Source of the DNA: Bacillota bacterium
GTDB lineage: Bacteria; Bacillota; Ch66; Ch109
DNA: 64,000 nt
Assembly (NCBI GenBank): GCA_050952625.1
Contig: JBMNLH010000005.1
Coordinates: 74,636 to 138,635, forward strand
Direction: 5' to 3'
Shown here: piece after piece, positions 1 through 64,000 of the stretch
Layout of the letters: the number at the start of each line of letters is the position of its first letter
How positions within the stretch are numbered: the stretch's first letter is position 1
Position numbers and translations under genes: made by a program
Notes under the pieces: model-generated
What the model was told of the DNA's origin: nothing
Databases searched by the model: none
What the model saw: the letters and a program-made list of their open reading frames with translations, nothing else

Positions 1-242
1 GCACCGATCCGCCGCATGGTCATGCCCAAGTTTTCTTTTTCTTCCTTCAGCAGCAGATGTACGTGGTTGCTCATCAAACAGTATGCGTATAATTTGAATT
101 CGCTCTTCTGCTTATATTTTTCTAAGGTCCATAAAAACTGCAGTGCATCTTCCTTATCCTTGAAAATAGTCTGCCGGTTGATCCCGCGTAAAATTATATG
201 ATAGATCCCGGTTTCGCTTTTTCTTCGAGCCGTTCTGGGCAT
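1..242 (-). CDS. REP-associated tyrosine (HUH/Y1) transposase, RAYT/IS200-like; N-terminal part, runs off the window start
   Basis: Not in the ORF track. The reverse strand from ATG at 242 reads MPRTARRKSETGIYHIILRGINRQTIFKD...LYAYCLMSNHVHLLLKE, with the HUH motif NHVH and an AAGGAG RBS. REP-like palindromes lie immediately upstream. Confidence 0.9.
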   Translation of the reverse strand, partial: MPRTARRKSETGIYHIILRGINRQTIFKDKEDALQFLWTLEKYKQKSEFKLYAYCLMSNHVHLLLKEEKENLGMTMRRIG

Positions 243-289
243 TTTATTCCCTCCTTATATTGCATCATATCACTTTATGGCTGCTTTTG

Positions 290-390
290 CCAGCCATAAG
301 AACCGTCCCTTTGGTTGTTTTTTTGCTGCTTCTGTCAGCCAGAACCTCCGGTCGTGGTCGCCAGCCACGAGAACCGTCCCCGTGGTTGTT
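290..390. repeat. Two REP-like palindromes (family R: CAGCCAC-GGGGACGGTTCT-TGTGGCTG) next to the RAYT
   Basis: ccagccataagaaccgtccctttggttg at 290 and ccagccacgagaaccgtccccgtggttg at 361. The same motif recurs at about 4986, 6044, 7285, 8820, 9161, 25091, 34528, 37557, 37603, 39856-39945 (x3) and 63443. Confidence 0.85.
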
Positions 391-469
391 GCCCTATCTT
401 GAGTTATCCATGGTATAATGGGGAAGGAAGGTGATTGTAGAAAATAATACCTATGGGGGGCTAATATTG

Positions 470-2689
470 ATGCACAAGATAATATTCGTTTCCAATAGGT
501 TGCCGGTCACGGTCAAAAAAGGGGCAGCCGGGTTTGAGTGTCGGGAAAGCATCGGCGGACTGGCCACGGGCTTGAAAAGCTACCATGGACAAGCTAATAG
601 CCTCTGGGTAGGCTGGCTGGGGATTGCGGCAGAAGAATTGAATCTGTCAGAACGACAGAGCCTTCATGACAAGCTGCTGAACGAATATAAATGCCGGCCG
701 GTTTTTTTAACAGAGCAAGAAATTAATCAATACTATTATCGATTTTGCAACAAGACGATCTGGCCGCTGTTTCACTATTTCGTCAATAAAACAGACTGCG
801 AACCGGAAACCTGGGAGACTTATCAGCAGGTCAATCAGAAATTTTTTGCGGCCCTGGAGCCGCTTATTGAGGAAAACGACGTTATTTGGATCCATGATTA
901 CCATTTGATGCTGTTGCCCCGGCTGGTCAAAGAGAAATACCCGCAGACGAAAGTGGGGTTTTTCCTGCACATTCCTTTTCCTTCCTTTGAAATATTTCGT
1001 TTGCTGGTCTGGCGGGAAGAAATATTGCTGGGCCTTTTAGGGGCGGATTTAATTGGTTTTCATACTTATGACTATGTCCGTCACTTTTTAAGCAGTGTTC
1101 GGCGGTTGCTGGGCCTGGACCATAATTTTAATAAAATCAGTTATGATGGTCGCTGCGTGAAAGTTGACGCCTTTCCAATGGGTATAGATTATGATTTGTT
1201 TGCTCAAGGCTTTACCGATGAACAATTACCCCGGGAGATTGCTCAAATAAGTGAAAGTATTAAAGATGCCAAAGACACTAAGATAGTTCTGTCGATTGAC
1301 CGGCTTGATTACACTAAAGGTATTCCGGAACGAATCCGCGCTTTTCGCCGGTTTTTAGCCAATTATCCTGAGTATCACGGAAAGATTCGGTTATATTTGA
1401 TTGTCGCCCCCTCCCGGGAAGGGGTAGATTCCTACGATGAATTGCTCAAGGAAATAGAAGAATTAGTCAGTCGAGTCAATGGCAAGTACGGAACCCTAAG
1501 CTGGATGCCGATCTGGTATATTTATCGGATTTTACAGCAAGAGTACCTGATTAATTTTTACCGGCAGGCTGACGTGTTATTAGTCACCCCGCTCCGCGAC
1601 GGCATGAATCTGGTAGCCAAAGAATACATCGCCGCCCGGACTGATTATCAGGGGATGCTGGTTATTAGTGAAACCGCCGGGGCAGCCAGTGAATTAGGAG
1701 AAGCCGTCATTGTCAACCCCAATGACTTTGATGCGATTGCTCTGGGCCTGAAGACGGCTCTGGAAATGCCCCCGGACGAGAAGATGATGCGTAATAAAAT
1801 GATGCATAAACGGCTGCAGCGCTATAACGTAAAGTTTTGGGCCAGTGAGTTTTTAAACAGCTTAAACCAGGCGGTGGTCGACTCTGCCCAAAACATCTCT
1901 GTTCGAAGCCTCGAAAAAGAGCTGGATAAAATCAAGCAGGCTTATCAGGCCGCCCAAAACAGAGTGCTTTTTCTGGATTATGATGGTACTTTGGTGGGGT
2001 TTCAGCCGATCCCGGCGCAGGCCAAACCAGATCCGGAGCTAAAGGGGTTGTTGGCGGATTTGGCCAATGATCCGAGAAATACGGTGGTGATTGTCTCCGG
2101 ACGGGACAAGGATGTCCTGGATGAATGGTTAGGCGACCTGAATCTGCATCTGTTAGCCGCGCATGGCTTGTGGTTTCGCCACCCGGATCAAAAAGAGTGG
2201 AGCATGACCGCACCCCTGGATAATGACTGGAAAGATTCAGTGCGGTCGGTCCTGGTCTTTTATACGGATCGAATCCCCGGCTCTTTTATTGAAGAGAAAA
2301 ATTACTCAATTGCCTGGCATTATCGGCAGTGCGAGCCGGAACTGGTCGATATTAAATTGAATGAGATCAGGGAAAACCTGATGTCATTAATTGGTTCTAC
2401 TACTTTAGGGATTCAGGAAGGAAATAAGGTGCTGGAAGTCAAAGATACGAGAGTAAATAAAGGGTTTATCTCTTCCATCTTTATTCAGCGCAGCAGTTTT
2501 GATTTTATTCTTGGGGCCGGCGACGACTATACTGACGAGGACTTGTTCGCCTCGCTTCCCCCGGATGCTTTTTCCATTAAAATCGGCCTGGAAAAGACGC
2601 AGGCTAATTATCATGTTAAATCGTGGCAGTCGATGCGCTTGATCCTGCAGGCCCTGGCGAAAATTAGCAAGATAAATAAGGGTGAGTAG
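470..2689 (+). CDS. Bifunctional trehalose-6-phosphate synthase/phosphatase (OtsA-OtsB fusion)
   Basis: GT20 motifs (VSNRLP, WIHDYHL, DRLDYTKGI, DGMNLVAKEY) followed by a HAD domain (FLDYDGTL, GDDYTDED). Start placed at ATG 470 after a GGGGG RBS. Confidence 0.93.
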   Translation: MHKIIFVSNRLPVTVKKGAAGFECRESIGGLATGLKSYHGQANSLWVGWLGIAAEELNLSERQSLHDKLLNEYKCRPVFLTEQEINQYYYRFCNKTIWPLFHYFVNKTDCEPETWETYQQVNQKFFAALEPLIEENDVIWIHDYHLMLLPRLVKEKYPQTKVGFFLHIPFPSFEIFRLLVWREEILLGLLGADLIGFHTYDYVRHFLSSVRRLLGLDHNFNKISYDGRCVKVDAFPMGIDYDLFAQGFTDEQLPREIAQISESIKDAKDTKIVLSIDRLDYTKGIPERIRAFRRFLANYPEYHGKIRLYLIVAPSREGVDSYDELLKEIEELVSRVNGKYGTLSWMPIWYIYRILQQEYLINFYRQADVLLVTPLRDGMNLVAKEYIAARTDYQGMLVISETAGAASELGEAVIVNPNDFDAIALGLKTALEMPPDEKMMRNKMMHKRLQRYNVKFWASEFLNSLNQAVVDSAQNISVRSLEKELDKIKQAYQAAQNRVLFLDYDGTLVGFQPIPAQAKPDPELKGLLADLANDPRNTVVIVSGRDKDVLDEWLGDLNLHLLAAHGLWFRHPDQKEWSMTAPLDNDWKDSVRSVLVFYTDRIPGSFIEEKNYSIAWHYRQCEPELVDIKLNEIRENLMSLIGSTTLGIQEGNKVLEVKDTRVNKGFISSIFIQRSSFDFILGAGDDYTDEDLFASLPPDAFSIKIGLEKTQANYHVKSWQSMRLILQALAKISKINKGE

Positions 2690-2700
2690 GTGGTGGTTTA

Positions 2701-5026
2701 ATGCCAGACAGAGCCGCAATTTTTGAGTTGGATAATTTTTGTTTGGATAATTATCACGTTAAATTAAATGAGGTGCTGTTTCACAATGCCAATGGGTATA
2801 TCGGGGTGCGTTACGATTTGGAAGAAGGCTATCCGGGCGAATATGATGTGACCCCCAGTCAATATATCAACGGGTTCTATGACTTTGCCAAGTTAGGCCA
2901 GGCGGAAAAATTGTACGGGTTGACAGATGAAAAACAAACCATTTTAAACATTGCGAATACCCAGCCGATCCGGATCACTTTTGAGGATGAGGAGTTCAGC
3001 ATGTTTACCGGCACCGTGCTGGAGAGCCGGCTGCGCCTGGATATGAATCGGGGGGTAACGGTCAGGGAGGTCAAATGGCGTTCGCCCCAGGGGAAAGAGA
3101 TTAAGTTAACGGTTACGCGAATGGCCTCTTTTTATCAACTTCCATTATTTACGATTGAATATGAAGTGGAGCCGTTAAATTTTACCGGCGATGTTGTGAT
3201 TGAATCGGTGCATCAGGGAAATGTGTTAAATTATGTTAATCCGGCGGACCCGCGGATTGCGCAGGAACGGATTCGGTATTTGACCCCCATCAGTTGTGAA
3301 ATCAAAAAGGGGGCGTCTTATATAACCTCTAAAACCTCAAAATCAGGCCTGGAGGTCTGCACCGGCGTCAAAAACCTCTTGCCGCAAGAACATCAGCAGG
3401 AGTTTATTATAGATAATAATGATGCTGTTTGTCGGTTTAATGCCGTCGCTAAACAGCGAAAAAAAATCCGGTTGATCAAGTATGCCGTTTTTTGCGATTC
3501 GATTCGCTACCCGGATTGTCGGCAGCAGGCAGAAACTGAACTGAAGAAGGCTTTATCGGTGCCTTTGGAAGAGTATTACAAGAAGCAAGCCGCTTACCTG
3601 GCGGAATATTGGGATAATTGTCTCGTGGAAATCGATGGGGATGAATCGGTGAATAATGCTATTCGCTACAATTTATACCAATTATTTCAATCAGTGGGCA
3701 AGGACAAGTACTGTAATATCTCCCCGAAAGGATTAAGCGGCGATGGTTATGAGGGGCATTATTTCTGGGATTCCGAGATGTATATCTACCCCTTTTTCAC
3801 GATCACCAATCCGGCCATTACCCGCAAGCTGCTGGAATACCGGTATGCAACGCTTGACCTGGCTCGGGAGAATGCCCGGATATTAGGTCATCAAAGCGGG
3901 GCGCTGTATCCCTGGCGCACGATTATGGGCCGCGAATGCTCCGGGTTTTTCCCGGCCGGTTCGGCCCAGTACCATATCAATGGCGATATTGCCTATGCCA
4001 TTATTGCTTATTATTTAGCGACCAAGGATTTGGCGTTTATTCGAGAAATGGGAGCCGAGATGATTTGGGAAACCGCTCGGCTATGGATTGATGTGGGCAG
4101 TTTTTACGCCGGGAAATTTTACATCAATGACGTCACCGGTCCGGATGAGTACACCTGTATCGTAAATAACAATTATTACACGAATGTGTTGGCGCAATAC
4201 CACTTGACCTGGGCGGTAAAGTTTTACCATCTATTAAAGGCAGCTGGCGGGCTAGCAGATTTGGAACGGAAAATCCAGATTAAAGAGTCGGAAATAGCGC
4301 TTTTTCAGCGAGCGGCTGAAAGCATGTACCTGCCCTACGATGCGCAGTTAAAAATTAATCCGCAGGACGACTCCTTCCTGCAGAAGAAACCGTGGGATCT
4401 GGCCAGTATTCCGCGAGACAAGTTTCCTTTGCTGCTCCATTATCATCCTCTGCATTTATACCGGCACCAGATCTGCAAACAGGCGGATACGGTGATGGCG
4501 CATTTTATCCTGGAAGACGCGCAGTCCCCGGAAACCATCTTAAACTCGTTTAATTACTATGAAAAGATCACGACCCACGATTCTTCGCTGTCCCGGTGCA
4601 TCTTCAGCATTGTGGCGGCCCGGTTGGGGATGGTCGACAAGGCTTACGCCTATTTTCGAGCACACGGTTCGTTTAGATCTGGACAATCTGCATCGGAATA
4701 CGCCAGACGGCATTCATACCGCCAATATGGGCGGTAGTTATATGGCTGTGGTCTATGGCTTTGGGGGGTTCCGGCTGAAAGAGAGCGGCTTCTATTTTGC
4801 GCCGGTTTTACCGGCGGCCTGGACCGCCTATCGCTTCAAACTCCGCCTGGAAGAGAGCCGGATTGCCGTGGAGGTCAAGGAACACGAGTGCGTGTTCAGG
4901 CTGGAGAACGGCCCGGCCATAAAGATATTTGTCTATGGCCAAGAGTACCGGTTAACTGACACGCTGACGGTCGGCCGACAGCCGACAGCCACGGGGACGG
5001 TTCTTGTGGCCGGTAAGTCGCGGTAA
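2701..5026 (+). CDS. GH65 trehalose/kojibiose/maltose phosphorylase; one apparent +1 frameshift near 4655
   Basis: Motifs ANGYIGVR, KGLSGDGYEGHYFWDSE, GPDEY, KQAD and HDSSLS. The C-terminus (DLDNLHRNTPDGIHTANMGG) continues in ORF 4559..5026 after an extra T in a T run. Confidence 0.88.
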
Positions 5027-5405
5027 CATATTAATCCATAACGGATTCGTTTCATGCAGGGTGCAGAGCCGGTTGAGTCTACTCTCGGTAACATACTAAT
5101 CCTTAACGCCCGCCGGCAGCCGGCGGGCAACAAACTGGCCTGCTCAAGTCGCGGTAACATACTGGCCGGTAAGTCGCGTTCCAGCCAAGGGGACGCGTTA
5201 TGTCGTCGAGGTGAGTTTCCAACGAAAAGGGATCTGGGAATAGGGATCTGGCTCGTAACATATTAATCCATATTCGTTATGTCAAAACATGGGCCATGAT
5301 CTATATATCTAGCGGGGATGGGCAACCATCTAACTAGGAGTTAAAGAAGCAGGAATTTCTAAAGCAGGAATATTGTTCAACAAAGAAAGGAACGGTTTCG
5401 GTTGC

Positions 5406-6074
5406 ATGAAGTACCAAGCGATTATCTTTGATTTAGACGGGGTTATCTGCCACACGGACCAGTATCATTATTTGGCCTGGAAACAAATCGCCGATGAGCT
5501 CGAGGTCTACTTTGATGAGCAGATCAATAACCGGCTGCGAGGCGTCAGCCGCCGGGAAAGCCTGGAGATAATCCTGGAAGCCTATCCGGGCCGGCTAACT
5601 GAAGAAGAAAAGACTTATTACACCGAGAAGAAAAATGGACTTTACCGTAGTTTACTGCAAAACATGTCGCCGGCTGATGTCACCGCAGAGGTAAGGGAAA
5701 CCCTGGACCAGCTAAGGTCCCAGGGGATTCTCCTGGCCATCGGCTCCTCCAGCAAAAACGCGAAATCCATCTTAAAACAAATCGGCCTGGAGGATTACTT
5801 CGATGCCGTATCAGACGGGACCAACATTACCCATTCCAAGCCGGATCCGGAAGTGTTTTTAAAAGCCAGTCAGTTTCTAGGGGTTGAACCGCGGTTGTGC
5901 CTGGTGGTGGAAGATGCCAGATCCGGCGTAGAAGCCGCCCTAGCCGCGAACATGGATTGCGCGGCCATCGGCGACGCCACCAAATACAACCTGGCCCAGT
6001 ACAACCTCCAACGTTTCTCCGACTTACTGCAAATCAGCCAATTCAGCCACGGGGACGGTTCTTGTGGCCGGTAA
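5406..6074 (+). CDS. pgmB: Beta-phosphoglucomutase (HAD family)
   Basis: IFDLDGVICHT, RGVSRRESL, KPDPEVFL and VVEDA motifs; adjacent to a GH65 phosphorylase. Confidence 0.9.
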   Translation: MKYQAIIFDLDGVICHTDQYHYLAWKQIADELEVYFDEQINNRLRGVSRRESLEIILEAYPGRLTEEEKTYYTEKKNGLYRSLLQNMSPADVTAEVRETLDQLRSQGILLAIGSSSKNAKSILKQIGLEDYFDAVSDGTNITHSKPDPEVFLKASQFLGVEPRLCLVVEDARSGVEAALAANMDCAAIGDATKYNLAQYNLQRFSDLLQISQFSHGDGSCGR

Positions 6075-6226
6075 AATATGAGACATAGCAATAAAACTCT
6101 CGGGGGCGATTGACGGAATGGGGATTTATCTGCTAGATGGACACCGGGTTTTCCGAAGACACTGATTGCCGAAAATGCTATAATAGATAGCCAACAGAAT
6201 GATACGTGTAAGCGAGGGGTTATTGC

Positions 6227-7281
6227 GTGATCAATCCTGAAAGTTCTCATCACTGTCTTGATCAATTGAAGCATAGAGAATTAGAGCCAGGAAACCAAGC
6301 TGGTAACCTGAAGTACGAAGTGGCTTCCCCAACCTTTAAGGCGATTGCCACTAGCAGCCAAACCAACAGAAACCAGCAACCCAGAAAGAAAGTCCGGAAA
6401 GCGGTTATCCCGGCTGCCGGGCTGGGGACCCGTTTCTCTGCCGGCGACCAAGGCCCAGCCCAAAGAGATGTTGCCGGTTGTTGATAAGCCGGCTATCCAG
6501 TACATCGTCGAAGAGGCAGTTCAGTCTGGGATTGAGGATATTATTATCATCACCGGCCGCGGGAAGCGGGCGATTGAGGATCATTTCGATAAATCTTATG
6601 AGTTGGAGAGCATTCTGGAGGAAAAATGCGATTTCGATAAGCTGCGGGAGATTCGGGAGATTGTGAACCTGGTAGAGATTCACTATATTCGGCAGCGCGA
6701 GCCACGGGGGCTGGGGCATGCCATTTACTGTGCCCGCAAGTTTGTGGGAGATGAACCGTTTGCGGTTTTGCTGGGTGATGATATTGTGGTTTCGGAAACT
6801 CCCTGCTTGCGGCAATTGATTGACTTCTATAATGAGTATGGCGGATCAGTTTTGGGGGTGCAGCCGGTGCCGCAAAGCGAGGTCAGTCGGTACGGGATAG
6901 TTGAATCCATGCCGGATGATTCGATCAAATCTGATCATGCGCAACGCTTGGTGCGGGTTAAGGATCTGAGTGGAGAAACCCCCGATTGAGGAGGCTCCGT
7001 CAAATATTGCGATTTTGGGCCGCTACATCATCCAGCCGGAGGTTTTTAGTTTTTTGGAGAAACAGACCCCCGGGGCCGGCGGCGAAATCCAGCTCACGGA
7101 TGCTTTGCGGGCGTTAAAGAATGTTAGTCCCATGTATGCCTGTTCTTTTAGCGGTAAGCGGTACGATATCGGAACTAAGATGGGTTACCTGGAGGCAACC
7201 GTGGAGATGGCCTTGCGCCGCGAAGACCTGAAGGACGAGTTTGCTAGTTACTTGCGGAACCTGCTGGGAGTAGAGCAGTAG
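6227..7281 (+). CDS. galU: UTP-glucose-1-phosphate uridylyltransferase, split by two apparent single-base insertions (about 6437 and 6970)
   Basis: KAVIPAAGLGTRF / LPATKAQPKEMLPVVDKP / GAGGEIQLTDAL spread over three consecutive frames. True start uncertain. Confidence 0.88.
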
Positions 7282-7583
7282 AGAAAGCACGGGGGAGGTT
7301 CTTCTGCTTCTTTGATTTGTGAGGCATGAGGCGTAAAGGGTTGAAAAAATACAAATATGTTTAACTTTGCCTAAGGCGTTTTGGATAAAGGTCAGATCTG
7401 GTTAGGGGTTGTATGCATCTAACACATTAAGTTAATTAAGTTAATGTTAACATCAGATATTCTAACATTTAACGTCTTACATCTAACGTTTAACATTTAA
7501 CGTTTAACATCTAAATCTATCGTCTATCGTCTAAAAATACTTTGTCGCCGTGGGTGATAACTCAGTGAAAGGAACTATGCTAA

Positions 7584-8819
7584 ATGCCAGGATTAAAGAG
7601 CAAGCCGATTAAGGTTGCCGTTGTTTTTGGCACGCGGCCGGAGGCGATTAAGATGGCCCCGGTGGTTAAAGAGTTGCAGCAGTATCCGGAGGAGATCATT
7701 ACTCGGGTGGCGGTTACTGCGCAGCACCGGCAGATGCTGGACCAGGTGCTGGATCTGTTTAAGATCGTGCCGGACTTTGACTTAAATATCATGAAGCAGC
7801 AGCAGACCTTGTTTGATATTACTACCCAGGCTTTGACCGGCCTGGGCCAGGTTTTTGCCAAGGACCGGCCGGACCTGGTGCTGGTCCACGGCGATACGAC
7901 TACGACCTTTGCCGGGAGTTTGGCCGCTTTTTACCATCAGATTCCGGTCGGCCATGTTGAGGCTGGGCTGCGGACGCATGATAAGTATTCTCCTTATCCA
8001 GAAGAGATGAACCGCCACCTGACCGGGGTCATCGCGGATCTGCATTTTGCCCCGACTGCTACTTCCCGAGCTAATCTTTTACGCGAAGGCATTGCCCCGG
8101 ACAAGATCTATGTGACCGGCAATACGGTGATTGATGCCCTGCTGGCCACGGTCCGCCCAGATTACCGTTTTCAGGGAGAGCTGAGCGAGATCGTGAGAAG
8201 AAATTCTGAGTTGGAGCGGACCGCGGCCGGAAACCAGAGAAGCAGCGGCGAGGGGCAAGATTTTGTTTGGCGCGAAGCAACGTCCCGGGTAACGGGCAGC
8301 CGCCGTCTGATCCTGGTGACCACGCATCGGCGTGAGAACCTGGGTGATCCCTTGCGCGAGGTTTATCTGGCTTTTCGTGATTTGCTGGATACCTTTCCGG
8401 ATATTGAGCTGGTTTTTCCGGTCCATAAGAACCCCCGCGTGCGCGAGGTGGTGGAACAGGTCCTGGGCGGGCTGGCGCGGGTGCATCTGATCGAGCCGTT
8501 AGACTACGAACCTTTTGCCAACTTGATGAACTATGCGACCCTGGTTCTGACGGATTCCGGCGGTTTGCAAGAGGAGGCCCCGGCTCTGGGTAAACCGGTG
8601 CTGGTGCTGCGGGATACCACGGAACGGCCGGAGGCGGTCGAAGCCGGGACCGTCAAACTGGTCGGGACAAACCGGGAGTCGGTCTATCAGACTGCGCGGG
8701 AACTCCTGGCGAATCCGGCGGAGTATGATAAAATGGCTCGGGCAATTAATCCTTATGGGGATGGTCAAGCGGCCCGGCGCACGGTACTGGCGATCCGGCA
8801 CTACTTTGGGCTGACGTAA
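7584..8819 (+). CDS. wecB: UDP-N-acetylglucosamine 2-epimerase (non-hydrolysing)
   Basis: FGTRPEAIKMAP, HGDTTT, HVEAGLRT, TDSGGLQEEAP and NPYGDG motifs; carries an extra ~30 aa polar insertion. Confidence 0.93.
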   Translation: MPGLKSKPIKVAVVFGTRPEAIKMAPVVKELQQYPEEIITRVAVTAQHRQMLDQVLDLFKIVPDFDLNIMKQQQTLFDITTQALTGLGQVFAKDRPDLVLVHGDTTTTFAGSLAAFYHQIPVGHVEAGLRTHDKYSPYPEEMNRHLTGVIADLHFAPTATSRANLLREGIAPDKIYVTGNTVIDALLATVRPDYRFQGELSEIVRRNSELERTAAGNQRSSGEGQDFVWREATSRVTGSRRLILVTTHRRENLGDPLREVYLAFRDLLDTFPDIELVFPVHKNPRVREVVEQVLGGLARVHLIEPLDYEPFANLMNYATLVLTDSGGLQEEAPALGKPVLVLRDTTERPEAVEAGTVKLVGTNRESVYQTARELLANPAEYDKMARAINPYGDGQAARRTVLAIRHYFGLT

Positions 8820-9257
8820 CAGCCACGGGGACGGTTCTTGTGGCTGGCAAACGCGGTGCTCAACAATGGGGCCGGTTTTTATGGCTGACAAACGTGGTAC
8901 TATCGGTCGGTTTGTCCCTCGTAACTCGTAATATTATATTAATAATACCCCAGCTTCAAACTTAGTTGTACAATCCTGAGTTCGGGCTTTGTCCCTCATA
9001 TTAATTAAAATAATATTCAGAGGAAACCGCTGGGAGTTACAGGCGAGGCAATAGTTTGTCCCTCTATAATTAAATAATATCTTGGTTTCGTTTTCTTCGG
9101 GCTGTTCTGGGAATTGCATGCTATCTTTTTGTTTGGCATAGCCCCTTACGGAGCTTCTACTAGCCACAAGAACCGTCCCTGTGGCTGGGTGTTTATTATG
9201 TCTCGCAGGTGGTTATACTTGTGATTAAGTAACTATCTGTTATCGGAGGGGGTAGTT

Positions 9258-9383
9258 TTGGAGGAGCGAAAGCCTGTAAAACAAAGGGATTTGGTGATCT
9301 TTCGCCAGCGGCCGGGTCGGGGGAGGATTTTTACTCTGTTTTGTCAAGCGGCAGAAAAAATTATCAAAGAGCGTTCTTCATAG
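9258..9383 (+). CDS. Putative 41-aa small protein
   Basis: TTG start with a strong GGAGGGGG RBS, a TATACT -10-like hexamer near 9214 and a downstream terminator. Reads MEERKPVKQRDLVIFRQRPGRGRIFTLFCQAAEKIIKERSS. Confidence 0.45.
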   Translation: MEERKPVKQRDLVIFRQRPGRGRIFTLFCQAAEKIIKERSS

Positions 9384-9471
9384 GAAGGACTGGGTAACAC
9401 GTTTATCGGTAAGTATTAGTCGTTGATTCGAAAAACTATTAGACATCCTGTGGACCTATAATATTAATGAG

Positions 9472-9516
9472 AATACCGGAGACTCAGTTATTGAGCTTCC
9501 GGTATTTTTATTTTTG
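9472..9516 (+). terminator. Rho-independent terminator
   Basis: aataccgga...tccggtatt stem followed by a T-rich tail. Confidence 0.6.
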
Positions 9517-9623
9517 CTCCTATCCATAATAACAGGGAACTCACCTTTCATAAGTTGTTGTATAAGAATAAGATGTCGACTCCAGTTGTCATTGCTAAGA
9601 GTATAACCATTTATTGTCCGTTA

Positions 9624-9663
9624 TTTTCATAGGTGGTTGTGTCCTTAAGGCATGGGCGGTTAA
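9624..9663 (+). repeat. Dispersed ~40 bp element, family X (TTTTCAT-AGGTGGTTGT-N9-10-GCATGGGCGGTTA)
   Basis: Near-identical copies at 10564-10602 (+) and 61121-61160 (-); partial copies at 60897-60923 (+) and 63991-64000 (-). Confidence 0.75.
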
Positions 9664-9709
9664 TTAAAAGTAGAGCTCCAAATTATTAAGATAGGGGTGT
9701 CGGCTCTTA

Positions 9710-10438
9710 ATGGATTGGTTTATAGAGAGTTCCTGGAAAACGGTCGTCGCCTTTACGGTCGTGCTAAGTTATGCCCGGTTGTTAGGCAAAGAGCAAATCG
9801 GTCACCTTACTTTTTATGATTATGTGGTCGGTATTACTTTTGGTAACTTGGCTGCTTCTTTGGCTTTGGCTCCAGTACCAGAAATGCTAGGGATTTTTTG
9901 GCAGTCAACCTTGTTTGTTGGGATAGCTTATTTTTTGGGGTTCGTTACTTTGAAAAGTAGGCAGATGCGCAAAATAATTGAGGGTGAACCGGTGATTGTG
10001 ATCCATAACGGCAAGATTCTAGAGCATGGTATGCGGAAAATGAGGTATAACACGGAAAACCTGTTGACGCAGCTGCGCGATAAAGGGATCTTTAATATCG
10101 CTGATGTCGAATATGCTATTTTGGAGACTAATGGCTGCTTAAGTGTACTCCCTCACTCCCAGAAACGGCCAGTAACCCCGCAAGATTTGCAGCTGCCGAC
10201 GCAGTACGAGGGTGTCCCGAGCGAGATAATCGTTAAGGGCAAGGTGATTTATCCCAATTTGGAACAAAATAATTTGGACGAACAGTGGTTGATTTCCGCC
10301 CTTAACCAGAAGGGGATCAATGACCCGTCTGATGTGTTTTACGCCAGCCTGGACACCAGCGGGAATCTATATATTGATTTGTGGCGCGATGATCTCCAGT
10401 ATCCGGTCGATGTGACTGATTGTAAGGTTCCGGATTAA
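9710..10438 (+). CDS. DUF421 / YetF-family membrane protein
   Basis: RLLGKEQIGHLTFYDYVVGITFG, GEPVIVIHNGKI and VEYAILETNG signatures. Confidence 0.88.
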   Translation: MDWFIESSWKTVVAFTVVLSYARLLGKEQIGHLTFYDYVVGITFGNLAASLALAPVPEMLGIFWQSTLFVGIAYFLGFVTLKSRQMRKIIEGEPVIVIHNGKILEHGMRKMRYNTENLLTQLRDKGIFNIADVEYAILETNGCLSVLPHSQKRPVTPQDLQLPTQYEGVPSEIIVKGKVIYPNLEQNNLDEQWLISALNQKGINDPSDVFYASLDTSGNLYIDLWRDDLQYPVDVTDCKVPD

Positions 10439-10743
10439 ACACATCTTCTTCTTGAGTGTAGGCGGAAAGTAGTGGATACGTCACTTCATTTAGAATGACA
10501 ACTGATTTGCCTCGCCTAAAAGCAGGCTTATTCGCTCGCGCTCAGGATGACATATATTCGCCATTTTTATAGGTGGTTGTACTAACGGGCATGGGCGGTT
10601 AAATAAGTGGATTGTGGTCTTTTATACTGTGGAAATATATGGTATGATTATGGGGGCTAAGGGTAGTTTTGATACTCCTCATGGCTTAAATCGGAGCTTT
10701 ACGGCCTATTAGAGTAATTATTTTATGGGATGGGGGTTGGACG

Positions 10744-12219
10744 GTGAGTCAAATCAAGTTTGGGACTGATGGTTGGCGGGCAATAGTGGCGGATACCTTT
10801 ACCTTTGAAAATGTGCGGCGGGTAACCCAGGCCATTGCTGATTACGTGAATCATCAGCAAATTGGCCATCGGGGAATTGTTGTGGGCTATGACTACCGGT
10901 TTCTCGGTAACCGGTTTGCGGAGGCGGTCACTGAGGTCCTAATGGGGAACGGAATTTCTGTTTTTTTGTTGCCGCAGGGCACCCCGACCCCGGTTACGGC
11001 CTTCATAATTCAGCACCGGCAAGCAGCCGGGGCAGTGATGTTAACGGCCAGCCATAACCCGCCTGAATATAATGGGATTAAGTTTATCCCGGAATACGCC
11101 GGGCCGGCTCTGCCGGCTATTACTGATGAGATTGAGCGTTTTCTGTTGAAAGTGTTGCAAGAAGATCCAGAACCTGCGGGTGGAAAGGCAGATTTTGTAC
11201 CAGCCAAAGCGGGTTCGACACGGGTGAAGCACTTGCCTCTGGCTAAAGGCCGACAGCTCGGTCTGCTGCAGGAGGTTCAGCCGGAAGAGGCCTACCTGAC
11301 TCATTTACAGTCCGTGGTCGATGTGGAGGGAATTCGGCATCATCCTTTAAAAGTCGTGATTGATCCAATGTTCGGCTGCGGGATTGGTTATCTGGAAAAG
11401 TTCCTGCTTGGGGCAGGCTGCCAGGTCGAAACCATTCATTCTTACCGCGATCCCTTGTTTGGCGGGATTGTTCCAGAGCCGATGGGAAAATGGCTGACTG
11501 AGTTGCAAAGCCGGGTTCAAGAAACCGGGGCGGATCTTGGTTTAGCGATGGACGGGGATGCGGACCGGTTTGGGATCGTTGATCGCCAGGGCAATTATGT
11601 TTCGGCCAATCAGGTCCTATACCTTTTATTCTATCACCTGCTGCATACTCGCCAATACCGGGGGCCGGTCGCGCGGACGGTGGCCACAACGCATATGCTG
11701 GATCGGATTGCCAGAAAGTATGGTCTGGCGGTTGAGGAAACGGCGGTCGGCTTCAAGTACATCGGGCAGGCTTTGCTGGAAAGAGGGGCGTTGCTGGGCG
11801 GAGAAGAAAGCGGCGGCCTCAGTATTCACGGGCATATCCCAGAAAAGGACGGCATCCTGGCTGCCGCCTTGATGGCCGAACTGGTGGCGACCGGCGGGAA
11901 AGATCCCAACCAGTTAAGTCAGGAGATCGCGGCCGAATACGGCCTGCTGGTTAGTGAGCGAATTGATATTCACTCGACCCAGGAAGAAAAAGAACGGATT
12001 CTTGGAATCCTGCAGAGTTTTCATCCCGCTTATCTGGCCGACTTCAAGGTAATTGAGCGAATAACCCACGATGGGGTGAAACTATTGCTGGAAAGAGATA
12101 ATTGGCTCTTGATCCGGGCATCCGGGACCGAGCCTCTCTTCCGCCTTTATGTAGAGGCTGAGGATTGGGAGAGTCTAAAACGAATCCAACAAGCAGCGAT
12201 CAAGTTACTGGGCCTTTAA
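10744..12219 (+). CDS. Phosphoglucomutase/phosphomannomutase
   Basis: KFGTDGWR, TASHNP, DGDADR, GGEESGG and RASGTEP motifs. Confidence 0.93.
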   Translation: MSQIKFGTDGWRAIVADTFTFENVRRVTQAIADYVNHQQIGHRGIVVGYDYRFLGNRFAEAVTEVLMGNGISVFLLPQGTPTPVTAFIIQHRQAAGAVMLTASHNPPEYNGIKFIPEYAGPALPAITDEIERFLLKVLQEDPEPAGGKADFVPAKAGSTRVKHLPLAKGRQLGLLQEVQPEEAYLTHLQSVVDVEGIRHHPLKVVIDPMFGCGIGYLEKFLLGAGCQVETIHSYRDPLFGGIVPEPMGKWLTELQSRVQETGADLGLAMDGDADRFGIVDRQGNYVSANQVLYLLFYHLLHTRQYRGPVARTVATTHMLDRIARKYGLAVEETAVGFKYIGQALLERGALLGGEESGGLSIHGHIPEKDGILAAALMAELVATGGKDPNQLSQEIAAEYGLLVSERIDIHSTQEEKERILGILQSFHPAYLADFKVIERITHDGVKLLLERDNWLLIRASGTEPLFRLYVEAEDWESLKRIQQAAIKLLGL

Positions 12220-12286
12220 GTGGACAAGTGGGACACGGGGCCTTTTTGCAAACTCCCGATACAACTTCTGAAATGTTTATCTGGAC

Positions 12287-12390
12287 AAAAGACCCCCATT
12301 TCTATAAGTGGGGGTTACCTTGTTTAAACTTCGGGTGGAGTAGAGTCTCCATCTGAAGCCTCGGTGTTCAGCGAAGCTGAACGAGTTCGC
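12287..12390 (+). repeat. Dispersed ~105 bp MITE-like element, family M
   Basis: aagac(t/c)ccc..ttctataag..ggggttacc...aacttc(a/g)ggtggagtagagtctccatctgaag...tgttcagcgaagct.aacgagttc. Full or partial copies at 13544-13577, 14218-14375, 15325-15392 and 48933-49005, all on the + strand and intergenic. Confidence 0.8.
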
Positions 12391-12609
12391 TAGGCCATTC
12401 TAGACACCTTCCCATAGCGAACACCTTCCATAATAATTTTGAATTTTTTAATAATCTAAGATTAATTCTTAGATTATTTTGTTCCGGCAACAATCATCAA
12501 CAAATGTTTGTCCGTGTCCGTGTCCTGTCCCCGTATCCGTATCCGTGTCTGTGTTTGTGTCTGTATCCGTGTCTCGTCCCCGTGTTCCGGTTGGAAATAG
12601 CAATTAAAT

Positions 12610-12636
12610 GGAGGAAATTTTTAGACTTTGTCGAAT
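12610..12636 (+). promoter_or_regulatory. SigH-like promoter upstream of the response regulator
   Basis: GGAGGAAAT-N11-GTCGAAT matches the B. subtilis SigH consensus (RNAGGAWWW-N11-12-RNNGAAT). Similar sites at 14462-14490 (codY) and 57988-58014. Confidence 0.5.
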
Positions 12637-12852
12637 GTAGGTATAAAGTAATACCGTGATTTAACGATAGTTAACATAAGTAGTTTTTTAGCTAAAACCC
12701 GGGTTCTAAAATTGGGGGTGTTCAAAATTATTACTAAAGCAATTGACAGCTTAGGTTTAGGCTTCAGACGGGATGTTGGTTCTTCTGGGAATTTAGCTTT
12801 AGGTTCTGGTGCAAGTTCCAGTAGTATTTTTCCGACCCGGGGTGAAGATAAG

Positions 12853-13527
12853 TTGGCGGGTAAAGGAGTTAAAGCTCACGATGAGATTCGGGTATGCATT
12901 GTAGATGACCATGCCCTGGTTAGACAGGGGTTAGCCAGGGTTTTGGAACTAGAACCTCGGATTCAAGTGGTGGGTGAGGCTGGTGATGGTCTAGAAGCAA
13001 TTTTACTGGCAAATGAATTGCGGCCAGACGTTATCCTGATGGATATAAATATGCCTGTAACTGACGGGATTGAAGCCAGTCGGATTATTAACCGCGACCA
13101 TCCCAAAACGCGAATCATTGCGCTAACTGTTTACGATGATGATCGTGTTTTTGAGGTTATCAGAGCCGGGGTTTCTGCTTATATTCTGAAGGATGTAGAG
13201 GCAGAAGAACTAATTCGGGCGATAATTGACGTTCATGAGGGACGGTCAATTATTCACCCGCGAGTAACCGGTAAGGTGCTGGGTGAATTCACCCGTCTAT
13301 CCAATTCGGAGGGAGATGGCAGCCACTTAGACCGGCTCACGCAAAGAGAAAGGGAAGTTCTGGAGCTAATTGCTAAAGGTGAGGCTAATCGGGAGATTGC
13401 CAATCGGTTATACATAAGTGAAAAGACGGTGAAAAACCATATAACCAGCATTCTTCGCAAGCTAAATGTGCATGACCGTACTCAGGCCGCCATTTATGCC
13501 ATTAAGCGTAAATTGGTTGAGCCATGA
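12853..13527 (+). CDS. NarL/DegU-family response regulator (REC + LuxR HTH)
   Basis: IVDDHALVRQG, PDVILMDINMP and LTQREREVL...SEKTVKNHIT; upstream of comF as degU is in Bacillus. TTG start chosen from the GGGGTGA RBS. Confidence 0.88.
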   Translation: MAGKGVKAHDEIRVCIVDDHALVRQGLARVLELEPRIQVVGEAGDGLEAILLANELRPDVILMDINMPVTDGIEASRIINRDHPKTRIIALTVYDDDRVFEVIRAGVSAYILKDVEAEELIRAIIDVHEGRSIIHPRVTGKVLGEFTRLSNSEGDGSHLDRLTQREREVLELIAKGEANREIANRLYISEKTVKNHITSILRKLNVHDRTQAAIYAIKRKLVEP

Positions 13528-13711
13528 GTTTGCAATAAATTACGCCTTGATGTTCAGCGAAGCTAAGCGAGTTCACTGAGCTGATTCCGTTCGGTCCCCA
13601 GAGTGGTTACCCCTTGGTTATGTTAAGGCATACACTAGAGTGTAGTAATGTGATTAATGTCAATCGCTGGCCTTGTATCAGATTAGAGAAGTTTATCCAG
13701 GGGGGACTATC

Positions 13712-14203
13712 ATGGACTGGGTTTTTCTGGGGAAGAGTTTGTTGGTTATCCTGGGTTTATTTTTGGTCTTTTGGGTTAATTGGAAACTGATTTGGAAGGC
13801 GCAGCGGGAGTCTGGTTCTTATTTGTCAGTTGTTTTATTAATGGTGGTCCAAAACCAGGAGAAGATTATAGAAGGTGTGATTCGGCAGTTGCGTTGGCTT
13901 CGCTTACGTTCGCCGGTTTTTTTTGAATTAGTCGTGGTTGATAGCGGCTCGCGGGATAATACGAACGAAATTTTGCATCGGCTGTGGCGGTGTCAGGAGG
14001 ACTTTAGATTTTACCGATTGGAGGAAACGGACTGCGGGGCTAATCCGCTGGAGGTTGTTCGACGGGATAACTTCCAACAAACAATTTATTTGGTCGAACT
14101 AGACTATTCAGCCTCGCTGGGTCAGGTAGTAAAGGCAATCGATCGGGCCCTGCAGGGAGATTATTCTAACGAAATGGTTAGAATCGTTGATAAGTGGGCC
14201 TAA
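13712..14203 (+). CDS. Membrane-anchored protein with partial GT2 glycosyltransferase-like domain
   Basis: N-terminal TM helix, then VVQNQEKIIEG...ELVVVDSGSRDNTNEIL. Confidence 0.65.
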   Translation: MDWVFLGKSLLVILGLFLVFWVNWKLIWKAQRESGSYLSVVLLMVVQNQEKIIEGVIRQLRWLRLRSPVFFELVVVDSGSRDNTNEILHRLWRCQEDFRFYRLEETDCGANPLEVVRRDNFQQTIYLVELDYSASLGQVVKAIDRALQGDYSNEMVRIVDKWA

Positions 14204-14530
14204 TTTATAGCTGGATCAAAAAGACTCCCGCTTCTGCAGGGGGTTATCCTATTTGAACTTCAGGTGGTCTTTTTTTACCGCTGCCTTGAGTACCCTAGGC
14301 GGGGGGTACCCTATTTGAACTCCAGGTGGAGTAGAGTCTCCAGCCCCGATGTTCGGCGAGGCTAAACGAGTTCATTTTAGGCTATCCGTGAGGTACATTG
14401 CATTTTATTTTAGAATTGTGTAAAATTTATAGAAAAAAGTTTAAAATAAGGCAGATTTAAGGCAGGAATATAGAAAGCTGATGTTGAAATATTCTAATAG
14501 ATTTTAATGTTTTGAAAGGAGAATCTGACC

Positions 14531-15274
14531 TTGGACGAACTCGATGTTCTTTTGGGGAAGACAAGACTCCTTAACCAGATGGTACAGCGTCAGTCCGACC
14601 AACCTCCGGATTTTAAGGAGTTGGCCAGTATTTTATCGGGACTTACAGCAAGCCATGTCTATATTATAGAAAAAAAGGGGAATGTATTGGGCAGCTGTAA
14701 TTACCCCGGGATTGGTCAGCCGATGGTTGGGTCAAGGGTACTAGATGAGCACATTTTAACCGAGGAATATCTCGAGTGGTTATCTAGTTTTTTTGAGACT
14801 GGAGTTAGTTGTCAGGTGGGTCCGGATACTTTGCTGACTATTATTCCTTTGTATGGAGGGCCGAATCGTTTAGGTACGGTAGTGCTGGCAAAATCTGAGG
14901 AATTTACGACGCAAGAGGTAATTGTCGCTGAGGTAGGAGCAACGGTTATTGGACTGGCCATTCTGCGAGACCTCAATGACCAGGCCGAAAGAATCAATCG
15001 AAAGAAGGATGCTGTCGCCCAGGCACTAGCTGTACTATCGTATTCTGAGGTTGAGGCGGTCAAGTACATTTTTAAGGAACTAGATGGAGACGAAGGTTTT
15101 GTGGTGGCGATTCGATTGGCTGACAAGTATATGTTAACTCGTTCGGTTATTGTGAATGCCTTACGTAAGTTGGAAAGTGCTGGGGTAATTCAAGCGCGTT
15201 CCCTGGGGATGAAAGGGACATATATTAAGGTGTTAAATGAATTTTTACACGAGCAGTTAGCTGGGATCGAATAA
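14531..15274 (+). CDS. codY: CodY-family GTP-sensing transcriptional repressor (divergent)
   Basis: LLGKTRLLN N-terminus, LSYSEVEAV and TRSVIVNALRKLESAGVIQARSLGMKGTYIK. Confidence 0.85.
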   Translation: MDELDVLLGKTRLLNQMVQRQSDQPPDFKELASILSGLTASHVYIIEKKGNVLGSCNYPGIGQPMVGSRVLDEHILTEEYLEWLSSFFETGVSCQVGPDTLLTIIPLYGGPNRLGTVVLAKSEEFTTQEVIVAEVGATVIGLAILRDLNDQAERINRKKDAVAQALAVLSYSEVEAVKYIFKELDGDEGFVVAIRLADKYMLTRSVIVNALRKLESAGVIQARSLGMKGTYIKVLNEFLHEQLAGIE

Positions 15275-15637
15275 GTAACCCAGATTTTTTTGGGCTTCCA
15301 TCCTTCATATTGTTTAGCTGAATGAAAAAGACTCCTAAGACTTCAGGTGGAGAAGAGCCTCTATCTGAAAAATTGATGTTCAGCGAAGCTGATTAAAATT
15401 TACTGGATTCAACTTTTTCAGTAGTTATCACCTGGTTTGGAAGCAGAGACATTTCCCAGCCAGGTTTTCTTTTATAACGATCCTGATGAAACTGAACACC
15501 AGATAAATTTCGTTTTCTAGCCCAGTTTGCTAACCGAGTAAAACGAGTAAAATACCAGCGAATACTGGCTATCTATGCCCGGGACGGTTAACCGGTCTTC
15601 GTGTTTCACAACGAGCTAAGGGTGGATCAAACAAACG

Positions 15638-18112
15638 ATGTCGTCTAATCTCTATCCGTCTTATCAAGTTTATCTGGCCTGGAACAATACTCATTACCGA
15701 ATTTTTATTAGCCATTGGCCAGAACTGGATCTAAAAATCCTCTTTCAGGAGCAAGGGCTGAATAAATTGGGTCTGTTGACTCGACCCCTGCCAATTGGGA
15801 TCGCCCATTATGTTGCCGGCTGGATTGCGTCTGAGACGGAGAGGCGTTTGGCTTTGTTGGCTTCGGCTGATCAGACATCGTTCCCCGGGGTTAAAGCTGG
15901 CGGTTGGCGAAGTTGGTTAATCCGCGGTCAAGAAAGATTGCGTCGTCTAACTAGGACAACTGATTCGGCCAATACCACCGAGTTCGGGAATCTATTGATG
16001 CCGGAAAAAAACGGTCGGGCTGAGTTTGGTCCGGCGTTACTGCACCAGCGTTTTCGGTTGGTTCAAAAAGCCCTTAAATCCTTGGAAGCCGGAGCTTTGC
16101 CCGAAAAACTTGCTTGGGCTGAGTTTAAGCCAAGGATCTTGGTTGTCGGGGACTCAGGGTATGCGGCTTCTGGTGCCGGGCCTTGTTTCTCGGTCGATCC
16201 GGCTGGGTCTGAATCATTGGGTGAGCAGAAAGTTCTGAAGGCTTCAAATGCTCTGGAAGACGCCGGGGAAGCCCCGTTGCTTTCTGCTTACGAACCCGGG
16301 TCGGTAAAATCAATTCAGATAAATCAAGTTTCGGCTGCTTCGGATGCTTTTGCAGCAGCGGCAGTACCGGGAACTAAGGCGATCTTGAGCGAAATATTAG
16401 CGGGCCGGGTGTTGGTGGCCGGAGAAGTCAAGACCATGCTTGCGACTAATGGACTAATATCGGAAGCGGCATCGGGACCGTGGCTGCCTCTCCCTATCCA
16501 AAATATCCTTCAGGTCCTGGCTTTGCGGGGGGAGGTTTGTTTATTGCCGTCGGTAAACCGGAGTCAGCTCGGTGACCCGGTATGTCAGCGGTGCGGCCAG
16601 TCTCGGGGGATTAAGTCTTCGGTCTGTCATTACTGCGGTCGTTTGGCGTGTTATTACTGTGAAGAATGTCTTAATCTGGGTCTGGCGCGGGAATGTTTGC
16701 CGTTAATCGCGATGCCCGGACAAAGTCGCCTTACAGGCTTGCCGGAGACAATCCCGACGCCTCAGGCCTTGTCTCACGCACATCAGGGCTTGCGTCATTC
16801 ATCTCCGGCCTCGCCTCTCGCACCTCAGACTTCGCGTTATTCGCCGCCGGGCCCGCATCTTACCCCTCGAGGTTCGCGTTATTCAGAAATTCAGGCACCG
16901 TATCAAACACCTCCGGTTTCGGGTCCTATCCCAGACGTTTCGGCCCAGAGTCAAGAGATAAGCCAGGAGGAGGGAGACCGGAAAACTACGGGAATTCCAG
17001 CCCCGGTCTGCTTGGAGTTTGCGCTTACCCCGGCCCAGCAGCGAGCAGCAGAAGAGGTTCGGCAGTTTTGGTTATCTGGGAAGCAGGCGGAGTGTTTGGT
17101 TTGGGCGGTCTGTGGAGCGGGAAAAACAGAGGTTGTTTTTTCAGTATTAGCCGAGGTTCTAGCCCGAGGGGGCCGCGTTTTATACGCTATTCCTCGTCGA
17201 GACGTCGTGCGGGAGCTAGAGCCCCGACTGCGGCAGGCTTTTCCGAATTACCGGGTCTTAGGTCTTTACGCTGGGAGCGGCCGCCGGTACGCAGCAGCGG
17301 ATATTTATGTCGCGACTACTCACCAATCCCTGCGGTTTTACCAAAATTTTGACTTGGTTATCCTGGATGAGGTTGATGCCTATCCTTACCGGGATAGTCC
17401 GATGCTGCATTTTGCCGTGCAGCGCGCTCGAAAACCAGAGGGTAAGACCGTGTATCTTACGGCTACGCCAAAGTCAGCCATGCAGCAACTGGCTTTGAAA
17501 GGCGAAATGGGCCTGGTTTATATCCCGGCTCGGCATCATGGTTATCCAGTTCCGGAGCCAGAATTGCTGGCTGAAAGGCAATTGCGTTATCCCCGGACCG
17601 GCCAGGAGTTGGGGCTGCCGCAGACTGTTATTGAATTGATTTATCAAAGCGTGGTCGTTGAGCAGGTCCGGTTGTTTGTTTTTGTTCCCTCTATTTGGTT
17701 GACTGAACAGGTAGCCCGGGCGATAAACCGCGTGGTTGAAAGTGATGATCGGTTTGAGAATAAGAGGGCCAGAAACTGGGCGCAATTCTGTCACGCCCGG
17801 GATCCTTGGCGGGACCAGAAGCGGACCGGTTTTTCCCGGGGAAATTTTCCGATCCTGGTGACGACTACTATCTTGGAGCGGGGTATTACGATCGCCCCGG
17901 TTAATGTGCTGGTACTTTTTGCAGAGTCGGAAAAAATCTTTGATGAGGGGACTTTGGTGCAGATGGCCGGGCGGACCGGTCGAACCGAGGCTTACCCGGA
18001 GGGAAAAGTCTGGCTGGTTGGTGCCTCCGTCAGTCCAGCAATGCGGCAAGCGCGCGACAGAATTCTGGAGATGAATCGCATAGCCAGAGATCGGGGGTAT
18101 TTGAGAGGATGA
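15638..18112 (+). CDS. comFA: ComFA-like DEAD/DEAH-box helicase (competence) with long low-complexity insertions
   Basis: Zn-binding CxxC clusters, WAVCGAGKTE, DEVDAYPY, TTILERGIT and QMAGRTGR. Confidence 0.88.
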   Translation: MSSNLYPSYQVYLAWNNTHYRIFISHWPELDLKILFQEQGLNKLGLLTRPLPIGIAHYVAGWIASETERRLALLASADQTSFPGVKAGGWRSWLIRGQERLRRLTRTTDSANTTEFGNLLMPEKNGRAEFGPALLHQRFRLVQKALKSLEAGALPEKLAWAEFKPRILVVGDSGYAASGAGPCFSVDPAGSESLGEQKVLKASNALEDAGEAPLLSAYEPGSVKSIQINQVSAASDAFAAAAVPGTKAILSEILAGRVLVAGEVKTMLATNGLISEAASGPWLPLPIQNILQVLALRGEVCLLPSVNRSQLGDPVCQRCGQSRGIKSSVCHYCGRLACYYCEECLNLGLARECLPLIAMPGQSRLTGLPETIPTPQALSHAHQGLRHSSPASPLAPQTSRYSPPGPHLTPRGSRYSEIQAPYQTPPVSGPIPDVSAQSQEISQEEGDRKTTGIPAPVCLEFALTPAQQRAAEEVRQFWLSGKQAECLVWAVCGAGKTEVVFSVLAEVLARGGRVLYAIPRRDVVRELEPRLRQAFPNYRVLGLYAGSGRRYAAADIYVATTHQSLRFYQNFDLVILDEVDAYPYRDSPMLHFAVQRARKPEGKTVYLTATPKSAMQQLALKGEMGLVYIPARHHGYPVPEPELLAERQLRYPRTGQELGLPQTVIELIYQSVVVEQVRLFVFVPSIWLTEQVARAINRVVESDDRFENKRARNWAQFCHARDPWRDQKRTGFSRGNFPILVTTTILERGITIAPVNVLVLFAESEKIFDEGTLVQMAGRTGRTEAYPEGKVWLVGASVSPAMRQARDRILEMNRIARDRGYLRG

Positions 18113-19146
18113 AACGGTTTTTGTCGGGCTTATTAGCTAAAATCAGCCGGGACAGTAAATCTGTTTCCGCGTCGGACGATAAACCTGTCCCCATGTCAGG
18201 CGATAGACCTGTCCCTGTGTCCCGCAATAAACCTGTCCTCGTGTCCCGCGATAAACCTATCAGCGTGTCCCAGTGGCTTGATTTAATCTATCCTCCTCCC
18301 AAAACTTGTCCGTTATGCGGGAAGACCTGGTCAAAGCAGCGGGGGGCGGCGGTTTGTGCGCGGTGTATTGGTGAGATTGCGGAGCTTCAGGCGGATATGG
18401 TTGTTTGTCGGCACTGTGGCCGATTCTTGGCAAGGGGATCCGTGGTTAGCAGATCGGGTTTAGCTGATGAATCAGTTCTTTTCTCCCAATATATTGATCA
18501 ATCAGGCAGTCAGGCAAGTGTTCTGACGGTCGAGAATTTTTGCTGTGCTGACTGCCGCCAAAACCCGCCCGCCTTCCAAATGGCCCGGGCGATTGGCCCT
18601 TTTGAAGGCCTGCTGCGTGAGGCGGTGTACCAGCTGAAGTATCAGGGCAAGCTGTCTTTGCGGGAGCCATTGGGTTGGTTGATGGCGGAAGTAATCAGAA
18701 AAGAGTGGGCAATAAAAGGGCCGCCGCTGGTCGTACCGGTCCCTCTTCACCCTAACCGGCTGGCGGAACGCGGTTTTAACCAGGCTGAATTACTGGCAAC
18801 AGCAGTGGCTCGTGAATTAGGCTGGCGATTGCATAATCAGTTGTTAATCAGGCAGGTGGATACCGTTTCCCAGACTCGGCTTAACCGGTCAGAACGCTTA
18901 ATTAACCTGCAGGGTGCCTTTGCGGTGCGCGAGTCAGACAGGACCGTTCGTCAGGAGATGATAAATGCTGGTTGTGCGGCGGAGAAACAGGTGCGCGAGC
19001 CAGACAGGATCGTTCGTCAGCCGATTGTCTTAGTTGATGATGTTTTGACGAGCGGTACAACGAGTGAGGAGTGTGCCCGGGTGCTGCAGCAGGCCGGCTA
19101 CGGCCCGGTGATGGTGATCACGATCGCTACGGGTAAAATTGCCTAA
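18109..19146 (+). CDS. comFC: ComF/ComFC family protein (double zinc ribbon + PRTase)
   Basis: CPLC..CARC, VPVPLH..RLAERGFNQAE and LVDDVLTSGTT; overlaps the comFA stop (ATGA). Confidence 0.9.
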   Translation: MKRFLSGLLAKISRDSKSVSASDDKPVPMSGDRPVPVSRNKPVLVSRDKPISVSQWLDLIYPPPKTCPLCGKTWSKQRGAAVCARCIGEIAELQADMVVCRHCGRFLARGSVVSRSGLADESVLFSQYIDQSGSQASVLTVENFCCADCRQNPPAFQMARAIGPFEGLLREAVYQLKYQGKLSLREPLGWLMAEVIRKEWAIKGPPLVVPVPLHPNRLAERGFNQAELLATAVARELGWRLHNQLLIRQVDTVSQTRLNRSERLINLQGAFAVRESDRTVRQEMINAGCAAEKQVREPDRIVRQPIVLVDDVLTSGTTSEECARVLQQAGYGPVMVITIATGKIA

Positions 19147-19239
19147 ACTTACATTAGAAGCTGGTTTTTACCCTATGTTTTCGATAAAATAAAGAAAATT
19201 AGTACAAAGAAATTAGTGCAATAACAAGGGGGGGAAAGA

Positions 19240-19662
19240 ATGGATTTTCGCAACTGTCCGCGGTGTGATCAGTTATTTCGTTATGCTGGCCGCAACCTTT
19301 GCCCGGCTTGTATTCGGGCTGAGGATGAGGAGTACGAGAAGGTGCGGGTTTTCGTTCGGGACCATCCAGGAATGACTATTCCTGAGGTCAGTAAGGCGAC
19401 CGGCGTAAGTTCCGAAAAGATCATCCGTTTTTTGCGTGATGGAAGGTTATTGTCAAAAGGATTAGATATGGGGGGGAGTTTGACTTGCGATAGCTGCGGG
19501 ACTCACATAGATGAGGGGACTTTATGCCTGCGGTGTCGAGAGGAATTAGCTAGCCAATTTGGAAGCAAACTTAATCTTCTCCAACCAAAAAAGACGCCTC
19601 CTCCCGGGAAGTCGTTCAGCCAGCATAAAATGCATACCGCCCAAACGAAAAAGCCCTACTAG
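19240..19662 (+). CDS. Flagellar-region protein YvyF/TIGR03826 family
   Basis: NCPRC...LCPAC, EVSKATGVS..IIRFLRDGRL and a second Zn ribbon; conserved position between comF and flgM. Confidence 0.85.
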   Translation: MDFRNCPRCDQLFRYAGRNLCPACIRAEDEEYEKVRVFVRDHPGMTIPEVSKATGVSSEKIIRFLRDGRLLSKGLDMGGSLTCDSCGTHIDEGTLCLRCREELASQFGSKLNLLQPKKTPPPGKSFSQHKMHTAQTKKPY

Positions 19663-19989
19663 TATTGTTGCGGTTATGTTTAGGGATGATGTTTTCACGC
19701 TAATTCCAGAGGGGAATCTCGCTACTAGTTATCGCTGCGGTTATGTCTAGGGCCTAACCATGGATGAAACATTAAATCAGTATCGGACAGTTAAAAATCG
19801 GGGTCTAAGGCTGATTAAGCTCGTGGTGCTGAGCAAATCAGCGGTAATTTGCTTTTTAGCGACTAATTGGAGTCGGCTGGGGTATCGAAAGATAAAATAA
19901 GAGACTGATAAGATTATTCGCATTTACTTAGGTTATTGTACTTTAACCGGCTAGATTATCTGGTCCGTGGACGAGGGGGAATAAGGATT

Positions 19990-20292
19990 ATGATTACCAA
20001 TAAGCCAATTGATGGGCTGCTGAATGTATATGGAAAAAACCGGATAGATGCTTCGTCCCGGGTTAAATCGACAGCCGGTATTCAAGGTTCCAAAAGAGAC
20101 CAATTGGAATTATCTGATACAGCTAGGATTTTACAGGTAGCTAATCAGGCTTTGAAGAATACAACGGATATTAGATTAGATAAGGTGGAAGCTTTGCGGG
20201 AAAAGATTGAGAGCGGGCAATATCAGGTGTCGGCTGCTCAGATTGCCGAGGCTATCTTGCGAGAATATGGAAATAATGCTTCTGGCGACTAA
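19990..20292 (+). CDS. flgM: Anti-sigma-28 factor
   Basis: DQLELSDTAR...DIRLDKVEALREKIESGQYQV...IAEAI. Confidence 0.9.
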   Translation: MITNKPIDGLLNVYGKNRIDASSRVKSTAGIQGSKRDQLELSDTARILQVANQALKNTTDIRLDKVEALREKIESGQYQVSAAQIAEAILREYGNNASGD

Positions 20293-20383
20293 ACATTTAT
20301 ACGATGGTATTCAGGGGACTAAAGGCATAGCCCGTTAGTTGCAGGACTTTCGGGCTTTTGTTTTCTTAAGGCGGTGAAGCAGA

Positions 20384-20917
20384 ATGACCGTGGGACAATC
20401 GAGGCCAGCGACCAAAACGGAGAAAATAGAATTAATGGAAAAAATCCTTGAAGCGCAGATTGGCCTCAATAAACATCTCTTAGAGACGGCCCGCCAGAAA
20501 CAGCGGTTGATCATTCAAGGGAATTTACCCGAACTCAACCAGCTCCTGCAAACAGAGGGGCTTCTGATTGGGGAGGCGGTCAAGTTGGAGGCGGAGCGTT
20601 TTGGCCTACAGAGCGAACTGGCTCAGGAACACGGTTTGCCGTCTCAGGAATTAACGCTGGCTCGTATTAAAGAAATTTTCGGTCAAGCCACAGCTCGTTT
20701 GCAACAATTGGGAACAGAGTTGTATCAGGTCCTGGATGAACTTAATCTAGTTAATCAGCAAAATACCACTTTAATTGAGCAGTCTTTGCAGTTTTTGGAG
20801 TATAACATGAATCTTTTAACCGGGATAGGCAATGACCAGGGTGTCTATGGTCAATCTGGCGCGGAGTGTGCGGAGCCACAAGTTAACCGAGCCTGGATAT
20901 TTGATAAGAAAGCCTGA
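20384..20917 (+). CDS. flgN: Flagellar export chaperone
   Basis: Helical protein ending LNLVNQQNTTLIEQSL...FDKKA, located between flgM and flgK. Confidence 0.85.
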   Translation: MTVGQSRPATKTEKIELMEKILEAQIGLNKHLLETARQKQRLIIQGNLPELNQLLQTEGLLIGEAVKLEAERFGLQSELAQEHGLPSQELTLARIKEIFGQATARLQQLGTELYQVLDELNLVNQQNTTLIEQSLQFLEYNMNLLTGIGNDQGVYGQSGAECAEPQVNRAWIFDKKA

Positions 20918-20933
20918 TAGGAGTTGAATTGGG

Positions 20934-22756
20934 GTGGGGTCAACCTTTTTTGGCTTAGAAATCGGACGAAAAGGAATCCAAGCACAGCAACTGGCCTTGA
21001 ATATTACCGGGCATAATATTGCCAACGCTAATACCCCGGGGTTTAGCCGGCAGGTGGGGATAATGGTTACTTCTTACCCGGATAATGTACCCAGTTTAAA
21101 CCGGCCGGCCATGCATGGTTTGATTGGGACCGGGGTGATCATGAATGATATTGTGCGGGTGCGCAACGAGTTTTACGATCGGCAGTTTTGGGATCAGAAC
21201 ATTGACCTGGGCCGCTGGGAAGAACGGCGGAATCAATTGTCCAAGCTGGAATTGGTCTTGAACGAAGGGTCCGAGGCCGGGCTTAGTTCGGTTTATGATA
21301 TGTTCTGGCAGTCGTGGCAGGAACTGGTGAAAAAAGCGGAAAATGAGACCTACCGGACCGTGGTTCGGGACCGGGGAATCGCTCTGGCGGACACCTTGAA
21401 CGAGATTTACGCCCAGCTTAAAGGCTACCGCCAGGAATTAAATCAGACCCTGATCATTAAAAAAGATGAGATTAATAATATCGCCCGGCAGTTAGGCGAA
21501 CTGAATGGTCAAATCCAGGACCTGGAGATTACCGGGAGCCAGGCGAACGATCTGCGGGATAAACGCGACCTGCTGCTGGACCAGCTCTCCAAAATAGTTA
21601 ACATTCGAGTGCAGGAAGGAAGCCGGGGCCTGACTCGGGTCAGTATTGGCGATTATGATCTGGTGGATGGGCTGACGGTGAACCAGTTAACGGTTAAGGC
21701 CCGGGCTCAGGCGGAACGAGGGGTGATTATTCATGACCTCTACTGGGCTGGCACCGGGGAAAAGCTGACGATTGATGACCGCGGCGATATCCGCGGCGGC
21801 GAGTTGCGTTCAATTATTGAGATCAGGGATGGCGATACCACCGAAAATAGCGGTATTCCCTACTATATTCGACAGTTGGATATGATGACTTATCAGACCA
21901 TTCGCCGGATCAACGAGTATCACCGCGCCGGGTTTGGGCTGAACGAGAATCAGGTCCTAGCCGGTTAAGGGTGGCGAGGGAGCGAGCTGGTCAGTCTCGT
22001 TTGACACGAGCGTGGGAGATGTGGTGGACCCTGGGCGGTATAAAATCGAGATGACTGATTCTGCGGGGAATTTCAAGGTGTACCGTTATAAAGATGATGA
22101 TACGCCAAATGCAATCACCGGCACTTGGGAAGAGGTAGTAGGCACTCGGCGGCCCACTGGGGACACCGACTTTACCTGACGGATTAGCGTTAACGAGTAG
22201 GTGATTGACCCGGCCGGGTTCAAGAAGCGGAGATACCTGGGAGTTTTCCGTGGTCATCGATCAGGACGAAAGTGGCAATCCCTTGGATCCGCGGCTGGGT
22301 GGTCCCAACTTTTTCAATGAGATTAACCTGGACGATTTGAACTCAGTCATTACCCTGAACAGTCTCCTGACCGGGGATGAGGGATTAAAACGGATCGCGG
22401 CTTCTCTGATAGAAGGTAAGGAGGGTGATGGGGATAATGCCCTGCGGATCGCCCAGTTAAAGCATGAGCTGGTGATGGGAGATCAGGAGGCCAGTTTTAA
22501 CGATTTTATCCGTTCGGTCGCGGGCAAGCTGGGGGTAGATACCCAGGAAGCCATTCGGGTGACAGAAAACCAGGCCTTGCTGGTGCAGCAGATCGACAAT
22601 CTTCGGCAGGGGGTTTCGTCGGTTTCCCTGGATGAAGAGATGACGAACATGGTCAAGTTCCAGCATGCCTATAATGCCTCGTCCCGTTTAATTACAACCA
22701 TTGATGAGATGATCGATGTGATTGTTAATCGCATGGGGCTGGTAGGCCGCGGCTAA
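20934..22756 (+). CDS. flgK: Flagellar hook-associated protein 1; reading frame broken between about 21955 and 22210
   Basis: N-terminal GHNIANANTPGFSRQ and C-terminal VSLDEEMTNMVKFQHAYNASSR lie in different ORFs. Confidence 0.88.
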
Positions 22757-22859
22757 CTCGCGACATGGGGACAGGTTAACCAAATAAGATGTCTACCGGG
22801 CGTTGGTTAGTATTATTGCGGATTGTGATAGCCAATGCCGGAGTTTGGAGGTGTTGCCA

Positions 22860-24082
22860 GTGCGGATAACTAATACTATGATAATTGGTAATGTAATGCG
22901 GAATTATAACAGTATCACCCGTTTGTTGGACCGCCAGATGCAGCAGCTGTCATCGGGTCGACGTTTTCTGGTTCCCTCTGACGACCCGGTTAGAATGGTC
23001 CAAGCCATGCGGTTGCAAACGAATATGTTTGAGTATAGTCAGTATTTGAAAAACGTGTCCGATGCTCGCTCCTGGGTAGAAACAACCGAGACTGCCTTGG
23101 CCGGGGCGGAAAATATTTTGCAGCGGGTGCGGGAGTTAACGGTGCAAGCGTATAACGACACCCAGAGTCAAGATTCTCGAGAGGCGACAGCCATTGAAAT
23201 CGAGGTCTTGCTGGGGGAACTGAAAAACGTGGGTAATACCTGTTTTGATGGCCGTTACATCTTTAACGGGCAGAATACGACGAAAAATCCATATGAAATG
23301 AGCAAAGATAACGAGGGGTATATAGAGTTTGTCGGTGATACGGGAGAGGGAATTATTGAGTATGAAATCAGTCCGGGGATTAATATTGAGCTTAATGTCC
23401 CGCCCCAAAAAATATATGATAATGGCAGCGTCAATATCCTAAATGAGCTGCGCAACCTCTGTGACGACCTGAGAAACCCCGACTTGGACCTGGTCAATGT
23501 GGTGGGCCGGGGGACGAAGAGTCTGGACAATTCTAGAGAATGACCTGGTTTTCCAAATCAATGACAGTCGAGATAATCAGTCCGTTACCATTACCATTAC
23601 CGGTGGTTCTTCAGCCGAACAGGCAGTAGCCCAAATTAATCAGCAATTAGCTCAGGCGGGCATCAATCAGATTCAGGCTGGTCTGAGTCCCAAAGAACCA
23701 GATTGATTTTTACTCTAAAGGAGGAAACTGACCCTAGCCGGTTTACTATCGCTGATGATTCCGCGAGTCCCGGGGCTTTGGAAAGAGGTCACTGGTATGT
23801 ATCCCGGGTAAAATGATGAGTTACTTAAAGAAAATTGATGTAGGGATCGATAATCTGCTGCGGTGGCAGGGAGAAATGGGGGCGCGGGTTAATCGTTTGG
23901 AGTTGACGGAAAACCGGCTGCAGGAGGTTAACCATTATTCAACAGAACTGATTAACGAACAGGCGTATATTGATTTTGCGGAAATGGTCACGCAGCTGAA
24001 AATGCAGGAGAATCTGCAGCGGGCGGCTCTGGCGGTGGGTGCCCGCATAATTCAGCCGACCTTGATGGACTTTTTACGGTAA
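22860..24082 (+). CDS. flgL: Flagellar hook-associated protein 3; reading frame broken between about 23510 and 23810
   Basis: MRITNTM...QLSSGRR...PSDDP and C-terminal GARVNRLE...GARIIQPTLMDFLR across three ORFs. Confidence 0.88.
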
Positions 24083-24190
24083 AGATTATTAGTCGGCTTT
24101 TCGGTCCGGGTAAGGTAAGCAGATTATTAGTTGTGGCGAGAGTTAGTTTTTCTAAGCTCAGGTTAAGGTGGATTAAGGGGGAATTTATCA

Positions 24191-24691
24191 ATGCGAATCC
24201 AGACATCCCGCTTTGGCGAGTTGGAGATTAAATCAGAGAGGATACTTTTTTTCCCCAAGCCGTTCCTGGGGTTGCCGGACTCACAACAGTTTGTGCTGCT
24301 GGAGACCGGGGCCGATTCCCCATTTAAATGGTTGCAATCTTGCGACGAGCCAGACATCGCTCTGGTGGTGACTGATCCCGAAATATTTTTTGCCGATTAT
24401 GAGGTCAAGCTACGAATGGAGGATGTATCCCACCTCCAGGTAGAGGATGGGGAAGAACTGAAGGTGATGGTGGTCCTGGTGGTTCCGTCCGATCCGAGGA
24501 AAATTACGGCTAACCTGATGGCCCCTGTCATTATTAACCTTAATAAACGCCTAGCCGGCCAGATCATCTTGGCTGATTCCCGTTACAGCACCCGGCACTT
24601 GATTTTTCCCACACTAGCTAACCAGCCGGCAGCGGGAGCAGAAGCAGCCCCTCAACCGGATCTAGCCAGGGTCTCAGGAGGTTTTAAATAG
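24191..24691 (+). CDS. fliW: Flagellar assembly factor / CsrA antagonist
   Basis: TSRFGELEI, FKWLQS and TANLMAPVIIN. Confidence 0.92.
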   Translation: MRIQTSRFGELEIKSERILFFPKPFLGLPDSQQFVLLETGADSPFKWLQSCDEPDIALVVTDPEIFFADYEVKLRMEDVSHLQVEDGEELKVMVVLVVPSDPRKITANLMAPVIINLNKRLAGQIILADSRYSTRHLIFPTLANQPAAGAEAAPQPDLARVSGGFK

Positions 24692-24694
24692 AGC

Positions 24695-24928
24695 ATGTTG
24701 GTATTGACCCGCAAGATAAAAGAAACCCTGGTTATCGGTGAGGATATTCGAGTGACCATCTTGGAAGTGAGCGGCGATCAAGTAAAACTAGGGATTGAAG
24801 CTCCTCGACAGGTTCGGGTCTACCGGCAGGAGGTTTTTGATGCCATTCAGGAGGCTAACCGGCAGGCAGCCCAGGCTTCTTGCGCGGATCTAGCTAGCCT
24901 GGGGAAAATCATCAAACCCACAGAATAA
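24695..24928 (+). CDS. csrA: Carbon storage regulator
   Basis: MLVLTRK..E..VIGEDI...VKLGIEAP..V.VYRQEV. Confidence 0.95.
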   Translation: MLVLTRKIKETLVIGEDIRVTILEVSGDQVKLGIEAPRQVRVYRQEVFDAIQEANRQAAQASCADLASLGKIIKPTE

Positions 24929-25496
24929 GGAAACAGTGGGTTGAGTAGGCGAGTTTTAACGTTCGCTGGGACTATGTTATAATACCCGGGGTGGGCTATA
25001 ACTAAGTGTGTCTGATAAATATATGAAACAAAAAATGATATAGCAGCGAATGGCCTTCCTACCAGGGGGCTTTTTGTGTTTTCAGGAGCAACCGGAGGGA
25101 CGGTTCTTCCGGCCGGAGCAACCGTCCAACCGGAGGGACGCTGCCGGAGAAATGAATCTTCCGGTTGAGGCCGCAAGCGATTTCGTTCTTCTTCCGGTTG
25201 AGGAACCGGTTAATCCTTTAAAAATAACTACACTCGTGTTATCTTTCTGGCGAATAAGAGCACTGTTAATCTAACCATATTCTAATACGATTGGCATGCT
25301 AGACTGAGAGTTATAATAATACGATGATAAAACGATTATTAAACAATAATAAACAACAATAAAATAACAATCATAATACAATAAAAGTTTATAATGTAAG
25401 CCGGATAATCGCTAATTTTTATAAAACTACAGCGATCATGATTTTTCATGTTTCGATGGTGCTAAGGTTATAGTTATCGGTTATAGGGGGGATAAA

Positions 25497-27524
25497 GTGT
25501 CGGCTAAAGTGGGCTTAATCGAATACCTGCGGGACCATCTGCTGATCGGCGACGGGGCGATGGCCACCTGGCTGTACCAGCATGGGGTGCCGATTGGGGT
25601 TTGTTATGAAGAGTTGTGTTTATCGAAACCAGCACTGATTCAGACTGTCCACCGAGAGTACTATGCGGCCGGAGCTCGATTGATTGAGACCAATACCTTT
25701 GGGGCTAATCGGAACGCCCTTAGTCGGTACGGACTGGAGCATTTGTCCTATCGGATCAACTGGAAGGCAGCGGTAATTGCCCGGGAGGCGGTTGGTGAGG
25801 ATGCCTGGGTGGTTGGCAGTATTAGTTCCATCACCGGCGGAGGGATCCGCGACGTGAAGATGGCCGGTTACGCGACCCAGTTTGCGGAGCAGGCAGAAGC
25901 TCTTTTGGCCGGCGGAGTTGACGGGATTATCCTGGAAACGTTTTTAGATCTAGAAGAACTGCTGCTGGCCTTGACTACCCTTCGTCCCCTGACTGCTTTA
26001 CCGATCATTGCGCAGCTGGCTTGCCTGGAGGTTGGTCGCACCAGGGATGGCTATTCCCTGGCCGAGGCGTTTACTTGCTTAGATCGGGCTGGGGCCGATG
26101 TGGTGGGCTTGAATTGCCGGCTGGGGCCAGCGGAAATGCTGCGCTCCTTAGAACAAACCGTGGTCCCTGAGGGAATGCTGTTGTCGATCTTTCCTAATGC
26201 CGGCCGGTTGGGGGTCACTGATGGTGAATATGCTTATACCTCTTCACCGGAATACTTGGCTGAAAAGGCCAGGCACTTTCGGGAACAAGGGGTGCGGCTG
26301 ATCGGAGGCTGCTGCGGCACAACGCCGGCCCATATTCAAGCAGTAGCGGAAGCACTGTGCGGCTTAGCTCCTTTGCCTCGGGTCAATCCGGACCGCGGGG
26401 TCTTGAGAGACGAGAAAGCAGAACAAACCGATGCACCTGGTTATTCGGGCCAACCGGACCAACTAGGCGGTCCAAGTCAACCTGTGCAAATAGGTGAGCT
26501 AGGTCGCCTAGATTGCCCGGATTCAGTTAGGTTAATCTATTTACCGGGTACGGCCGGGCTAGTTCAACCAAGCAGACCGCTCACAACAATTTCTTCTCCA
26601 CCGGCCTTGACTATTGTTGATAAGGTCCGGCAGGGTCCGACGGTCATCGTTGAGTTCGATCCTCCCAAGGATTTGGAGGTTGAGGGCTATTTACGGGGAG
26701 CGGCTAATCTGCAGGATGCCGGCGCGGATGCGATTACCATGGCGGACAACTCTTTGGCCCAGACCCGCATGAGCAATATGGCCTTGGGGGCGATTGTGAA
26801 GCAGAAACTGGGGATTGATCCTTTGATTCACCTGACCTGTCGTGACCGGAATCTAATCGGACAACAGTCGCACTTGATGGGGCTGCACGCCCTGGGGTTG
26901 CATCAGGTGCTGGTGATTACCGGTGACCCGGCTCGCTTCGGTGATCTGCCCGGGGCTAGTTCGGTCTTTGATGTGAATTCTTTTGATTTGATTCGGATGG
27001 TTAAACAGCTTAACGAAGGCATTTCTTTCTCTGGGAACCGGCTGCAGCAGCGGGCTAAGTTTGTGGTGGGAGCAGCGTTTAATCCTCATGTACCCAAATT
27101 TGAGAATGCGCTGCGTCGCTTGGAAAAAAAGATTGAAGCCGGGGCAGATTATATTATGACCCAGCCGGTCTATGACGTAGCAATGATTGAGTTAATCTAT
27201 GAAAGCACCAAACACTTGAACATTCCCATTTTTATCGGAATCATGCCCCTGACCAGTTCGCGAAACGCTGAATTTTTACACAATGAGGTGCCGGGGATCA
27301 GATTGACTGACGCGGCCCGGGAACGGATGCGGCAGTATACCGGCGAGGCGGCGCGGCAGGAAGGGGTGGCGATGGCCAAGGAACTGGTCGAGGCAGCCCA
27401 GCAGTATTTTCAAGGAATATATCTGATTACGCCCTTTGCTTACCACGAGATGACGGCTGAACTAACGCGGTTTGCGAAAAAGAAAGCAAAGAAGACATTG
27501 GCGGCGATAGAACGTGAAAATTAA
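25497..27524 (+). CDS. yitJ: Bifunctional homocysteine S-methyltransferase / 5,10-methylene-THF reductase
   Basis: GDGAMAT, ETNTFGAN, GLNC and IGGCCGTTP, then an MTHFR domain (VEFDPP, HLTCRDRN, KIEAGADYIMTQP). Confidence 0.9.
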   Translation: MSAKVGLIEYLRDHLLIGDGAMATWLYQHGVPIGVCYEELCLSKPALIQTVHREYYAAGARLIETNTFGANRNALSRYGLEHLSYRINWKAAVIAREAVGEDAWVVGSISSITGGGIRDVKMAGYATQFAEQAEALLAGGVDGIILETFLDLEELLLALTTLRPLTALPIIAQLACLEVGRTRDGYSLAEAFTCLDRAGADVVGLNCRLGPAEMLRSLEQTVVPEGMLLSIFPNAGRLGVTDGEYAYTSSPEYLAEKARHFREQGVRLIGGCCGTTPAHIQAVAEALCGLAPLPRVNPDRGVLRDEKAEQTDAPGYSGQPDQLGGPSQPVQIGELGRLDCPDSVRLIYLPGTAGLVQPSRPLTTISSPPALTIVDKVRQGPTVIVEFDPPKDLEVEGYLRGAANLQDAGADAITMADNSLAQTRMSNMALGAIVKQKLGIDPLIHLTCRDRNLIGQQSHLMGLHALGLHQVLVITGDPARFGDLPGASSVFDVNSFDLIRMVKQLNEGISFSGNRLQQRAKFVVGAAFNPHVPKFENALRRLEKKIEAGADYIMTQPVYDVAMIELIYESTKHLNIPIFIGIMPLTSSRNAEFLHNEVPGIRLTDAARERMRQYTGEAARQEGVAMAKELVEAAQQYFQGIYLITPFAYHEMTAELTRFAKKKAKKTLAAIEREN

Positions 27525-27838
27525 TTGTGCCTACCGCTATGAACTAAAACCCAATGCTCCGCAAAAGACGCTCCTTAGTAAGCATGCCGGATGCGCCCGT
27601 TTTGCCTACAACTAGGGTCTAGCTTGACGCATCGCCTTGTACCAGGAAGAAAAGAAGTCTACTAATGCCATTGACCAGCATAGAGAGTTAAACCAACTCA
27701 AAAAGACAGACTTCCCTTGGATGTCTGAGGTTTCAAAAGGTGCGCCGCAGGAACCCCAAATTAGCAAGGCATATCGCAGATGTTGGCTGGGGCGAGTTCA
27801 GACGCATGTTGGAATATAAGGCGCAATGGTATGGCTCA
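27514..27838 (+). pseudogene. tnpB: TnpB (IS607/IS605 OrfB) remnant with nonsense codons and a large internal deletion
   Basis: VKINCAYRYELKPN..QKTLLSKHAGCARFAYN*GLA*...FPWMSEVSK joined directly to [27 protein letters not shown]. Confidence 0.85.
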
Positions 27839-27908
27839 GAACGGGAAATTCTCACTGATAGAAGTGAGCGTGCTAAACTAAGAAGAAGGAAACACGGGGA
27901 GACGAATT

Positions 27909-28988
27909 ATGGCTTTCTTGGATTTGGTTTACTACGGCAACTCAGTTCAAACCTGGCTAATTGCCCTGGCCTTGAGTCTGGTTGTTTTCCTTGGCTTAGA
28001 ATTAGCAAAAAACCTCGTATTCCGCCAACTAGCCGCTTTAGCTCAAAAGACCGATAAAGACTGGGATGATCAACTGGTAAAACTATTGGCGCGTACTCGA
28101 AGCTGGTTTTTATTAGTGCTGTCGATTTATGCCGGTTCCCAGGTTTTAAGCCTGAGCGCGGCTGCCCGAGGCCTGCTGGAAAAAGTGACTGTCTTGGTCT
28201 TGTTGATCCAGGTAGCGATCTGGGGCAATAATCTGATCAATTATCTGATTGGGCGTTACCTGAGAATAACGAGTGAAAAAGACGGCGAGAGTAAAGCCAT
28301 GGTCTCGATTCTAGGTCTTGTAGCAAGAATCGGCCTCTATACGATTATTGTCTTACTGCTGCTGGATAACCTGGGATTTGAGATCAGCACCCTGATTGCT
28401 GGCCTGGGTATCGGGGGGATTGCGATCGCCCTGGCGGCCCAGAATATCTTGAGTGACTTATTTGGCTCCTTAACTATTTTGCTGGACAAACCTTTTGTTG
28501 TCGGGGATTTTATCCTGGTTGACAACTTTTACGGAACAGTGGAGCATATTGGCCTAAAAAGCACCCGGATTCGCAGCCTGGCTGGCGAACAACTGGTGTT
28601 CTCAAACCATGATTTGCTGAACAGCCGCATCCAGAATTACCAGCGGATGCAGGAACGGCGTGTTGTCTTTAGGCTTCGCATTAACTATCAAACCCCTTAT
28701 GAAAAATTAGCGGCCATTCCTTCTTTGCTTAAAGAAATTGTTGAGGCCCAGGGATCTAAAATCCGTTTTGATCGGGCGCACTTCAAAAGTTATGAGCCAT
28801 CTTCTTTGGATTTCGAGATTGTGTATTATGTTTTGTCTGATGACTATTATTTGTATATGGATCTCCAACAGCAAATAAACCTGGCCATCTTCCGTCGCTT
28901 CGCCGAGGAAGGAATTGAGTTTGCCTATCCGACCCAGACCTTGTATCTTAATTCTATTTGTCATTCTGAGCAGAGCGAAGAAGCTTAA
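27909..28988 (+). CDS. mscS: Small-conductance mechanosensitive channel
   Basis: [39 protein letters not shown] and GIEFAYPTQ. Confidence 0.92.
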
Positions 28989-30150
28989 CCTTATAGCTTG
29001 CCTCTTCCTCCTGAGGGTCGACGGCAGGCCGGGGATTCTCCACTGCGTTCAGAACGACCCAGAGGTGCGCCTCCCTCGGACTCCAGGCGAAGAAAAGGAG
29101 AAGGGTGGGGAGCAAGTATTCAAAGATGAAGGCAAACGGGGGCCAGGAAGTGGTGATGTGTTTAACGAAGGCAATGTTGCCCCCAAATAAGTAGTAAGTT
29201 AGGGCAACCAGGATTACGCCAAAGGGAAGGACCAGGGGCCGGTAATCCCGCAGGTTCAGCAGTTGAGCAGTACCTAGAACGGTCACATAATAAATGATGG
29301 CAATTTTGGCGTACAAACTGATGACCCAGAAAACCACGGCAATTGATTCCAAGCGTTCGACGACCCCCCCGATGTTTACAATGCGGAGCAGAGAAAAGGT
29401 CGGGAAGGTCATGCGGGATACGGTTGGGCCGAAAAGCAGGGCACTGATGATCGCATTAGCGGTTAATATTACTCCCAGGAAAATGACAGCCCAAATGGCC
29501 CAGCGTTTTCCCTCCTCGGGCCGGGCCAGGTAAGGCAATAACATAGCCAGCAGGATTATTTCCCCTCGCCAGGCATTAGTGGTGAATGTTGCTCGAATAA
29601 CTGGTTCCACTCCGTTTTCGAGCAGCGGCAACAGGCTGTGCGTAAATCCTTTCCCGGTAATCACGGCTAGAATGATCGATCCGACAAAAGCGAGGAAGGT
29701 AATGGGGAAAGTGATTTCGATGGTCCTGGCCAGTACCTCAAGTCCCTCGCGCACGGCCCAGGCGCAAAGCCAAACCATAATAGCCTTTAGAAGGATAGTG
29801 GGAGTCTCCGGGAGGATTAGATTGGGCAGTTCGACGAATTCCCGAACAACCAGGCAATTAGTATAGAAAAAATAGACCAGGTAAAAGAGCCCGACTAATC
29901 TGCCTAGCCAGTTACCCAAAATATTTGGCAGGTACTGGATCAGGGTCTGGCCCGGAAACCTTTTTCCCAGGGAAGTTATAACCAGAGCCACATAGATTCC
30001 AGCCAGCGTGCTTAAGGCCGGGGCCATCCAGGCATCCCGACCGGCCACCTGAAAGCTGATTGCCGGTAAGAACTCCAGGGCGGTGGCACTGACTAAAAAG
30101 ACTAGGATATAGAAGGTCTGAATCCCAGAAATTTTTCCTCTTTCCAGCAT
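28954..30150 (-). CDS. Spore germination receptor B subunit (GerAB/GerKB, APC fold)
   Basis: GKISG.Q, AGRDAW, LPETP, GLEVLAR and ERLES; about 10 TM segments. Confidence 0.88.
   Translation of the reverse strand: MLERGKISGIQTFYILVFLVSATALEFLPAISFQVAGRDAWMAPALSTLAGIYVALVITSLGKRFPGQTLIQYLPNILGNWLGRLVGLFYLVYFFYTNCLVVREFVELPNLILPETPTILLKAIMVWLCAWAVREGLEVLARTIEITFPITFLAFVGSIILAVITGKGFTHSLLPLLENGVEPVIRATFTTNAWRGEIILLAMLLPYLARPEEGKRWAIWAVIFLGVILTANAIISALLFGPTVSRMTFPTFSLLRIVNIGGVVERLESIAVVFWVISLYAKIAIIYYVTVLGTAQLLNLRDYRPLVLPFGVILVALTYYLFGGNIAFVKHITTSWPPFAFIFEYLLPTLLLFFAWSPREAHLWVVLNAVENPRPAVDPQEEEASYKVKLLRSAQNDK
28959..29058. repeat. Long imperfect palindrome, family Z (TGTCAT(C/T)CTGAGC..AGCGAAG...CGCTCAGAATGAC)
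   Basis: Best copy at 61034-61105; half copies at 10480-10552. Resembles CGTC/TGTC-tagged REP-type repeats. Confidence 0.7.
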
Positions 30151-30203
30151 TCGGTTTTTCCTTTCTTGGCTGGGTCCTAATCTAAATCAAAAGGCTCCCG
30201 CTT

Positions 30204-31268
30204 CTAAGGATTATTGGCGGTTGACGGCGCAGCAACAAGCTTCAGGGCTTGAAACATCAAAGGGATGCCGGATTGTACCGCGAGCGAAAATAACGGAAAA
30301 TTGTAGATAATAAACAGGTTATAATCAATATGATTATCAAAAGAAACTAGGGAAAGAACCCCGATAAGCAAGGCCGTGGGCAAAATCAAGGGCTCGGCTC
30401 TGCTCAGTTTGAAAACCTGGCTTAAACCCTGGATCGTGCCATACAGAAAGATGGTCACCTTGATTAAAAAGGTAGTTATCCATAGGATCAGGAACAAGGA
30501 CCCAATTCGACCGATATTTTGGTAAAGACATAATAGTTTATAGCTAAGCTGCGGGGAGAGGTTATTAAAATTACTGTATAGGGCATAGGTCATAAGACTG
30601 ATTATCCCCCAAGCTATCCCAAAGGGAATGGCGATAAACCAAAAGCTGCGTCCAGACTTTTGGGTAAAGGGCAAGAGCACAGTTATAATCAGGACCTCGC
30701 CGAAGACACTGCCTTGAATGATGACTCCATGCAATAAGGATCGCCATTCCTCTAACATTAGAAGCGGGAACTGATGATCCTGGGTAAAGAAGCCGGGGAA
30801 AATTCCGACTGAAACCAGCAGCAGGACCGGGATTACCAGCAGGGTGCTAACGCGAACCAGGGTTTCTAAGCCCAGCTTGATCGCATACGCCCCTAAAAAA
30901 ATAAGGGTCAGGGCAAAGATCAGACTGGGGGTCCGGGGTAGAAACAGGTTCATCAGATTGATAAAATCGCGTAAGTAAACCACAGCCACGGTGATGAAGA
31001 AAAAAACCAGGATCAGCCCAAGCCCGGCTCCTCCCGGGAGTGAATAGCCCATAGCAGTTTGAATCAGGGATTGGTTGGTACCAGCCGGTACCAGACGTAA
31101 CAGCAGCCAACTGTAGGCCAGAGCCAGCAACATGGCTATTAGCCCCGCTGCCCAGGAATTAAGGCCACTAACAGTGGCCAGGGGGAAAGATCAAATGAGC
31201 GGCAGCAGACTGTTAAAAATAACCAAAGAACTCAGTTGAAGCTGGCTGATGGTAATCTTGTTCTTCAT
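30204..31268 (-). pseudogene. Second, divergent GerAB-like subunit with an in-frame TGA at codon 26 (31191-31193)
   Basis: ATG at 31268 overlaps the upstream stop. It reads MKNKITISQLQLSSLVIFNSLLPLI*SFPLA... in frame with ORF 30204..31133 (LPRTP, GLETLVR). Confidence 0.7.
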
Positions 31269-31504
31269 TTTGGTGTACCTTGCAAAATTTTATCTAAATA
31301 TTGACTAACCGGCTGAAAGAGAAAGTCTAAAACGGTTGCCGGATTGGGCAGGGAGAGAGCCAGCACCTGACCATAACTGTAGATCATCCCGATCAGCAAC
31401 AGCACACTAAAAGCAATCAATTCCCGCCACATTCTCTCCTTGATTAACCCGGGTACCTCGTAGGCAATGATGCCTAAGATTATTAGGGCGAGTAAGTATG
31501 GCAC
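31265..31504 (-). CDS. Small membrane protein typical of ger operons (putative D subunit)
   Basis: Two TM helices, EVPGL.K..MWREL and LPNP; sits inside the operon. Confidence 0.75.
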   Translation of the reverse strand: MPYLLALIILGIIAYEVPGLIKERMWRELIAFSVLLLIGMIYSYGQVLALSLPNPATVLDFLFQPVSQYLDKILQGTPK

Positions 31505-31529
31505 CAGCTATCTCTCCCCGCTTCTGGCT

Positions 31530-32768
31530 TTATTTGTTGTCCCAGCCTAAGCCGGTCGGCCGGGTTATTAGACCGGTTCGGCGGATTTTACTGGCTACCT
31601 CGATTTGGACCGGAACCGCTGGCAATAATTCTGACCAGTTGTCTTTCATTTCCCGCCATTCCCCGGGGTATTTTCGGTGGATAGCTTCCCCAAAGCCAAA
31701 AACGTCCGCCCGGTATTCCTGCTGGGCCCGGGCCAGGGCTGCCTGGATTTCGGCTCGGATGGCCTCAGCCTGGAAATCTTCCAGGCTTCTAATTATTTCA
31801 GGTTGGTTTAAGTTAATATCGGTCCGGCTTTCTGCCACATTGCTTTCCACCTGAAGCTTCAGGGTCAGGGAAAGCTGACCGTTGCGGAGTTCCGGTTGCA
31901 GTTTGCTTTTGCAGCCTAGGATTTCCAGAGCAACCGGCTTTCCCTGACCCCCCGGAGCTGGAACTTGAATAGTGCCGCTCCTCACCTGGCCTCTTACCCA
32001 CAGAACTCCCCGGCTCTCGGTCGAATTCAACCACCCAGCCAGTTTATCCCCTTGGAAGACGGCAGTTCCGTTAACCAGCATGGTATGCTCGGGCTCCATG
32101 GCCGGTAGGGTATCGTTGGTGTGTTCCGGTTTATATGACAGGTTGGGCCTTAATTCAACGCCAGCGGTAAAGGGGTCGGTTCCTTCGCTTTCCAGCATCT
32201 CCAGGAAGTCACCCACTGGTTGGACCGCGTACTGGGAAGTAAGACCCCGATCTTTGATTATTCTGGCTAAGCGCATGGCTGGACCCGGATCTAATAAGCC
32301 GGGGGTATCCATCAGATTAACCAGGTCGCTTCGGCTGACCAGCAGCCAGGTATTTCGGCGTAATTCGTGGTCGCGTTCGAAAAAATCCAAAAGCTCCCGA
32401 ACTGAGCACTCCCGGACCAAACCTTCATCCAGGAGAATTACCTGGGTGTGGCCATAAAAAGGCCGGCGCGGCGATTCCCAGGTTATGCGGCGAATGGCTT
32501 CAAAGACGGTATCACCCTCAGCTTTGAGGTTGCGATAACTCTTTTGCTCTGCCGTAGTAACAAGGCCGCCAATTGCTCCGGCAACGGCTCTTGGATTGAG
32601 TACTTGGACGATAACCCGGATTTGTTCGGCCGGTGCTGGTTCTATTCCAATCCCACCGACAATGATCAATTGTTCTACTTCACGCCGATCCCAGCAGGCC
32701 GGTTGACTGCTGATAATCCCTAGGAGCAGGAGCAGCAGGAGCAGTTTTCTCCCCCAATTATTGGTCAT
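31530..32768 (-). CDS. Germination receptor C subunit lipoprotein, Ger(x)C
   Basis: Lipobox-like ACWDRREVE, G.TVFEAIR and DVFGFGE. Confidence 0.9.
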   Translation of the reverse strand: MTNNWGRKLLLLLLLLGIISSQPACWDRREVEQLIIVGGIGIEPAPAEQIRVIVQVLNPRAVAGAIGGLVTTAEQKSYRNLKAEGDTVFEAIRRITWESPRRPFYGHTQVILLDEGLVRECSVRELLDFFERDHELRRNTWLLVSRSDLVNLMDTPGLLDPGPAMRLARIIKDRGLTSQYAVQPVGDFLEMLESEGTDPFTAGVELRPNLSYKPEHTNDTLPAMEPEHTMLVNGTAVFQGDKLAGWLNSTESRGVLWVRGQVRSGTIQVPAPGGQGKPVALEILGCKSKLQPELRNGQLSLTLKLQVESNVAESRTDINLNQPEIIRSLEDFQAEAIRAEIQAALARAQQEYRADVFGFGEAIHRKYPGEWREMKDNWSELLPAVPVQIEVASKIRRTGLITRPTGLGWDNK

Positions 32769-34437
32769 TGTTATTTGTTTGCCCTCCTCTTCTTTTCTGA
32801 CCTTTATTCGGTTGAGCGGGAGAAGGTTTTAGCCCGGGGACCTGGCGTTGTTGGTTTGTTTTCGCAGTTTCAGTCGGCCGGCGGTTCATTGCCCATATGG
32901 GAGCGCGGATCAGGACATCTTTGAGGTCTGACCCATGAAGGGGGGCCAGGGGAGCCAAATAGGGCATGCCAAAAGAACGCAACCCGGCCAAATGAATCAG
33001 GACCGCCAGAAACCCAACGATTATTCCGAAGAGCCCCAGGATCCCGGCTAACAGCATAAAGCCAAAGCGCATCAGGCGCAGCGGAAAACTTATCGTAAAT
33101 ATAGGCATCATAAAGGAGGCAATGCCGGTCAAGGCCACGACAATAACCATCAGCGGCGAGACGATGCTGGCTTGGATTGCGGCTTGGCCGAGCACCAGAG
33201 CCCCGACAATGCTCACGGCTTGACCCACCTGCCGGGGCAGTCGGATGCCAGCTTCCCGTATGGCCTCAAAGGCCAGTTCCATGATCAAGGCCTCCAGCAA
33301 GGCCGGGAAAGGGACCCCTTCGCGGGCGGCAGCGATGCTGAGAAGTAGCCGGGTCGGGATCATCTCCTGGTGAAAGGTGGTAACCGCGATATACAGCGAT
33401 GGCAGCAGCAAGGCCGTGAACATTCCCAGATACCGCAGCCAACGAATCACTGTTGCATAAACAAATCGAGTCGAGTAGTCTTCCGGGGATTGCAATAAAA
33501 AGAAAAAGTCTGCCGGCACAATCAGCGCAAAAGGGGTCCCTTCGGTTAAGATCGCTACCCGGCCCTCTATCAAAGCTGACGCCACCATATCCGGTCGCTC
33601 CGTGTGAAGCACGGTTGGAAAGGGGGAAAAAGGCGCATCTTCGATCAGTTCTTCGAGTGCGCCGCTCTCTATGATCGCATCCAGGTCGATCCGCTGCAGC
33701 CGGCGTTTAACTTCCGCCACTAGATCCGGGGAAGTGATCCCTTTGATGTAGCTGATCATCACTGGGGTAGAGGTAACCCTGCCGATATTTAGACGTTCAA
33801 AGACCAGATTAGGGGACTGAACCCGGCGCCGAATCAAGGAAAGATTGGTTGAGAGGGTTTCCACGAAACCCTCTCGGGGGCCTCGAACCACGGTTTCGGA
33901 TGTGGGTTCTGTAATGTTCCGCGCACTCCATCCCTGTAAACCTAGGATCAGGGCAGTGTCTTGTCCGTCAATCAGGATGACTACTTTTCCGTAAAGAATG
34001 GCATTGACCAGTTCGGCCAGGTTGTGGGCCTCTTGTAAGTCCGTGGTGGTGACGATAAAATCTTTGACTAGTTTCAACAGGTTGGGCCGGTTGAGATGGT
34101 AGCCAACTTCCTGGGAAAAGAGCATCATGGGTTTTAAGACATCGTTATTGATCAGGGCCTTGTCGCACATACTTTCAATATGAATGATTGCTGCCTCGGT
34201 TTGCTCAGCCAGACCCAACCGAAACTGCCGAAAAATAACATCCGCGTTTTGGCCGAAGATCCGCTTTAGCCGGTCAAGGTTGACCAACAAGCTGGAAGAA
34301 ACAGTGATTTTGGCTAAATCTTCATTCCGGTAAACCCGACGATCCGGTTCGGTCTGGTTATTTGGTCGGGCGAGGTCCTCCTTTTTGTTAGCTTTTGGAA
34401 TTAATTTCCCAATCAATCTTTTGATCCTGGGCGACAT
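32758..34437 (-). CDS. Germination receptor A subunit (GerAA/GerKA)
   Basis: RGPREGFVE, TERPD, FHQEMIP, REGVPFP and EAGIRLP. Confidence 0.93.
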   Translation of the reverse strand: MSPRIKRLIGKLIPKANKKEDLARPNNQTEPDRRVYRNEDLAKITVSSSLLVNLDRLKRIFGQNADVIFRQFRLGLAEQTEAAIIHIESMCDKALINNDVLKPMMLFSQEVGYHLNRPNLLKLVKDFIVTTTDLQEAHNLAELVNAILYGKVVILIDGQDTALILGLQGWSARNITEPTSETVVRGPREGFVETLSTNLSLIRRRVQSPNLVFERLNIGRVTSTPVMISYIKGITSPDLVAEVKRRLQRIDLDAIIESGALEELIEDAPFSPFPTVLHTERPDMVASALIEGRVAILTEGTPFALIVPADFFFLLQSPEDYSTRFVYATVIRWLRYLGMFTALLLPSLYIAVTTFHQEMIPTRLLLSIAAAREGVPFPALLEALIMELAFEAIREAGIRLPRQVGQAVSIVGALVLGQAAIQASIVSPLMVIVVALTGIASFMMPIFTISFPLRLMRFGFMLLAGILGLFGIIVGFLAVLIHLAGLRSFGMPYLAPLAPLHGSDLKDVLIRAPIWAMNRRPTETAKTNQQRQVPGLKPSPAQPNKGQKRRGGQTNNNDQ

Positions 34438-34494
34438 TGGATAACCCTCTCTTTATTGAAATCGGGTAAACCGGGCAAAAGTGCCAATTAGTAT

Positions 34495-34525
34495 TAATAT
34501 TCTCCAAAAAGAGCCGGGAGTATCC
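34495..34525 (-). promoter_or_regulatory. SigF/SigG-type forespore promoter for the ger operon
   Basis: The reverse strand reads GGATA-N15-GGAGAATATTA, close to the SigF consensus GYWTA-N15-GGNRANANTW. Confidence 0.55.
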
Positions 34526-35147
34526 ATAACCGGGGGGACGGTTCTTCCGGCCGGTTGTTGCCACGGGGAAGGTTTTTCCGGCCGGGATAAAATTGGCACC
34601 GGTCGGTTGTGGGACAGGTTAAGTTCTTTAAGAACAATTACGCGCGTGTGATAACTCGGTCTGCCGGCTAGACGGGGAACGAACCTTGTTGCTTCGGATA
34701 GGACTTGTCTCCCCCTCTAGCCCCGCCATACGCTAACTGGGAACGAACCTTGTTGCTTCGGACAGGCATCAAACTCGTCCGGCGAGCTCAAACAGCGATA
34801 CCAGCTGATCCTCAGCCAGCTCTGTTCCTTGTGTAAGCTGCCAATCGCTGACCTGCGTTAAACCATGGCTCGATCATGGTTTTTCCTGTTCTGGACAGCG
34901 TACGAAGCGGCATGGGGGTCTAATAAGACGTTGTTTCTATCAGTCACATGGTCGGGGTAAAGGAGTAGAAACGGATTCTGGGGTTTAATAAGATGTTTTT
35001 CTATCAGTTTTGAAAGTTGGGCAATTGAGTGCATGAACTCAAAAATAGGTCTTTGGTCCCGATCAAACTGCTAGTATTTTGACTGTTTTTGTCGTATTAT
35101 ACATTGCAGGGTATTAAGATTAATAATTAACGTGGATAATATTGTAA

Positions 35148-35248
35148 CAAAATAAATGGGCAGCGTATTCGAAAGAATACTACGCAAAGCTACGGGTCTA
35201 AGGTTTTAGGTCTTAACCTGAGGCTATGATCGCCGGGCTGCATTACAC
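35148..35248 (+). ncRNA. Cyclic di-GMP-I (GEMM) riboswitch
   Basis: GGGCAGC-GTATTC-GAAA-GAATAC-TACGCAAAGCTACGGGTCTAAGG...CTATGATCGCCGGGCTGC, with GNRA tetraloop and receptor; lies upstream of an MCP gene. Confidence 0.88.
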
Positions 35249-35285
35249 CATCGCTTTAATTCACTGGACATGAATTAAAGGTCTG

Positions 35286-35310
35286 CCCGTTTGGATAAAC
35301 GGGTTTTTTT
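35286..35310 (+). terminator. Riboswitch expression-platform terminator
   Basis: cccgttt-ggat-aaacggg followed by T7. The left arm CTGCCCGTTT is complementary to aptamer bases AAATGGGCAG. Confidence 0.8.
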
Positions 35311-35542
35311 AATAACTACTTAAACACTGGAGGTGAAACACTACGGCTGTCTAGCAGTATCTTGATCTACTCTTACTTTTTCTCGGGGATAGACGATATC
35401 CATGCCACATCTGTATAGCAATATCATTGATCTACTCTTACTCCTACGGAACTTCGGCTTCCACGCATACAAAAAGTCTAGCAACTTTATGATCATGATT
35501 GACTCTTACTGGGTTTAAAATTAAATAAGGGAGAGGAATATT

Positions 35543-37534
35543 TTGTTTAATCTAGGGAAAATGAGCGTTAAGTTCAAACTCCTGCTACCTGTCTTAATAT
35601 TGGTCATATTATGTTTGAGTATTATGGGGGTTTTAAATTATCAGGCGGCCAGAAATCTTTTAACGACTCAGATGGGGGAGCAAATCTTAAAAATAGCTGT
35701 GGCACAGTCAGAGAATATTGATAACTGGCTGAAGATCCGGCTGGCTGAGGTTGAGACTCTGGCCAATACTGGGATAGTTAGGAGCATGGATCTAACCCAG
35801 ATCGAACCGGGACTGGTTAAACACCATGAGCGTTTGCAGGAATACTATGAACTGCTGTACGTTGCCGAGCCGAATGGTATCTGCCACCTTAGCTCCGGAG
35901 GGGAGAATAACATTGCAGACCGGGACTACTTCCAGCAGGCTATGGCCGGTAAAACACTGGTGTCGGACCCGGTAATCTCCAAAGCCACCGGCAACCCGAT
36001 CGTGGTCGCGATCGCGCCAATTAAAAATGACAGCGGACAGGTTATCGGGGCTTTCGGGGGAGTTGTGCTGATTGATACCTTGAACCGGATGGTTTTAGAC
36101 GTGAAGGTCGGCCAAACCGGTTATGCCTATATGATGCAGCGGGACGGACTAACCCTGGTTCACCCGGATAAGGACTGGGTCCTGAAACGAAATCCGCTCC
36201 AAGAAGCGGGCACGGATAAATCCTTGGTCGATATCCTGACGCGCATGACTAAGGGTGAGACCGGTCACGGGTATTATACCTGGGAGGGTGACGAAAAACT
36301 GATCAGCTTTGCTCCCGTGAAAACAACCGGGTGGGGTTTGGCAGTTACGGTACCCAGCCAAGAAATCAATGAAAGTGTTAGTACCCTGGCCAAGAATACG
36401 CTAATTATTGGGCTGGTTTGTCTGGTGGTGCTGGGCTTAGCCATCTTCTTTATGGTACAGCTAACCTTAAAACCATTACAACGGCTAGCTGAAGTGAGCA
36501 GCCGAATCGCTGAGGGAGATTTAGCGCAGCAGGTAGAAGTAAAGTCGACCGACGAGATCGGCCAATTGGCGGAGAACTTTAACGGCATGGTCAATAACCT
36601 GCGCCGTTTAGTAGAGCGGATCAGTACTATGACCGGGCAAGTGGCGGATGCCTCGGAGCAACTAGCTGAGGCAGCCGGGGAGTCCGGGAAAGCGACAGAG
36701 CAGGTCGCCCTCAGTATGGGTGAATTGGCCAAAGGAACCGCTAATGAGGCAGAACTTACCCAGGATACTGCCCGAGTGGTGAATGATATGGCCCAAGCCC
36801 TGCGGCAGGTAGAAAGTGGAGCCCAACAGGTTAACGGGGTCTCCCGGCAGCTAAAAACTGTCGTTGAGGAAGGAATGGAGGCCGTCAGTGATCTGGGCAG
36901 TAAAATGGCGGAAAGTGTTCGGTCTTCTGAAGGGGTCGGCGTAGCCATTCAGGATCTAGATCAGTGCTCCAAAGAGATCGGACAAATAGTTGAGGTCATC
37001 ACCAATATTGCCGGCCAAACTAATTTGCTGGCCTTGAACGCAGCCATAGAGGCGGCTCGAGCGGGTGAACAAGGCCGCGGCTTTGCGGTGGTTGCTGATG
37101 AGGTGCGGAAATTGGCTGAGGGTTCGGCTCAGGCTGCCAATCAGATTGCCCAGCTTATCCAGGATATTCAGAAAGGAACCGAAACCGCAGTCAATGAGGT
37201 AACCAACGCCATCGCAGTGATTAAGGCGCAGGAGCAGGCGGTGAGCGTCACTGAGAACTTGTTCGGCAATGTTGAAAAAGGAGCCGGATCCATTGAATTG
37301 GAGATAAATTCTGCTATCGCGGCCATTAATCAGTTGAGCACCCAGGCTCAGCGAATCGTCCAGGCCGTGGAAAGCATCTCGGCGATTACCCAGCAATCAG
37401 CTGCCTCCGCTGAAGAAGTTTCAGCCATTACCGAGGAGCAAACTGCTTCCGCCCAGATGATTGCCGCCTCGGCGCAAAACATCGCTGATCTGGTTAAAGA
37501 TTTAGAAAAAGCAGTCGCCCAATTCAAACTCTAG
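35543..37534 (+). CDS. Methyl-accepting chemotaxis protein (dCache-HAMP-MA)
   Basis: Two TM segments, DRDYFQQA..G...VSDP and [35 protein letters not shown]. Confidence 0.95.
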
Positions 37535-37799
37535 CCACATCAGCCCAGTAGCCCAGCAGCCAAAGGGACGGTTCTTGTGGCAGGGAGCAGGGGGGACGGG
37601 CTAGCCAAAGGGACGGTTCTTGTGGGAAGGAAGCCGGGACGACTCCCCGACTTCCTCTATGAAACAGATGACCGAATGCAGCTGGATGATCGAGCAGCTG
37701 ACCAAGCTGCCCCCGACTTCCTCATATGAAACAGATAACCAAGACCAAGGAATCTTCAGTAAGCCAAAACCAGGTTCCCCAGCTTCCTCTTATGAAACT

Positions 37800-39405
37800 C
37801 ACTAGTGTTGCATTAAATTTTTTAACAAAGCACTAAGTAGTTCATTATCATAAATGCTTAATAAATATACATGTTAATTACCATAATATAACTGGTCCTA
37901 TAAGAAAAAACTCCTTATAATAGAGATGTACAGGTAGTCCTGTCCATAATCTCTAAGATAAGGAGATCCCACTTATGGACAAGGATACCAAAAAATCTGC
38001 ATTTCGTGAATGCCTTGAGCCTATATTTGTATCTAGTTTTCAAAAGCTACTTAAAACCTGGGACATTGACAAGTACGTCAAAAAGCTGTTCGCTAATAAC
38101 TTTATCCTTTTAATGCTTTACGCCCAGATTGATTGCCTTGACAGTTTGCGCCATACGAGTCAGATATTGAAGGATAGTGAAAAACTTCAGGAACTTATTG
38201 GAATAACTTCTATAAGTGCATCACAGCTATCCAGAAAACTCAGAGAAATGTCAACCGAAGTTCTTGAAAAATTGTTTACTGAACTCGTAAAGGAGCTAGA
38301 AGCAACAATTGGTCATAAAGCAATGAGTCATCGTCTTAAAAGGATTTTCTTGGTGGATGCCTCGGTGATTAGCTTTTGTCTCTCCAATCACCTTTGGGCA
38401 ACCTACCGGAAAACTAAGGCCGGAGTCAAGCTTCACCTAAAACTAGCCTTTTATCCTGAAGTCGGGGTTTATCCTTATACGGCAATTATCACAACCGCTA
38501 AAGGTAACGACCGGACTCAAATGGATAACTTGGTCGTTGAAGAATCTGGAGATGCGCTTTACGTTTTTGACCGAGGTTACATTGATTACGAGAAGTTCGA
38601 CAGCTATTGTGATAATAACAACCAGATCCGGTTTGTCAGCCGTTTAAAATCAAATGCGGTCAAGGAGTTAATCCTAGAGCAAAAGATCCTGGTTGATAAT
38701 GAATGGGCACTGGAGCGAATTGTTCGTCTGGGCAGACCGGGAGTTAACCAAATGAAACATCCTCTACGGTTAATTGAAACCCGGGATACTCAAGGAAATG
38801 CCGTCACGATTGTAACCAATAACTTTGAATTAACTGCCCAAGAAATCAGTGATATTTACCGGAACCGGTGGGCAATTGAACTATTTTTTAAATGGGTGAA
38901 GCAACATCTCAAGGTCAAAAAGTTTTATGGTAATAGCGAGAATGCCGTAAAGAATCAGATTTGGCTAGCCCTCATATCCTTTTGTTTGATGACATTACTC
39001 CAATCAAAGGTAAAGTTCTCGGGAGAGCTCTTGAGTCTTCAACGTCTTCTACAATCTTGTGGATATGATTCTTTAGAACTTTTCCTCGACAAGTTGTTTA
39101 GGCCACCAGCTCGTAAATCTAATGGTGGAAGGCGAAAGAATACATGGGAACAGGAATTCTGGCGGCTTAACGAAGAAACATTGCTTTATGGGACTAGTAT
39201 TCTAGATGAAATGACCCTGGATCTTATTTAACAAAATTAGGCAACGAAATGTGGCACAGGACTATCTTTAATTGATCACTTGCTTTTTAACATTTACAGG
39301 AAAAATCCTGTTCAGAATATTCAATCTTCGTCTATTTAGCCCTATATATAAGCCAGTGTAAAATGCACTTAGAAGAAATGGGTTAAATTTTATGCATCAC
39401 TAATG
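37800..39405 (+). mobile_element. Complete IS4-family insertion sequence with 21-bp TIRs and 9-bp target duplication
   Basis: Left end CACTAGTGTTGCATTAAATTT versus reverse-complemented right end CATTAGTGATGCATAAAATTT (18/21). TATGAAACT is duplicated at 37791-37799 and 39406-39414. Lower GC than the flanks. Confidence 0.92.
37975..39231 (+). CDS. IS4-family DDE transposase
   Basis: LVDAS, GVKLH, VFDRGY and YRNRWAIELFFKWVKQHL (YREK motif). Confidence 0.93.
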   Translation: MDKDTKKSAFRECLEPIFVSSFQKLLKTWDIDKYVKKLFANNFILLMLYAQIDCLDSLRHTSQILKDSEKLQELIGITSISASQLSRKLREMSTEVLEKLFTELVKELEATIGHKAMSHRLKRIFLVDASVISFCLSNHLWATYRKTKAGVKLHLKLAFYPEVGVYPYTAIITTAKGNDRTQMDNLVVEESGDALYVFDRGYIDYEKFDSYCDNNNQIRFVSRLKSNAVKELILEQKILVDNEWALERIVRLGRPGVNQMKHPLRLIETRDTQGNAVTIVTNNFELTAQEISDIYRNRWAIELFFKWVKQHLKVKKFYGNSENAVKNQIWLALISFCLMTLLQSKVKFSGELLSLQRLLQSCGYDSLELFLDKLFRPPARKSNGGRRKNTWEQEFWRLNEETLLYGTSILDEMTLDLI

Positions 39406-39774
39406 TATGAAACTATGAAAACAGATATGTATTTTGAGCAGAAAAGAACGAACTTATTGGTTTTGCTTGACACTCCTCAAGGCTGAAGTCAGGCACTTGA
39501 CGACCTATTTTGCTAATAGTAACCAACTTGTCCGAATTCAGTTTCCGGAGTAACTGAGCAGTGAAAAAGGAAATCGAGCAGATGTTGAGGAAGGCAACTT
39601 CCAGGAATTAACAAAGCAGAAGTCTAAAAGGCCTGGTAGAGTATTAATCTATCGGGTCATTTGTTTTTCAAAGGAGGCACGAAGATTAAGGGGATGCGAG
39701 CACCATCCTGGTTTCTCCCTCAAGATTCAGGCGGTAGGAGAACGGTTCTTGTGCTCCCATATCCCCTTATCCCT

Positions 39775-39857
39775 TTATCTCTCTATCTCTCTATTTCTCT
39801 ATCTCTCTGTTTCTCTATCTCTCTGTTTCTCTATCTCTCTGTTTCTCTATCTCTCTA
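39775..39857. repeat. Pyrimidine-rich tandem repeat (16-bp unit TTTCTCTATCTCTCTG, about 4-5 copies) abutting a triple REP cluster
   Basis: Read directly from the sequence. Confidence 0.85.
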
Positions 39858-40088
39858 CGAGAACCGTCCCCGTGGCTGGGTGCATCTCTCCATCTCGCCA
39901 CGAGAACCGTCCCCGTGGCTGCCGCGAGAACCGTCCCCTTGGCTGGGTTCGCCTGCTTTTCTTTTTCCAGGTGTTAGCTGAGCAAAGATTTCATATACTT
40001 GTTTTAGGTAATAATCCAGAAGCAAAAGGGATGTTACAAGCGGCGAAGACGGGTTTGGGGCCGGTTGTATGATTAAGGGGGTAATAAT

Positions 40089-41168
40089 ATGAGATTTGGT
40101 CGGATTAAAAATGTCTACCCCGGGGGTAATACGGTCCGGGGCTTTTTCTCCCTTTATGATTCAGCCTTGCAAAATTTGCAGCGACTCTATATCCTCAAAG
40201 GCGGGCCGGGTACCGGCAAATCGACCCTGATCCGTCAGGTGGGGCTGGCCATGGTTGACCGCGGCTATGATACTGAATTTCTACATTGTTCTTCAGATAA
40301 CCGTTCCTTGGATGGGGTGATTGTCCCGGCAATTGGGGTGGGGATTGTGGATGGTACTGCACCGCATATAATTGATCCAAAGTACCCCGGAGCGGTTGAT
40401 CAGATCATTAATCTGGGGGAGTGTTGGCATGAGGAGTACTTGCAGGAACACCGTAAGGAAATCGTGGATATTACTACTCAAATCAGCGGGCACTTTAGTC
40501 AAGCCTATAAAATTTTGAAAAAGGCCAAGGAGATTGAAGAGGAATGGGAGGGTCTGGTGGCTGAGGCCATGGATTTTTCGCGGCTTGATCAGCAGACAGA
40601 GAGCTTGCTGGCGGAGGTCTTCGAACTTTCACCCCCGGTGCGGCACCTGTTTGCCGGAGCCTTGACCCCTGAAGGAACAGTCAATTATATTGAAAATTTG
40701 ACTGAAGATTGCACGCGTCGAATTATTCTTCGAGGACAACCGGGCAGCGGTAAATCAACTATAATCAGTAAGGTGGCGCAGATTGCCCAGCAAAGGGGAT
40801 TTGGGATTGAAGTTTTTCATTGCGCCTTTGACCCAGATAGCCTGGATATGGTGATAATTCCTTACCTCAAAACAGCGGTGCTTGACGGCAGCCCGCCGCA
40901 CGTGATTGAAGCCAGCCGACCGGGTGACCGGATCATTGATTTAATGGAATTCGCGGCTGAGTCCGTTCTAGAAGAACGGAAAGTAGCTTTAGCTGAGAAA
41001 AAACTGGAATTTGAGGAGGCGATCAGTGCGGCAGTAGCCGAGATAAACCGGGCTAAGAAGGCTCATGACCAGTTAGAGGCGATCTATATTGAGGCGATGG
41101 ATTATGATGAGTTAGATGCGGTGCGGGAGCAGGTCCTAAATAAGGTTTTGCAGTTAGCCACTAAATAG
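40089..41168 (+). CDS. PRK06851-family tandem P-loop ATPase
   Basis: GGPGTGKS and GQPGSGKS Walker A motifs, HCSSD..SLDGV and DGTAPH. Confidence 0.85.
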   Translation: MRFGRIKNVYPGGNTVRGFFSLYDSALQNLQRLYILKGGPGTGKSTLIRQVGLAMVDRGYDTEFLHCSSDNRSLDGVIVPAIGVGIVDGTAPHIIDPKYPGAVDQIINLGECWHEEYLQEHRKEIVDITTQISGHFSQAYKILKKAKEIEEEWEGLVAEAMDFSRLDQQTESLLAEVFELSPPVRHLFAGALTPEGTVNYIENLTEDCTRRIILRGQPGSGKSTIISKVAQIAQQRGFGIEVFHCAFDPDSLDMVIIPYLKTAVLDGSPPHVIEASRPGDRIIDLMEFAAESVLEERKVALAEKKLEFEEAISAAVAEINRAKKAHDQLEAIYIEAMDYDELDAVREQVLNKVLQLATK

Positions 41169-41605
41169 GGAAGGGGGACAAAACCTTATTTTGCACGAAT
41201 CTTAAAAGCCTTGATACCGGCGGTTTTAAAACAAACCTGAATCCGTGGCACACGTAAAAAACTTGTTTAAATTTCCCCAAAATCAGGTATTCATATGATC
41301 ACTTCTCTAATATATGACTTTTAGTTTCAAACAAAACAATTAAATACAATGACCGAATGGTCGCGGTATGTTTTAACTGCGTCACAGCCGAGAATAGGTT
41401 ATACTGAACAGTAGTGGGACAACTTATTTTTTTGATGAAGCCCTAATTAAACCATATTTTCTATATTTTGTAATTAATATTAAGCAAATAGCGGATTACA
41501 TTGATGGTCGTGCTGGTATCCCCGGAACACCGGGAATATTATCTGCTGAACTTCTGAGAACATTTTTTATATAAAGAGGTTATCAGAATAAGGGGAGGGT
41601 AGCGT

Positions 41606-42325
41606 TTGAGTAAATTAATTGTCCTATTTATTGCTGGTTTTATTGGACTATCGCTTCGTTACATAATTTTAGGAGATTTTGAAATTGATCAACTGCTATC
41701 GTTGCTTTTATTCCCTGCTGGTTCTATGCTGGTATTTTTTATTCTGAAATGGCAGTATAACAAAGATCGCGATTTTCAACCCAACCAAAGTAAAAACAAA
41801 ATGGTTACTCGCTTAGGCGATAGGGTTTCGACAACGCCTAAACAAATGTACCGAGATAAGGTCCATATTGGATCTTATCATCGATTTTACAATAAATGGT
41901 GGCAGCGGATCATTGCGGATATATTTGATGATCCAGGTCGCTGGTATCTTAATCTAATATTTACATTGCACAGCGGTGATCGGGCTGTTATTAAAGGCGA
42001 AAATGATAATAAAATTATCGGGAACATTGCATGGGTTATTTATAAGAATGATAAAGAGGTAGGAACGATTAGTACCGATTATTCCGTAAAAAATGCAATA
42101 AAATTTCTAGAAAGTCTTCATCTTCAATATGGCAATAATACATATCATTTTAGGTCGTATAGTTTACGATCAAAAACAGAAATTTACTATGATAATTACG
42201 TTATTGCTACAGGTGAAAGAGCAGAAGGGGCCGTTTATGAATTAACAATTGACCCGGCCTTTAAACATGATTGGGACATGCTATTTATGGTTTATATTTT
42301 GTTTAATTATAATTTTAGTCAATAA
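41606..42325 (+). CDS. Low-GC hypothetical membrane protein
   Basis: Two N-terminal TM segments, GGGGAGG RBS, AT-rich composition; the C-terminal beta-rich domain is not identified. Confidence 0.7.
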   Translation: MSKLIVLFIAGFIGLSLRYIILGDFEIDQLLSLLLFPAGSMLVFFILKWQYNKDRDFQPNQSKNKMVTRLGDRVSTTPKQMYRDKVHIGSYHRFYNKWWQRIIADIFDDPGRWYLNLIFTLHSGDRAVIKGENDNKIIGNIAWVIYKNDKEVGTISTDYSVKNAIKFLESLHLQYGNNTYHFRSYSLRSKTEIYYDNYVIATGERAEGAVYELTIDPAFKHDWDMLFMVYILFNYNFSQ

Positions 42326-42462
42326 TTGGCATCCTAGTTTACCGTTGACCGGTCTCAGCCAGGCCGGTACAATCAAGAAGAGATTTCGATTAATTCTACC
42401 TTTAATAATTTTCACCATTCATGTTTCTCCATTCATGTTTTATCTAGGGAGCAGGTGAGTTA

Positions 42463-44691
42463 ATGGGCAAACCGGCTGATGGTGTCTTTAAATTGAAAGC
42501 TGACTATTCACCGCAGGGAGATCAGCCTAAGGCAATTGCCGCCTTGACCGAGGGAGTCCGACAGGGAATGCGGCATCAGACCCTGCTGGGAGTGACCGGT
42601 TCCGGCAAGACTTTTACGATGGCGCAGGTGATTCAGCAGGTCCAGAGACCGACCTTGGTCATTGCCCATAACAAAACCTTAGCGGCCCAGCTCTGTGCGG
42701 AGTTTAAAGAGTTCTTTCCGGATAATGCGGTGGAGTACTTTGTCAGCTATTACGATTATTATCAACCAGAGGCTTATGTGCCGCAATCAGATACCTACAT
42801 TGAGAAGGATTCCTCGATTAATGACGAGATTGATAAGCTGCGGCACTCAGCTACTGCGGCCTTGCTGGAACGCCGGGACGTGATTATTGTGGCCAGCGTC
42901 TCCTGCATCTATGGTCTAGGCTCGCCGGAGGACTACCACCTGATGATGGTTTCCCTGCGGGAGGGCATGACCTGTGATCGGGATGAGGTGCTGCGCCGAC
43001 TGGTCGATATTCAATATAACCGTAATGACGTGAATTTTACCCGGGGGACGTTTCGGGTGCGCGGCGATGTGGTAGAAATATTCCCGGTCTCTTTTACGGA
43101 AAAAGCGATCCGCGTCGAGTTCTTCGGGGATGAGATTGAACGAATCATGGAGATTGACACCTTGACCGGAGAAATTCTTGGTCTCCGGCGCCACGTGGCG
43201 ATTTTTCCGGCCAGTCACTATGTAACCACCCCGGAAAAGCTGGAGGCGGCCTGGCGGGGGATTGAGGAAGAACTGGAAGTCCAATTGGCCCAGTTAAAAG
43301 CTAAGGACAAGCTGTTGGAGGTGCAGCGTCTGGAGCAGCGGACCCGGCACGATCTGGAGATGCTGCGGGAGATTGGTTTCTGTACTGGAATTGAAAACTA
43401 CTCCCGGCATTTGACCGGCCGCCAGCCTGGGGAGGCCCCGTTTACCCTGCTGGACTTTTTCCCCAAGGATTTCTTGGTCTTTGTAGATGAATCTCATATG
43501 ACGATTCCCCAGATCCGGGGGATGTATGAAGGGGACTTTTCCCGCAAGACAACCCTGGTGGACTACGGATTCCGCCTGCCTTCGGCGATTGATAACCGTC
43601 CCCTGCGGTTTCCCGAGTTTGAAGCCCGGGTCAACCAGGCGATCTATGTCAGTGCTACCCCCGGTCCTTACGAACTGGAACACAGCCAGCAGGTCGTGGA
43701 ACAGGTGATTCGGCCAACTGGTCTGGTGGACCCAGAGGTGGAGGTGCGCCCGGTCAAGGGCCAGATTGATGATCTGCTGGAAGAGATTCGGCTGCGGGTG
43801 GCACGGCAGGAGCGCGTCCTGGTGACTACGTTGACTAAAAAAATGGCGGAGGATCTAACGACGTATCTGCAAGAATTGGGGATTAAGGTACGTTACCTCC
43901 ATTCCGATATCGATACGCTGGAACGGATGATTATCCTGCGGGATTTGCGGTTAGGCGTTTTTGACGTGTTGGTTGGGATTAACCTGTTGCGGGAGGGGCT
44001 GGACCTGCCCGAGGTTTCACTGGTGGCCATTCTGGATGCGGATAAAGAGGGTTTCCTGCGCTCCGAAAGATCCTTGATTCAGACGATCGGCCGGGCGGCT
44101 CGAAACGTGGAGGGCCGGGTTTTGATGTACGCGGATAAGGTCACGGCTTCCATGCAGAAAGCCATTGATGAGACTAACCGGCGCCGGCAGTTGCAGATGG
44201 ATTATAATGAGCGGCATGGGATTACCCCGGCCACGGTCACCAAGGCCGTACGGGAGGTGCTGGAAATAACCCGAGCCGCGGAGTCGATTCAGCCCGAGAC
44301 CGCTCTCGATCGAGTAGCGGAAGGCACGGCCGGTTATCTGACACGACAACAAATAATAGAGCTGCCGCCCGGTGAACGGCGTCAGTTCATCGCTGATTTA
44401 GAGCGGGATATGCAGGAGGCAGCCCGGCGCTTGGAGTTTGAGCGGGCGGCGGAGATGCGCGATTTGCTCATTGAATTGAAAGGGATCTGGGGGATGGGGA
44501 CTGCTCGGCCTTCAGACAAGCCCGAAAAAGCAGCAGTTATTAAGTCAGGCCGGCGGGCTGGTAAAAGTACTGGTCAAAAGAGTAATGGTCAAAAAATTAC
44601 CGGTCAAAAAAGCACCGGCAAAAGAGGCGTTGGCTCCAAAGGGGCTGGTACAAGAGACTCCAATCAAAAACAAAAAAAGGCAAAGGTTTAG
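42463..44691 (+). CDS. uvrB: Excinuclease ABC subunit B with Lys/Gly-rich C-terminal tail
   Basis: [36 protein letters not shown] and FERAAEMRD. Confidence 0.97.
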
Positions 44692-44699
44692 TTAGTCTA

Positions 44700-44806
44700 G
44701 ATAGAATAGCGGGAAAGGTTTGCCGGTGGGCCCGTAAACGCGTCCCGTGCTTGTTCGTGAAGTTGATGAATCAGGAATCCCGCGAATTTATCCGTGTGAG
44801 GTTCAA
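44700..44806 (+). mobile_element. Orphan IS200/IS605-type right end
   Basis: ...gaatcaggaatcccgcgaatttatccgtgtgaggTTCAA: subterminal hairpin plus the TTCAA terminus typical of IS605-group ends; no tnpB attached. Confidence 0.55.
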
Positions 44807-45160
44807 AAGAAGCGAGGCTGACGTTCGTTAACACACTGAGTAAGAAAATTATTCCAGGCTGTAACATTAATGTTACAGCCTTTTTACATAATCTCAGAAA
44901 GTATAAGTGGACTTTCTGATTATAAGTAAGTGCAGCTAATGCTTCTACCTGGGCCGAAGGCTTGGCGTAAGCCAAATTTTCTTTAACCCTTGTCTGCCAA
45001 GGAATGTAAAATCTATCTATAACTATAGGTATTATTATATTGGAAAATATTGCACAGCGTTATAAATTATGCTATATTTAAGAAACAGAACTTCCTTATA
45101 AATCTGGCTCATCTTAATACTGCTTAGTAGAAGGATACTCTGTAACAGGAAGGGAGATGG

Positions 45161-47482
45161 ATGATGTTTAAAACGCTAAAAGGGAAAATCATTTTCTATT
45201 CGGCCATGGCTTTATTAGCGATGCAGGTGATTTTAGTCTTTGTTCTGTTACACTTTCATAGTCATGAACTAGAGCTGATTAATAAAAGTGAGGAAGCAGC
45301 GAATGGCCATTTGGGCAATTTAATCAGCTTGACCATGGACTCATACCTTAAAGCAGCCCGGACTGGGGTGGAAAGTGTGGCGGCAAATCCAGAGGTAATC
45401 AGGGCCTTTGCGGATCGCGATCGAGAGCGGTTAATTCAGCTTTGCGGACCAATTTTTGATCAGGTCAAAGAGCAGGGAATTGACCAATTTGGCTTTCAGA
45501 CGGCTGATTATCAGTCCTTCCTGCGGCTGCACCAGCCGGATCAGTTTGGGGATGATCTCTCCTACCGACAGACTTTGGTTAAGGCCAGCCAGGAAAAGCA
45601 GTTAGTAACCGGGCTGGAAAAAGGCAAGGCCGGCTTTGGTTTTCGAGCGGTAGCCCCACTTTTTATGAATAATACCTATCTGGGGACGGTCGATTATGGG
45701 GCTGGTTTTGGCCAACAGTTTGCTAATGAGCTAAAGAATAAAACCGGTTATGAGGTATTTATTTATGAGACGACTGGAACCGGCCAGGGTAATTTGCTGG
45801 CTGGCACTAGTCCCCAAGATGAGTTGTCTCTCGATTCGGCAGAACTTTCCAGCAATCTGCAGTCAGGTCAGCTTTATTCACCCCAAATAGAAACCGGCCA
45901 GGCGATAGTTTATCCGTTCCGGGATTATTCTGGACAGGTCCAGGGCTACATTAAACTGTTCAACCGGGAAGCGGGAAGCACGAAGGTGTCGATGGCTGAG
46001 TTATATGAAGCCTTAACGTTTTCCGCGCTTACTTTGCTGCTGGGCCTGGTGGTGATCTATCTGGTCGTGTCTCGGAACTTACGCCCGCTGCGGGAGGTAG
46101 CCCAGACCATAAATATTATTAAAATGAAAGGGTTCCATCAAGAATTCACCGTGGCCGAGCAGAATGAAATTGGCGAGGCGATAACCGCCTTAAATCAATT
46201 AACGAATGCATTTAATGACTCTATTCGCTCGATGCAGGAACGAACTTTGGATACGGTTCAAGCCATGGAACGCTTGCGCGGAGAAATGGAGACAGCGGAA
46301 GGTGCGATTAAGGAGGTTGTCTCGACCAATGACGAATTTGGCCAACAATTCGGGATGGTGGTGGAAAATACGCAACAGGCCGTGCTGGCCATGAATGAAA
46401 TTGCCAAGGGAGCGGAAGAAATCGCCAATTCAGCTTTGCGCGCCTCGGAGAATAGCAGTGAAACCAACGATCAGGCGGAACAAACCAATATTAAGGTTCG
46501 CAGTGTGGAACAGATGATGCAAGAGATGACCCGGGCGGCTAAAGAAGCGGTCCAGAGTGTGGAGGAGATGCAGGGGTCTTCGGCTCAGATCGGAGAGATT
46601 TTGGATATTATTGTGGCGATTGCGGAGCAGACCAATCTCTTAGCCCTGAATGCGGCGATTGAGGCGGCTAGGGCTGGGGAGCAAGGGCGAGGTTTTGCGG
46701 TAGTTGCGGAGGAAATTCGAAAACTGGCCGAGGATACGAAAAAATCTACCCGCACGATTACTGCCTTGCTGGAGAATATTCGAACCAGTACTGCCGGGAC
46801 CGTGGCCTCCATCACGAATATTGATCAGGCTACAGCCCACAGCACTCAATTGATCGAAGAAATGTTAACTGATATTCAGATTATTACCCAGAAAGTGGCG
46901 GCGATTAATTCTCAGATTCAAAACGTGGCCGCCGCGACCGAAGAGCAGACCGCTGCCAGTGAGCAAGTCTCCGCGGCGATGACCGAAATTGGCGAGGTCA
47001 GCCAACGTACCCTAAATTCGCTAGATCGAGTTAAGGATCGGATTGCGGAACTGACCGAATTCATTGCCCATACCGGGCAAACTTTAACTGAAGCCCGCCG
47101 AGTCTCTTTACGGTGGAATTATTATGAAATGAGAGAGAATATTCGACAGCGGCAGCAGGAGCATGAGCAATGGGTGGCCAACCTGCGTCAATTTAAACCG
47201 GTTGAAGAGAACCCGACCCGGTGTAAGTTTGGGCAGTTTTACTACAGTTATGAACCGACGGTGCCTGAACTGCGGGAGGTATATCGTCGGTTCGAACAAC
47301 CGCACCGGCTGCTGCATGAGGGTGGGCACCAAGTGCTGCAACTTGTTCAGGCTGGCCGGGAGGCAGAGGCCAGGCAGGCTTTAGCGAAAGTCGAAGCCCA
47401 TTATCAAGAAATGAAGGTAGTGTTTGATGAGTTTTATCTGGTCATGGAGCGGTTGTTTGAAAAGGGGACGAATATGTTCTAG
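45161..47482 (+). CDS. Methyl-accepting chemotaxis protein (Cache, MA, C-terminal CZB zinc-binding domain)
   Basis: FLRLHQP..FGDDLS, an MA signalling hairpin, and H..WV...CKFGQFYY...H..LH. Confidence 0.92.
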
Positions 47483-47497
47483 AATTGGGTGAATTAA

Positions 47498-48757
47498 TTG
47501 GAAATCAATCTGGTACCGTGGCTGATAAATTTAGCCCGTAGTCTCGATTTTTCCAGCCGGGGGTTAATGCGGCATCATCAACGGGTGTCCATAATGTCTT
47601 TAGGTCTGGGCCAAGCCGCCGGTCTGGGGCAGGACGCGCTTTTTGACCTGTTTAAGGCGGCGATTATCCATGATGCTGGCGCGGTCACCTGGCAAGAAAA
47701 ATTGGCCTTAGAAAATTTCGACACGGCCAATCCCTGGCCCCACTGTCGGCAGGGTTACCAATTGACGTCGGGAATACCGACCTTTGAGTCTGTGGCGGAG
47801 ACTATCCTGTCGCACCATGATCACTGGGTTGGGGGCAATCCTTCCGGGCTTAGCCGGAGTGAGATTCCGCTGTCTAGTCGCATTATTCATCTGGTCGACC
47901 GGGTCGATGTCTTGATCCGCGATGAGGTGTACATCCTTGAACAACGCCGGGAAATACTTCAACGGATTCGGAATTTGTCGGGCCAGATTTTTGACCCTGA
48001 CTTGGTCGACCTTTTTAGCGATTTAACCCGGAATGAGGGTTTCTGGCTGAACCTAGTTTCTCCCTGGACCTATAACAGTCTTTTGCAACTCGTGCCTTTT
48101 CGGTGGATCAGGGTAACAAGTGAAAGGCTCTTGGAACTGGCGGAGCTTTTTGCCCGGGTGGTTGACGCTAAAAGCCCTTTTACTTACCGACATTCGTGCG
48201 GGGTAGCCGCAACGGCGAAATTCTTAGCTCAGAAAGCCGGTTTGCCCCCAAAAGAGTGGGCGTTGCTGGAAGTAGCCGGGCTGTTGCATGATTTAGGTAA
48301 ACTGGCGGTACCGGAAGAGATTATCGAGAAGCCGGGGGCCTTAACTAGAACGGAGATGAATCTGGTTAAGCAGCACACTTACCATACATACTGGCTGCTT
48401 AAACCGATGCTGGCTAAATACCCCCTGGCCGAGTGGGCCGCTTTCCATCACGAAAGACTTGACGGCCGGGGTTATCCGTTTCGTAAAGTCAAGAATGAAT
48501 TGGATGTATCGAGCCGGATTATGGCGGTGGCGGACATCTATACTGCTTTGCGGGAGGATCGACCCTATCGCAAAGGGTTAACCTGGACCGAGCTTGAGGG
48601 GGTTATCAGGAAAAAGGTGCTAAGTGGGGCCCTGGATCCGGATTTGGCGGACCTGCTGTTTGAAAATCGGCGGGACCTGGATGAAAGCTGGGCCGAGTTG
48701 ACTTATGGTAAGCGCGCTGATCACCGCCCGCTTGCCGCTAAGATCAATTGGCCGTAA
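47498..48757 (+). CDS. Tandem HD / HD-GYP phosphodiesterase
   Basis: IHDAG...HHDHWVGGNP and LHDLGK...HHERLDGRGYP...RPYR. Confidence 0.9.
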   Translation: MEINLVPWLINLARSLDFSSRGLMRHHQRVSIMSLGLGQAAGLGQDALFDLFKAAIIHDAGAVTWQEKLALENFDTANPWPHCRQGYQLTSGIPTFESVAETILSHHDHWVGGNPSGLSRSEIPLSSRIIHLVDRVDVLIRDEVYILEQRREILQRIRNLSGQIFDPDLVDLFSDLTRNEGFWLNLVSPWTYNSLLQLVPFRWIRVTSERLLELAELFARVVDAKSPFTYRHSCGVAATAKFLAQKAGLPPKEWALLEVAGLLHDLGKLAVPEEIIEKPGALTRTEMNLVKQHTYHTYWLLKPMLAKYPLAEWAAFHHERLDGRGYPFRKVKNELDVSSRIMAVADIYTALREDRPYRKGLTWTELEGVIRKKVLSGALDPDLADLLFENRRDLDESWAELTYGKRADHRPLAAKINWP

Positions 48758-49039
48758 GTGGTTATTAGATAGTGAGTGGTTATTAGATAAGTTTTTATGA
48801 GTCCGAAGGTTTTGTGAGTCCGAAGGTTTTGTGAGTCCGAAAGGTTGGTTGATTCCTCTGCCGGAATCAGCCTGCTTTGTTTTTATTGAATTAATTTTAT
48901 TGAATTAGAATAAAAAGATTCCCGATGAAAACAAAAAGACTCCCGCATCTATAAGCGGGATTACCTTGGGCAAATTTCAGGTGGAATTAGAGTCTTCACC
49001 ACCTAGAAGGCATAATCAGCTATGGGCTAAAAAAGGACA

Positions 49040-49136
49040 TTGACGGCAAGTAACATGTTTAGATAAAATTCAAGAGGTAGACTCATTTTAGCCAGAGAAT
49101 AGTAATAAGAGACTGAATTTGTGATTAAATTTACAT
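49040..49136 (+). promoter_or_regulatory. SigA-like promoter and putative Rex operator for the hydrogenase operon
   Basis: TTGACG-N18-TAAAAT at 49040-49069. TTGTGA-TTAAAT-TTACAT at 49119-49136 resembles the Rex consensus TTGTGAA-N4-TTCACAA. Confidence 0.5.
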
Positions 49137-49281
49137 ATTAGTATACAAAGTAGATTAATTTTTGTCAACCTTTGTCTTGCCAATTACTGACCTGCGTTAT
49201 CATCCAGCGCGATCAGTTTTTCATGTTCTGATGGTGTTGCTTAACGGACATGAGTAATTTGGAGTAATTAATTTTCAGGAG

Positions 49282-51195
49282 GTGTATGTGGTGAAGGCAT
49301 TTCGTTTGCCTGCAACTGACTTGGCTGCGTTTATCGAACGGTTGGCCGGTCAGTATACGATCCTTGGGCCAGTGCCCCGAGGCCCAGGAGCCGTCTTTGG
49401 TGAAGTCAAGACTGCGGACCAGCTTAAGCTTGATTTTGGGCAGACATTCTATTCCCCGAAAAAGTATTTTCATCCCCCGGTGCAGACTCTGATTACTTTT
49501 CAAGACCGTCAAATAGTCGAAAAGGCCGGGGAAGCCGATGAATCGATCAATCCGCGAATTATTTTCGGGATACGTCCTTGTGACATGAACGCCTTAACCA
49601 ACCTGGACCAGGTTTTTGGCGAGGCCTATCCGGATCCTTACTACCAACGGCAAAGAAAAAATACGCTAATTGTGGCACTAAACTGCAATCAACCTTGTAA
49701 GAACGGTTTTTGCACTTCGTTTAATACCGGTCCGGCAGCCGAAAAAGGGTATGACCTGGCCTTAACTGACCTGGGAGACACCTATTTGGTAGAGGTGGGC
49801 AGTGAAGCCGGACAAGCCTTGGCAGCTGGCCTGACGCCGGCGACTGAGGCAGACCAAACCGCAGCAAAGCAAGTGATTGACTCCTGCCGGCAGAGCATGA
49901 CTCGGCGGATTGAGGTCGAAAACCTGGGTGATTTTATGCACCAACGGGTTGACCATCCGCACTGGCAGGAACTGAAAGAGAAGTGCTTGGCTTGCGGCAG
50001 TTGTACTAATGTTTGTCCCACTTGTTTTTGTTTTGCGGTGCAGGATCAGACTGATCTGACTCTCCAAAATGGAGTGCGGGAGCGGGTTTGGGATTCCTGC
50101 CAATACTATAAGTTTTCTCGGGTAGCCCTGGACCACGTTTTCCGGCCGGACCGAGCCGCCCGGATCAAACAGCGGTTGTTCCATAAATTTGCTTATTATG
50201 AGCAGCAGTTTGACGTGGTTGGTTGTGTCGGCTGCGGGCGTTGCGTGTCGACCTGTATCGTTAAGATTGATCCGGTCGAGGTCGTGGCGGCCCTGCAAGA
50301 GGGAGTGCCGGAGCAAAAGCCAGCGCAGCGTTTTCGGCCGACTCGCCGGGGTAGTTGTCCCAGTGAGAATCCCTATACCCCCTATCCAGCGGTTATTAAG
50401 GCGATTAAACAGCAGACCAAGGATACCGCGACCTATACTCTGGCCTTCACGGATGAGCAATTACGGCAAGAGTATAGTTTTGACCCGGGCACCTTTAATA
50501 TGGTCAGTGTGTTTGGCGTTGGCGAAGCCCCGATTTCGATCAGTTCCGGGGCTGACGAAAAAGACTGTTTTGAACATACCATTCGGGCGGTCGGCAATCT
50601 AACCAATTTCTTGACCACCCTGAAAGTAGGCGATACCGTTGGGATTCGCGGGCCTTATGGCTACGGCTGGCCAGTTGAAGAAATGAAAGGCAAGAACGTG
50701 CTGGTCGTGGCCGGCGGAATTGGGCTGGCACCCCTGCGACCGGTGCTCAAGCATATTATTAATCGTCGGCCGGAATACGGTAAGTTAGAAATCCTGTATG
50801 GGGCGCGAAACCCCCAAGAAATGCTGTTCACCGATGAGTTCAGCCAGTGGCGCACCTGGCCGGATACCAATCTGCTGTTGACGGTCGATTCTCCAGCCGG
50901 GACTGACTGGACCGAGAATGTCGGCGTGGTGACCACCCTCTTTAACCAGATGACGGTGGAGCCGGAGAATACCATTGTGGTAACCTGCGGCCCCGGGATC
51001 ATGATGAAGTTTGCGGTCCGCGATTTGCTTGCCCGCGGTTTTAAACCGGAGCAGATTTTTGTATCGCTGGAACGTCGGATGAGCTGCGGGATTAAAAAAT
51101 GCGGTAACTGCCAGATTGGCCCGCTGTTTGTTTGTCAGGATGGCCCGGTCTTCCGTTATTCAGAGGTTAAAGACCTGCCGGAAGATATTTTTTAG
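49282..51195 (+). CDS. Group 3b [NiFe] hydrogenase (sulfhydrogenase) fused beta (Fe-S) + gamma (FAD/NAD) subunit
   Basis: FGIRPCD, CLACGSCTNVCPTCFC and CVGCGRC, then GEAPISIS, RGPYG, AGGIGLAP and ERRMSCGIKKCGNC in one ORF. Confidence 0.9.
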   Translation: MYVVKAFRLPATDLAAFIERLAGQYTILGPVPRGPGAVFGEVKTADQLKLDFGQTFYSPKKYFHPPVQTLITFQDRQIVEKAGEADESINPRIIFGIRPCDMNALTNLDQVFGEAYPDPYYQRQRKNTLIVALNCNQPCKNGFCTSFNTGPAAEKGYDLALTDLGDTYLVEVGSEAGQALAAGLTPATEADQTAAKQVIDSCRQSMTRRIEVENLGDFMHQRVDHPHWQELKEKCLACGSCTNVCPTCFCFAVQDQTDLTLQNGVRERVWDSCQYYKFSRVALDHVFRPDRAARIKQRLFHKFAYYEQQFDVVGCVGCGRCVSTCIVKIDPVEVVAALQEGVPEQKPAQRFRPTRRGSCPSENPYTPYPAVIKAIKQQTKDTATYTLAFTDEQLRQEYSFDPGTFNMVSVFGVGEAPISISSGADEKDCFEHTIRAVGNLTNFLTTLKVGDTVGIRGPYGYGWPVEEMKGKNVLVVAGGIGLAPLRPVLKHIINRRPEYGKLEILYGARNPQEMLFTDEFSQWRTWPDTNLLLTVDSPAGTDWTENVGVVTTLFNQMTVEPENTIVVTCGPGIMMKFAVRDLLARGFKPEQIFVSLERRMSCGIKKCGNCQIGPLFVCQDGPVFRYSEVKDLPEDIF

Positions 51196-51210
51196 AGGGG
51201 AGGGTGTGAG

Positions 51211-51978
51211 ATGGCGAAACCGAAAATTGCGGTTTTCAAATTCAGCTCCTGTGCTGGCTGCCAGCTTTCGATCTTGAATCTTGAGGAGCATTTACTGGAT
51301 ATCGTAGGAGCCGTTGATTTAAGTTACTTTGTCATGGCCAAACGAGAAAATTTGGCCGGGCCATATGATATCGGTCTGGTGGAAGGGGCCGTAACTACCA
51401 CTCGCGAAGTGGAAGAGTTAAAGCAAATTCGGAAAGAGTGCCAGTTGCTGGTCGCTTTGGGTACTTGCGCTTGTTTCGGCGGGGTCCCTTCAATCAAGAA
51501 CTTTATCGGTACCCAGAAGGAAATAGAGGCGCGGGTCTACACCCACCTATGGGATATTAATTCTATTCCCGCCTATGGGATTGACTATTATGTGCCGGTT
51601 GATGCCTACCTGCGCGGTTGTGCGGTAGATCTCGGTGAATTGCTGGAACTGCTCCGTTGTGCTCTGCTGGGAGTCAGTCCCCGCTATATAACCCATGCCG
51701 TTTGCGGCGAGTGCAAGTTAAAAGAGAATGGCTGTCTGTTGTTAGGCAAAGGTCAGCCTTGTATGGGTTCAGTCACTGCCGGCGGCTGCGGGGCTCTGTG
51801 TCCCAGTCTCAATCGAGCCTGTGAGGGCTGCCGCGGTCCATCAGACGACTGCAATGCGGCCTCATTGGCCCGGGTTTTCCACGAACAACTGGGTCTGACC
51901 AAGGATGACGTGGTCCGGAAGTTCCGCAAGTATGCTGGTAATACACCGCAGTTTAGGAAGGGGGCGGAGGCACTGTGA
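51211..51978 (+). CDS. [NiFe] hydrogenase small (delta) subunit
   Basis: KFSSCAGCQ, VEGAV, GTCACFGG and VCGECK...CMG..T.GGCGALCP. Confidence 0.9.
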   Translation: MAKPKIAVFKFSSCAGCQLSILNLEEHLLDIVGAVDLSYFVMAKRENLAGPYDIGLVEGAVTTTREVEELKQIRKECQLLVALGTCACFGGVPSIKNFIGTQKEIEARVYTHLWDINSIPAYGIDYYVPVDAYLRGCAVDLGELLELLRCALLGVSPRYITHAVCGECKLKENGCLLLGKGQPCMGSVTAGGCGALCPSLNRACEGCRGPSDDCNAASLARVFHEQLGLTKDDVVRKFRKYAGNTPQFRKGAEAL

Positions 51979-53288
51979 GCGATCGCAAGATTTTTGTAGG
52001 GTATGTCGCTCGGGAAGAAGGCGATGGTGCCCTGGACCTGGTTATCTCGGCCGAGGGTAAGGTTAAGGAAGCCCGGTATAAAATCTGGGAGGCACCCCGA
52101 TTTTTTGAGTCTTTCCTGGTTGGCCGCAAATACGATGAGGTGCCGGAGTTGGTGCAGCGAATCTGCGGTATTTGCCCGCATCCGCACAATCTAGCCGCGG
52201 CCCAGGCAGTTGAGCGGGCGATGGGGATTGAGGTCAGTGAGCAGACTCGTCTGCTGCGTCGGCTGCTACTAGTCGGGGACTGGATCATGAGCCATTCCTT
52301 GCACGTCTTTTGCCTGGCCGCCCCGGACTATTTGGGTTATGAAAGTGTCATCAGCATGGCCGGGAATCCAGAACTGCTACCGGTGGTCCAAAAAGCCCTG
52401 CAGTTCAAGCGGTTGGGGAATGATATGAGCGTCCTCTTAACCGGACATGAGATTCAGAACCGCACCTCTGTGGTCGGCGGGTTTACAGCGGTGCCGGCTG
52501 GTGCGGATTTAAGGAAGATCCGGGAACGGCTGCTGGGAATTAAGGAATTTGCCCTGGAAGCGACGCAACTGACCAAGGATCTGTTCTCAGCTGCCCCTTA
52601 TCCGGAGTTGGTGCGGAAGTGCGAGCACGTGGCTCTTCATTCGCCTAAAGAATACGCGGTAGAGGCGGGACGGCTGGTCTCGACCGAGGGATTGGATATC
52701 TCGGATTGGGAATATCCGGAGTGGCTGATTGAAAGCCATGTCCCTGGCAGTAACGCCAAACACGCCATCATTCGGGGGCGGGATTCTTTCTTGGTTGGCC
52801 CGTTGGCTCGGGTAAACCTTAATTTTGATCAGTTGTCCGCTGATGCTCGGGCAGTAGCGGCTCAAGTCGGTTTTGTCGCTCCAAACTTTAACCCGTACAT
52901 GAGTATTGTGGCCCGGTGCATTGAACTGGTGCACGCGATTGATGAGGCGGTCCAGATCATTGATCAGTTGGGTAATCCCAAGTATGAAGAACCGAAATAC
53001 ACCATCCGGGCTGGGGAGGGGTATGCGGTAACCGAGGCTCCGCGTGGCATTTGCTGCCACGGTGGTCGGATTGATAAGGACGGGGTGGTTCAGCAGTGGG
53101 ATATCGTGGCCCCCACCGCGCGTAACGTCTACAACATTGAAAAAGACCTGAATGAGTTTGTCCCCAAGCTGCTGGATTTGTCAGATGAGGAACTAGCCTT
53201 GAAGTGCGAGATGCTGATCCGCAGCTATGACCCTTGTCTGTCCTGCTCAGTGCATTCGATCAAGGTCCGGGTGCATCGAGAGCAGTAA
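51975..53288 (+). CDS. [NiFe] hydrogenase large (alpha) subunit, group 3b
   Basis: L1 RICGICP, EAPRG and L2 DPCLSCSVH plus a cleavable C-terminal extension. Confidence 0.93.
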   Translation: MSDRKIFVGYVAREEGDGALDLVISAEGKVKEARYKIWEAPRFFESFLVGRKYDEVPELVQRICGICPHPHNLAAAQAVERAMGIEVSEQTRLLRRLLLVGDWIMSHSLHVFCLAAPDYLGYESVISMAGNPELLPVVQKALQFKRLGNDMSVLLTGHEIQNRTSVVGGFTAVPAGADLRKIRERLLGIKEFALEATQLTKDLFSAAPYPELVRKCEHVALHSPKEYAVEAGRLVSTEGLDISDWEYPEWLIESHVPGSNAKHAIIRGRDSFLVGPLARVNLNFDQLSADARAVAAQVGFVAPNFNPYMSIVARCIELVHAIDEAVQIIDQLGNPKYEEPKYTIRAGEGYAVTEAPRGICCHGGRIDKDGVVQQWDIVAPTARNVYNIEKDLNEFVPKLLDLSDEELALKCEMLIRSYDPCLSCSVHSIKVRVHREQ

Positions 53289-53383
53289 GAAGTGGTAAAT
53301 GCCTGCTCACTCTACGAACCGGTCGTCCGGGACGGTACAGCGGGAGCAGTAAGAAGGTTCGCTAATCGCTAATCTAGGTTATA

Positions 53384-53430
53384 ACACAGCACCATCATCG
53401 TGTTTATCTGCTGATGGTGCTGTGCTGTTT
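53384..53430 (+). terminator. Hairpin/terminator after the hydrogenase large subunit
   Basis: cacagcaccatca...tgatggtgctgtg 13-bp stem. Confidence 0.6.
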
Positions 53431-53647
53431 AGCGTCATGGGGGTTTGGTTTAGGAAATAATTAAGTATACTGCCATGCCAATCGCTGACCTGCGTTAAAA
53501 CACTGGGCGATCATAATATTTTGGGCTGGTCGGACGTTATGAGGGTCGACTCTTAGTTAATTAACGCCCAGTGTTAATCAAAGCACTCGGTAGATTGAGG
53601 GGACAGTGGAGCTGTCCCCCCTTGTCCCGGAAAGGGGAGGAAGGACG

Positions 53648-54202
53648 ATGCGCTGTCTGGTATTGGGCTGCGGCAACCTATTAGCCGCTGATGATGCAAT
53701 CGGACTGTGGGTGGTTCGTTACCTGAAAGAATTGGCTACGAAAAAAGAGCCGGCGGACCAAGAAGCGTCGATCAATGAGTTGGACGGTCAAAAACCAAGC
53801 CAGGAAAAGAAGATCAAGCTGCCACCGGGAACGGTGGTGCTGGAGGTCGGTACACCTGGTCTGAACCTGCTCAACTACTGGGCCCCGGAGGACCGGGTTA
53901 TCCTGGTCGACGCGATCAGAAGCGGCCGGCCACCGGGAACAATCCAACGGTTGACGTTAACTGAACTGCTGTCAATAGAAAGAGGTAATAACTTGACCGC
54001 GCACGGTTTGGGAATCATCGAGGCCTTAGAACTGGCACGGCTGACCGGCAACCTCCCGGCTGAATTGGTGCTGATTGGTATTGAGATTGCCAACGAAGAA
54101 CCTTTCCAGATCGGCTTAAGCCCAGCGGTAGAACGGGCGATTGTGCCGGCAGCGGAAATGGTTCAAGCGGAGCTCAGCCGTTTTAATCTATCCTATTATT
54201 AA
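53648..54202 (+). CDS. Hydrogenase maturation protease
   Basis: VLGCGNLLAADDAIG, ILVDAI...PGTI, AHGLG and GLSPAV. Confidence 0.9.
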   Translation: MRCLVLGCGNLLAADDAIGLWVVRYLKELATKKEPADQEASINELDGQKPSQEKKIKLPPGTVVLEVGTPGLNLLNYWAPEDRVILVDAIRSGRPPGTIQRLTLTELLSIERGNNLTAHGLGIIEALELARLTGNLPAELVLIGIEIANEEPFQIGLSPAVERAIVPAAEMVQAELSRFNLSYY

Positions 54203-54249
54203 TATTTCCTCGGTGAGTGGAATTCGGCCACAACCGGCTACCCCAGCTT

Positions 54250-54641
54250 ATATCGCCGCGGGGAAAAATATTAAAAAGATTAGTCAAGATGTTTTAGATA
54301 TATTTAATAAATACTTTTGGCCAGGCAATGTTCGTGAATTAGCTAATGTGATCGAGGGGACTGTGTGTTTATTAAAGGGAAATATTATCGATATAGAATC
54401 CCTTCCCTCCAACTTCCTAAAACGATATTTCGATACAGGACCACCTATTTGTAATATGACACAAAATAATTCAGGTATTGGTCAGAGACGGGTCATTTTG
54501 GATGATGAATTAGAGGAAGAGAGAATTAAAAAGGCCCTTGAAATAACTTCCGGTAATAAACGTCAAGCAGCAATAGTCTTAGGCGTGGCTCGGTCTACTT
54601 TTTACGAGAAACTTAAAAAGTACGGTATAAAATATGGTTGA
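54250..54641 (+). pseudogene. C-terminal remnant of a sigma54 enhancer-binding protein (AAA lid + Fis HTH)
   Basis: YFWPGNVRELANVIE...GNKRQAAIVLGVARSTFYEKLKKY; the GAFTGA and Walker regions are absent; abrupt drop in GC. Confidence 0.85.
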
Positions 54642-54702
54642 TTTTTTATAAATGACCCAACTGACACAAAAATTCTAGAGATTTTAATTGATTTATTTTT
54701 TA

Positions 54703-54832
54703 TGTCCGAACCCGGACATGTCCCAAACAACATTGGACATGTCCGGGTTTTTATCATGATTGGCCAAAAGTGCATGGAGAACGCGACCTTCTCAGTTTCT
54801 CAAAGACATACACTTTATGGCGCAGGAATTGC
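54703..54832 (+). promoter_or_regulatory. Sigma54 promoter with upstream activator sites
   Basis: TGGCGC-AGGAA-TTGC (-24/-12) at 54818-54832; palindromic TGTCCG-N4-CGGACA and related repeats at 54703-54748. Confidence 0.8.
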
Positions 54833-54939
54833 GTTAAAGAGGAGATCAGATGATAGGTCATTGATCATGTCGACATGCGACCAGGGGGACCTATCAGTTA
54901 GCTCTTAATTTCATAACTGGAGGGGAGGAGGTAGAGTAT

Positions 54940-55147
54940 ATGAATACTACCAAAACTGTTAATTGCTGGTTCAGGAACAATGGGAAGCGGTATCGCTCAG
55001 GTTGCGGCGGAAAGGGGTCTGGAAGTTGTTCTCTATGACATGAAAAGAGAACAAATAGACAAAGCCTTGGCCACAATCAACGGCCTTCTTCAGAAAAAAG
55101 TGGATAAGGGGAAGCTTGCTCAAGACGAGAAAGATTCAGCTTTAGCG
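54940..55147 (+). pseudogene. 3-hydroxyacyl(butyryl)-CoA dehydrogenase N-terminal fragment
   Basis: Hand translation gives LLIAGSGTMGSGIAQVAAERGLEVVLYD...LQKKVDKGK; frameshift just after the ATG; truncated by a deletion. Confidence 0.85.
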
Positions 55148-55871
55148 ATTATATTTTAAACGGAACCAAACAATTCATCAGTAACGGCGGGGTAGCTGGT
55201 TTATACACCGTCTTTGCCATTTGCCACGCTGGATAAGAAATTAGGCTCGAAAGGGATCTGCTGCTTTATGGTTGATCGCCATACCCCGGGGATTTCGGTT
55301 GGGCCAAAGGAAGATAAACTGGGGATTCGCAGCTCGAACACGACTTCTGTCATTTTTGAAGATGTCCGGGTGCCCGCCAAGAACTTGCTGGGGGGCGAGG
55401 GTGAGGGCTTTAAAATCTGCATGAAGACTCTGGATATCTCACGGGCGATGGTTGGGGCCCATGGCTACCGGGGTCGCCCAGGCAGCTTTCGAGGCGTCCG
55501 TCAAATACGCTAAAGAAAGGGTGCAATTCGGTAAACCGATTGCCAGTTTCCAGGCCATTCAGTTTATCCTGGCGGATATGGCCCAGTACATCCAGGCCAG
55601 CCGTTTGTTATATCTGGAGGCTTCCAGCAAGCAGGACATGGGCCTGCCCTATACCGCGGCCGCTTCCTTAGCCAAGTGTTTTGCCGGGGATACGGCCATG
55701 AAGGTGGCCTGCGATGCGGTTCAGGTCTATGGGGGATATGGGTACACCAAAGAGTACCCGGTCGAGAAGTACTTTCGGGATGCTCGGGATGCTAAGATCA
55801 TGCAGATATTTGAAGGGACCGCTCAGGTTCAGCGAATTGTTATCGCTGGCGACGTACTTAGGTCAATGTAA
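55148..55871 (+). pseudogene. Acyl-CoA dehydrogenase C-terminal two-thirds, frameshifted
   Basis: YILNGTKQFISNG, EDKLGIRSS, RVQFGKPI, GGYGYTKEYPVE and IFEGT. Confidence 0.88.
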
Positions 55872-55937
55872 TCTAAGATTAATGCGATTAAAGTGCTATT
55901 GCCTTAACTGGACGGGAAACCAGAGAGGAGGGAGAAG

Positions 55938-56891
55938 ATGACCCCGGAAAAAAATAAGTAAGCCACCGGTGAAAAAGGTAATGACCCTCAAGGAAGCTGT
56001 CGCCACATTTGTTTCGGATGGGTCCTATGTGAGTTTTGGCGGAATTGGGGATCGCACGCCTTCTGCCGCGGTGCATGAGGTGGCCCGCCAAAGAAAAAAG
56101 AACCTGCGGCTGGTAAGTGATACGGCGGTAACCTTTGCCCACGATTCGATCTTGATTGGGCTGGGATTGGTCGATAAGTTTGAGATAGCCTATATGTGGG
56201 GAGGAATCTGGGGGCCAGATCCGCTTTACCGTCGGGCGGTCGAGAAGGGAATTCCAAAGCCAATTGAGCTGGAAGAATACTCGAACTTCACGGCCGGGAT
56301 GCGTTTTATGGCGGCTTCGATGGGTCTGCCTTTCATGCCAACCAAGTCACCAAGTCTTTGTTGGGCTCAGATATCCCGGTGCACAATCCAAATATTAAAA
56401 TTATTGACGATCCCTATACGGGAGAGCCGGTCGCCCTGGTGCCAGCCTCTCATCCGGACGTCGCCTTTATCCATGTTCAACGTTGTGATCCTATTGGTAA
56501 CGCTCAGATTCTGGGACATGTGGGTAATGACGATTGTTTAGCCCGGGCTGCCCGACGGGTCGTCATCACCACCGAGGAAATAGTCCCGACTGAGGAAATC
56601 CAAAGGACTGCCAATCTTACTTACATCCCCTACTATTGTGTTGATGCCGTCGTTAAGGTACCCTTTGGGTCACATGGCCGGGGCTGTGCTTATTGTTATC
56701 CGATGGATGTTCCCTACGGTCTCCAACTGCAGAAGGTTTGGTCAACCGCTGAGGGATTTGAAAAATGGGCTGAAGAGTGGATATACGGTGTGGATGACTG
56801 GGAAGGTTACTGTCGAAAATTGGGCTGGGAACGTTTAAGCCGTTTAGCAATGGCGGAACGGCGTTATCAGCAGTACGGGGAGGTGAGGTAG
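55938..56891 (+). pseudogene. CoA-transferase alpha subunit (glutaconate CoA-transferase-like), frameshifted
   Basis: MTLKEAV..FV.DG, AASMGLPFMPTKS/LLGSD and PDVAFIHVQ.CD..GNA; frame broken by 4-bp and 8-bp duplications. Confidence 0.85.
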
Positions 56892-56893
56892 TC

Positions 56894-57796
56894 ATGACGG
56901 CTCAAGCAACCTGCAACCTATGCTGAAAAATATACCTTATTAGAATTAATGGCTGCCACAATTGCTCGGGAATTCCGGGATGGAGAAACAGCTTTTGTCG
57001 GTGTTGGCCCCCCATTGATTGCCGCAATGGTGGCCAAACTAACCCATGCTCCAAAACTAACCATTGCTGTGGAAGGGGGCTCTATTGGTTCGTCACCGCG
57101 TCGGTTGCTGACCTGTATCGCTGATGCTACCATCTCTGAGCGGGCCTATAGTAATGGTCCAATGTGGCGGGCTTTTGGCGATCAGCAGCGGGGTTTCTTT
57201 GATGTCGGCCTGATTGGAGCCGCTCAGGTAGATAAGTATGGTAACCTGAATACCACCGCCCTAGGAACTTATGCCCAACCCTCGGTCCGGGTAGCCGGCA
57301 GTGGTGGCGGGAATGATATTGGTTCTTCGGTGGGACGACTTTTGATTATGATGGTTCAGGAAAAAAGACGGTTCGTGGAGCGGGTGGATTACCTGACCAC
57401 GCCTGGTTATTTGAGCGGAGGAGATGCCCGGGATAAAGCTGGCCTGCGCGGTGGCGGCCCCAGTGCCGCGATCACGCGATCACAACCATGGGGGTGTTCC
57501 GCTTTGATCCAGTGACGAAAGAAATGTACCTGGAGAAATGCCACCCAGGAGTGACTCCGGAAAAAGTAAGGGAAAATGTGAGTTGGGACCTGAAAATTGC
57601 CCCTGAGGTGGGGGTTACCGAACCACCGACTCAGGAGCAGGTGGAAATTATGCGTACCCTCGACCCCTATGGATTATACCTGGGAAGCGGTCGGCAAGGG
57701 ATGGCTGACCCGGAAAAAGGGTTCGATTTTTACATGGAAGTCTTAGAGAAAAGTTATGATACAATGACCCAGCTTTTCCGAGAAAAAGGGCTTTAG
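56894..57796 (+). pseudogene. CoA-transferase beta subunit, frameshifted
   Basis: FVGVG.P, GAAQVDKYGNLN, GSGGGND and RFVERVDYLTTPG; frame broken by 7-bp and 8-bp duplications. Confidence 0.85.
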
Positions 57797-57883
57797 GGTT
57801 TACCAAAAAGGCCTCTGAAGAAATTGAACTAAACCGGTTAATTGGACAAAAAAGCCCTATCGTAGAATTTTAAGAAATAACGC

Positions 57884-57917
57884 AAGCTGACACCCATACG
57901 GTGTCAGCTTAGTTTTA
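57884..57917 (+). terminator. Rho-independent terminator
   Basis: aagctgacacc-catac-ggtgtcagctt followed by agtttt. Confidence 0.7.
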
Positions 57918-58077
57918 ATTGAAAACCGTGGTCAGTTGGCCACACCTATTACCGATGCGGATTGGGGAGAATTTCCCGAATGCGCAAGCAGGAATTAAGT
58001 TCCTGCTAAAGAATAAATATGATTAGCTGGAAATATTTATTTATACTGTTTCATCTCTGTACAAGGGGGCAGGTAAA

Positions 58078-60015
58078 ATGACCGAGCTAAAAAATTTATT
58101 TCAACCTGGCAAAATTGATAAAGTGGTGACAAGGAATAGACTGGTAATGTTGCCTTTGTCTACCGGCTATAGTGAGCCAGATGGTACGGTCGGCGACCGG
58201 ATGATAAACTTCTTTGCGGAACGGGCCAAGGGAGGCGTTGGTCTGATAATCATCCCTTTTTCGCCGCTTCGCTCTGGCTCGCCTTTTCAGCCCTATTTAT
58301 ATGAGGACCGATTTATACCTGGAGCTCGTAGATTGGTGGATAAAATCCATTTTCATGGGGCAAAGGTGGTTACTCAGCTACTTATCCAGTATCACCTGGT
58401 CCTAAGAGATGACCAAGTGGAGGTAGTTGGGCCGTCGCCGGTGTTTAATCGGATGATGCGCTGCCTCCCACGGGCCCTGACCCGGGAGGAGATTCAGTTG
58501 ATTGTCAAAGAGTACGGAAGAGCGGCGAAGAGGGCTCGCGAGGCCGGGTTTGACGCAGTAGAGGTGCCAGTCATCGCGGGTTATTTTTTTAACCGTTTCA
58601 TGTCCCCGATTGCCAACCAACGCGAGGACGAGTACGGAGGGAACCTGGAGAACCGGATGAGGATTATCCGGCAGGCAATTGAGAGCATAAAAAAGGAAGC
58701 GGGTAGTGACTACCCGGTTACCTGTCGAATTAACTTGGCGGAACTGATGGAAGGCGGGCACACCATTGAGGATTCCCAGGCTGTGGTCCGCCTTCTGGAG
58801 CAGTATGGTGTGGCAGCATTAAACACTTACTTCGGCTGGCACGAGTCACCTGTACCCACTAGTCAGATCTTGGTTCCTAGGGGTGCGTTTGTCTCTTTGG
58901 CTGCCAAGGTTAAGGAGTGGGTAAACATCCCGGTGATAGCGACTAATCGCATACCCGATCCTATCCTGGCTGAGAATATCCTGGCCAAAGGCAAAGCTGA
59001 TTTTATCGGCATGGGCCGGGCCTTACTGGCCGATCCAGAACTTCCGAATAAGGCCAGGGCGGGACACTTCAATAAAATTGTCCCTTGTATCACCTGCTCA
59101 AGATGTTTAGCCGAAGTGATGCTTGCGTACAAGGACTGGGGAAAACAATTCTCTGCCCTTTGCACCGTCAATCCCCGGCTGGGGAAAGAGGCGGAACGTG
59201 AGATCAAACTGGCTGATCGTCGGCGGAAGGTGTTGGTTGTCGGTGGCGGTCCAGCTGGAATGGAGGCAGCCATAGTTGCAGCCAGAAGAGGACACGAAGT
59301 GACTCTTTGGGAAAAAGGGGCGGAGCTTGGGGGGCAATTGCGGGTAGCTTCCGTTCCTCCATTTAAAGGCGAAATAACTGCCTTGACCGATTATCTGATC
59401 AACGAGACACGAGACGCAGGAGTAGAGGTCAGGCTTAACCAGGAAGTAACGCTTTTGACTATTGAGCAGGAGCAGCCAGACGTGGTCATCTTGGCTGTAG
59501 GGGCTAAGCCTTTCTTCCCGCCTATCCCGGGGATCCAGCTCGATCACGTAGTTGGAGCCGAGGAGGTACTAACTGGCCATAGGAAAGCCGAAGGAACGGT
59601 AATCATTGTCGGAGGGGGAATGGTTGGCTGTGAGACGGCATCATTACTAGTTGAGTCCGGTGATAAGGTGGATCAGGTTATCGTCTTGGAAATGCTTGAT
59701 CGGGCGGCCAGCGATGTGCCCCCCACATACCGGCCTTTCTTCTTGGCTCGGCTGGCAAAAGCCGGCGTAAAGATTGAAACCGGCACCACTGTAGAAGAGA
59801 TAACACCAAAAGGCGTCAGGGTAACCCAAAAAGGAACTTCCACTTTCATTAATGGAGATATGATAGTGTTGGCTACCGGTTATAAGGTCGATCATGATTT
59901 AACCCGCCAGTTAGAAGGTAGAGTACCAGAATTATATACTATTGGTGACTGCGTTGAACCCCGGACCATTAGAGAAGCAATTGAGGAAGGGTTTGTTGTG
60001 GGGTTCAAGGTTTGA
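58078..60015 (+). CDS. NADH:flavin oxidoreductase (old yellow enzyme / 2,4-dienoyl-CoA reductase-like)
   Basis: ERAKGGVG, AGFDAVE, NQREDEYGG, CITCSRC, VVGGGPAG and a second GxGxxG motif. Confidence 0.9.
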   Translation: MTELKNLFQPGKIDKVVTRNRLVMLPLSTGYSEPDGTVGDRMINFFAERAKGGVGLIIIPFSPLRSGSPFQPYLYEDRFIPGARRLVDKIHFHGAKVVTQLLIQYHLVLRDDQVEVVGPSPVFNRMMRCLPRALTREEIQLIVKEYGRAAKRAREAGFDAVEVPVIAGYFFNRFMSPIANQREDEYGGNLENRMRIIRQAIESIKKEAGSDYPVTCRINLAELMEGGHTIEDSQAVVRLLEQYGVAALNTYFGWHESPVPTSQILVPRGAFVSLAAKVKEWVNIPVIATNRIPDPILAENILAKGKADFIGMGRALLADPELPNKARAGHFNKIVPCITCSRCLAEVMLAYKDWGKQFSALCTVNPRLGKEAEREIKLADRRRKVLVVGGGPAGMEAAIVAARRGHEVTLWEKGAELGGQLRVASVPPFKGEITALTDYLINETRDAGVEVRLNQEVTLLTIEQEQPDVVILAVGAKPFFPPIPGIQLDHVVGAEEVLTGHRKAEGTVIIVGGGMVGCETASLLVESGDKVDQVIVLEMLDRAASDVPPTYRPFFLARLAKAGVKIETGTTVEEITPKGVRVTQKGTSTFINGDMIVLATGYKVDHDLTRQLEGRVPELYTIGDCVEPRTIREAIEEGFVVGFKV

Positions 60016-60179
60016 GAGTGGTTCGGAGAAGGTAATTCTATAACCATCCCGAGCCTAGCAATGAATAACAAACAATAATTAATAACATTGATACATACGT
60101 TAGTTTATGCGATAATATATACGAGATTTAAACGCATAATAGCACGGATTAAGTATATGATAAACTGGGGGTTCATTCT

Positions 60180-60539
60180 ATGGGGGGAAGTCAGTCTGCG
60201 GAAAAACCGCTTTTCTCTAGCAATCAAATAATCAGTGTCAGCGATGTCCAGCGAAAATGGCGAAGTGTGGTTGAGCCGAAGTTGGATGAATTGCCTTTTT
60301 TAATGATGTTCTCTGGATCCGAGCCTAAGGCAACTATTTTAAGCTATAAAAATTTCGAGGAATTATGGCAGAAAGTGCACGAGGCCTCAGAATTGCAAAT
60401 CAAGTTGGAATTATTATCCAGGGCTATTGATACGGAAAAGAATGAAAAACCCTTGTTATCACTGGCCGAGGTAGTAGCGAAAACAGGGATAACCGCTCAA
60501 GACTTGGAGGAGGCCCCGGATGTTGAACTGGATAACTAA
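60180..60539 (+). CDS. Putative type II antitoxin (Phd/YefM-like N-terminus)
   Basis: QIISVSDVQRKW...P.ATILSYKNFEEL with an acidic C-terminus; overlaps the downstream toxin-like gene. Confidence 0.6.
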   Translation: MGGSQSAEKPLFSSNQIISVSDVQRKWRSVVEPKLDELPFLMMFSGSEPKATILSYKNFEELWQKVHEASELQIKLELLSRAIDTEKNEKPLLSLAEVVAKTGITAQDLEEAPDVELDN

Positions 60540-60888
60540 CTACCTGCCAGACAACATTAAGTTTTTCCCGGCCGCAGCGGAAGATTTTCTTAGCCTGGAT
60601 AAGGGCCGTCAGATTAAAGTAATCAAGGCGTTACAAAAAATAGCTCAAGCACCGGCTATGTTTGGCAAGGAACTAGAAAACCAAGTTAATCGACCTCTTT
60701 CGGGATACCGAAGCATTTACGTGGATAAGAAATCGGTTCGTATAATATGGAAGGTTACTGAGTTAGGTATCATGGAAATTGTGGTAGTGGCTGGTATTGC
60801 CGAACGGGAAGGGATGCTGGTTTATCAGTTGGTCGCCAAAAGAAAAGAAGATTTAGAGGAGTATATTTCACGGTTAACAAATAAATAA
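60520..60888 (+). CDS. Putative RelE/ParE-family toxin
   Basis: F.PAAAEDF..LDK..Q..V.KAL.KI...P..FGKEL...LSGYRSI....VRIIW. Confidence 0.7.
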   Translation: MLNWITNYLPDNIKFFPAAAEDFLSLDKGRQIKVIKALQKIAQAPAMFGKELENQVNRPLSGYRSIYVDKKSVRIIWKVTELGIMEIVVVAGIAEREGMLVYQLVAKRKEDLEEYISRLTNK

Positions 60889-61209
60889 TTGGTTTTTTGT
60901 GTCCTTAGGGCATGATGGGTTAATACTGATTGAGCAATTCTTGGATGAAATAGAAAGAGGAAACAAGTTGTTCTCCAACTCGTTTCCTTTTACTTTGCTA
61001 CCGAAATCTGTTTGCCAGAATTAGCGGATATATGTCATCCTGAGCGTTAGCGAAGGATCTTGCTTCTCAGCGTAGGAAGGATTCTTCGCTGCGCTCAGAA
61101 TGACACGATATTAAACTTACTAACCGCCCATGCGCGTTGGATACAACCACTAATGAAAATAACACATACGGTAAGGAACGTGTCATTGACTTACTAAATA
61201 TACTCGCTG

Positions 61210-63405
61210 CTACGCCTTAACTCGCAAGGTCCGCACCAGGACGACCGCTGCTTCGGCTCGGGTCGTGACCTGGTTGGGGTTAAAAGTATCCCCGGTGCCT
61301 CTGATGATCTCCAGACCCCAGGTCAGACTAGCGTAACCCAGCGAACCGGGCGACAGAGCGTCAGCATCCTTGTAAGGAACCTTGTAGATGCCTTCAATCC
61401 GGGCCGCCCGATCCATGCCTAACAGCCGGATCATCAGTTTGGCCAGGTTTTCCCGGGTGACGGCACCAGCCGGGGTTAGCTCTCCTTCCTCCACCCACTT
61501 TATTTCCTGCGCCCGTTTTATAATCTCTTGATCGGTTAGATCAGCCGTTGCCCAGGAACCCTGCGTAGCCTGCAGCATGGCCCGCAGCAGGGAGACCGCG
61601 GTTACTGATTCTTCTGGTCGGAAGGTATCACCGTATTCGCCGAAGATTCCCGCTTGGCCTAGCAGGCTGATTTCCTCTTCGCCAAAATGCCCCGCGATGT
61701 CGGTAAAGTGAGAGGCCCGAGGCTGTTCAGACAGAGGTTTGCCTTGCCGATCCAGGTATTCACCGGTCCGGGCATCTATCAGGTTGGAGACTAGTTGATT
61801 GGGCGTGGTTACCGGCAGATAGACGAGTATTACTTCACCCGGCCCAGTCGAGCCGTAAACCTGGGTATAGGCTAAGGTCAGAGGCTGGTTCTTTAAGTAG
61901 GCGGCATTGGCCTGTTCCGTTCCTAAACAGCCAGCCGGGCTTGGGAAATTCAAATTTTGCCAGTTGACATCGAATTGAGTTATCCGCTGATTGATTGCGT
62001 CAACCGAAACGCTAATTCCGTTGCCGGGATAGGGGATCCCATTGACCAGTCGCCGGTAATTGAAATAATAAGCGGTCGGGTTTTGTCCTTCGATCACCAG
62101 GGGTCGCCAATTCTGCTGGTTTTCCTCTAGTTTAACTGACGCGAATCGGCCCGGCTGGACTTTTTTCAGAAAGTCTTCCGCCAGTTTTTTCGCTGCTTCC
62201 TGGTCGATGTTCCCAGGTTGATTTGGTTCTGGAGATGAGTAGTACAGGTAGAACCCCATCAACTCGCCGGTTCGGGCATCTACCCGGGCACTTGCGTTGT
62301 CTAATTGCCCTGTTTCTGATTTCTCAGCGTTCCAACTGAGGCTCCAGTATCGATTCTCCGGGAACTGCCATTCAGCGGCTAGGTTGGCACTGCGCAGGGT
62401 TAGTGTCTCTGGAATATCTACCCATTTTTTAACTACAGCCACGGCTTCCTCTTCACTGAGGAGATCAGCGGTTCTTTCGATTTCCTTTAATTCTTCAGGA
62501 CTCAAGGGGGCAGCCGCTTCATCTTGAGCAGCTCTTTGGGCCATCATGTCTTCAGCCCCCCCGGCACCACCGCCACCTTCATTCCGCAGCCATTTGCCCG
62601 GTTCTAAGACTAGCGGTTCGCCGGTTAAGGCATCAATTATCCCGTTAGAGGGGTGGTAGAGTCGGTAGACTAGCTTAACCGGCTGTTTTTCCCCAGCAGC
62701 CAGCGGTCGAACATCAGACTGGCGATAATATTGCAATTCCAGCATCCCAGTGGCCTCGAATGTCTCCCGGGCTTTCGCTGAGGAAACAACTCCCGCAGCT
62801 GCCGGGAAGTCGGTCTCGGTCCAGGTCATATTGTAGTGGCTGACCTGGCCATCATCCCCTCGAATTGAAATACTGGCACCATCACCTAGAAAGACAATCC
62901 CGTTGACCACCCGTTCCCAGCGGAAGTTATAGGTCACTGCCCCATACTGACTCAAGGGAACAATCTGGAGGTCACTGGGGACCAACCGCAGGTTCTTCGC
63001 CTTATTAGGTGCTAGTTTGTTCAGCATTTGGTTGGCGATCTCGCGAGCCTGGGTTTCCGAAATAGCCGGCAGTTGAGGTCCAGATTCGGGGCGCGTTTCA
63101 TTTTTCCAACTGTTCATATATATGATTTCACCGGTGTTTGCATCTACCTGAACATTGAAACTGCCTCTCGGTTCCTCAGTTGCCTCCCAATTTAAAAACC
63201 AGACCTGACGGTTGTCATAGTTGTTGTAACCAGAAGTAAAGTTGCTATACTCCGTCGGGATGTTAAAACATTCTTTAGCTATCCGGATCGCTTGTTCCAG
63301 GGAAACGGCTGACTTCTCCTGAGCCAGGGTCAAGCCCGGGAAGAGGGTCAGCAGGAACACGGTCAGGAGGCACCACACCCCTAAACGCAGACGAATCTTG
63401 CGCAT
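61210..63405 (-). CDS. Secreted S-layer-homology protein with YcdB/YcdC (PepSY-like) repeats
   Basis: Signal peptide, repeated VDA.TGE and R.VNGI motifs, and C-terminal SLH (FTDIAGHFGE, FNPNQVTTRAEAA). Confidence 0.85.
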   Translation of the reverse strand: MRKIRLRLGVWCLLTVFLLTLFPGLTLAQEKSAVSLEQAIRIAKECFNIPTEYSNFTSGYNNYDNRQVWFLNWEATEEPRGSFNVQVDANTGEIIYMNSWKNETRPESGPQLPAISETQAREIANQMLNKLAPNKAKNLRLVPSDLQIVPLSQYGAVTYNFRWERVVNGIVFLGDGASISIRGDDGQVSHYNMTWTETDFPAAAGVVSSAKARETFEATGMLELQYYRQSDVRPLAAGEKQPVKLVYRLYHPSNGIIDALTGEPLVLEPGKWLRNEGGGGAGGAEDMMAQRAAQDEAAAPLSPEELKEIERTADLLSEEEAVAVVKKWVDIPETLTLRSANLAAEWQFPENRYWSLSWNAEKSETGQLDNASARVDARTGELMGFYLYYSSPEPNQPGNIDQEAAKKLAEDFLKKVQPGRFASVKLEENQQNWRPLVIEGQNPTAYYFNYRRLVNGIPYPGNGISVSVDAINQRITQFDVNWQNLNFPSPAGCLGTEQANAAYLKNQPLTLAYTQVYGSTGPGEVILVYLPVTTPNQLVSNLIDARTGEYLDRQGKPLSEQPRASHFTDIAGHFGEEEISLLGQAGIFGEYGDTFRPEESVTAVSLLRAMLQATQGSWATADLTDQEIIKRAQEIKWVEEGELTPAGAVTRENLAKLMIRLLGMDRAARIEGIYKVPYKDADALSPGSLGYASLTWGLEIIRGTGDTFNPNQVTTRAEAAVVLVRTLRVKA

Positions 63406-64000
63406 TTTATCAAACCTCCTCTTTGAAAACAAGGAAAAAAGGAAGCAAGGGAACGGTTTTTTTGCTTCCTAAGGTATACCAATCCTAAGGTACACCAATA
63501 CATTTAGAAAGGAAACACAAAACATAGGAACGTCTTCGGCCCTCAGTTCACTGATACAGCATTGCGCCTAAAGCTTTCACGGGTACATAGGGATTATTCA
63601 TTTGTCCCCCAGTATAGTACTTGAAAATTTTGTTAAACTGATAAATCCTTGACTTCTTCAACTCGATGTCTGACTCCACATAATCTTACTCAAGTCATGT
63701 CAATCACTCCTTTCCGTAACGCCACTCCTTTATTTAGTTAAACGATTGGGCAGGGTAATAGTTACTGCGTTCTTGCCAATTTCTTTAATGGTTTTTGTAA
63801 ATAATTGTCTATAGATATAGGGTTTTTTAGAACTATTGTTCTATGGAGGATGAAGCGTTACAATACTTATTAGACCTTCATGTAGTTAAACAGTACCATA
63901 ACCGGAAATGAAACTCGTGATTAAGCAGTGTTTAATAAGTAGTGGTCACCGACGTCATGCGATTTGGCGGTTTTTTTGAGATATTTGCCTATTAACCGCC

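Follow-up and report, generated by a model that had tools for sequence, protein, structure and literature searches.

The question raised by this window (the whole stretch of 64,000 nucleotides that was analysed) is what process produced a series of loci at which two or more copies of a short direct repeat flank inserts of nearly constant length. The original prediction listed nine duplications of approximately 30 bp and attributed them to off-target integration by a Cas1-type enzyme, and all nine were located in the sequence. A direct-repeat search recovered seven of them as families of two or three copies with spacings of 62-68 bp; the loci at 34915 and 37645 were missed because their copies differ by a 1-nt indel. 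Copy identity, spacing, and insert length were taken from gap-tolerant local alignments. The loci, together with a target that is unoccupied in this genome, are as follows.

5018-5043, 5083-5108, and 5149-5163 (partial), unstranded: neo-array with two different inserts (local alignment)
5044-5082 and 5109-5148: the inserts of the 5018 neo-array
5319..5346, unstranded: unoccupied target, a single 28-bp copy in this genome (from comparison with the same-genus genome G001)
14239-14267 / 14301-14329, unstranded: 29-bp duplication with a 33-bp insert (26/29 identical, spacing 62 bp)
18924-18954 / 18990-19020, + strand: in-frame 66-bp event in a ComF-like gene at 18109-19146 (29/31, spacing 66 bp)
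19656-19685 / 19722-19752, unstranded: duplication with a 36-bp insert (27/31 with one gap, spacing 66 bp)
34667..34766, core 34675-34702 / 34739-34766, unstranded: duplication with an insert of ~33-36 bp (core 27/28)
34915-34944 / 34980-35008, unstranded: duplication with a 35-bp insert (27/30, spacing 65 bp)
35347-35377, 35411-35442, and ~35492-35510, unstranded: three-copy neo-array with two unrelated inserts (local alignment)
37645-37673, 37711-37740, and 37777-37798, unstranded: three-copy neo-array with two unrelated inserts of ~36-37 bp
53270-53292 / 53334-53356, unstranded: duplication with an insert of ~41 bp as scored (20/23, spacing 64 bp)

In the 5018 neo-array, the pair 5018/5083 was identical at 23/26 positions with a start-to-start distance of 65 bp, and the pair 5083/5149 was a partial match (14/15, 66 bp). 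The corresponding values were 29/32 and 64 bp for 35347/35411, 17/20 for 35423/35492, 28/30 and 66 bp for 37645/37711, and 19/22 and 66 bp for 37711/37777. Gapped alignment of 34667/34732 gave 33/36 with one gap and a spacing of 65 bp, the ungapped core having a spacing of 64 bp. The third copy of the 5015 locus and the 53270 locus, which had been described as weaker, are genuine yet more diverged, as is the 19656 locus. Tandem Repeats Finder detected no 62-68 bp periodicity at any of the nine loci, which means that the inserts themselves are not repeated. In the multi-unit loci (5018, 35347, and 37645), the inserts within a locus differ from each other; these loci would reflect serial hits on one site, which supports integration. 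The first copy overlaps or spans a stop codon at 5018 (ORF 4559-5026) and 19656 (ORF 19240-19662), and at 53270 it contains the final codons and stop codon of ORF 51975-53288. The 14239 locus is an intergenic element downstream of ORF 13673-14203, the 35347 locus has a c-di-GMP-I riboswitch on one side and the start of the ORF at 35543 on the other, and the insert in the ComF-like gene (18955-18989, 35 bp) belongs to an event that adds 22 residues to the protein.

Several established classes of repeat were considered for these loci. They are not functional CRISPR arrays, in which many near-identical repeats of a cas-linked family accompany a leader: the repeats are locus-specific, are present in 2-4 copies with 85-100% identity, and are at most 0.6 matches of 40 closer to the native repeat than are random sites. 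They do not correspond to transposons or MITEs with target-site duplications, given that the inserts are unique and only two match single genomic sites, nor to tandem duplications or minisatellites, given that there is no head-to-tail unit and the inserts in multi-unit loci differ.

The same geometry recurs across the genome. In a scan of the whole 2.91 Mb that excluded the four genuine CRISPR arrays as well as self-periodic blocks, and that counted ungapped blocks of 22-34 bp with a score of at least 13 (+1/-1.5), the distances from 62 to 69 bp held 2, 4, 14, 6, 9, 5, 2, and 3 blocks, respectively. This total of 45 compares with 3.9 expected from the background at 70-140 bp, where there were 35 blocks altogether (0.49 per distance; Poisson p ~1e-31), so that a period histogram, proposed earlier as a check, does show a genome-wide peak outside the true arrays. 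Three of the 45 loci were members of a multi-copy hairpin (REP-like) family, and their exclusion reduced the set to 42. The repeat sequence had no other genomic copy in 34 of the 45. In 1.2 Mb of the control genome G025, which has two Cas1 genes and array periods of 65-67 and 70-75, only three blocks were found at 62-69 bp outside its arrays (three array-holding 20-kb pieces being excluded), all with periods divisible by 3. The loci were strongly clustered, with 11 of the 45 on contig C5 (4.8% of the genome) and none in C1:605-1355 kb. This clustering counts against off-target integration, which does not predict it.

The genome encodes a CRISPR system whose dimensions match those of the scars. 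A six-frame search of the 96%-complete genome identified one Cas1 homologue (C3:4459-5295), which scores as a type I-B Cas1 (357.6 bits; cut-off 304.1) and lies in an operon comprising cas6, an unassigned ORF of the size of the large subunit, cas7, cas5, cas3, cas4, cas1, and cas2. The cas2 product scores 36.5 against a cut-off of 24.5, and cas4 62.8, slightly below its cut-off of 65. The operon adjoins an array of at least 179 spacers with 30-bp repeats, so the earlier guess of a type I-B system was correct. Of 179 native spacers, 159 are 34-37 bp long (36 bp, n = 87; 35 bp, n = 43; 37 bp, n = 21; 34 bp, n = 8). At the six loci where an empty site fixes the boundaries, the duplication and insert measured 31/35, 30/35, 28/36, 29/37, 32/34, and 28/37 bp, respectively; that is, scars of 28-32 plus 34-37 bp match native repeats of 30 bp and spacers of 34-37 bp.

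The inserts are not local in origin. Compared at the same offset, the 30 nt flanking the duplicated block had identities of 0.23 and 0.25 on the two sides, versus 0.89 inside it; the inserts do not match their own flanks and are not decayed duplications. For the 42 inserts, no source was found within 3 kb beyond chance matches of 10-14 nt, and none matched another. For two of the 42, a distant genomic source did emerge: both reproduce stretches the size of a spacer that lie between unrelated flanks, one in mnmE on another contig (30/33) and the other at C2:35780-35813 (32/34); no known source was found for the remaining 40. No PAM could be derived from the inserts, and 22-mers from three inserts and two native spacers had no match in viral contigs.

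Comparison with relatives revealed presence/absence polymorphism at these sites. Of the 19 loci at which this genome was set against a relative, five were clean single-copy sites, as predicted, in which the relative lacked exactly one copy plus the insert; nine were shared, and five were uninformative (larger indel or no alignment). The reverse case was represented by 5319..5346, which is occupied in G001 only: G001 has two copies flanking a 37-bp insert, and the query blocks aligned to it overlap by 28 nt, with a 65-bp gap on the window side. At the 34915 locus, the flanks match in G001 but only one copy is present. A Logan contig from run X9 passes directly from 34931 to 34996 and omits 64 nt (depth 5.1, side 40), which is consistent with an empty site. 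The 5018 locus (one alignment block without large indels, window 420-5346), the 35347 locus (no indels; window 34980-37545, 2566 nt vs 2566 nt), and the 53270 locus are common to both genomes. There is no clean empty site for the 34667 locus, because G001 lacks all 362 nt of the block 34528-34889; its second copy forms the start of a ~150-nt element that is multi-copy in G001. The region at 37645 did not align to G001, and metagenome contig L010 holds copy 1 of the 19656 locus and the first 30 nt of its insert before the contig ends. For the 14239 locus, a paralogous element at C4:38040-38140 has one copy and no insert.

The ComF-like locus provides the polarity of the change. In L010, which is ~95% identical, precisely one copy is present and the 66 bp are missing, and the cluster member P0122 is likewise single-copy. 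In an alignment of 13 homologues, P0003 (the closest outside the species) and eight others have a short loop at this site, and P0004, P0007, and P0020 carry unrelated long insertions. The occurrence of the short form in P0003 and most homologues (9/12 outside the species' cluster) indicates that it is ancestral. Judged from these sequences, outgroup polarity shows insertion rather than precise deletion for the ComF-like locus, the one locus to which it applies. The protein of the near-identical strain P0002 differs from that of this genome solely inside copy 2, a detail that weighs against integration. The original prediction had also taken the divergence between copies as a measure of age, and this was weakly borne out: the perfect pair at C7:5191 is absent from the same-genus genome, but the perfect pair at C5:56130 is shared with it.

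The sites show a possible target preference and the mark of selection. Of 48 ends, 23 began the duplication with G (binomial p 3.6e-4), and GC/GG, with the slash marking the junction, occurred at 5 of 48 ends, a count reached by any positional 4-mer in 21 of 2000 random sets. The overall likeness of the targets to the native leader-repeat was weak (mean 15.5 vs 14.9 matches of 40, p 0.019), which speaks against integration. All seven loci inside ORFs of at least 150 aa had periods divisible by 3, compared with 8 of the 35 remaining loci, and seven loci overlapped a stop codon; the surviving events have passed a selection filter.

Taken together, the genome-wide peak, the native system, the inserts foreign to their flanks, and the empty sites uphold the proposal of off-target integration by a Cas1-type enzyme, and these loci are likely the scars of such integration by the organism's own type I-B Cas1-Cas2, probably with Cas4. 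From sequence evidence, we infer that Cas1-Cas2 was the responsible enzyme. The integrase would carry a prespacer of ~34-37 bp and make two staggered strand-transfer attacks, ~28-32 bp apart, on ordinary chromosomal DNA instead of the leader-proximal repeat. Gap filling would then duplicate the target, so that a site A becomes A-insert-A. Such products would survive only where they do no harm: between genes, over a stop codon, with copy 1 then keeping the end of the reading frame intact, or within protein loops that tolerate an insertion of 63 or 66 bp, which maintains the frame. Repeated hits at some sites would yield neo-arrays of two or three spacers, and the copies may afterwards diverge or be lost by recombination between them.

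Alternatively, the insertions could be the work of a different enzyme that measures the same lengths, for instance a casposase related to Cas1 or an integrase that has gone unrecognised. Against the native enzyme, the duplications vary from 26 to 32 bp, whereas the native repeat is fixed at 30 bp (the modal block length was 28 in a 24-locus set), the commonest scar period is 64 compared with 66 in the native array, and the GC/GG motif is shifted by 2 nt relative to the native junction between the leader and GCGG, with which the native repeat begins. We nevertheless consider this unlikely, in view of the single Cas1 homologue in a 96%-complete genome and the fit of insert and duplication lengths to the native array. 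To our knowledge, the insertion of unique ~36-bp fragments has no precedent among transposases or casposases. The "unknown enzyme" that was originally allowed for appears unnecessary.

Decay of tandem duplications or minisatellites with a ~65-bp unit, leaving only a constrained core recognisable, is a very unlikely origin of the loci. Such an origin would accommodate the 14239 locus, whose copy number varies: this genome has two copies, whereas G001 has four with three inserts, two of which resemble one another. This resemblance requires recombination within the neo-array on top of integration, and duplicated spacer blocks also occur in the native array. A tandem origin predicts the order A-S-A-S, whereas the loci are A-S-A; identity is random directly outside A, and no array was reported at the nine loci. 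Moreover, the empty sites lack the insert altogether, two inserts come from distant loci, and slippage offers no reason for a period of 62-69 bp, for which G025 has no peak outside its arrays. Tandem duplication is therefore largely refuted.

It is more doubtful still that selection maintains the paired copies as functional sites, for example RNA elements or binding sites for proteins, at a distance of about six helical turns. Many loci do lie near gene ends or upstream of genes, and one separates a riboswitch from a start codon, but most repeats have no second home in the genome (34/45), loci fall within coding sequences and across stop codons, and their presence differs among close relatives. 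An assembly or binning artefact, which might be suspected of a probably metagenome-assembled genome in 9 contigs found in runs from bioreactor and digester metagenomes, has a negligible chance and is refuted by the presence of the same loci in independent assemblies (G001, L010, and Logan contigs of four separate studies).

Off-target spacer integration by Cas1-Cas2, which is known from experiments in E. coli, thus appears here as a natural and recurrent process, with dozens of scars in ordinary chromosomal DNA and several sites still empty in close relatives. Nivala, Shipman and Church 2018 (Nat Microbiol) described off-target integration that creates "neo-CRISPR" loci in E. coli (PMC7054753, PMC6698737, bioRxiv 10.1101/148544). 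As in that system, a spacer-sized fragment enters a non-CRISPR chromosomal site, a target of repeat length is duplicated, and repeated hits can begin a new array. Unlike the E. coli case, the system here is a native type I-B one with ~42 fixed scars in a single 2.9 Mb genome, accompanied by empty sites in relatives, in-frame protein insertions, and a looser duplication length. A preprint that cites the E. coli work characterises the natural evidence as circumstantial and places it in two other species (bioRxiv 10.1101/148544). In vitro, Cas1-Cas2 of Pyrococcus furiosus, which has a 30-bp repeat and a 37-bp spacer and hence the same geometry, integrates off target at G/C sites spaced 30 bp apart and strongly favours G (PMC6698737). 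Its paired attacks at non-CRISPR sites are ~30-31 bp apart, with G favoured at the attacked position and targets that resemble the repeat only partially, features that the sites here may share; that was a plasmid assay with purified archaeal proteins, whereas the products described here have become fixed in the chromosome of a bacterium after passing selection (PMC6698737). Ectopic spacer acquisition in Streptococcus thermophilus likewise occurs away from the leader-proximal repeat, but those events stay inside the CRISPR array at an internal repeat, whereas ours lie in ordinary chromosomal sequence (PMC7999890). Finally, Shmakov et al. 2020 (CRISPR J) proposed that isolated or orphan arrays arise from off-target spacer acquisition, the same birth route away from cas genes (PMC13142298). 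Orphan arrays are recognisable by CRISPR finders, and their repeats usually resemble those of a cas-linked array; the scars differ in both respects, their repeats being locus-specific host sequence in 2-4 copies, and standard CRISPR finders would therefore miss them.

All nine loci at which the original prediction had placed a short direct repeat around a unique insert were present by gap-tolerant local alignment. The aligned blocks were 23–36 bp long with 85–96% identity and start-to-start distances of 62–66 bp, and the inserts showed no mutual likeness. Seven of the nine loci were also recovered by a repeat search of the window as direct-repeat families with a spacing of 62–68 bp. The basic unit, hereafter a scar, is a direct duplication of about 30 bp around an insert of about 36 bp (A-insert-A). 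Three loci (5018, 35347, and 37645; coordinates without a contig name are window positions) each contained three copies and two different inserts, and such loci with several copies and inserts are called neo-arrays here. Tandem Repeats Finder reported no array with a 62–68 bp period at the nine loci, and the sequence between the copies is therefore not itself repeated.

The same geometry was in excess throughout the source genome, whose assembly comprises 2.91 Mb in nine contigs and is 96% complete. The genome was compared with itself shifted by each distance d, and blocks of 22–34 bp were counted. The raw histogram showed a large peak at 63–67 bp with harmonics, derived mostly from true CRISPR arrays; four such arrays (C2:154854–162989, continuing in C3:1–3853; C1:125399–127100; and C1:142085–143270) and self-periodic blocks were masked before counting. 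After masking, the distances from 62 to 69 bp yielded 2, 4, 14, 6, 9, 5, 2, and 3 blocks, respectively. The period peak anticipated in the original prediction was thus found outside the true arrays, with 45 blocks against the 3.9 expected for eight distances from a background of 35 blocks at d = 70–140 bp (Poisson p ~1e-31). Excluding three of the 45, which were members of a multi-copy hairpin family, left 42 loci. A copy search of the whole genome showed that the duplicated sequence was single to its locus in 34 of the 45 cases. Identity at the same offset was 0.89 within the blocks versus 0.23 and 0.25 in the two adjoining 30-nt flanks, and this sharp drop at the block edges means that the units are of the A-insert-A type and not decayed tandem duplications. 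The loci were regionally clustered, with 11 of the 45 on contig C5, which represents 4.8% of the genome, and none in C1:605–1355 kb. GC skew placed the terminus near C1:1.31 Mb and the origin near C4:185 kb; loci occurred near both without a simple relation to either, and a link to these landmarks was rejected. Two A-insert-A units with longer duplications were also seen, one perfect and within a repetitive coding region (C4:21998–22111, 39 + 36 bp) and one matching at 36/37 positions and including a terminator-like hairpin (C4:32046–32154, 37 + 35 bp). These may reflect the class of 36-bp repeats described below, or be unrelated.

The source genome contains the following CRISPR-associated gene sets:

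Contig C3, after the leader at the end of the large array, minus strand: operon of cas2, cas1, cas4, cas3, cas5, cas7, a 603-residue ORF without a family match, and cas6
C1:118104–127100: type III-A (csm) gene set and array with a 36-bp repeat, without an adjacent cas1
C1:131984–143270: type III-B (cmr) gene set and array with a 36-bp repeat, without an adjacent cas1

The large array has degenerate repeats at its C2 end, a short leader at its C3 end, and a 30-bp repeat. Among its 179 spacers, a length of 36 bp is the commonest (87), followed by 35 bp (43), 37 bp (21), and 34 bp (8). The Cas1 protein exceeded the score cut-off for the type I-B Cas1 family and was the only Cas1 homologue found in a six-frame search of this 96%-complete genome. 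The ruler of 30 + 36 bp, which had been likened to that of type I-B systems before any cas gene was located, therefore matches both the array and the Cas1 type of the organism itself. The 36-bp repeats of the two type III arrays differ from each other at a few positions, and these gene sets presumably rely on the Cas1-Cas2 of the type I-B system. The native repeat pattern had no match with up to three mismatches in a control genome (G025) or in a same-genus genome (G001), the latter only 78% complete, so that a missing match there does not argue for absence of the repeat. Several duplicated spacers and spacer blocks were seen in the native array (C2:155482–161305), indicating that within-array recombination is active in this lineage.

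For the putative scars, the decisive evidence at the level of sequence comparison is insertion polymorphism among relatives. Clean single-copy sites, expected if the inserts were acquired, occurred at the locus of a ComF-like gene and at four loci in G001, which is 78% complete and 92–98% identical in DNA sequence to the source genome; one reverse case was also found. In the ComF-like gene (18924–19020), the duplication is in frame. The 90% cluster of the protein contains one single-copy fragment and one full-length variant with two identical copies, and a 1078-nt metagenome contig carrying the gene (~95% DNA identity) has exactly one copy and is 66 bp shorter at this locus. From the adjacent 19656 locus, the same contig includes copy 1 and the first part of the insert. 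When homologues from outside the species were aligned, the closest (P0003) and most others had a short loop at this position and three had unrelated long insertions, so that the single copy is ancestral. The four single-copy sites in G001, with matching flanks on both sides, correspond to window position 34915, C7:5191 (64 bp absent), C5:49800 (66 bp absent), and C1:247322 (66 bp absent). A Logan contig from sequencing run X9 joins 34931 to 34996; the other joints in contigs aligned to the window, which were REP-mediated or large replacements, and the uncovered parts were excluded from the evidence. In the reverse case, an event of 28 + 37 bp is present in G001 where the window has a single copy (5319–5346). 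Meanwhile, nine loci (5018, 14239, 19656, 35347, and 53270 in the window, and C1:1487051, C5:56130, C4:89539, and C4:384393) were common to the source genome and a relative, and five were uninformative because of a larger indel or failure to align (34675 and 37645 in the window, C1:1497471, C1:246189, and C4:105641). A paralogue of the element at the 14239 locus, at C4:38040–38140, has one copy and no insert. Exact boundaries could be set at six loci, giving duplication/insert lengths of 31/35, 30/35, 28/36, 29/37, 32/34, and 28/37 bp, with means of 29.7/35.7 versus 30/36 in the native array. Relatives at the family level share only ~70% DNA identity, which makes this comparison impossible there for intergenic loci.

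Two side observations concern the ComF-like gene. The protein of the source genome (P0001) and a 99%-identical strain variant (P0002) differ at two residues, both inside copy 2 (18990–19020), so that the copies in P0002 are identical, a pattern suggestive of gene conversion between the two copies or of hypermutation at this site. The N-terminal part of the gene (18156–18275) contains a 24-nt coding tandem repeat in four copies, rich in proline, valine, and serine.

In terms of genic context, ORFs of 150 aa or longer enclosed seven of the 42 loci; the period was divisible by three in all seven, versus eight of the 35 others. Two of the in-frame events occurred within a single gene for a UvrD-type helicase. 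Seven loci overlapped a stop codon, where copy 1 keeps the end of the ORF intact (e.g., 5018, 53270, and C5:56130); the 19656 locus is also of this type, with an ORF below the 150-aa limit. No long ORF covered 27 of the 42 loci. Two Cas1 genes are present in the control genome G025, whose first 1.2 Mb contains arrays with periods of 65–67 and 70–75 bp. Outside three 20-kb array pieces, only three blocks were counted at d = 62–69 bp in the 1.2 of 2.88 Mb covered, all with periods divisible by three, whereas ~18 would be expected at the density of the source genome. The peak is therefore not general to bacterial DNA or to every genome with a similar array.

A base preference was detected at the duplicated targets. 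The 24 loci with the clearest definition provide 48 ends, and at 23 of these the duplication starts with G (binomial p = 3.6e-4; background G frequency, 0.245); 18 of the 24 loci had at least one end of this kind. The commonest positional 4-mer was GCGG across the junction as GC|GG (5/48 ends); among 2000 random sets, 21 contained some positional 4-mer that was at least this frequent. The native repeat itself begins with GCGG, with the junction at leader|GCGG, so that the scars are offset from it by 2 nt. The idea that each spacer brings the first two bases (GC) of the native repeat, which would produce this shift, was rejected on the grounds that the oriented inserts lack GC ends; the idea that the targets are disguised copies of the native leader-repeat gave only a weak signal (15.5 versus 14.9 matches of 40, p = 0.019) and was likewise set aside. 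According to PMC6698737, Cas1-Cas2 of P. furiosus shows the same 30/37 geometry in vitro, and its off-target sites are G or C positions 30–31 bp apart, with G strongly favoured and only ~43% identity to the repeat. The scars are consistent with this in vitro behaviour as described there.

The inserts mostly lacked a recognizable source. Within 3 kb, none of the 42 had a local source beyond chance matches of 10–14 nt. A search of the source genome found spacer-sized matches elsewhere for two of the 42, both with unrelated flanks (30/33 nt to a site inside mnmE on C4, and 32/34 nt to C2:35780–35813), and none for the other 40. No matches in viral contigs were found for 22-mers from three inserts, and likewise none for two native spacers, so this null result is uninformative. 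In the search for a PAM, the native spacers had no usable protospacers in the source genome, and the two self-derived inserts shared no flank motif.

Other repetitive and structured elements lie in the window, of which the hairpin family was the source of the three excluded blocks and of several false joints in the aligned contigs:

289–390, 4990–5012, 25095–25120, 34528–34587, 37558–37631, and 39844–39947: multi-copy REP-like hairpin element, its loop conserved around GGGACGGTTCT

Queries of 22–31 nt from this hairpin found 23–30 further copies in the genome. A repeat element of ~116 nt at 12271–12393, possibly a MITE or a family of small RNAs, has ~40 copies in G001 at 73–91% identity. Another of ~150 nt (34732–34885) has several copies there at ~80% identity, and its motif recurs at 53478–53500 and beside C4:89539. 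Contigs aligned to the window reach a depth of 127 at 34753, and the whole block 34528–34889 is absent from G001. A c-di-GMP-I riboswitch (35149–35245; 62.8 bits versus a gathering score of 35) lies upstream of a 663-aa ORF at 35543, with a three-copy neo-array between it and the start codon. A long pyrimidine-rich tandem repeat with 8-nt and 16-nt units in ~11 copies (39752–39864) adjoins hairpin elements.

The geometry, the native ruler, and the empty sites agree with off-target integration, the interpretation offered in the original prediction. Judging from sequence, the scars are probably products of off-target activity of the native adaptation machinery, with its integrase as the candidate enzyme. 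The simplest account would be that the type I-B Cas1-Cas2 complex carries out full-site integration off target, after which gap repair would duplicate the target; drift, selection, and occasional loss through recombination between the copies would follow. At the 14239 locus, G001 (contig C252, L022 2150–2370) carries the repeat in four copies with three inserts between them, of which the first and third are alike, so that recombination must occur inside neo-arrays. At C7:5191 (L105 5150–5315), a young scar of 28 + 36 bp is nested in the insert of an older pair of ~30-bp repeats, whose copies are ~69 bp apart in G001. These two cases, together with the repeated hits at three window loci, point to favoured sites over random hits.

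More tentatively, type I-B off-target integration may be a regular, lineage-specific mutational process and not a rare accident, one that remodels intergenic DNA, inserts 21–22 residues in frame into proteins, and re-hits favoured sites, owing to relaxed integrase specificity or the loss of a fidelity factor. If so, such additions of 21–22 residues include those in the ComF-like protein and the UvrD-type helicase, the birth of CRISPR arrays is visible in nature at the stages of one, two, and three spacers and a nested event, and the regional clustering would indicate a previously undescribed effect of chromosomal context on integration. The genome offers a natural record of ~42 scars, in which close relatives differ by occupied and empty alleles in either direction, some sites have been hit more than once, and the action of selection as a filter is clear. 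This record makes three points testable: the frequency with which adaptation proteins harm the chromosome of their own cell, the sequence preference of off-target integration, and whether new CRISPR arrays arise in this way. The scars are also a source of in-frame protein insertions of 21–22 residues that would be missed by ordinary annotation and presumably by CRISPR finders.

For isolated arrays, off-target acquisition has been listed among the proposed origins (Shmakov et al. 2020, as cited in PMC13142298). We found no report of many such scars in one natural genome in the literature searched, which lacks most subscription journals; bioRxiv 10.1101/148544 describes the natural evidence as circumstantial and from two other species, and the frequency of the process as unclear. 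Off-target integration and "neo-CRISPR" loci are known from E. coli overproducing Cas1-Cas2 (Nivala et al. 2018, as described in PMC7054753, PMC6698737, and bioRxiv 10.1101/148544). Compared with those loci, the mechanism appears alike, whereas the present genome differs in CRISPR subtype, in its natural setting, and in the much larger scale of the process.

Follow-up and report, generated by a model that had tools for sequence, protein, structure and literature searches.

A 66-nt repeat-insert-repeat unit within comFC as a probable footprint of off-target spacer integration

The comFC unit and its empty sites

How can a conserved protein gene come to hold two nearly identical stretches of 30 nt around a short unrelated sequence, and still be read through? 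This question is raised by a ComF-family gene (ComFC/GntX-like, 345 amino acids) on the + strand at 18109..19146 of the window, by which we mean the whole 64-kb stretch of DNA analysed here (C5:74636-138635). The protein combines a double zinc ribbon at its N-terminus with a phosphoribosyltransferase fold at its C-terminus. An earlier note on this DNA had described a direct repeat around 36 unrelated bases, in frame within comFC, and our analysis confirmed this description. The sequences GTGCGCGAGTCAGACAGGACCGTTCGTCAG (18925..18954, + strand) and GTGCGCGAGCCAGACAGGATCGTTCGTCAG (18991..19020, + strand) form a direct repeat with 28 of 30 identical positions, the differences being at positions 10 and 20. 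The 36-mer GAGATGATAAATGCTGGTTGTGCGGCGGAGAAACAG that separates them (18955..18990, + strand) is unrelated to either flank. Owing to a shared G on the left (G18924), the first copy can also be read as 31 nt and the insert as 35 nt, which leaves the period at 66 both ways. With up to three mismatches allowed, the 30-mer occurs at only two places in the window (18925 and 18991), and none of 100 dinucleotide shuffles contained any match to it.

In the protein, GAFAV (269) is followed by VRESDRTVRQ (273-282), encoded by the first copy, then by EMINAGCAAEKQ (283-294), encoded by the insert, and by VREPDRIVRQ (295-304), encoded by the second copy, after which PIVLVDD (305) begins. The whole unit lies in frame within the open reading frame.

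Comparison with relatives indicates the direction of the change. The 3' half of comFC aligns with a metagenome contig (L033) at 535 of 560 positions (95.5%), with a single internal gap of exactly 66 nt. This agrees with the statement of the earlier note that a gain of 66 bp keeps the frame and adds 22 amino acids. At the corresponding site L033 has one target copy, GTGCGCGAGCCAAACAGGAACGTTCGTCAG, from which the first comFC copy differs at positions 10, 13 and 20. Both comFC copies have a G at position 13 where L033 has an A, which agrees with a duplication that arose on the branch of this genome (G000).

More distant ComF orthologues point in the same direction. Of 13 orthologues, which represent other genera, families and orders, 11 carry only one ~10-residue loop and lack 22 residues precisely at the insertion point; none of the 13 contains the comFC insert. 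In the two others, both from one genus (L009 of G005 and L011 of G002), this loop holds insertions of ~13-37 residues that are unlike the one in comFC. The ComF loop appears to be a recurrent site of length change. In the sister species (G001; 92-97% DNA identity, 78% complete), comFC is missing from the assembly.

The organism is present in roughly 14 bioreactor and digester metagenomes. The unit was also compared with contigs of four sequencing runs from four studies. Contigs from three different studies (X12 record 4, X7 record 13 and X4 record 6) cover the unit from end to end and are identical to it, with no gap. One more contig (X4 record 7; 72 nt, depth 3) joins 18923 straight to 18990 and differs in two other letters; it is the empty-site form, from a second strain in the same bioreactor. 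The earlier note had expected close relatives to carry a single 10-residue copy with no insert, and this is what L033, X4 record 7 and 11 of the 13 orthologues show. It had also considered that relatives might carry a longer tandem repeat here, or that the duplication might be an assembly artefact. No longer tandem repeat is present at the L033 site, and the three independent runs carry the identical structure. Judged by these comparisons, the 66-nt unit in comFC is confirmed as a derived insertion that is polymorphic between co-occurring strains.

The resident CRISPR-Cas system and units of similar size

The dimensions of the comFC unit have a counterpart in the same genome, which encodes a complete type I-B locus consisting of cas6, a 603-aa ORF without a family match, cas7, cas5, cas3, cas4, cas1b and cas2. 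The only Cas1 found in the genome lies within this locus (cas1b, profile score 357.6 bits vs a cut-off of 304.1), and cas4-cas1b-cas2 adjoin the leader of an array with 30-nt repeats. This I-B array, which is divided between two contig ends, comprises 182 repeats of 30 nt, and its 180 spacers are mostly 36 nt (88) or 35 nt (43) long, followed by 37 nt (22) and 34 nt (8). Hence, the 30+36+30 layout of the comFC unit equals one array repeat length plus one modal spacer length. Two type III arrays are also present, with a period of 69-78 nt.

As the 'repeats' of the comFC unit consist of comFC sequence, the unit is no functional CRISPR array: the 30-mer lies inside the coding sequence and shares 11 of 30 positions with the CRISPR repeat, no more than at random. 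The CRISPR repeat was not found in the sister species or in four family members (G001-G005), although this is no evidence of absence, since the sister assembly is only 78% complete and arrays often fail to assemble. Within the array G000:C2:155482-161305, blocks of two or three consecutive spacers are duplicated (e.g., 155482-155648/156077-156243 and 161068-161171/161202-161305), which points to internal recombination in the array.

Units of the same size are far too common in this genome to be expected by chance. The 2.9-Mb genome was scanned for isolated direct-repeat pairs with periods of 30-200 nt, at least 19 of 22 matches, an unrelated middle and no other period at the locus, with the arrays masked. 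This yielded 66 pairs, 26 of which have a period of 62-67 (27 with the comFC unit). The 24 flanking periods (50-61 and 68-79) contain only 8 pairs, or 0.33 per period, which predicts ~2 pairs for the range 62-67 (Poisson p = 2e-20). The type III arrays have no Cas1, and the isolated pairs show no excess at their period of 69-78. No peak appeared when control genomes were scanned likewise. From G013, without a Cas1 above the cut-off, 800 kb contained 20 pairs, 2 of them at 62-67 and both of minimum length. G025 has two Cas1 genes, and its arrays have periods of 65-68 and 70-74; in 400 kb of it, none of the 7 pairs falls at 62-67. Since the array periods of G025 are similar and yet these 400 kb contain no scars, the process is not general.

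The scars amount to roughly 9 per Mb genome-wide and ~50 per Mb on the contig of the window. Their spread is uneven: this contig (C5) has 6 pairs (7 with comFC) in 139 kb, contig C1 has 12 in 1.73 Mb, and five other contigs have none. All 27 pairs contain 1-6 mismatches, mostly transitions. None is perfect, and thus no very recent event is seen. Either the process has recently been quiet, or recombination soon removes repeats of 30 nt that are still perfect and only 36 nt apart. The one site signal seen is a modest excess of G at the 5' ends of the targets (21 of 54, compared to 23% expected; p = 0.006, in a test chosen after viewing the data). Pairs of other periods have 12 of 76, and the CRISPR repeat begins with G on the leader side. 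Two of the genome-wide pairs, C1:112210 and C5:71019, were rejected as integration scars because they are made of a short palindromic element (core GCCACGGGGACGGTTCTTGTGGC, with variants). In the window, units of this family occupy intergenic positions at 289-390, 34528-34587, 37558-37631 and 39893-39947.

For two further units, the sister species retains the empty site: C1:247322, which lies in a UvrD-like ORF of 1385 aa, and C5:49800. Together with comFC this gives three verified insertions, each of which adds 66 nt. Their apparent splits are 30-31+35-36 (comFC), 32+34 (C1:247322) and 29+37 (C5:49800), and each can also be read as 30+36. The 32 can be read as 30 because two chance matches extend the copy, and the 29 because at C5:49800 the base of the sister species matches the second copy for one more position to the left. 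Other units are common to both species and represent older events (C1:1487051, C3:96029 in a metallo-beta-lactamase-fold gene, and the units at 35359 and 5016 of the window). Several loci are messier than a single integration. C4:50073/50173 and C4:105641 lie in larger indels that are rearranged relative to the sister species, and C1:1505823 (AddA-like) may be a coding tandem repeat. Of two other loci, C1:246189 lies in a 262-nt stretch missing from the sister species and C1:1497467 in a replaced stretch of 1.2 kb.

The window itself contains several sibling units. The one at 5016..5108 (28+37+28, period 65, with an extra partial copy at 5144) is intergenic and, as it is identical in the sister species, represents either an old event or a functional element. 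The intergenic region that holds it (4950-5260) has only ~4 differences in 311 nt between the two species, whereas the adjoining DNA is 92-97% identical; this region may be a functional RNA or a regulatory region. At 14239..14332, with a period of 62, the sister species has four diverged repeats with three inserts, a higher-order duplication. The pair at 34672..34766 (31-nt copies, 94% identity, period 64) lies within a 452-nt stretch that the sister species replaces by 25 nt. A mini-array of three copies at 35359..35510 has periods of 65 and 68 and the same length in the sister species, with 98% identity. A weaker pair at 19663..19752 (23-nt copies, period 67) lies just 3' of a yvyF-like gene, and the pairs at 37711..37798 (22-nt copies, period 66) and 53270..53356 (23-nt copies, period 64) are marginal.

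The mini-array is located downstream of a c-di-GMP-I riboswitch (35149-35245, 62.8 bits), which ends ~110 nt 5' of it; both are length-conserved in the sister species. This riboswitch was the sole Rfam match in the window, and Rfam gave nothing at the comFC unit.

The distribution of the units over genes bears on the proposal of the earlier note that such insertions persist in genes only when their length is divisible by three. ORFs of at least 250 aa make up 64% of the genome but contain only 5 of the 27 units (binomial p = 1.4e-6). All five have a period of 63 or 66, whereas elsewhere the period is a multiple of three in 7 of 22 units, as often as chance predicts. In four of the five host proteins the unit is flanked on both sides or enclosed by Pfam domains, and if the AddA-like locus C1:1505823 is left out, all four remaining units in long ORFs are still in frame. 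The proposal is thus borne out, and the few units in long ORFs, all of them frame-keeping, mean that the series shows selection at work.

Candidate mechanisms for the 66-nt gain

Because the unit has the size of one repeat plus one spacer of the genome's own CRISPR system, the 66 bp in comFC were probably left by the resident type I-B Cas1-Cas2(-Cas4) in a single off-target integration of a spacer. In such an event, the integrase would carry a spacer-length fragment of ~36 bp and attack the two comFC strands ~30 bp apart, the spacing that its ruler normally measures across the CRISPR repeat. Gap filling would then duplicate the 30-bp target on both sides of the insert. The gene would have stayed open because 66 is divisible by three and because the target encodes a permissive surface loop, just before the PRPP-binding strand. 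From the geometry, the derived state, the empty sites, the matching CRISPR-Cas system and the sibling units observed here, we infer that Cas1-Cas2 was the catalyst.

This picture has two weak points: the targets do not resemble the CRISPR repeat (see below), and no source was found for the insert, which therefore provides neither a protospacer nor a PAM. The earlier note had suggested a similarity search with the 36-mer, and for the proposal of the note the outcome is neutral: the own genome gave no match beyond chance 13-15-mers, the exact 36-mer is absent from the viral contigs, and blastn gave a best E value of 5 against phages and nothing against plasmids. The same phage and plasmid searches with the 34-mer insert of the sibling C1:247322 found nothing either (best E = 1). 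Comparison of the array spacers with the own genome returned only within-array duplicates and short chance matches, from which no PAM could be derived.

Among 29 inserts, only C1:1487051 has a convincing source in the own genome, while two others merely repeat their own element or neighbourhood. The insert at C1:1487051 matches 30 of 33 positions of the genome's own mnmE-like gene. This homology ends at the right edge of the insert and 2 nt inside its left edge, which indicates that a spacer-length piece of DNA was moved.

Several alternative explanations have to be weighed against off-target spacer integration. The main rival is an undescribed, non-CRISPR process that inserts a short piece of DNA with a compensating target duplication, and thereby adds a near-constant 62-67 nt. 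Such a process would account for targets without similarity to the CRISPR repeat (mean best identity of 12.2 of 30, vs 12.1 for random genomic 30-mers; p = 0.26), for the periods of the pairs, which average ~1 nt below those of the array (64.7 vs 65.7; Mann-Whitney p = 6e-4), and for the insert at C1:1487051 that copies the genome's own DNA. It would also fit the apparent splits, in which the duplication (22-37 nt) and the insert (27-46 nt) vary while their sum stays at 62-67. This constant sum, however, is imposed by the selection criterion of the scan, and mismatches obscure where the copies end; for all three events with empty sites, a reading of 30+36, the modal array values, is possible. 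Moreover, a convincing source elsewhere in the genome exists for only 1 of the 29 inserts, and the idea of a hairpin element finds no support in the inserts, which fold no better than shuffles (mean z = -0.49; comFC insert -0.79). We know of no candidate enzyme for such a process, and consider it unlikely.

The remaining alternatives concern the comFC locus itself. The 66 nt might be ancestral, with the relatives having lost the unit by recombination between the 30-nt copies. Deletion between direct repeats separated by 36 nt should be easy, and L033 and the X4 strain could share one such event. Yet, 11 of the 13 orthologues have the short form and none has the comFC insert, and the two copies share the G at position 13 where L033 has an A, which makes an ancestral unit very unlikely. 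A tandem duplication at the locus or replication slippage, after which the middle part diverged, might be suspected because the loop varies in length among relatives, with the longer insertions of G005 and G002, and because ComFC and ComFA carry short coding tandem repeats elsewhere in this genome. This explanation also seems very unlikely, as neither side of the 36-mer has sequence related to it, and as L033, at 95.5% identity, has only one target copy and one clean gap of 66 nt. Full divergence of 36 nt between 30-mers that are still 93% identical is not credible at the distance of L033. Chance similarity or an assembly artefact, which a 9-contig assembly from a bioreactor-type community might bring to mind, was tested and is practically excluded by the shuffles and by the contigs of three studies that span the unit unchanged. 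Furthermore, assembly collapse or duplication would not create the two differences between the copies.

Off-target integration by Cas1-Cas2 has a precedent in Escherichia coli. According to papers (10.1101/148544, PMC7054753, PMC6698737) that cite Nivala, Shipman & Church 2018 (Nat Microbiol 3:310), over-produced Cas1-Cas2 integrated elsewhere in the E. coli genome, such off-target integration can spawn 'neo-CRISPR' arrays, and circumstantial evidence was obtained for two other species. As far as these citations describe them, the neo-CRISPR arrays resemble our units in the repeat-length duplication of chromosomal DNA around a spacer-length insert, the matching adaptation module, the occurrence at several loci and the presence of some multi-unit cases. 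In contrast to the E. coli arrays, the units described here are natural rather than derived from over-expressed Cas1-Cas2, and would belong to type I-B (30/36) instead of I-E, with a putative catalyst. A further difference from the arrays as cited is that the comFC unit lies in frame in a conserved protein gene, where it is kept as a 22-residue loop and is polymorphic between strains.

The type I-B system of Haloarcula hispanica offers a second comparison. In the description by Wang et al. 2016 (PMC4872114), its ruler duplicates the 30-bp repeat, and duplicates 29-33 bp when the anchor motifs in the repeat's middle are displaced. The 30-bp duplication in comFC is in line with this description, and such a scatter would explain some of the variation in duplicated length at sites without these motifs. 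However, the H. hispanica events took place at a true leader-repeat site, and the motifs AACCC and GTGGG given for it (PMC4872114) are missing from the comFC target.

The layout of repeat, spacer and repeat away from cas genes is also known from bona fide CRISPR mini-arrays and orphan arrays (Shmakov et al.). In contrast to those, the 'repeats' in comFC are unique coding sequence unrelated to the repeat processed by Cas6, and hence no crRNA is expected from them. In transposons and casposons, staggered integration followed by fill-in likewise produces direct repeats that flank an insert. Known transposases and casposases generate duplications of 2-15 bp around kilobase-sized elements with their own ends. 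In comFC, by contrast, a 36-bp insert that lacks terminal repeats is bordered by a duplication of 30 bp.

Full-text searches for spacers inserted into genes, in frame or ectopically, gave no natural in-frame case in a conserved gene, judged by their listings. In the papers on ectopic spacer insertion, 'ectopic' appears to refer to positions within the array. Off-target spacer integration is known mainly from E. coli over-producing Cas1-Cas2. We think it quite likely that the comFC unit is a natural member of this class, and one of ~25 scars of off-target Cas1-Cas2 integration in the genome. The series is natural and has a clear polarity, with three events whose empty sites occur in relatives, one of them polymorphic between strains of the same reactor. 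It offers a testable system for the fidelity of the type I-B integrase and for the genomic cost of adaptation. A new consequence would be that a conserved protein gained a surface loop partly encoded by a captured spacer. The chances are about even that in this lineage the CRISPR integrase, or an undescribed enzyme with a 30+36 footprint, acts as a steady chromosome-wide mutational force, which left ~25 scars, seeds multi-unit mini-arrays and, where the gain is divisible by three, writes in-frame loops into ComFC, the UvrD-like helicase and the metallo-beta-lactamase-fold protein. If so, off-target adaptation would be a so far unrecognised natural source of in-frame protein insertions.

The loop in ComFC and its surroundings

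The family assignment of the host protein draws on several lines of evidence. Its N-terminal zinc ribbon matches PF18912 (DZR_2) at residues 57-111, with 34.5 bits vs a cut-off of 27. TIGR00201 was the second-best named match, after GntX, and scored 75.5 bits, below its cut-off of 233.55. This match is divided over two stretches, the best of which stops at residue 279, a short way into the insertion. The acidic PRPP loop (VDD..T.G.T) is well preserved, with V257, D258, D259, T262, G264 and T266 invariant in 15 sequences. An AlphaFold2 model of residues 53-345, built from these 15 sequences, reached a pLDDT of 82.8. Its top structural match was ComF of Helicobacter pylori (7p0h_A, E = 1.7e-5), and PRPP amidotransferases came next.

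In the model, the first copy, the insert and the second copy together form a block of 32 residues (model 221-252), with pLDDT values of 65, 51 and 45, respectively. The block is flanked by two confident strands, E219-221 and E254-261, the latter being the strand of the PRPP loop (pLDDT > 90). Because this low-pLDDT block sits between two confident strands, the insertion is predicted to occupy a surface loop and to leave the core intact. Most likely, ComFC gained a surface loop of 22 residues, made up of an extra copy of the 10-residue loop and 12 residues from the insert. The three sites that vary among the three target copies, i.e., the two copies here and the one of L033, are all non-synonymous (S/P/P, D/D/N and T/I/N).

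The 5' neighbour of comFC is a helicase-like ORF of 824 aa and the 3' neighbour a YvyF-family gene of the flagellar region. Coding tandem repeats occur in the N-terminal extensions of both competence genes. ComFC has four units of 24 nt at 18156-18275, which encode 8-residue units such as DKPVPMSG and DRPVPVSR, and the helicase-like ORF has three units of 21 nt at 16761-16844. Two other repeats were seen in the window. An element of ~120 nt at 12272-12397 occurs once here. The sister species has ~40 copies of it, spread over its contigs with 73-91% identity, and it resembles a dispersed repeat of the MITE or REP type. At 39752-39864 there is a microsatellite, (TATCTCTC)n, with a unit of 8/16 nt and ~11 copies.
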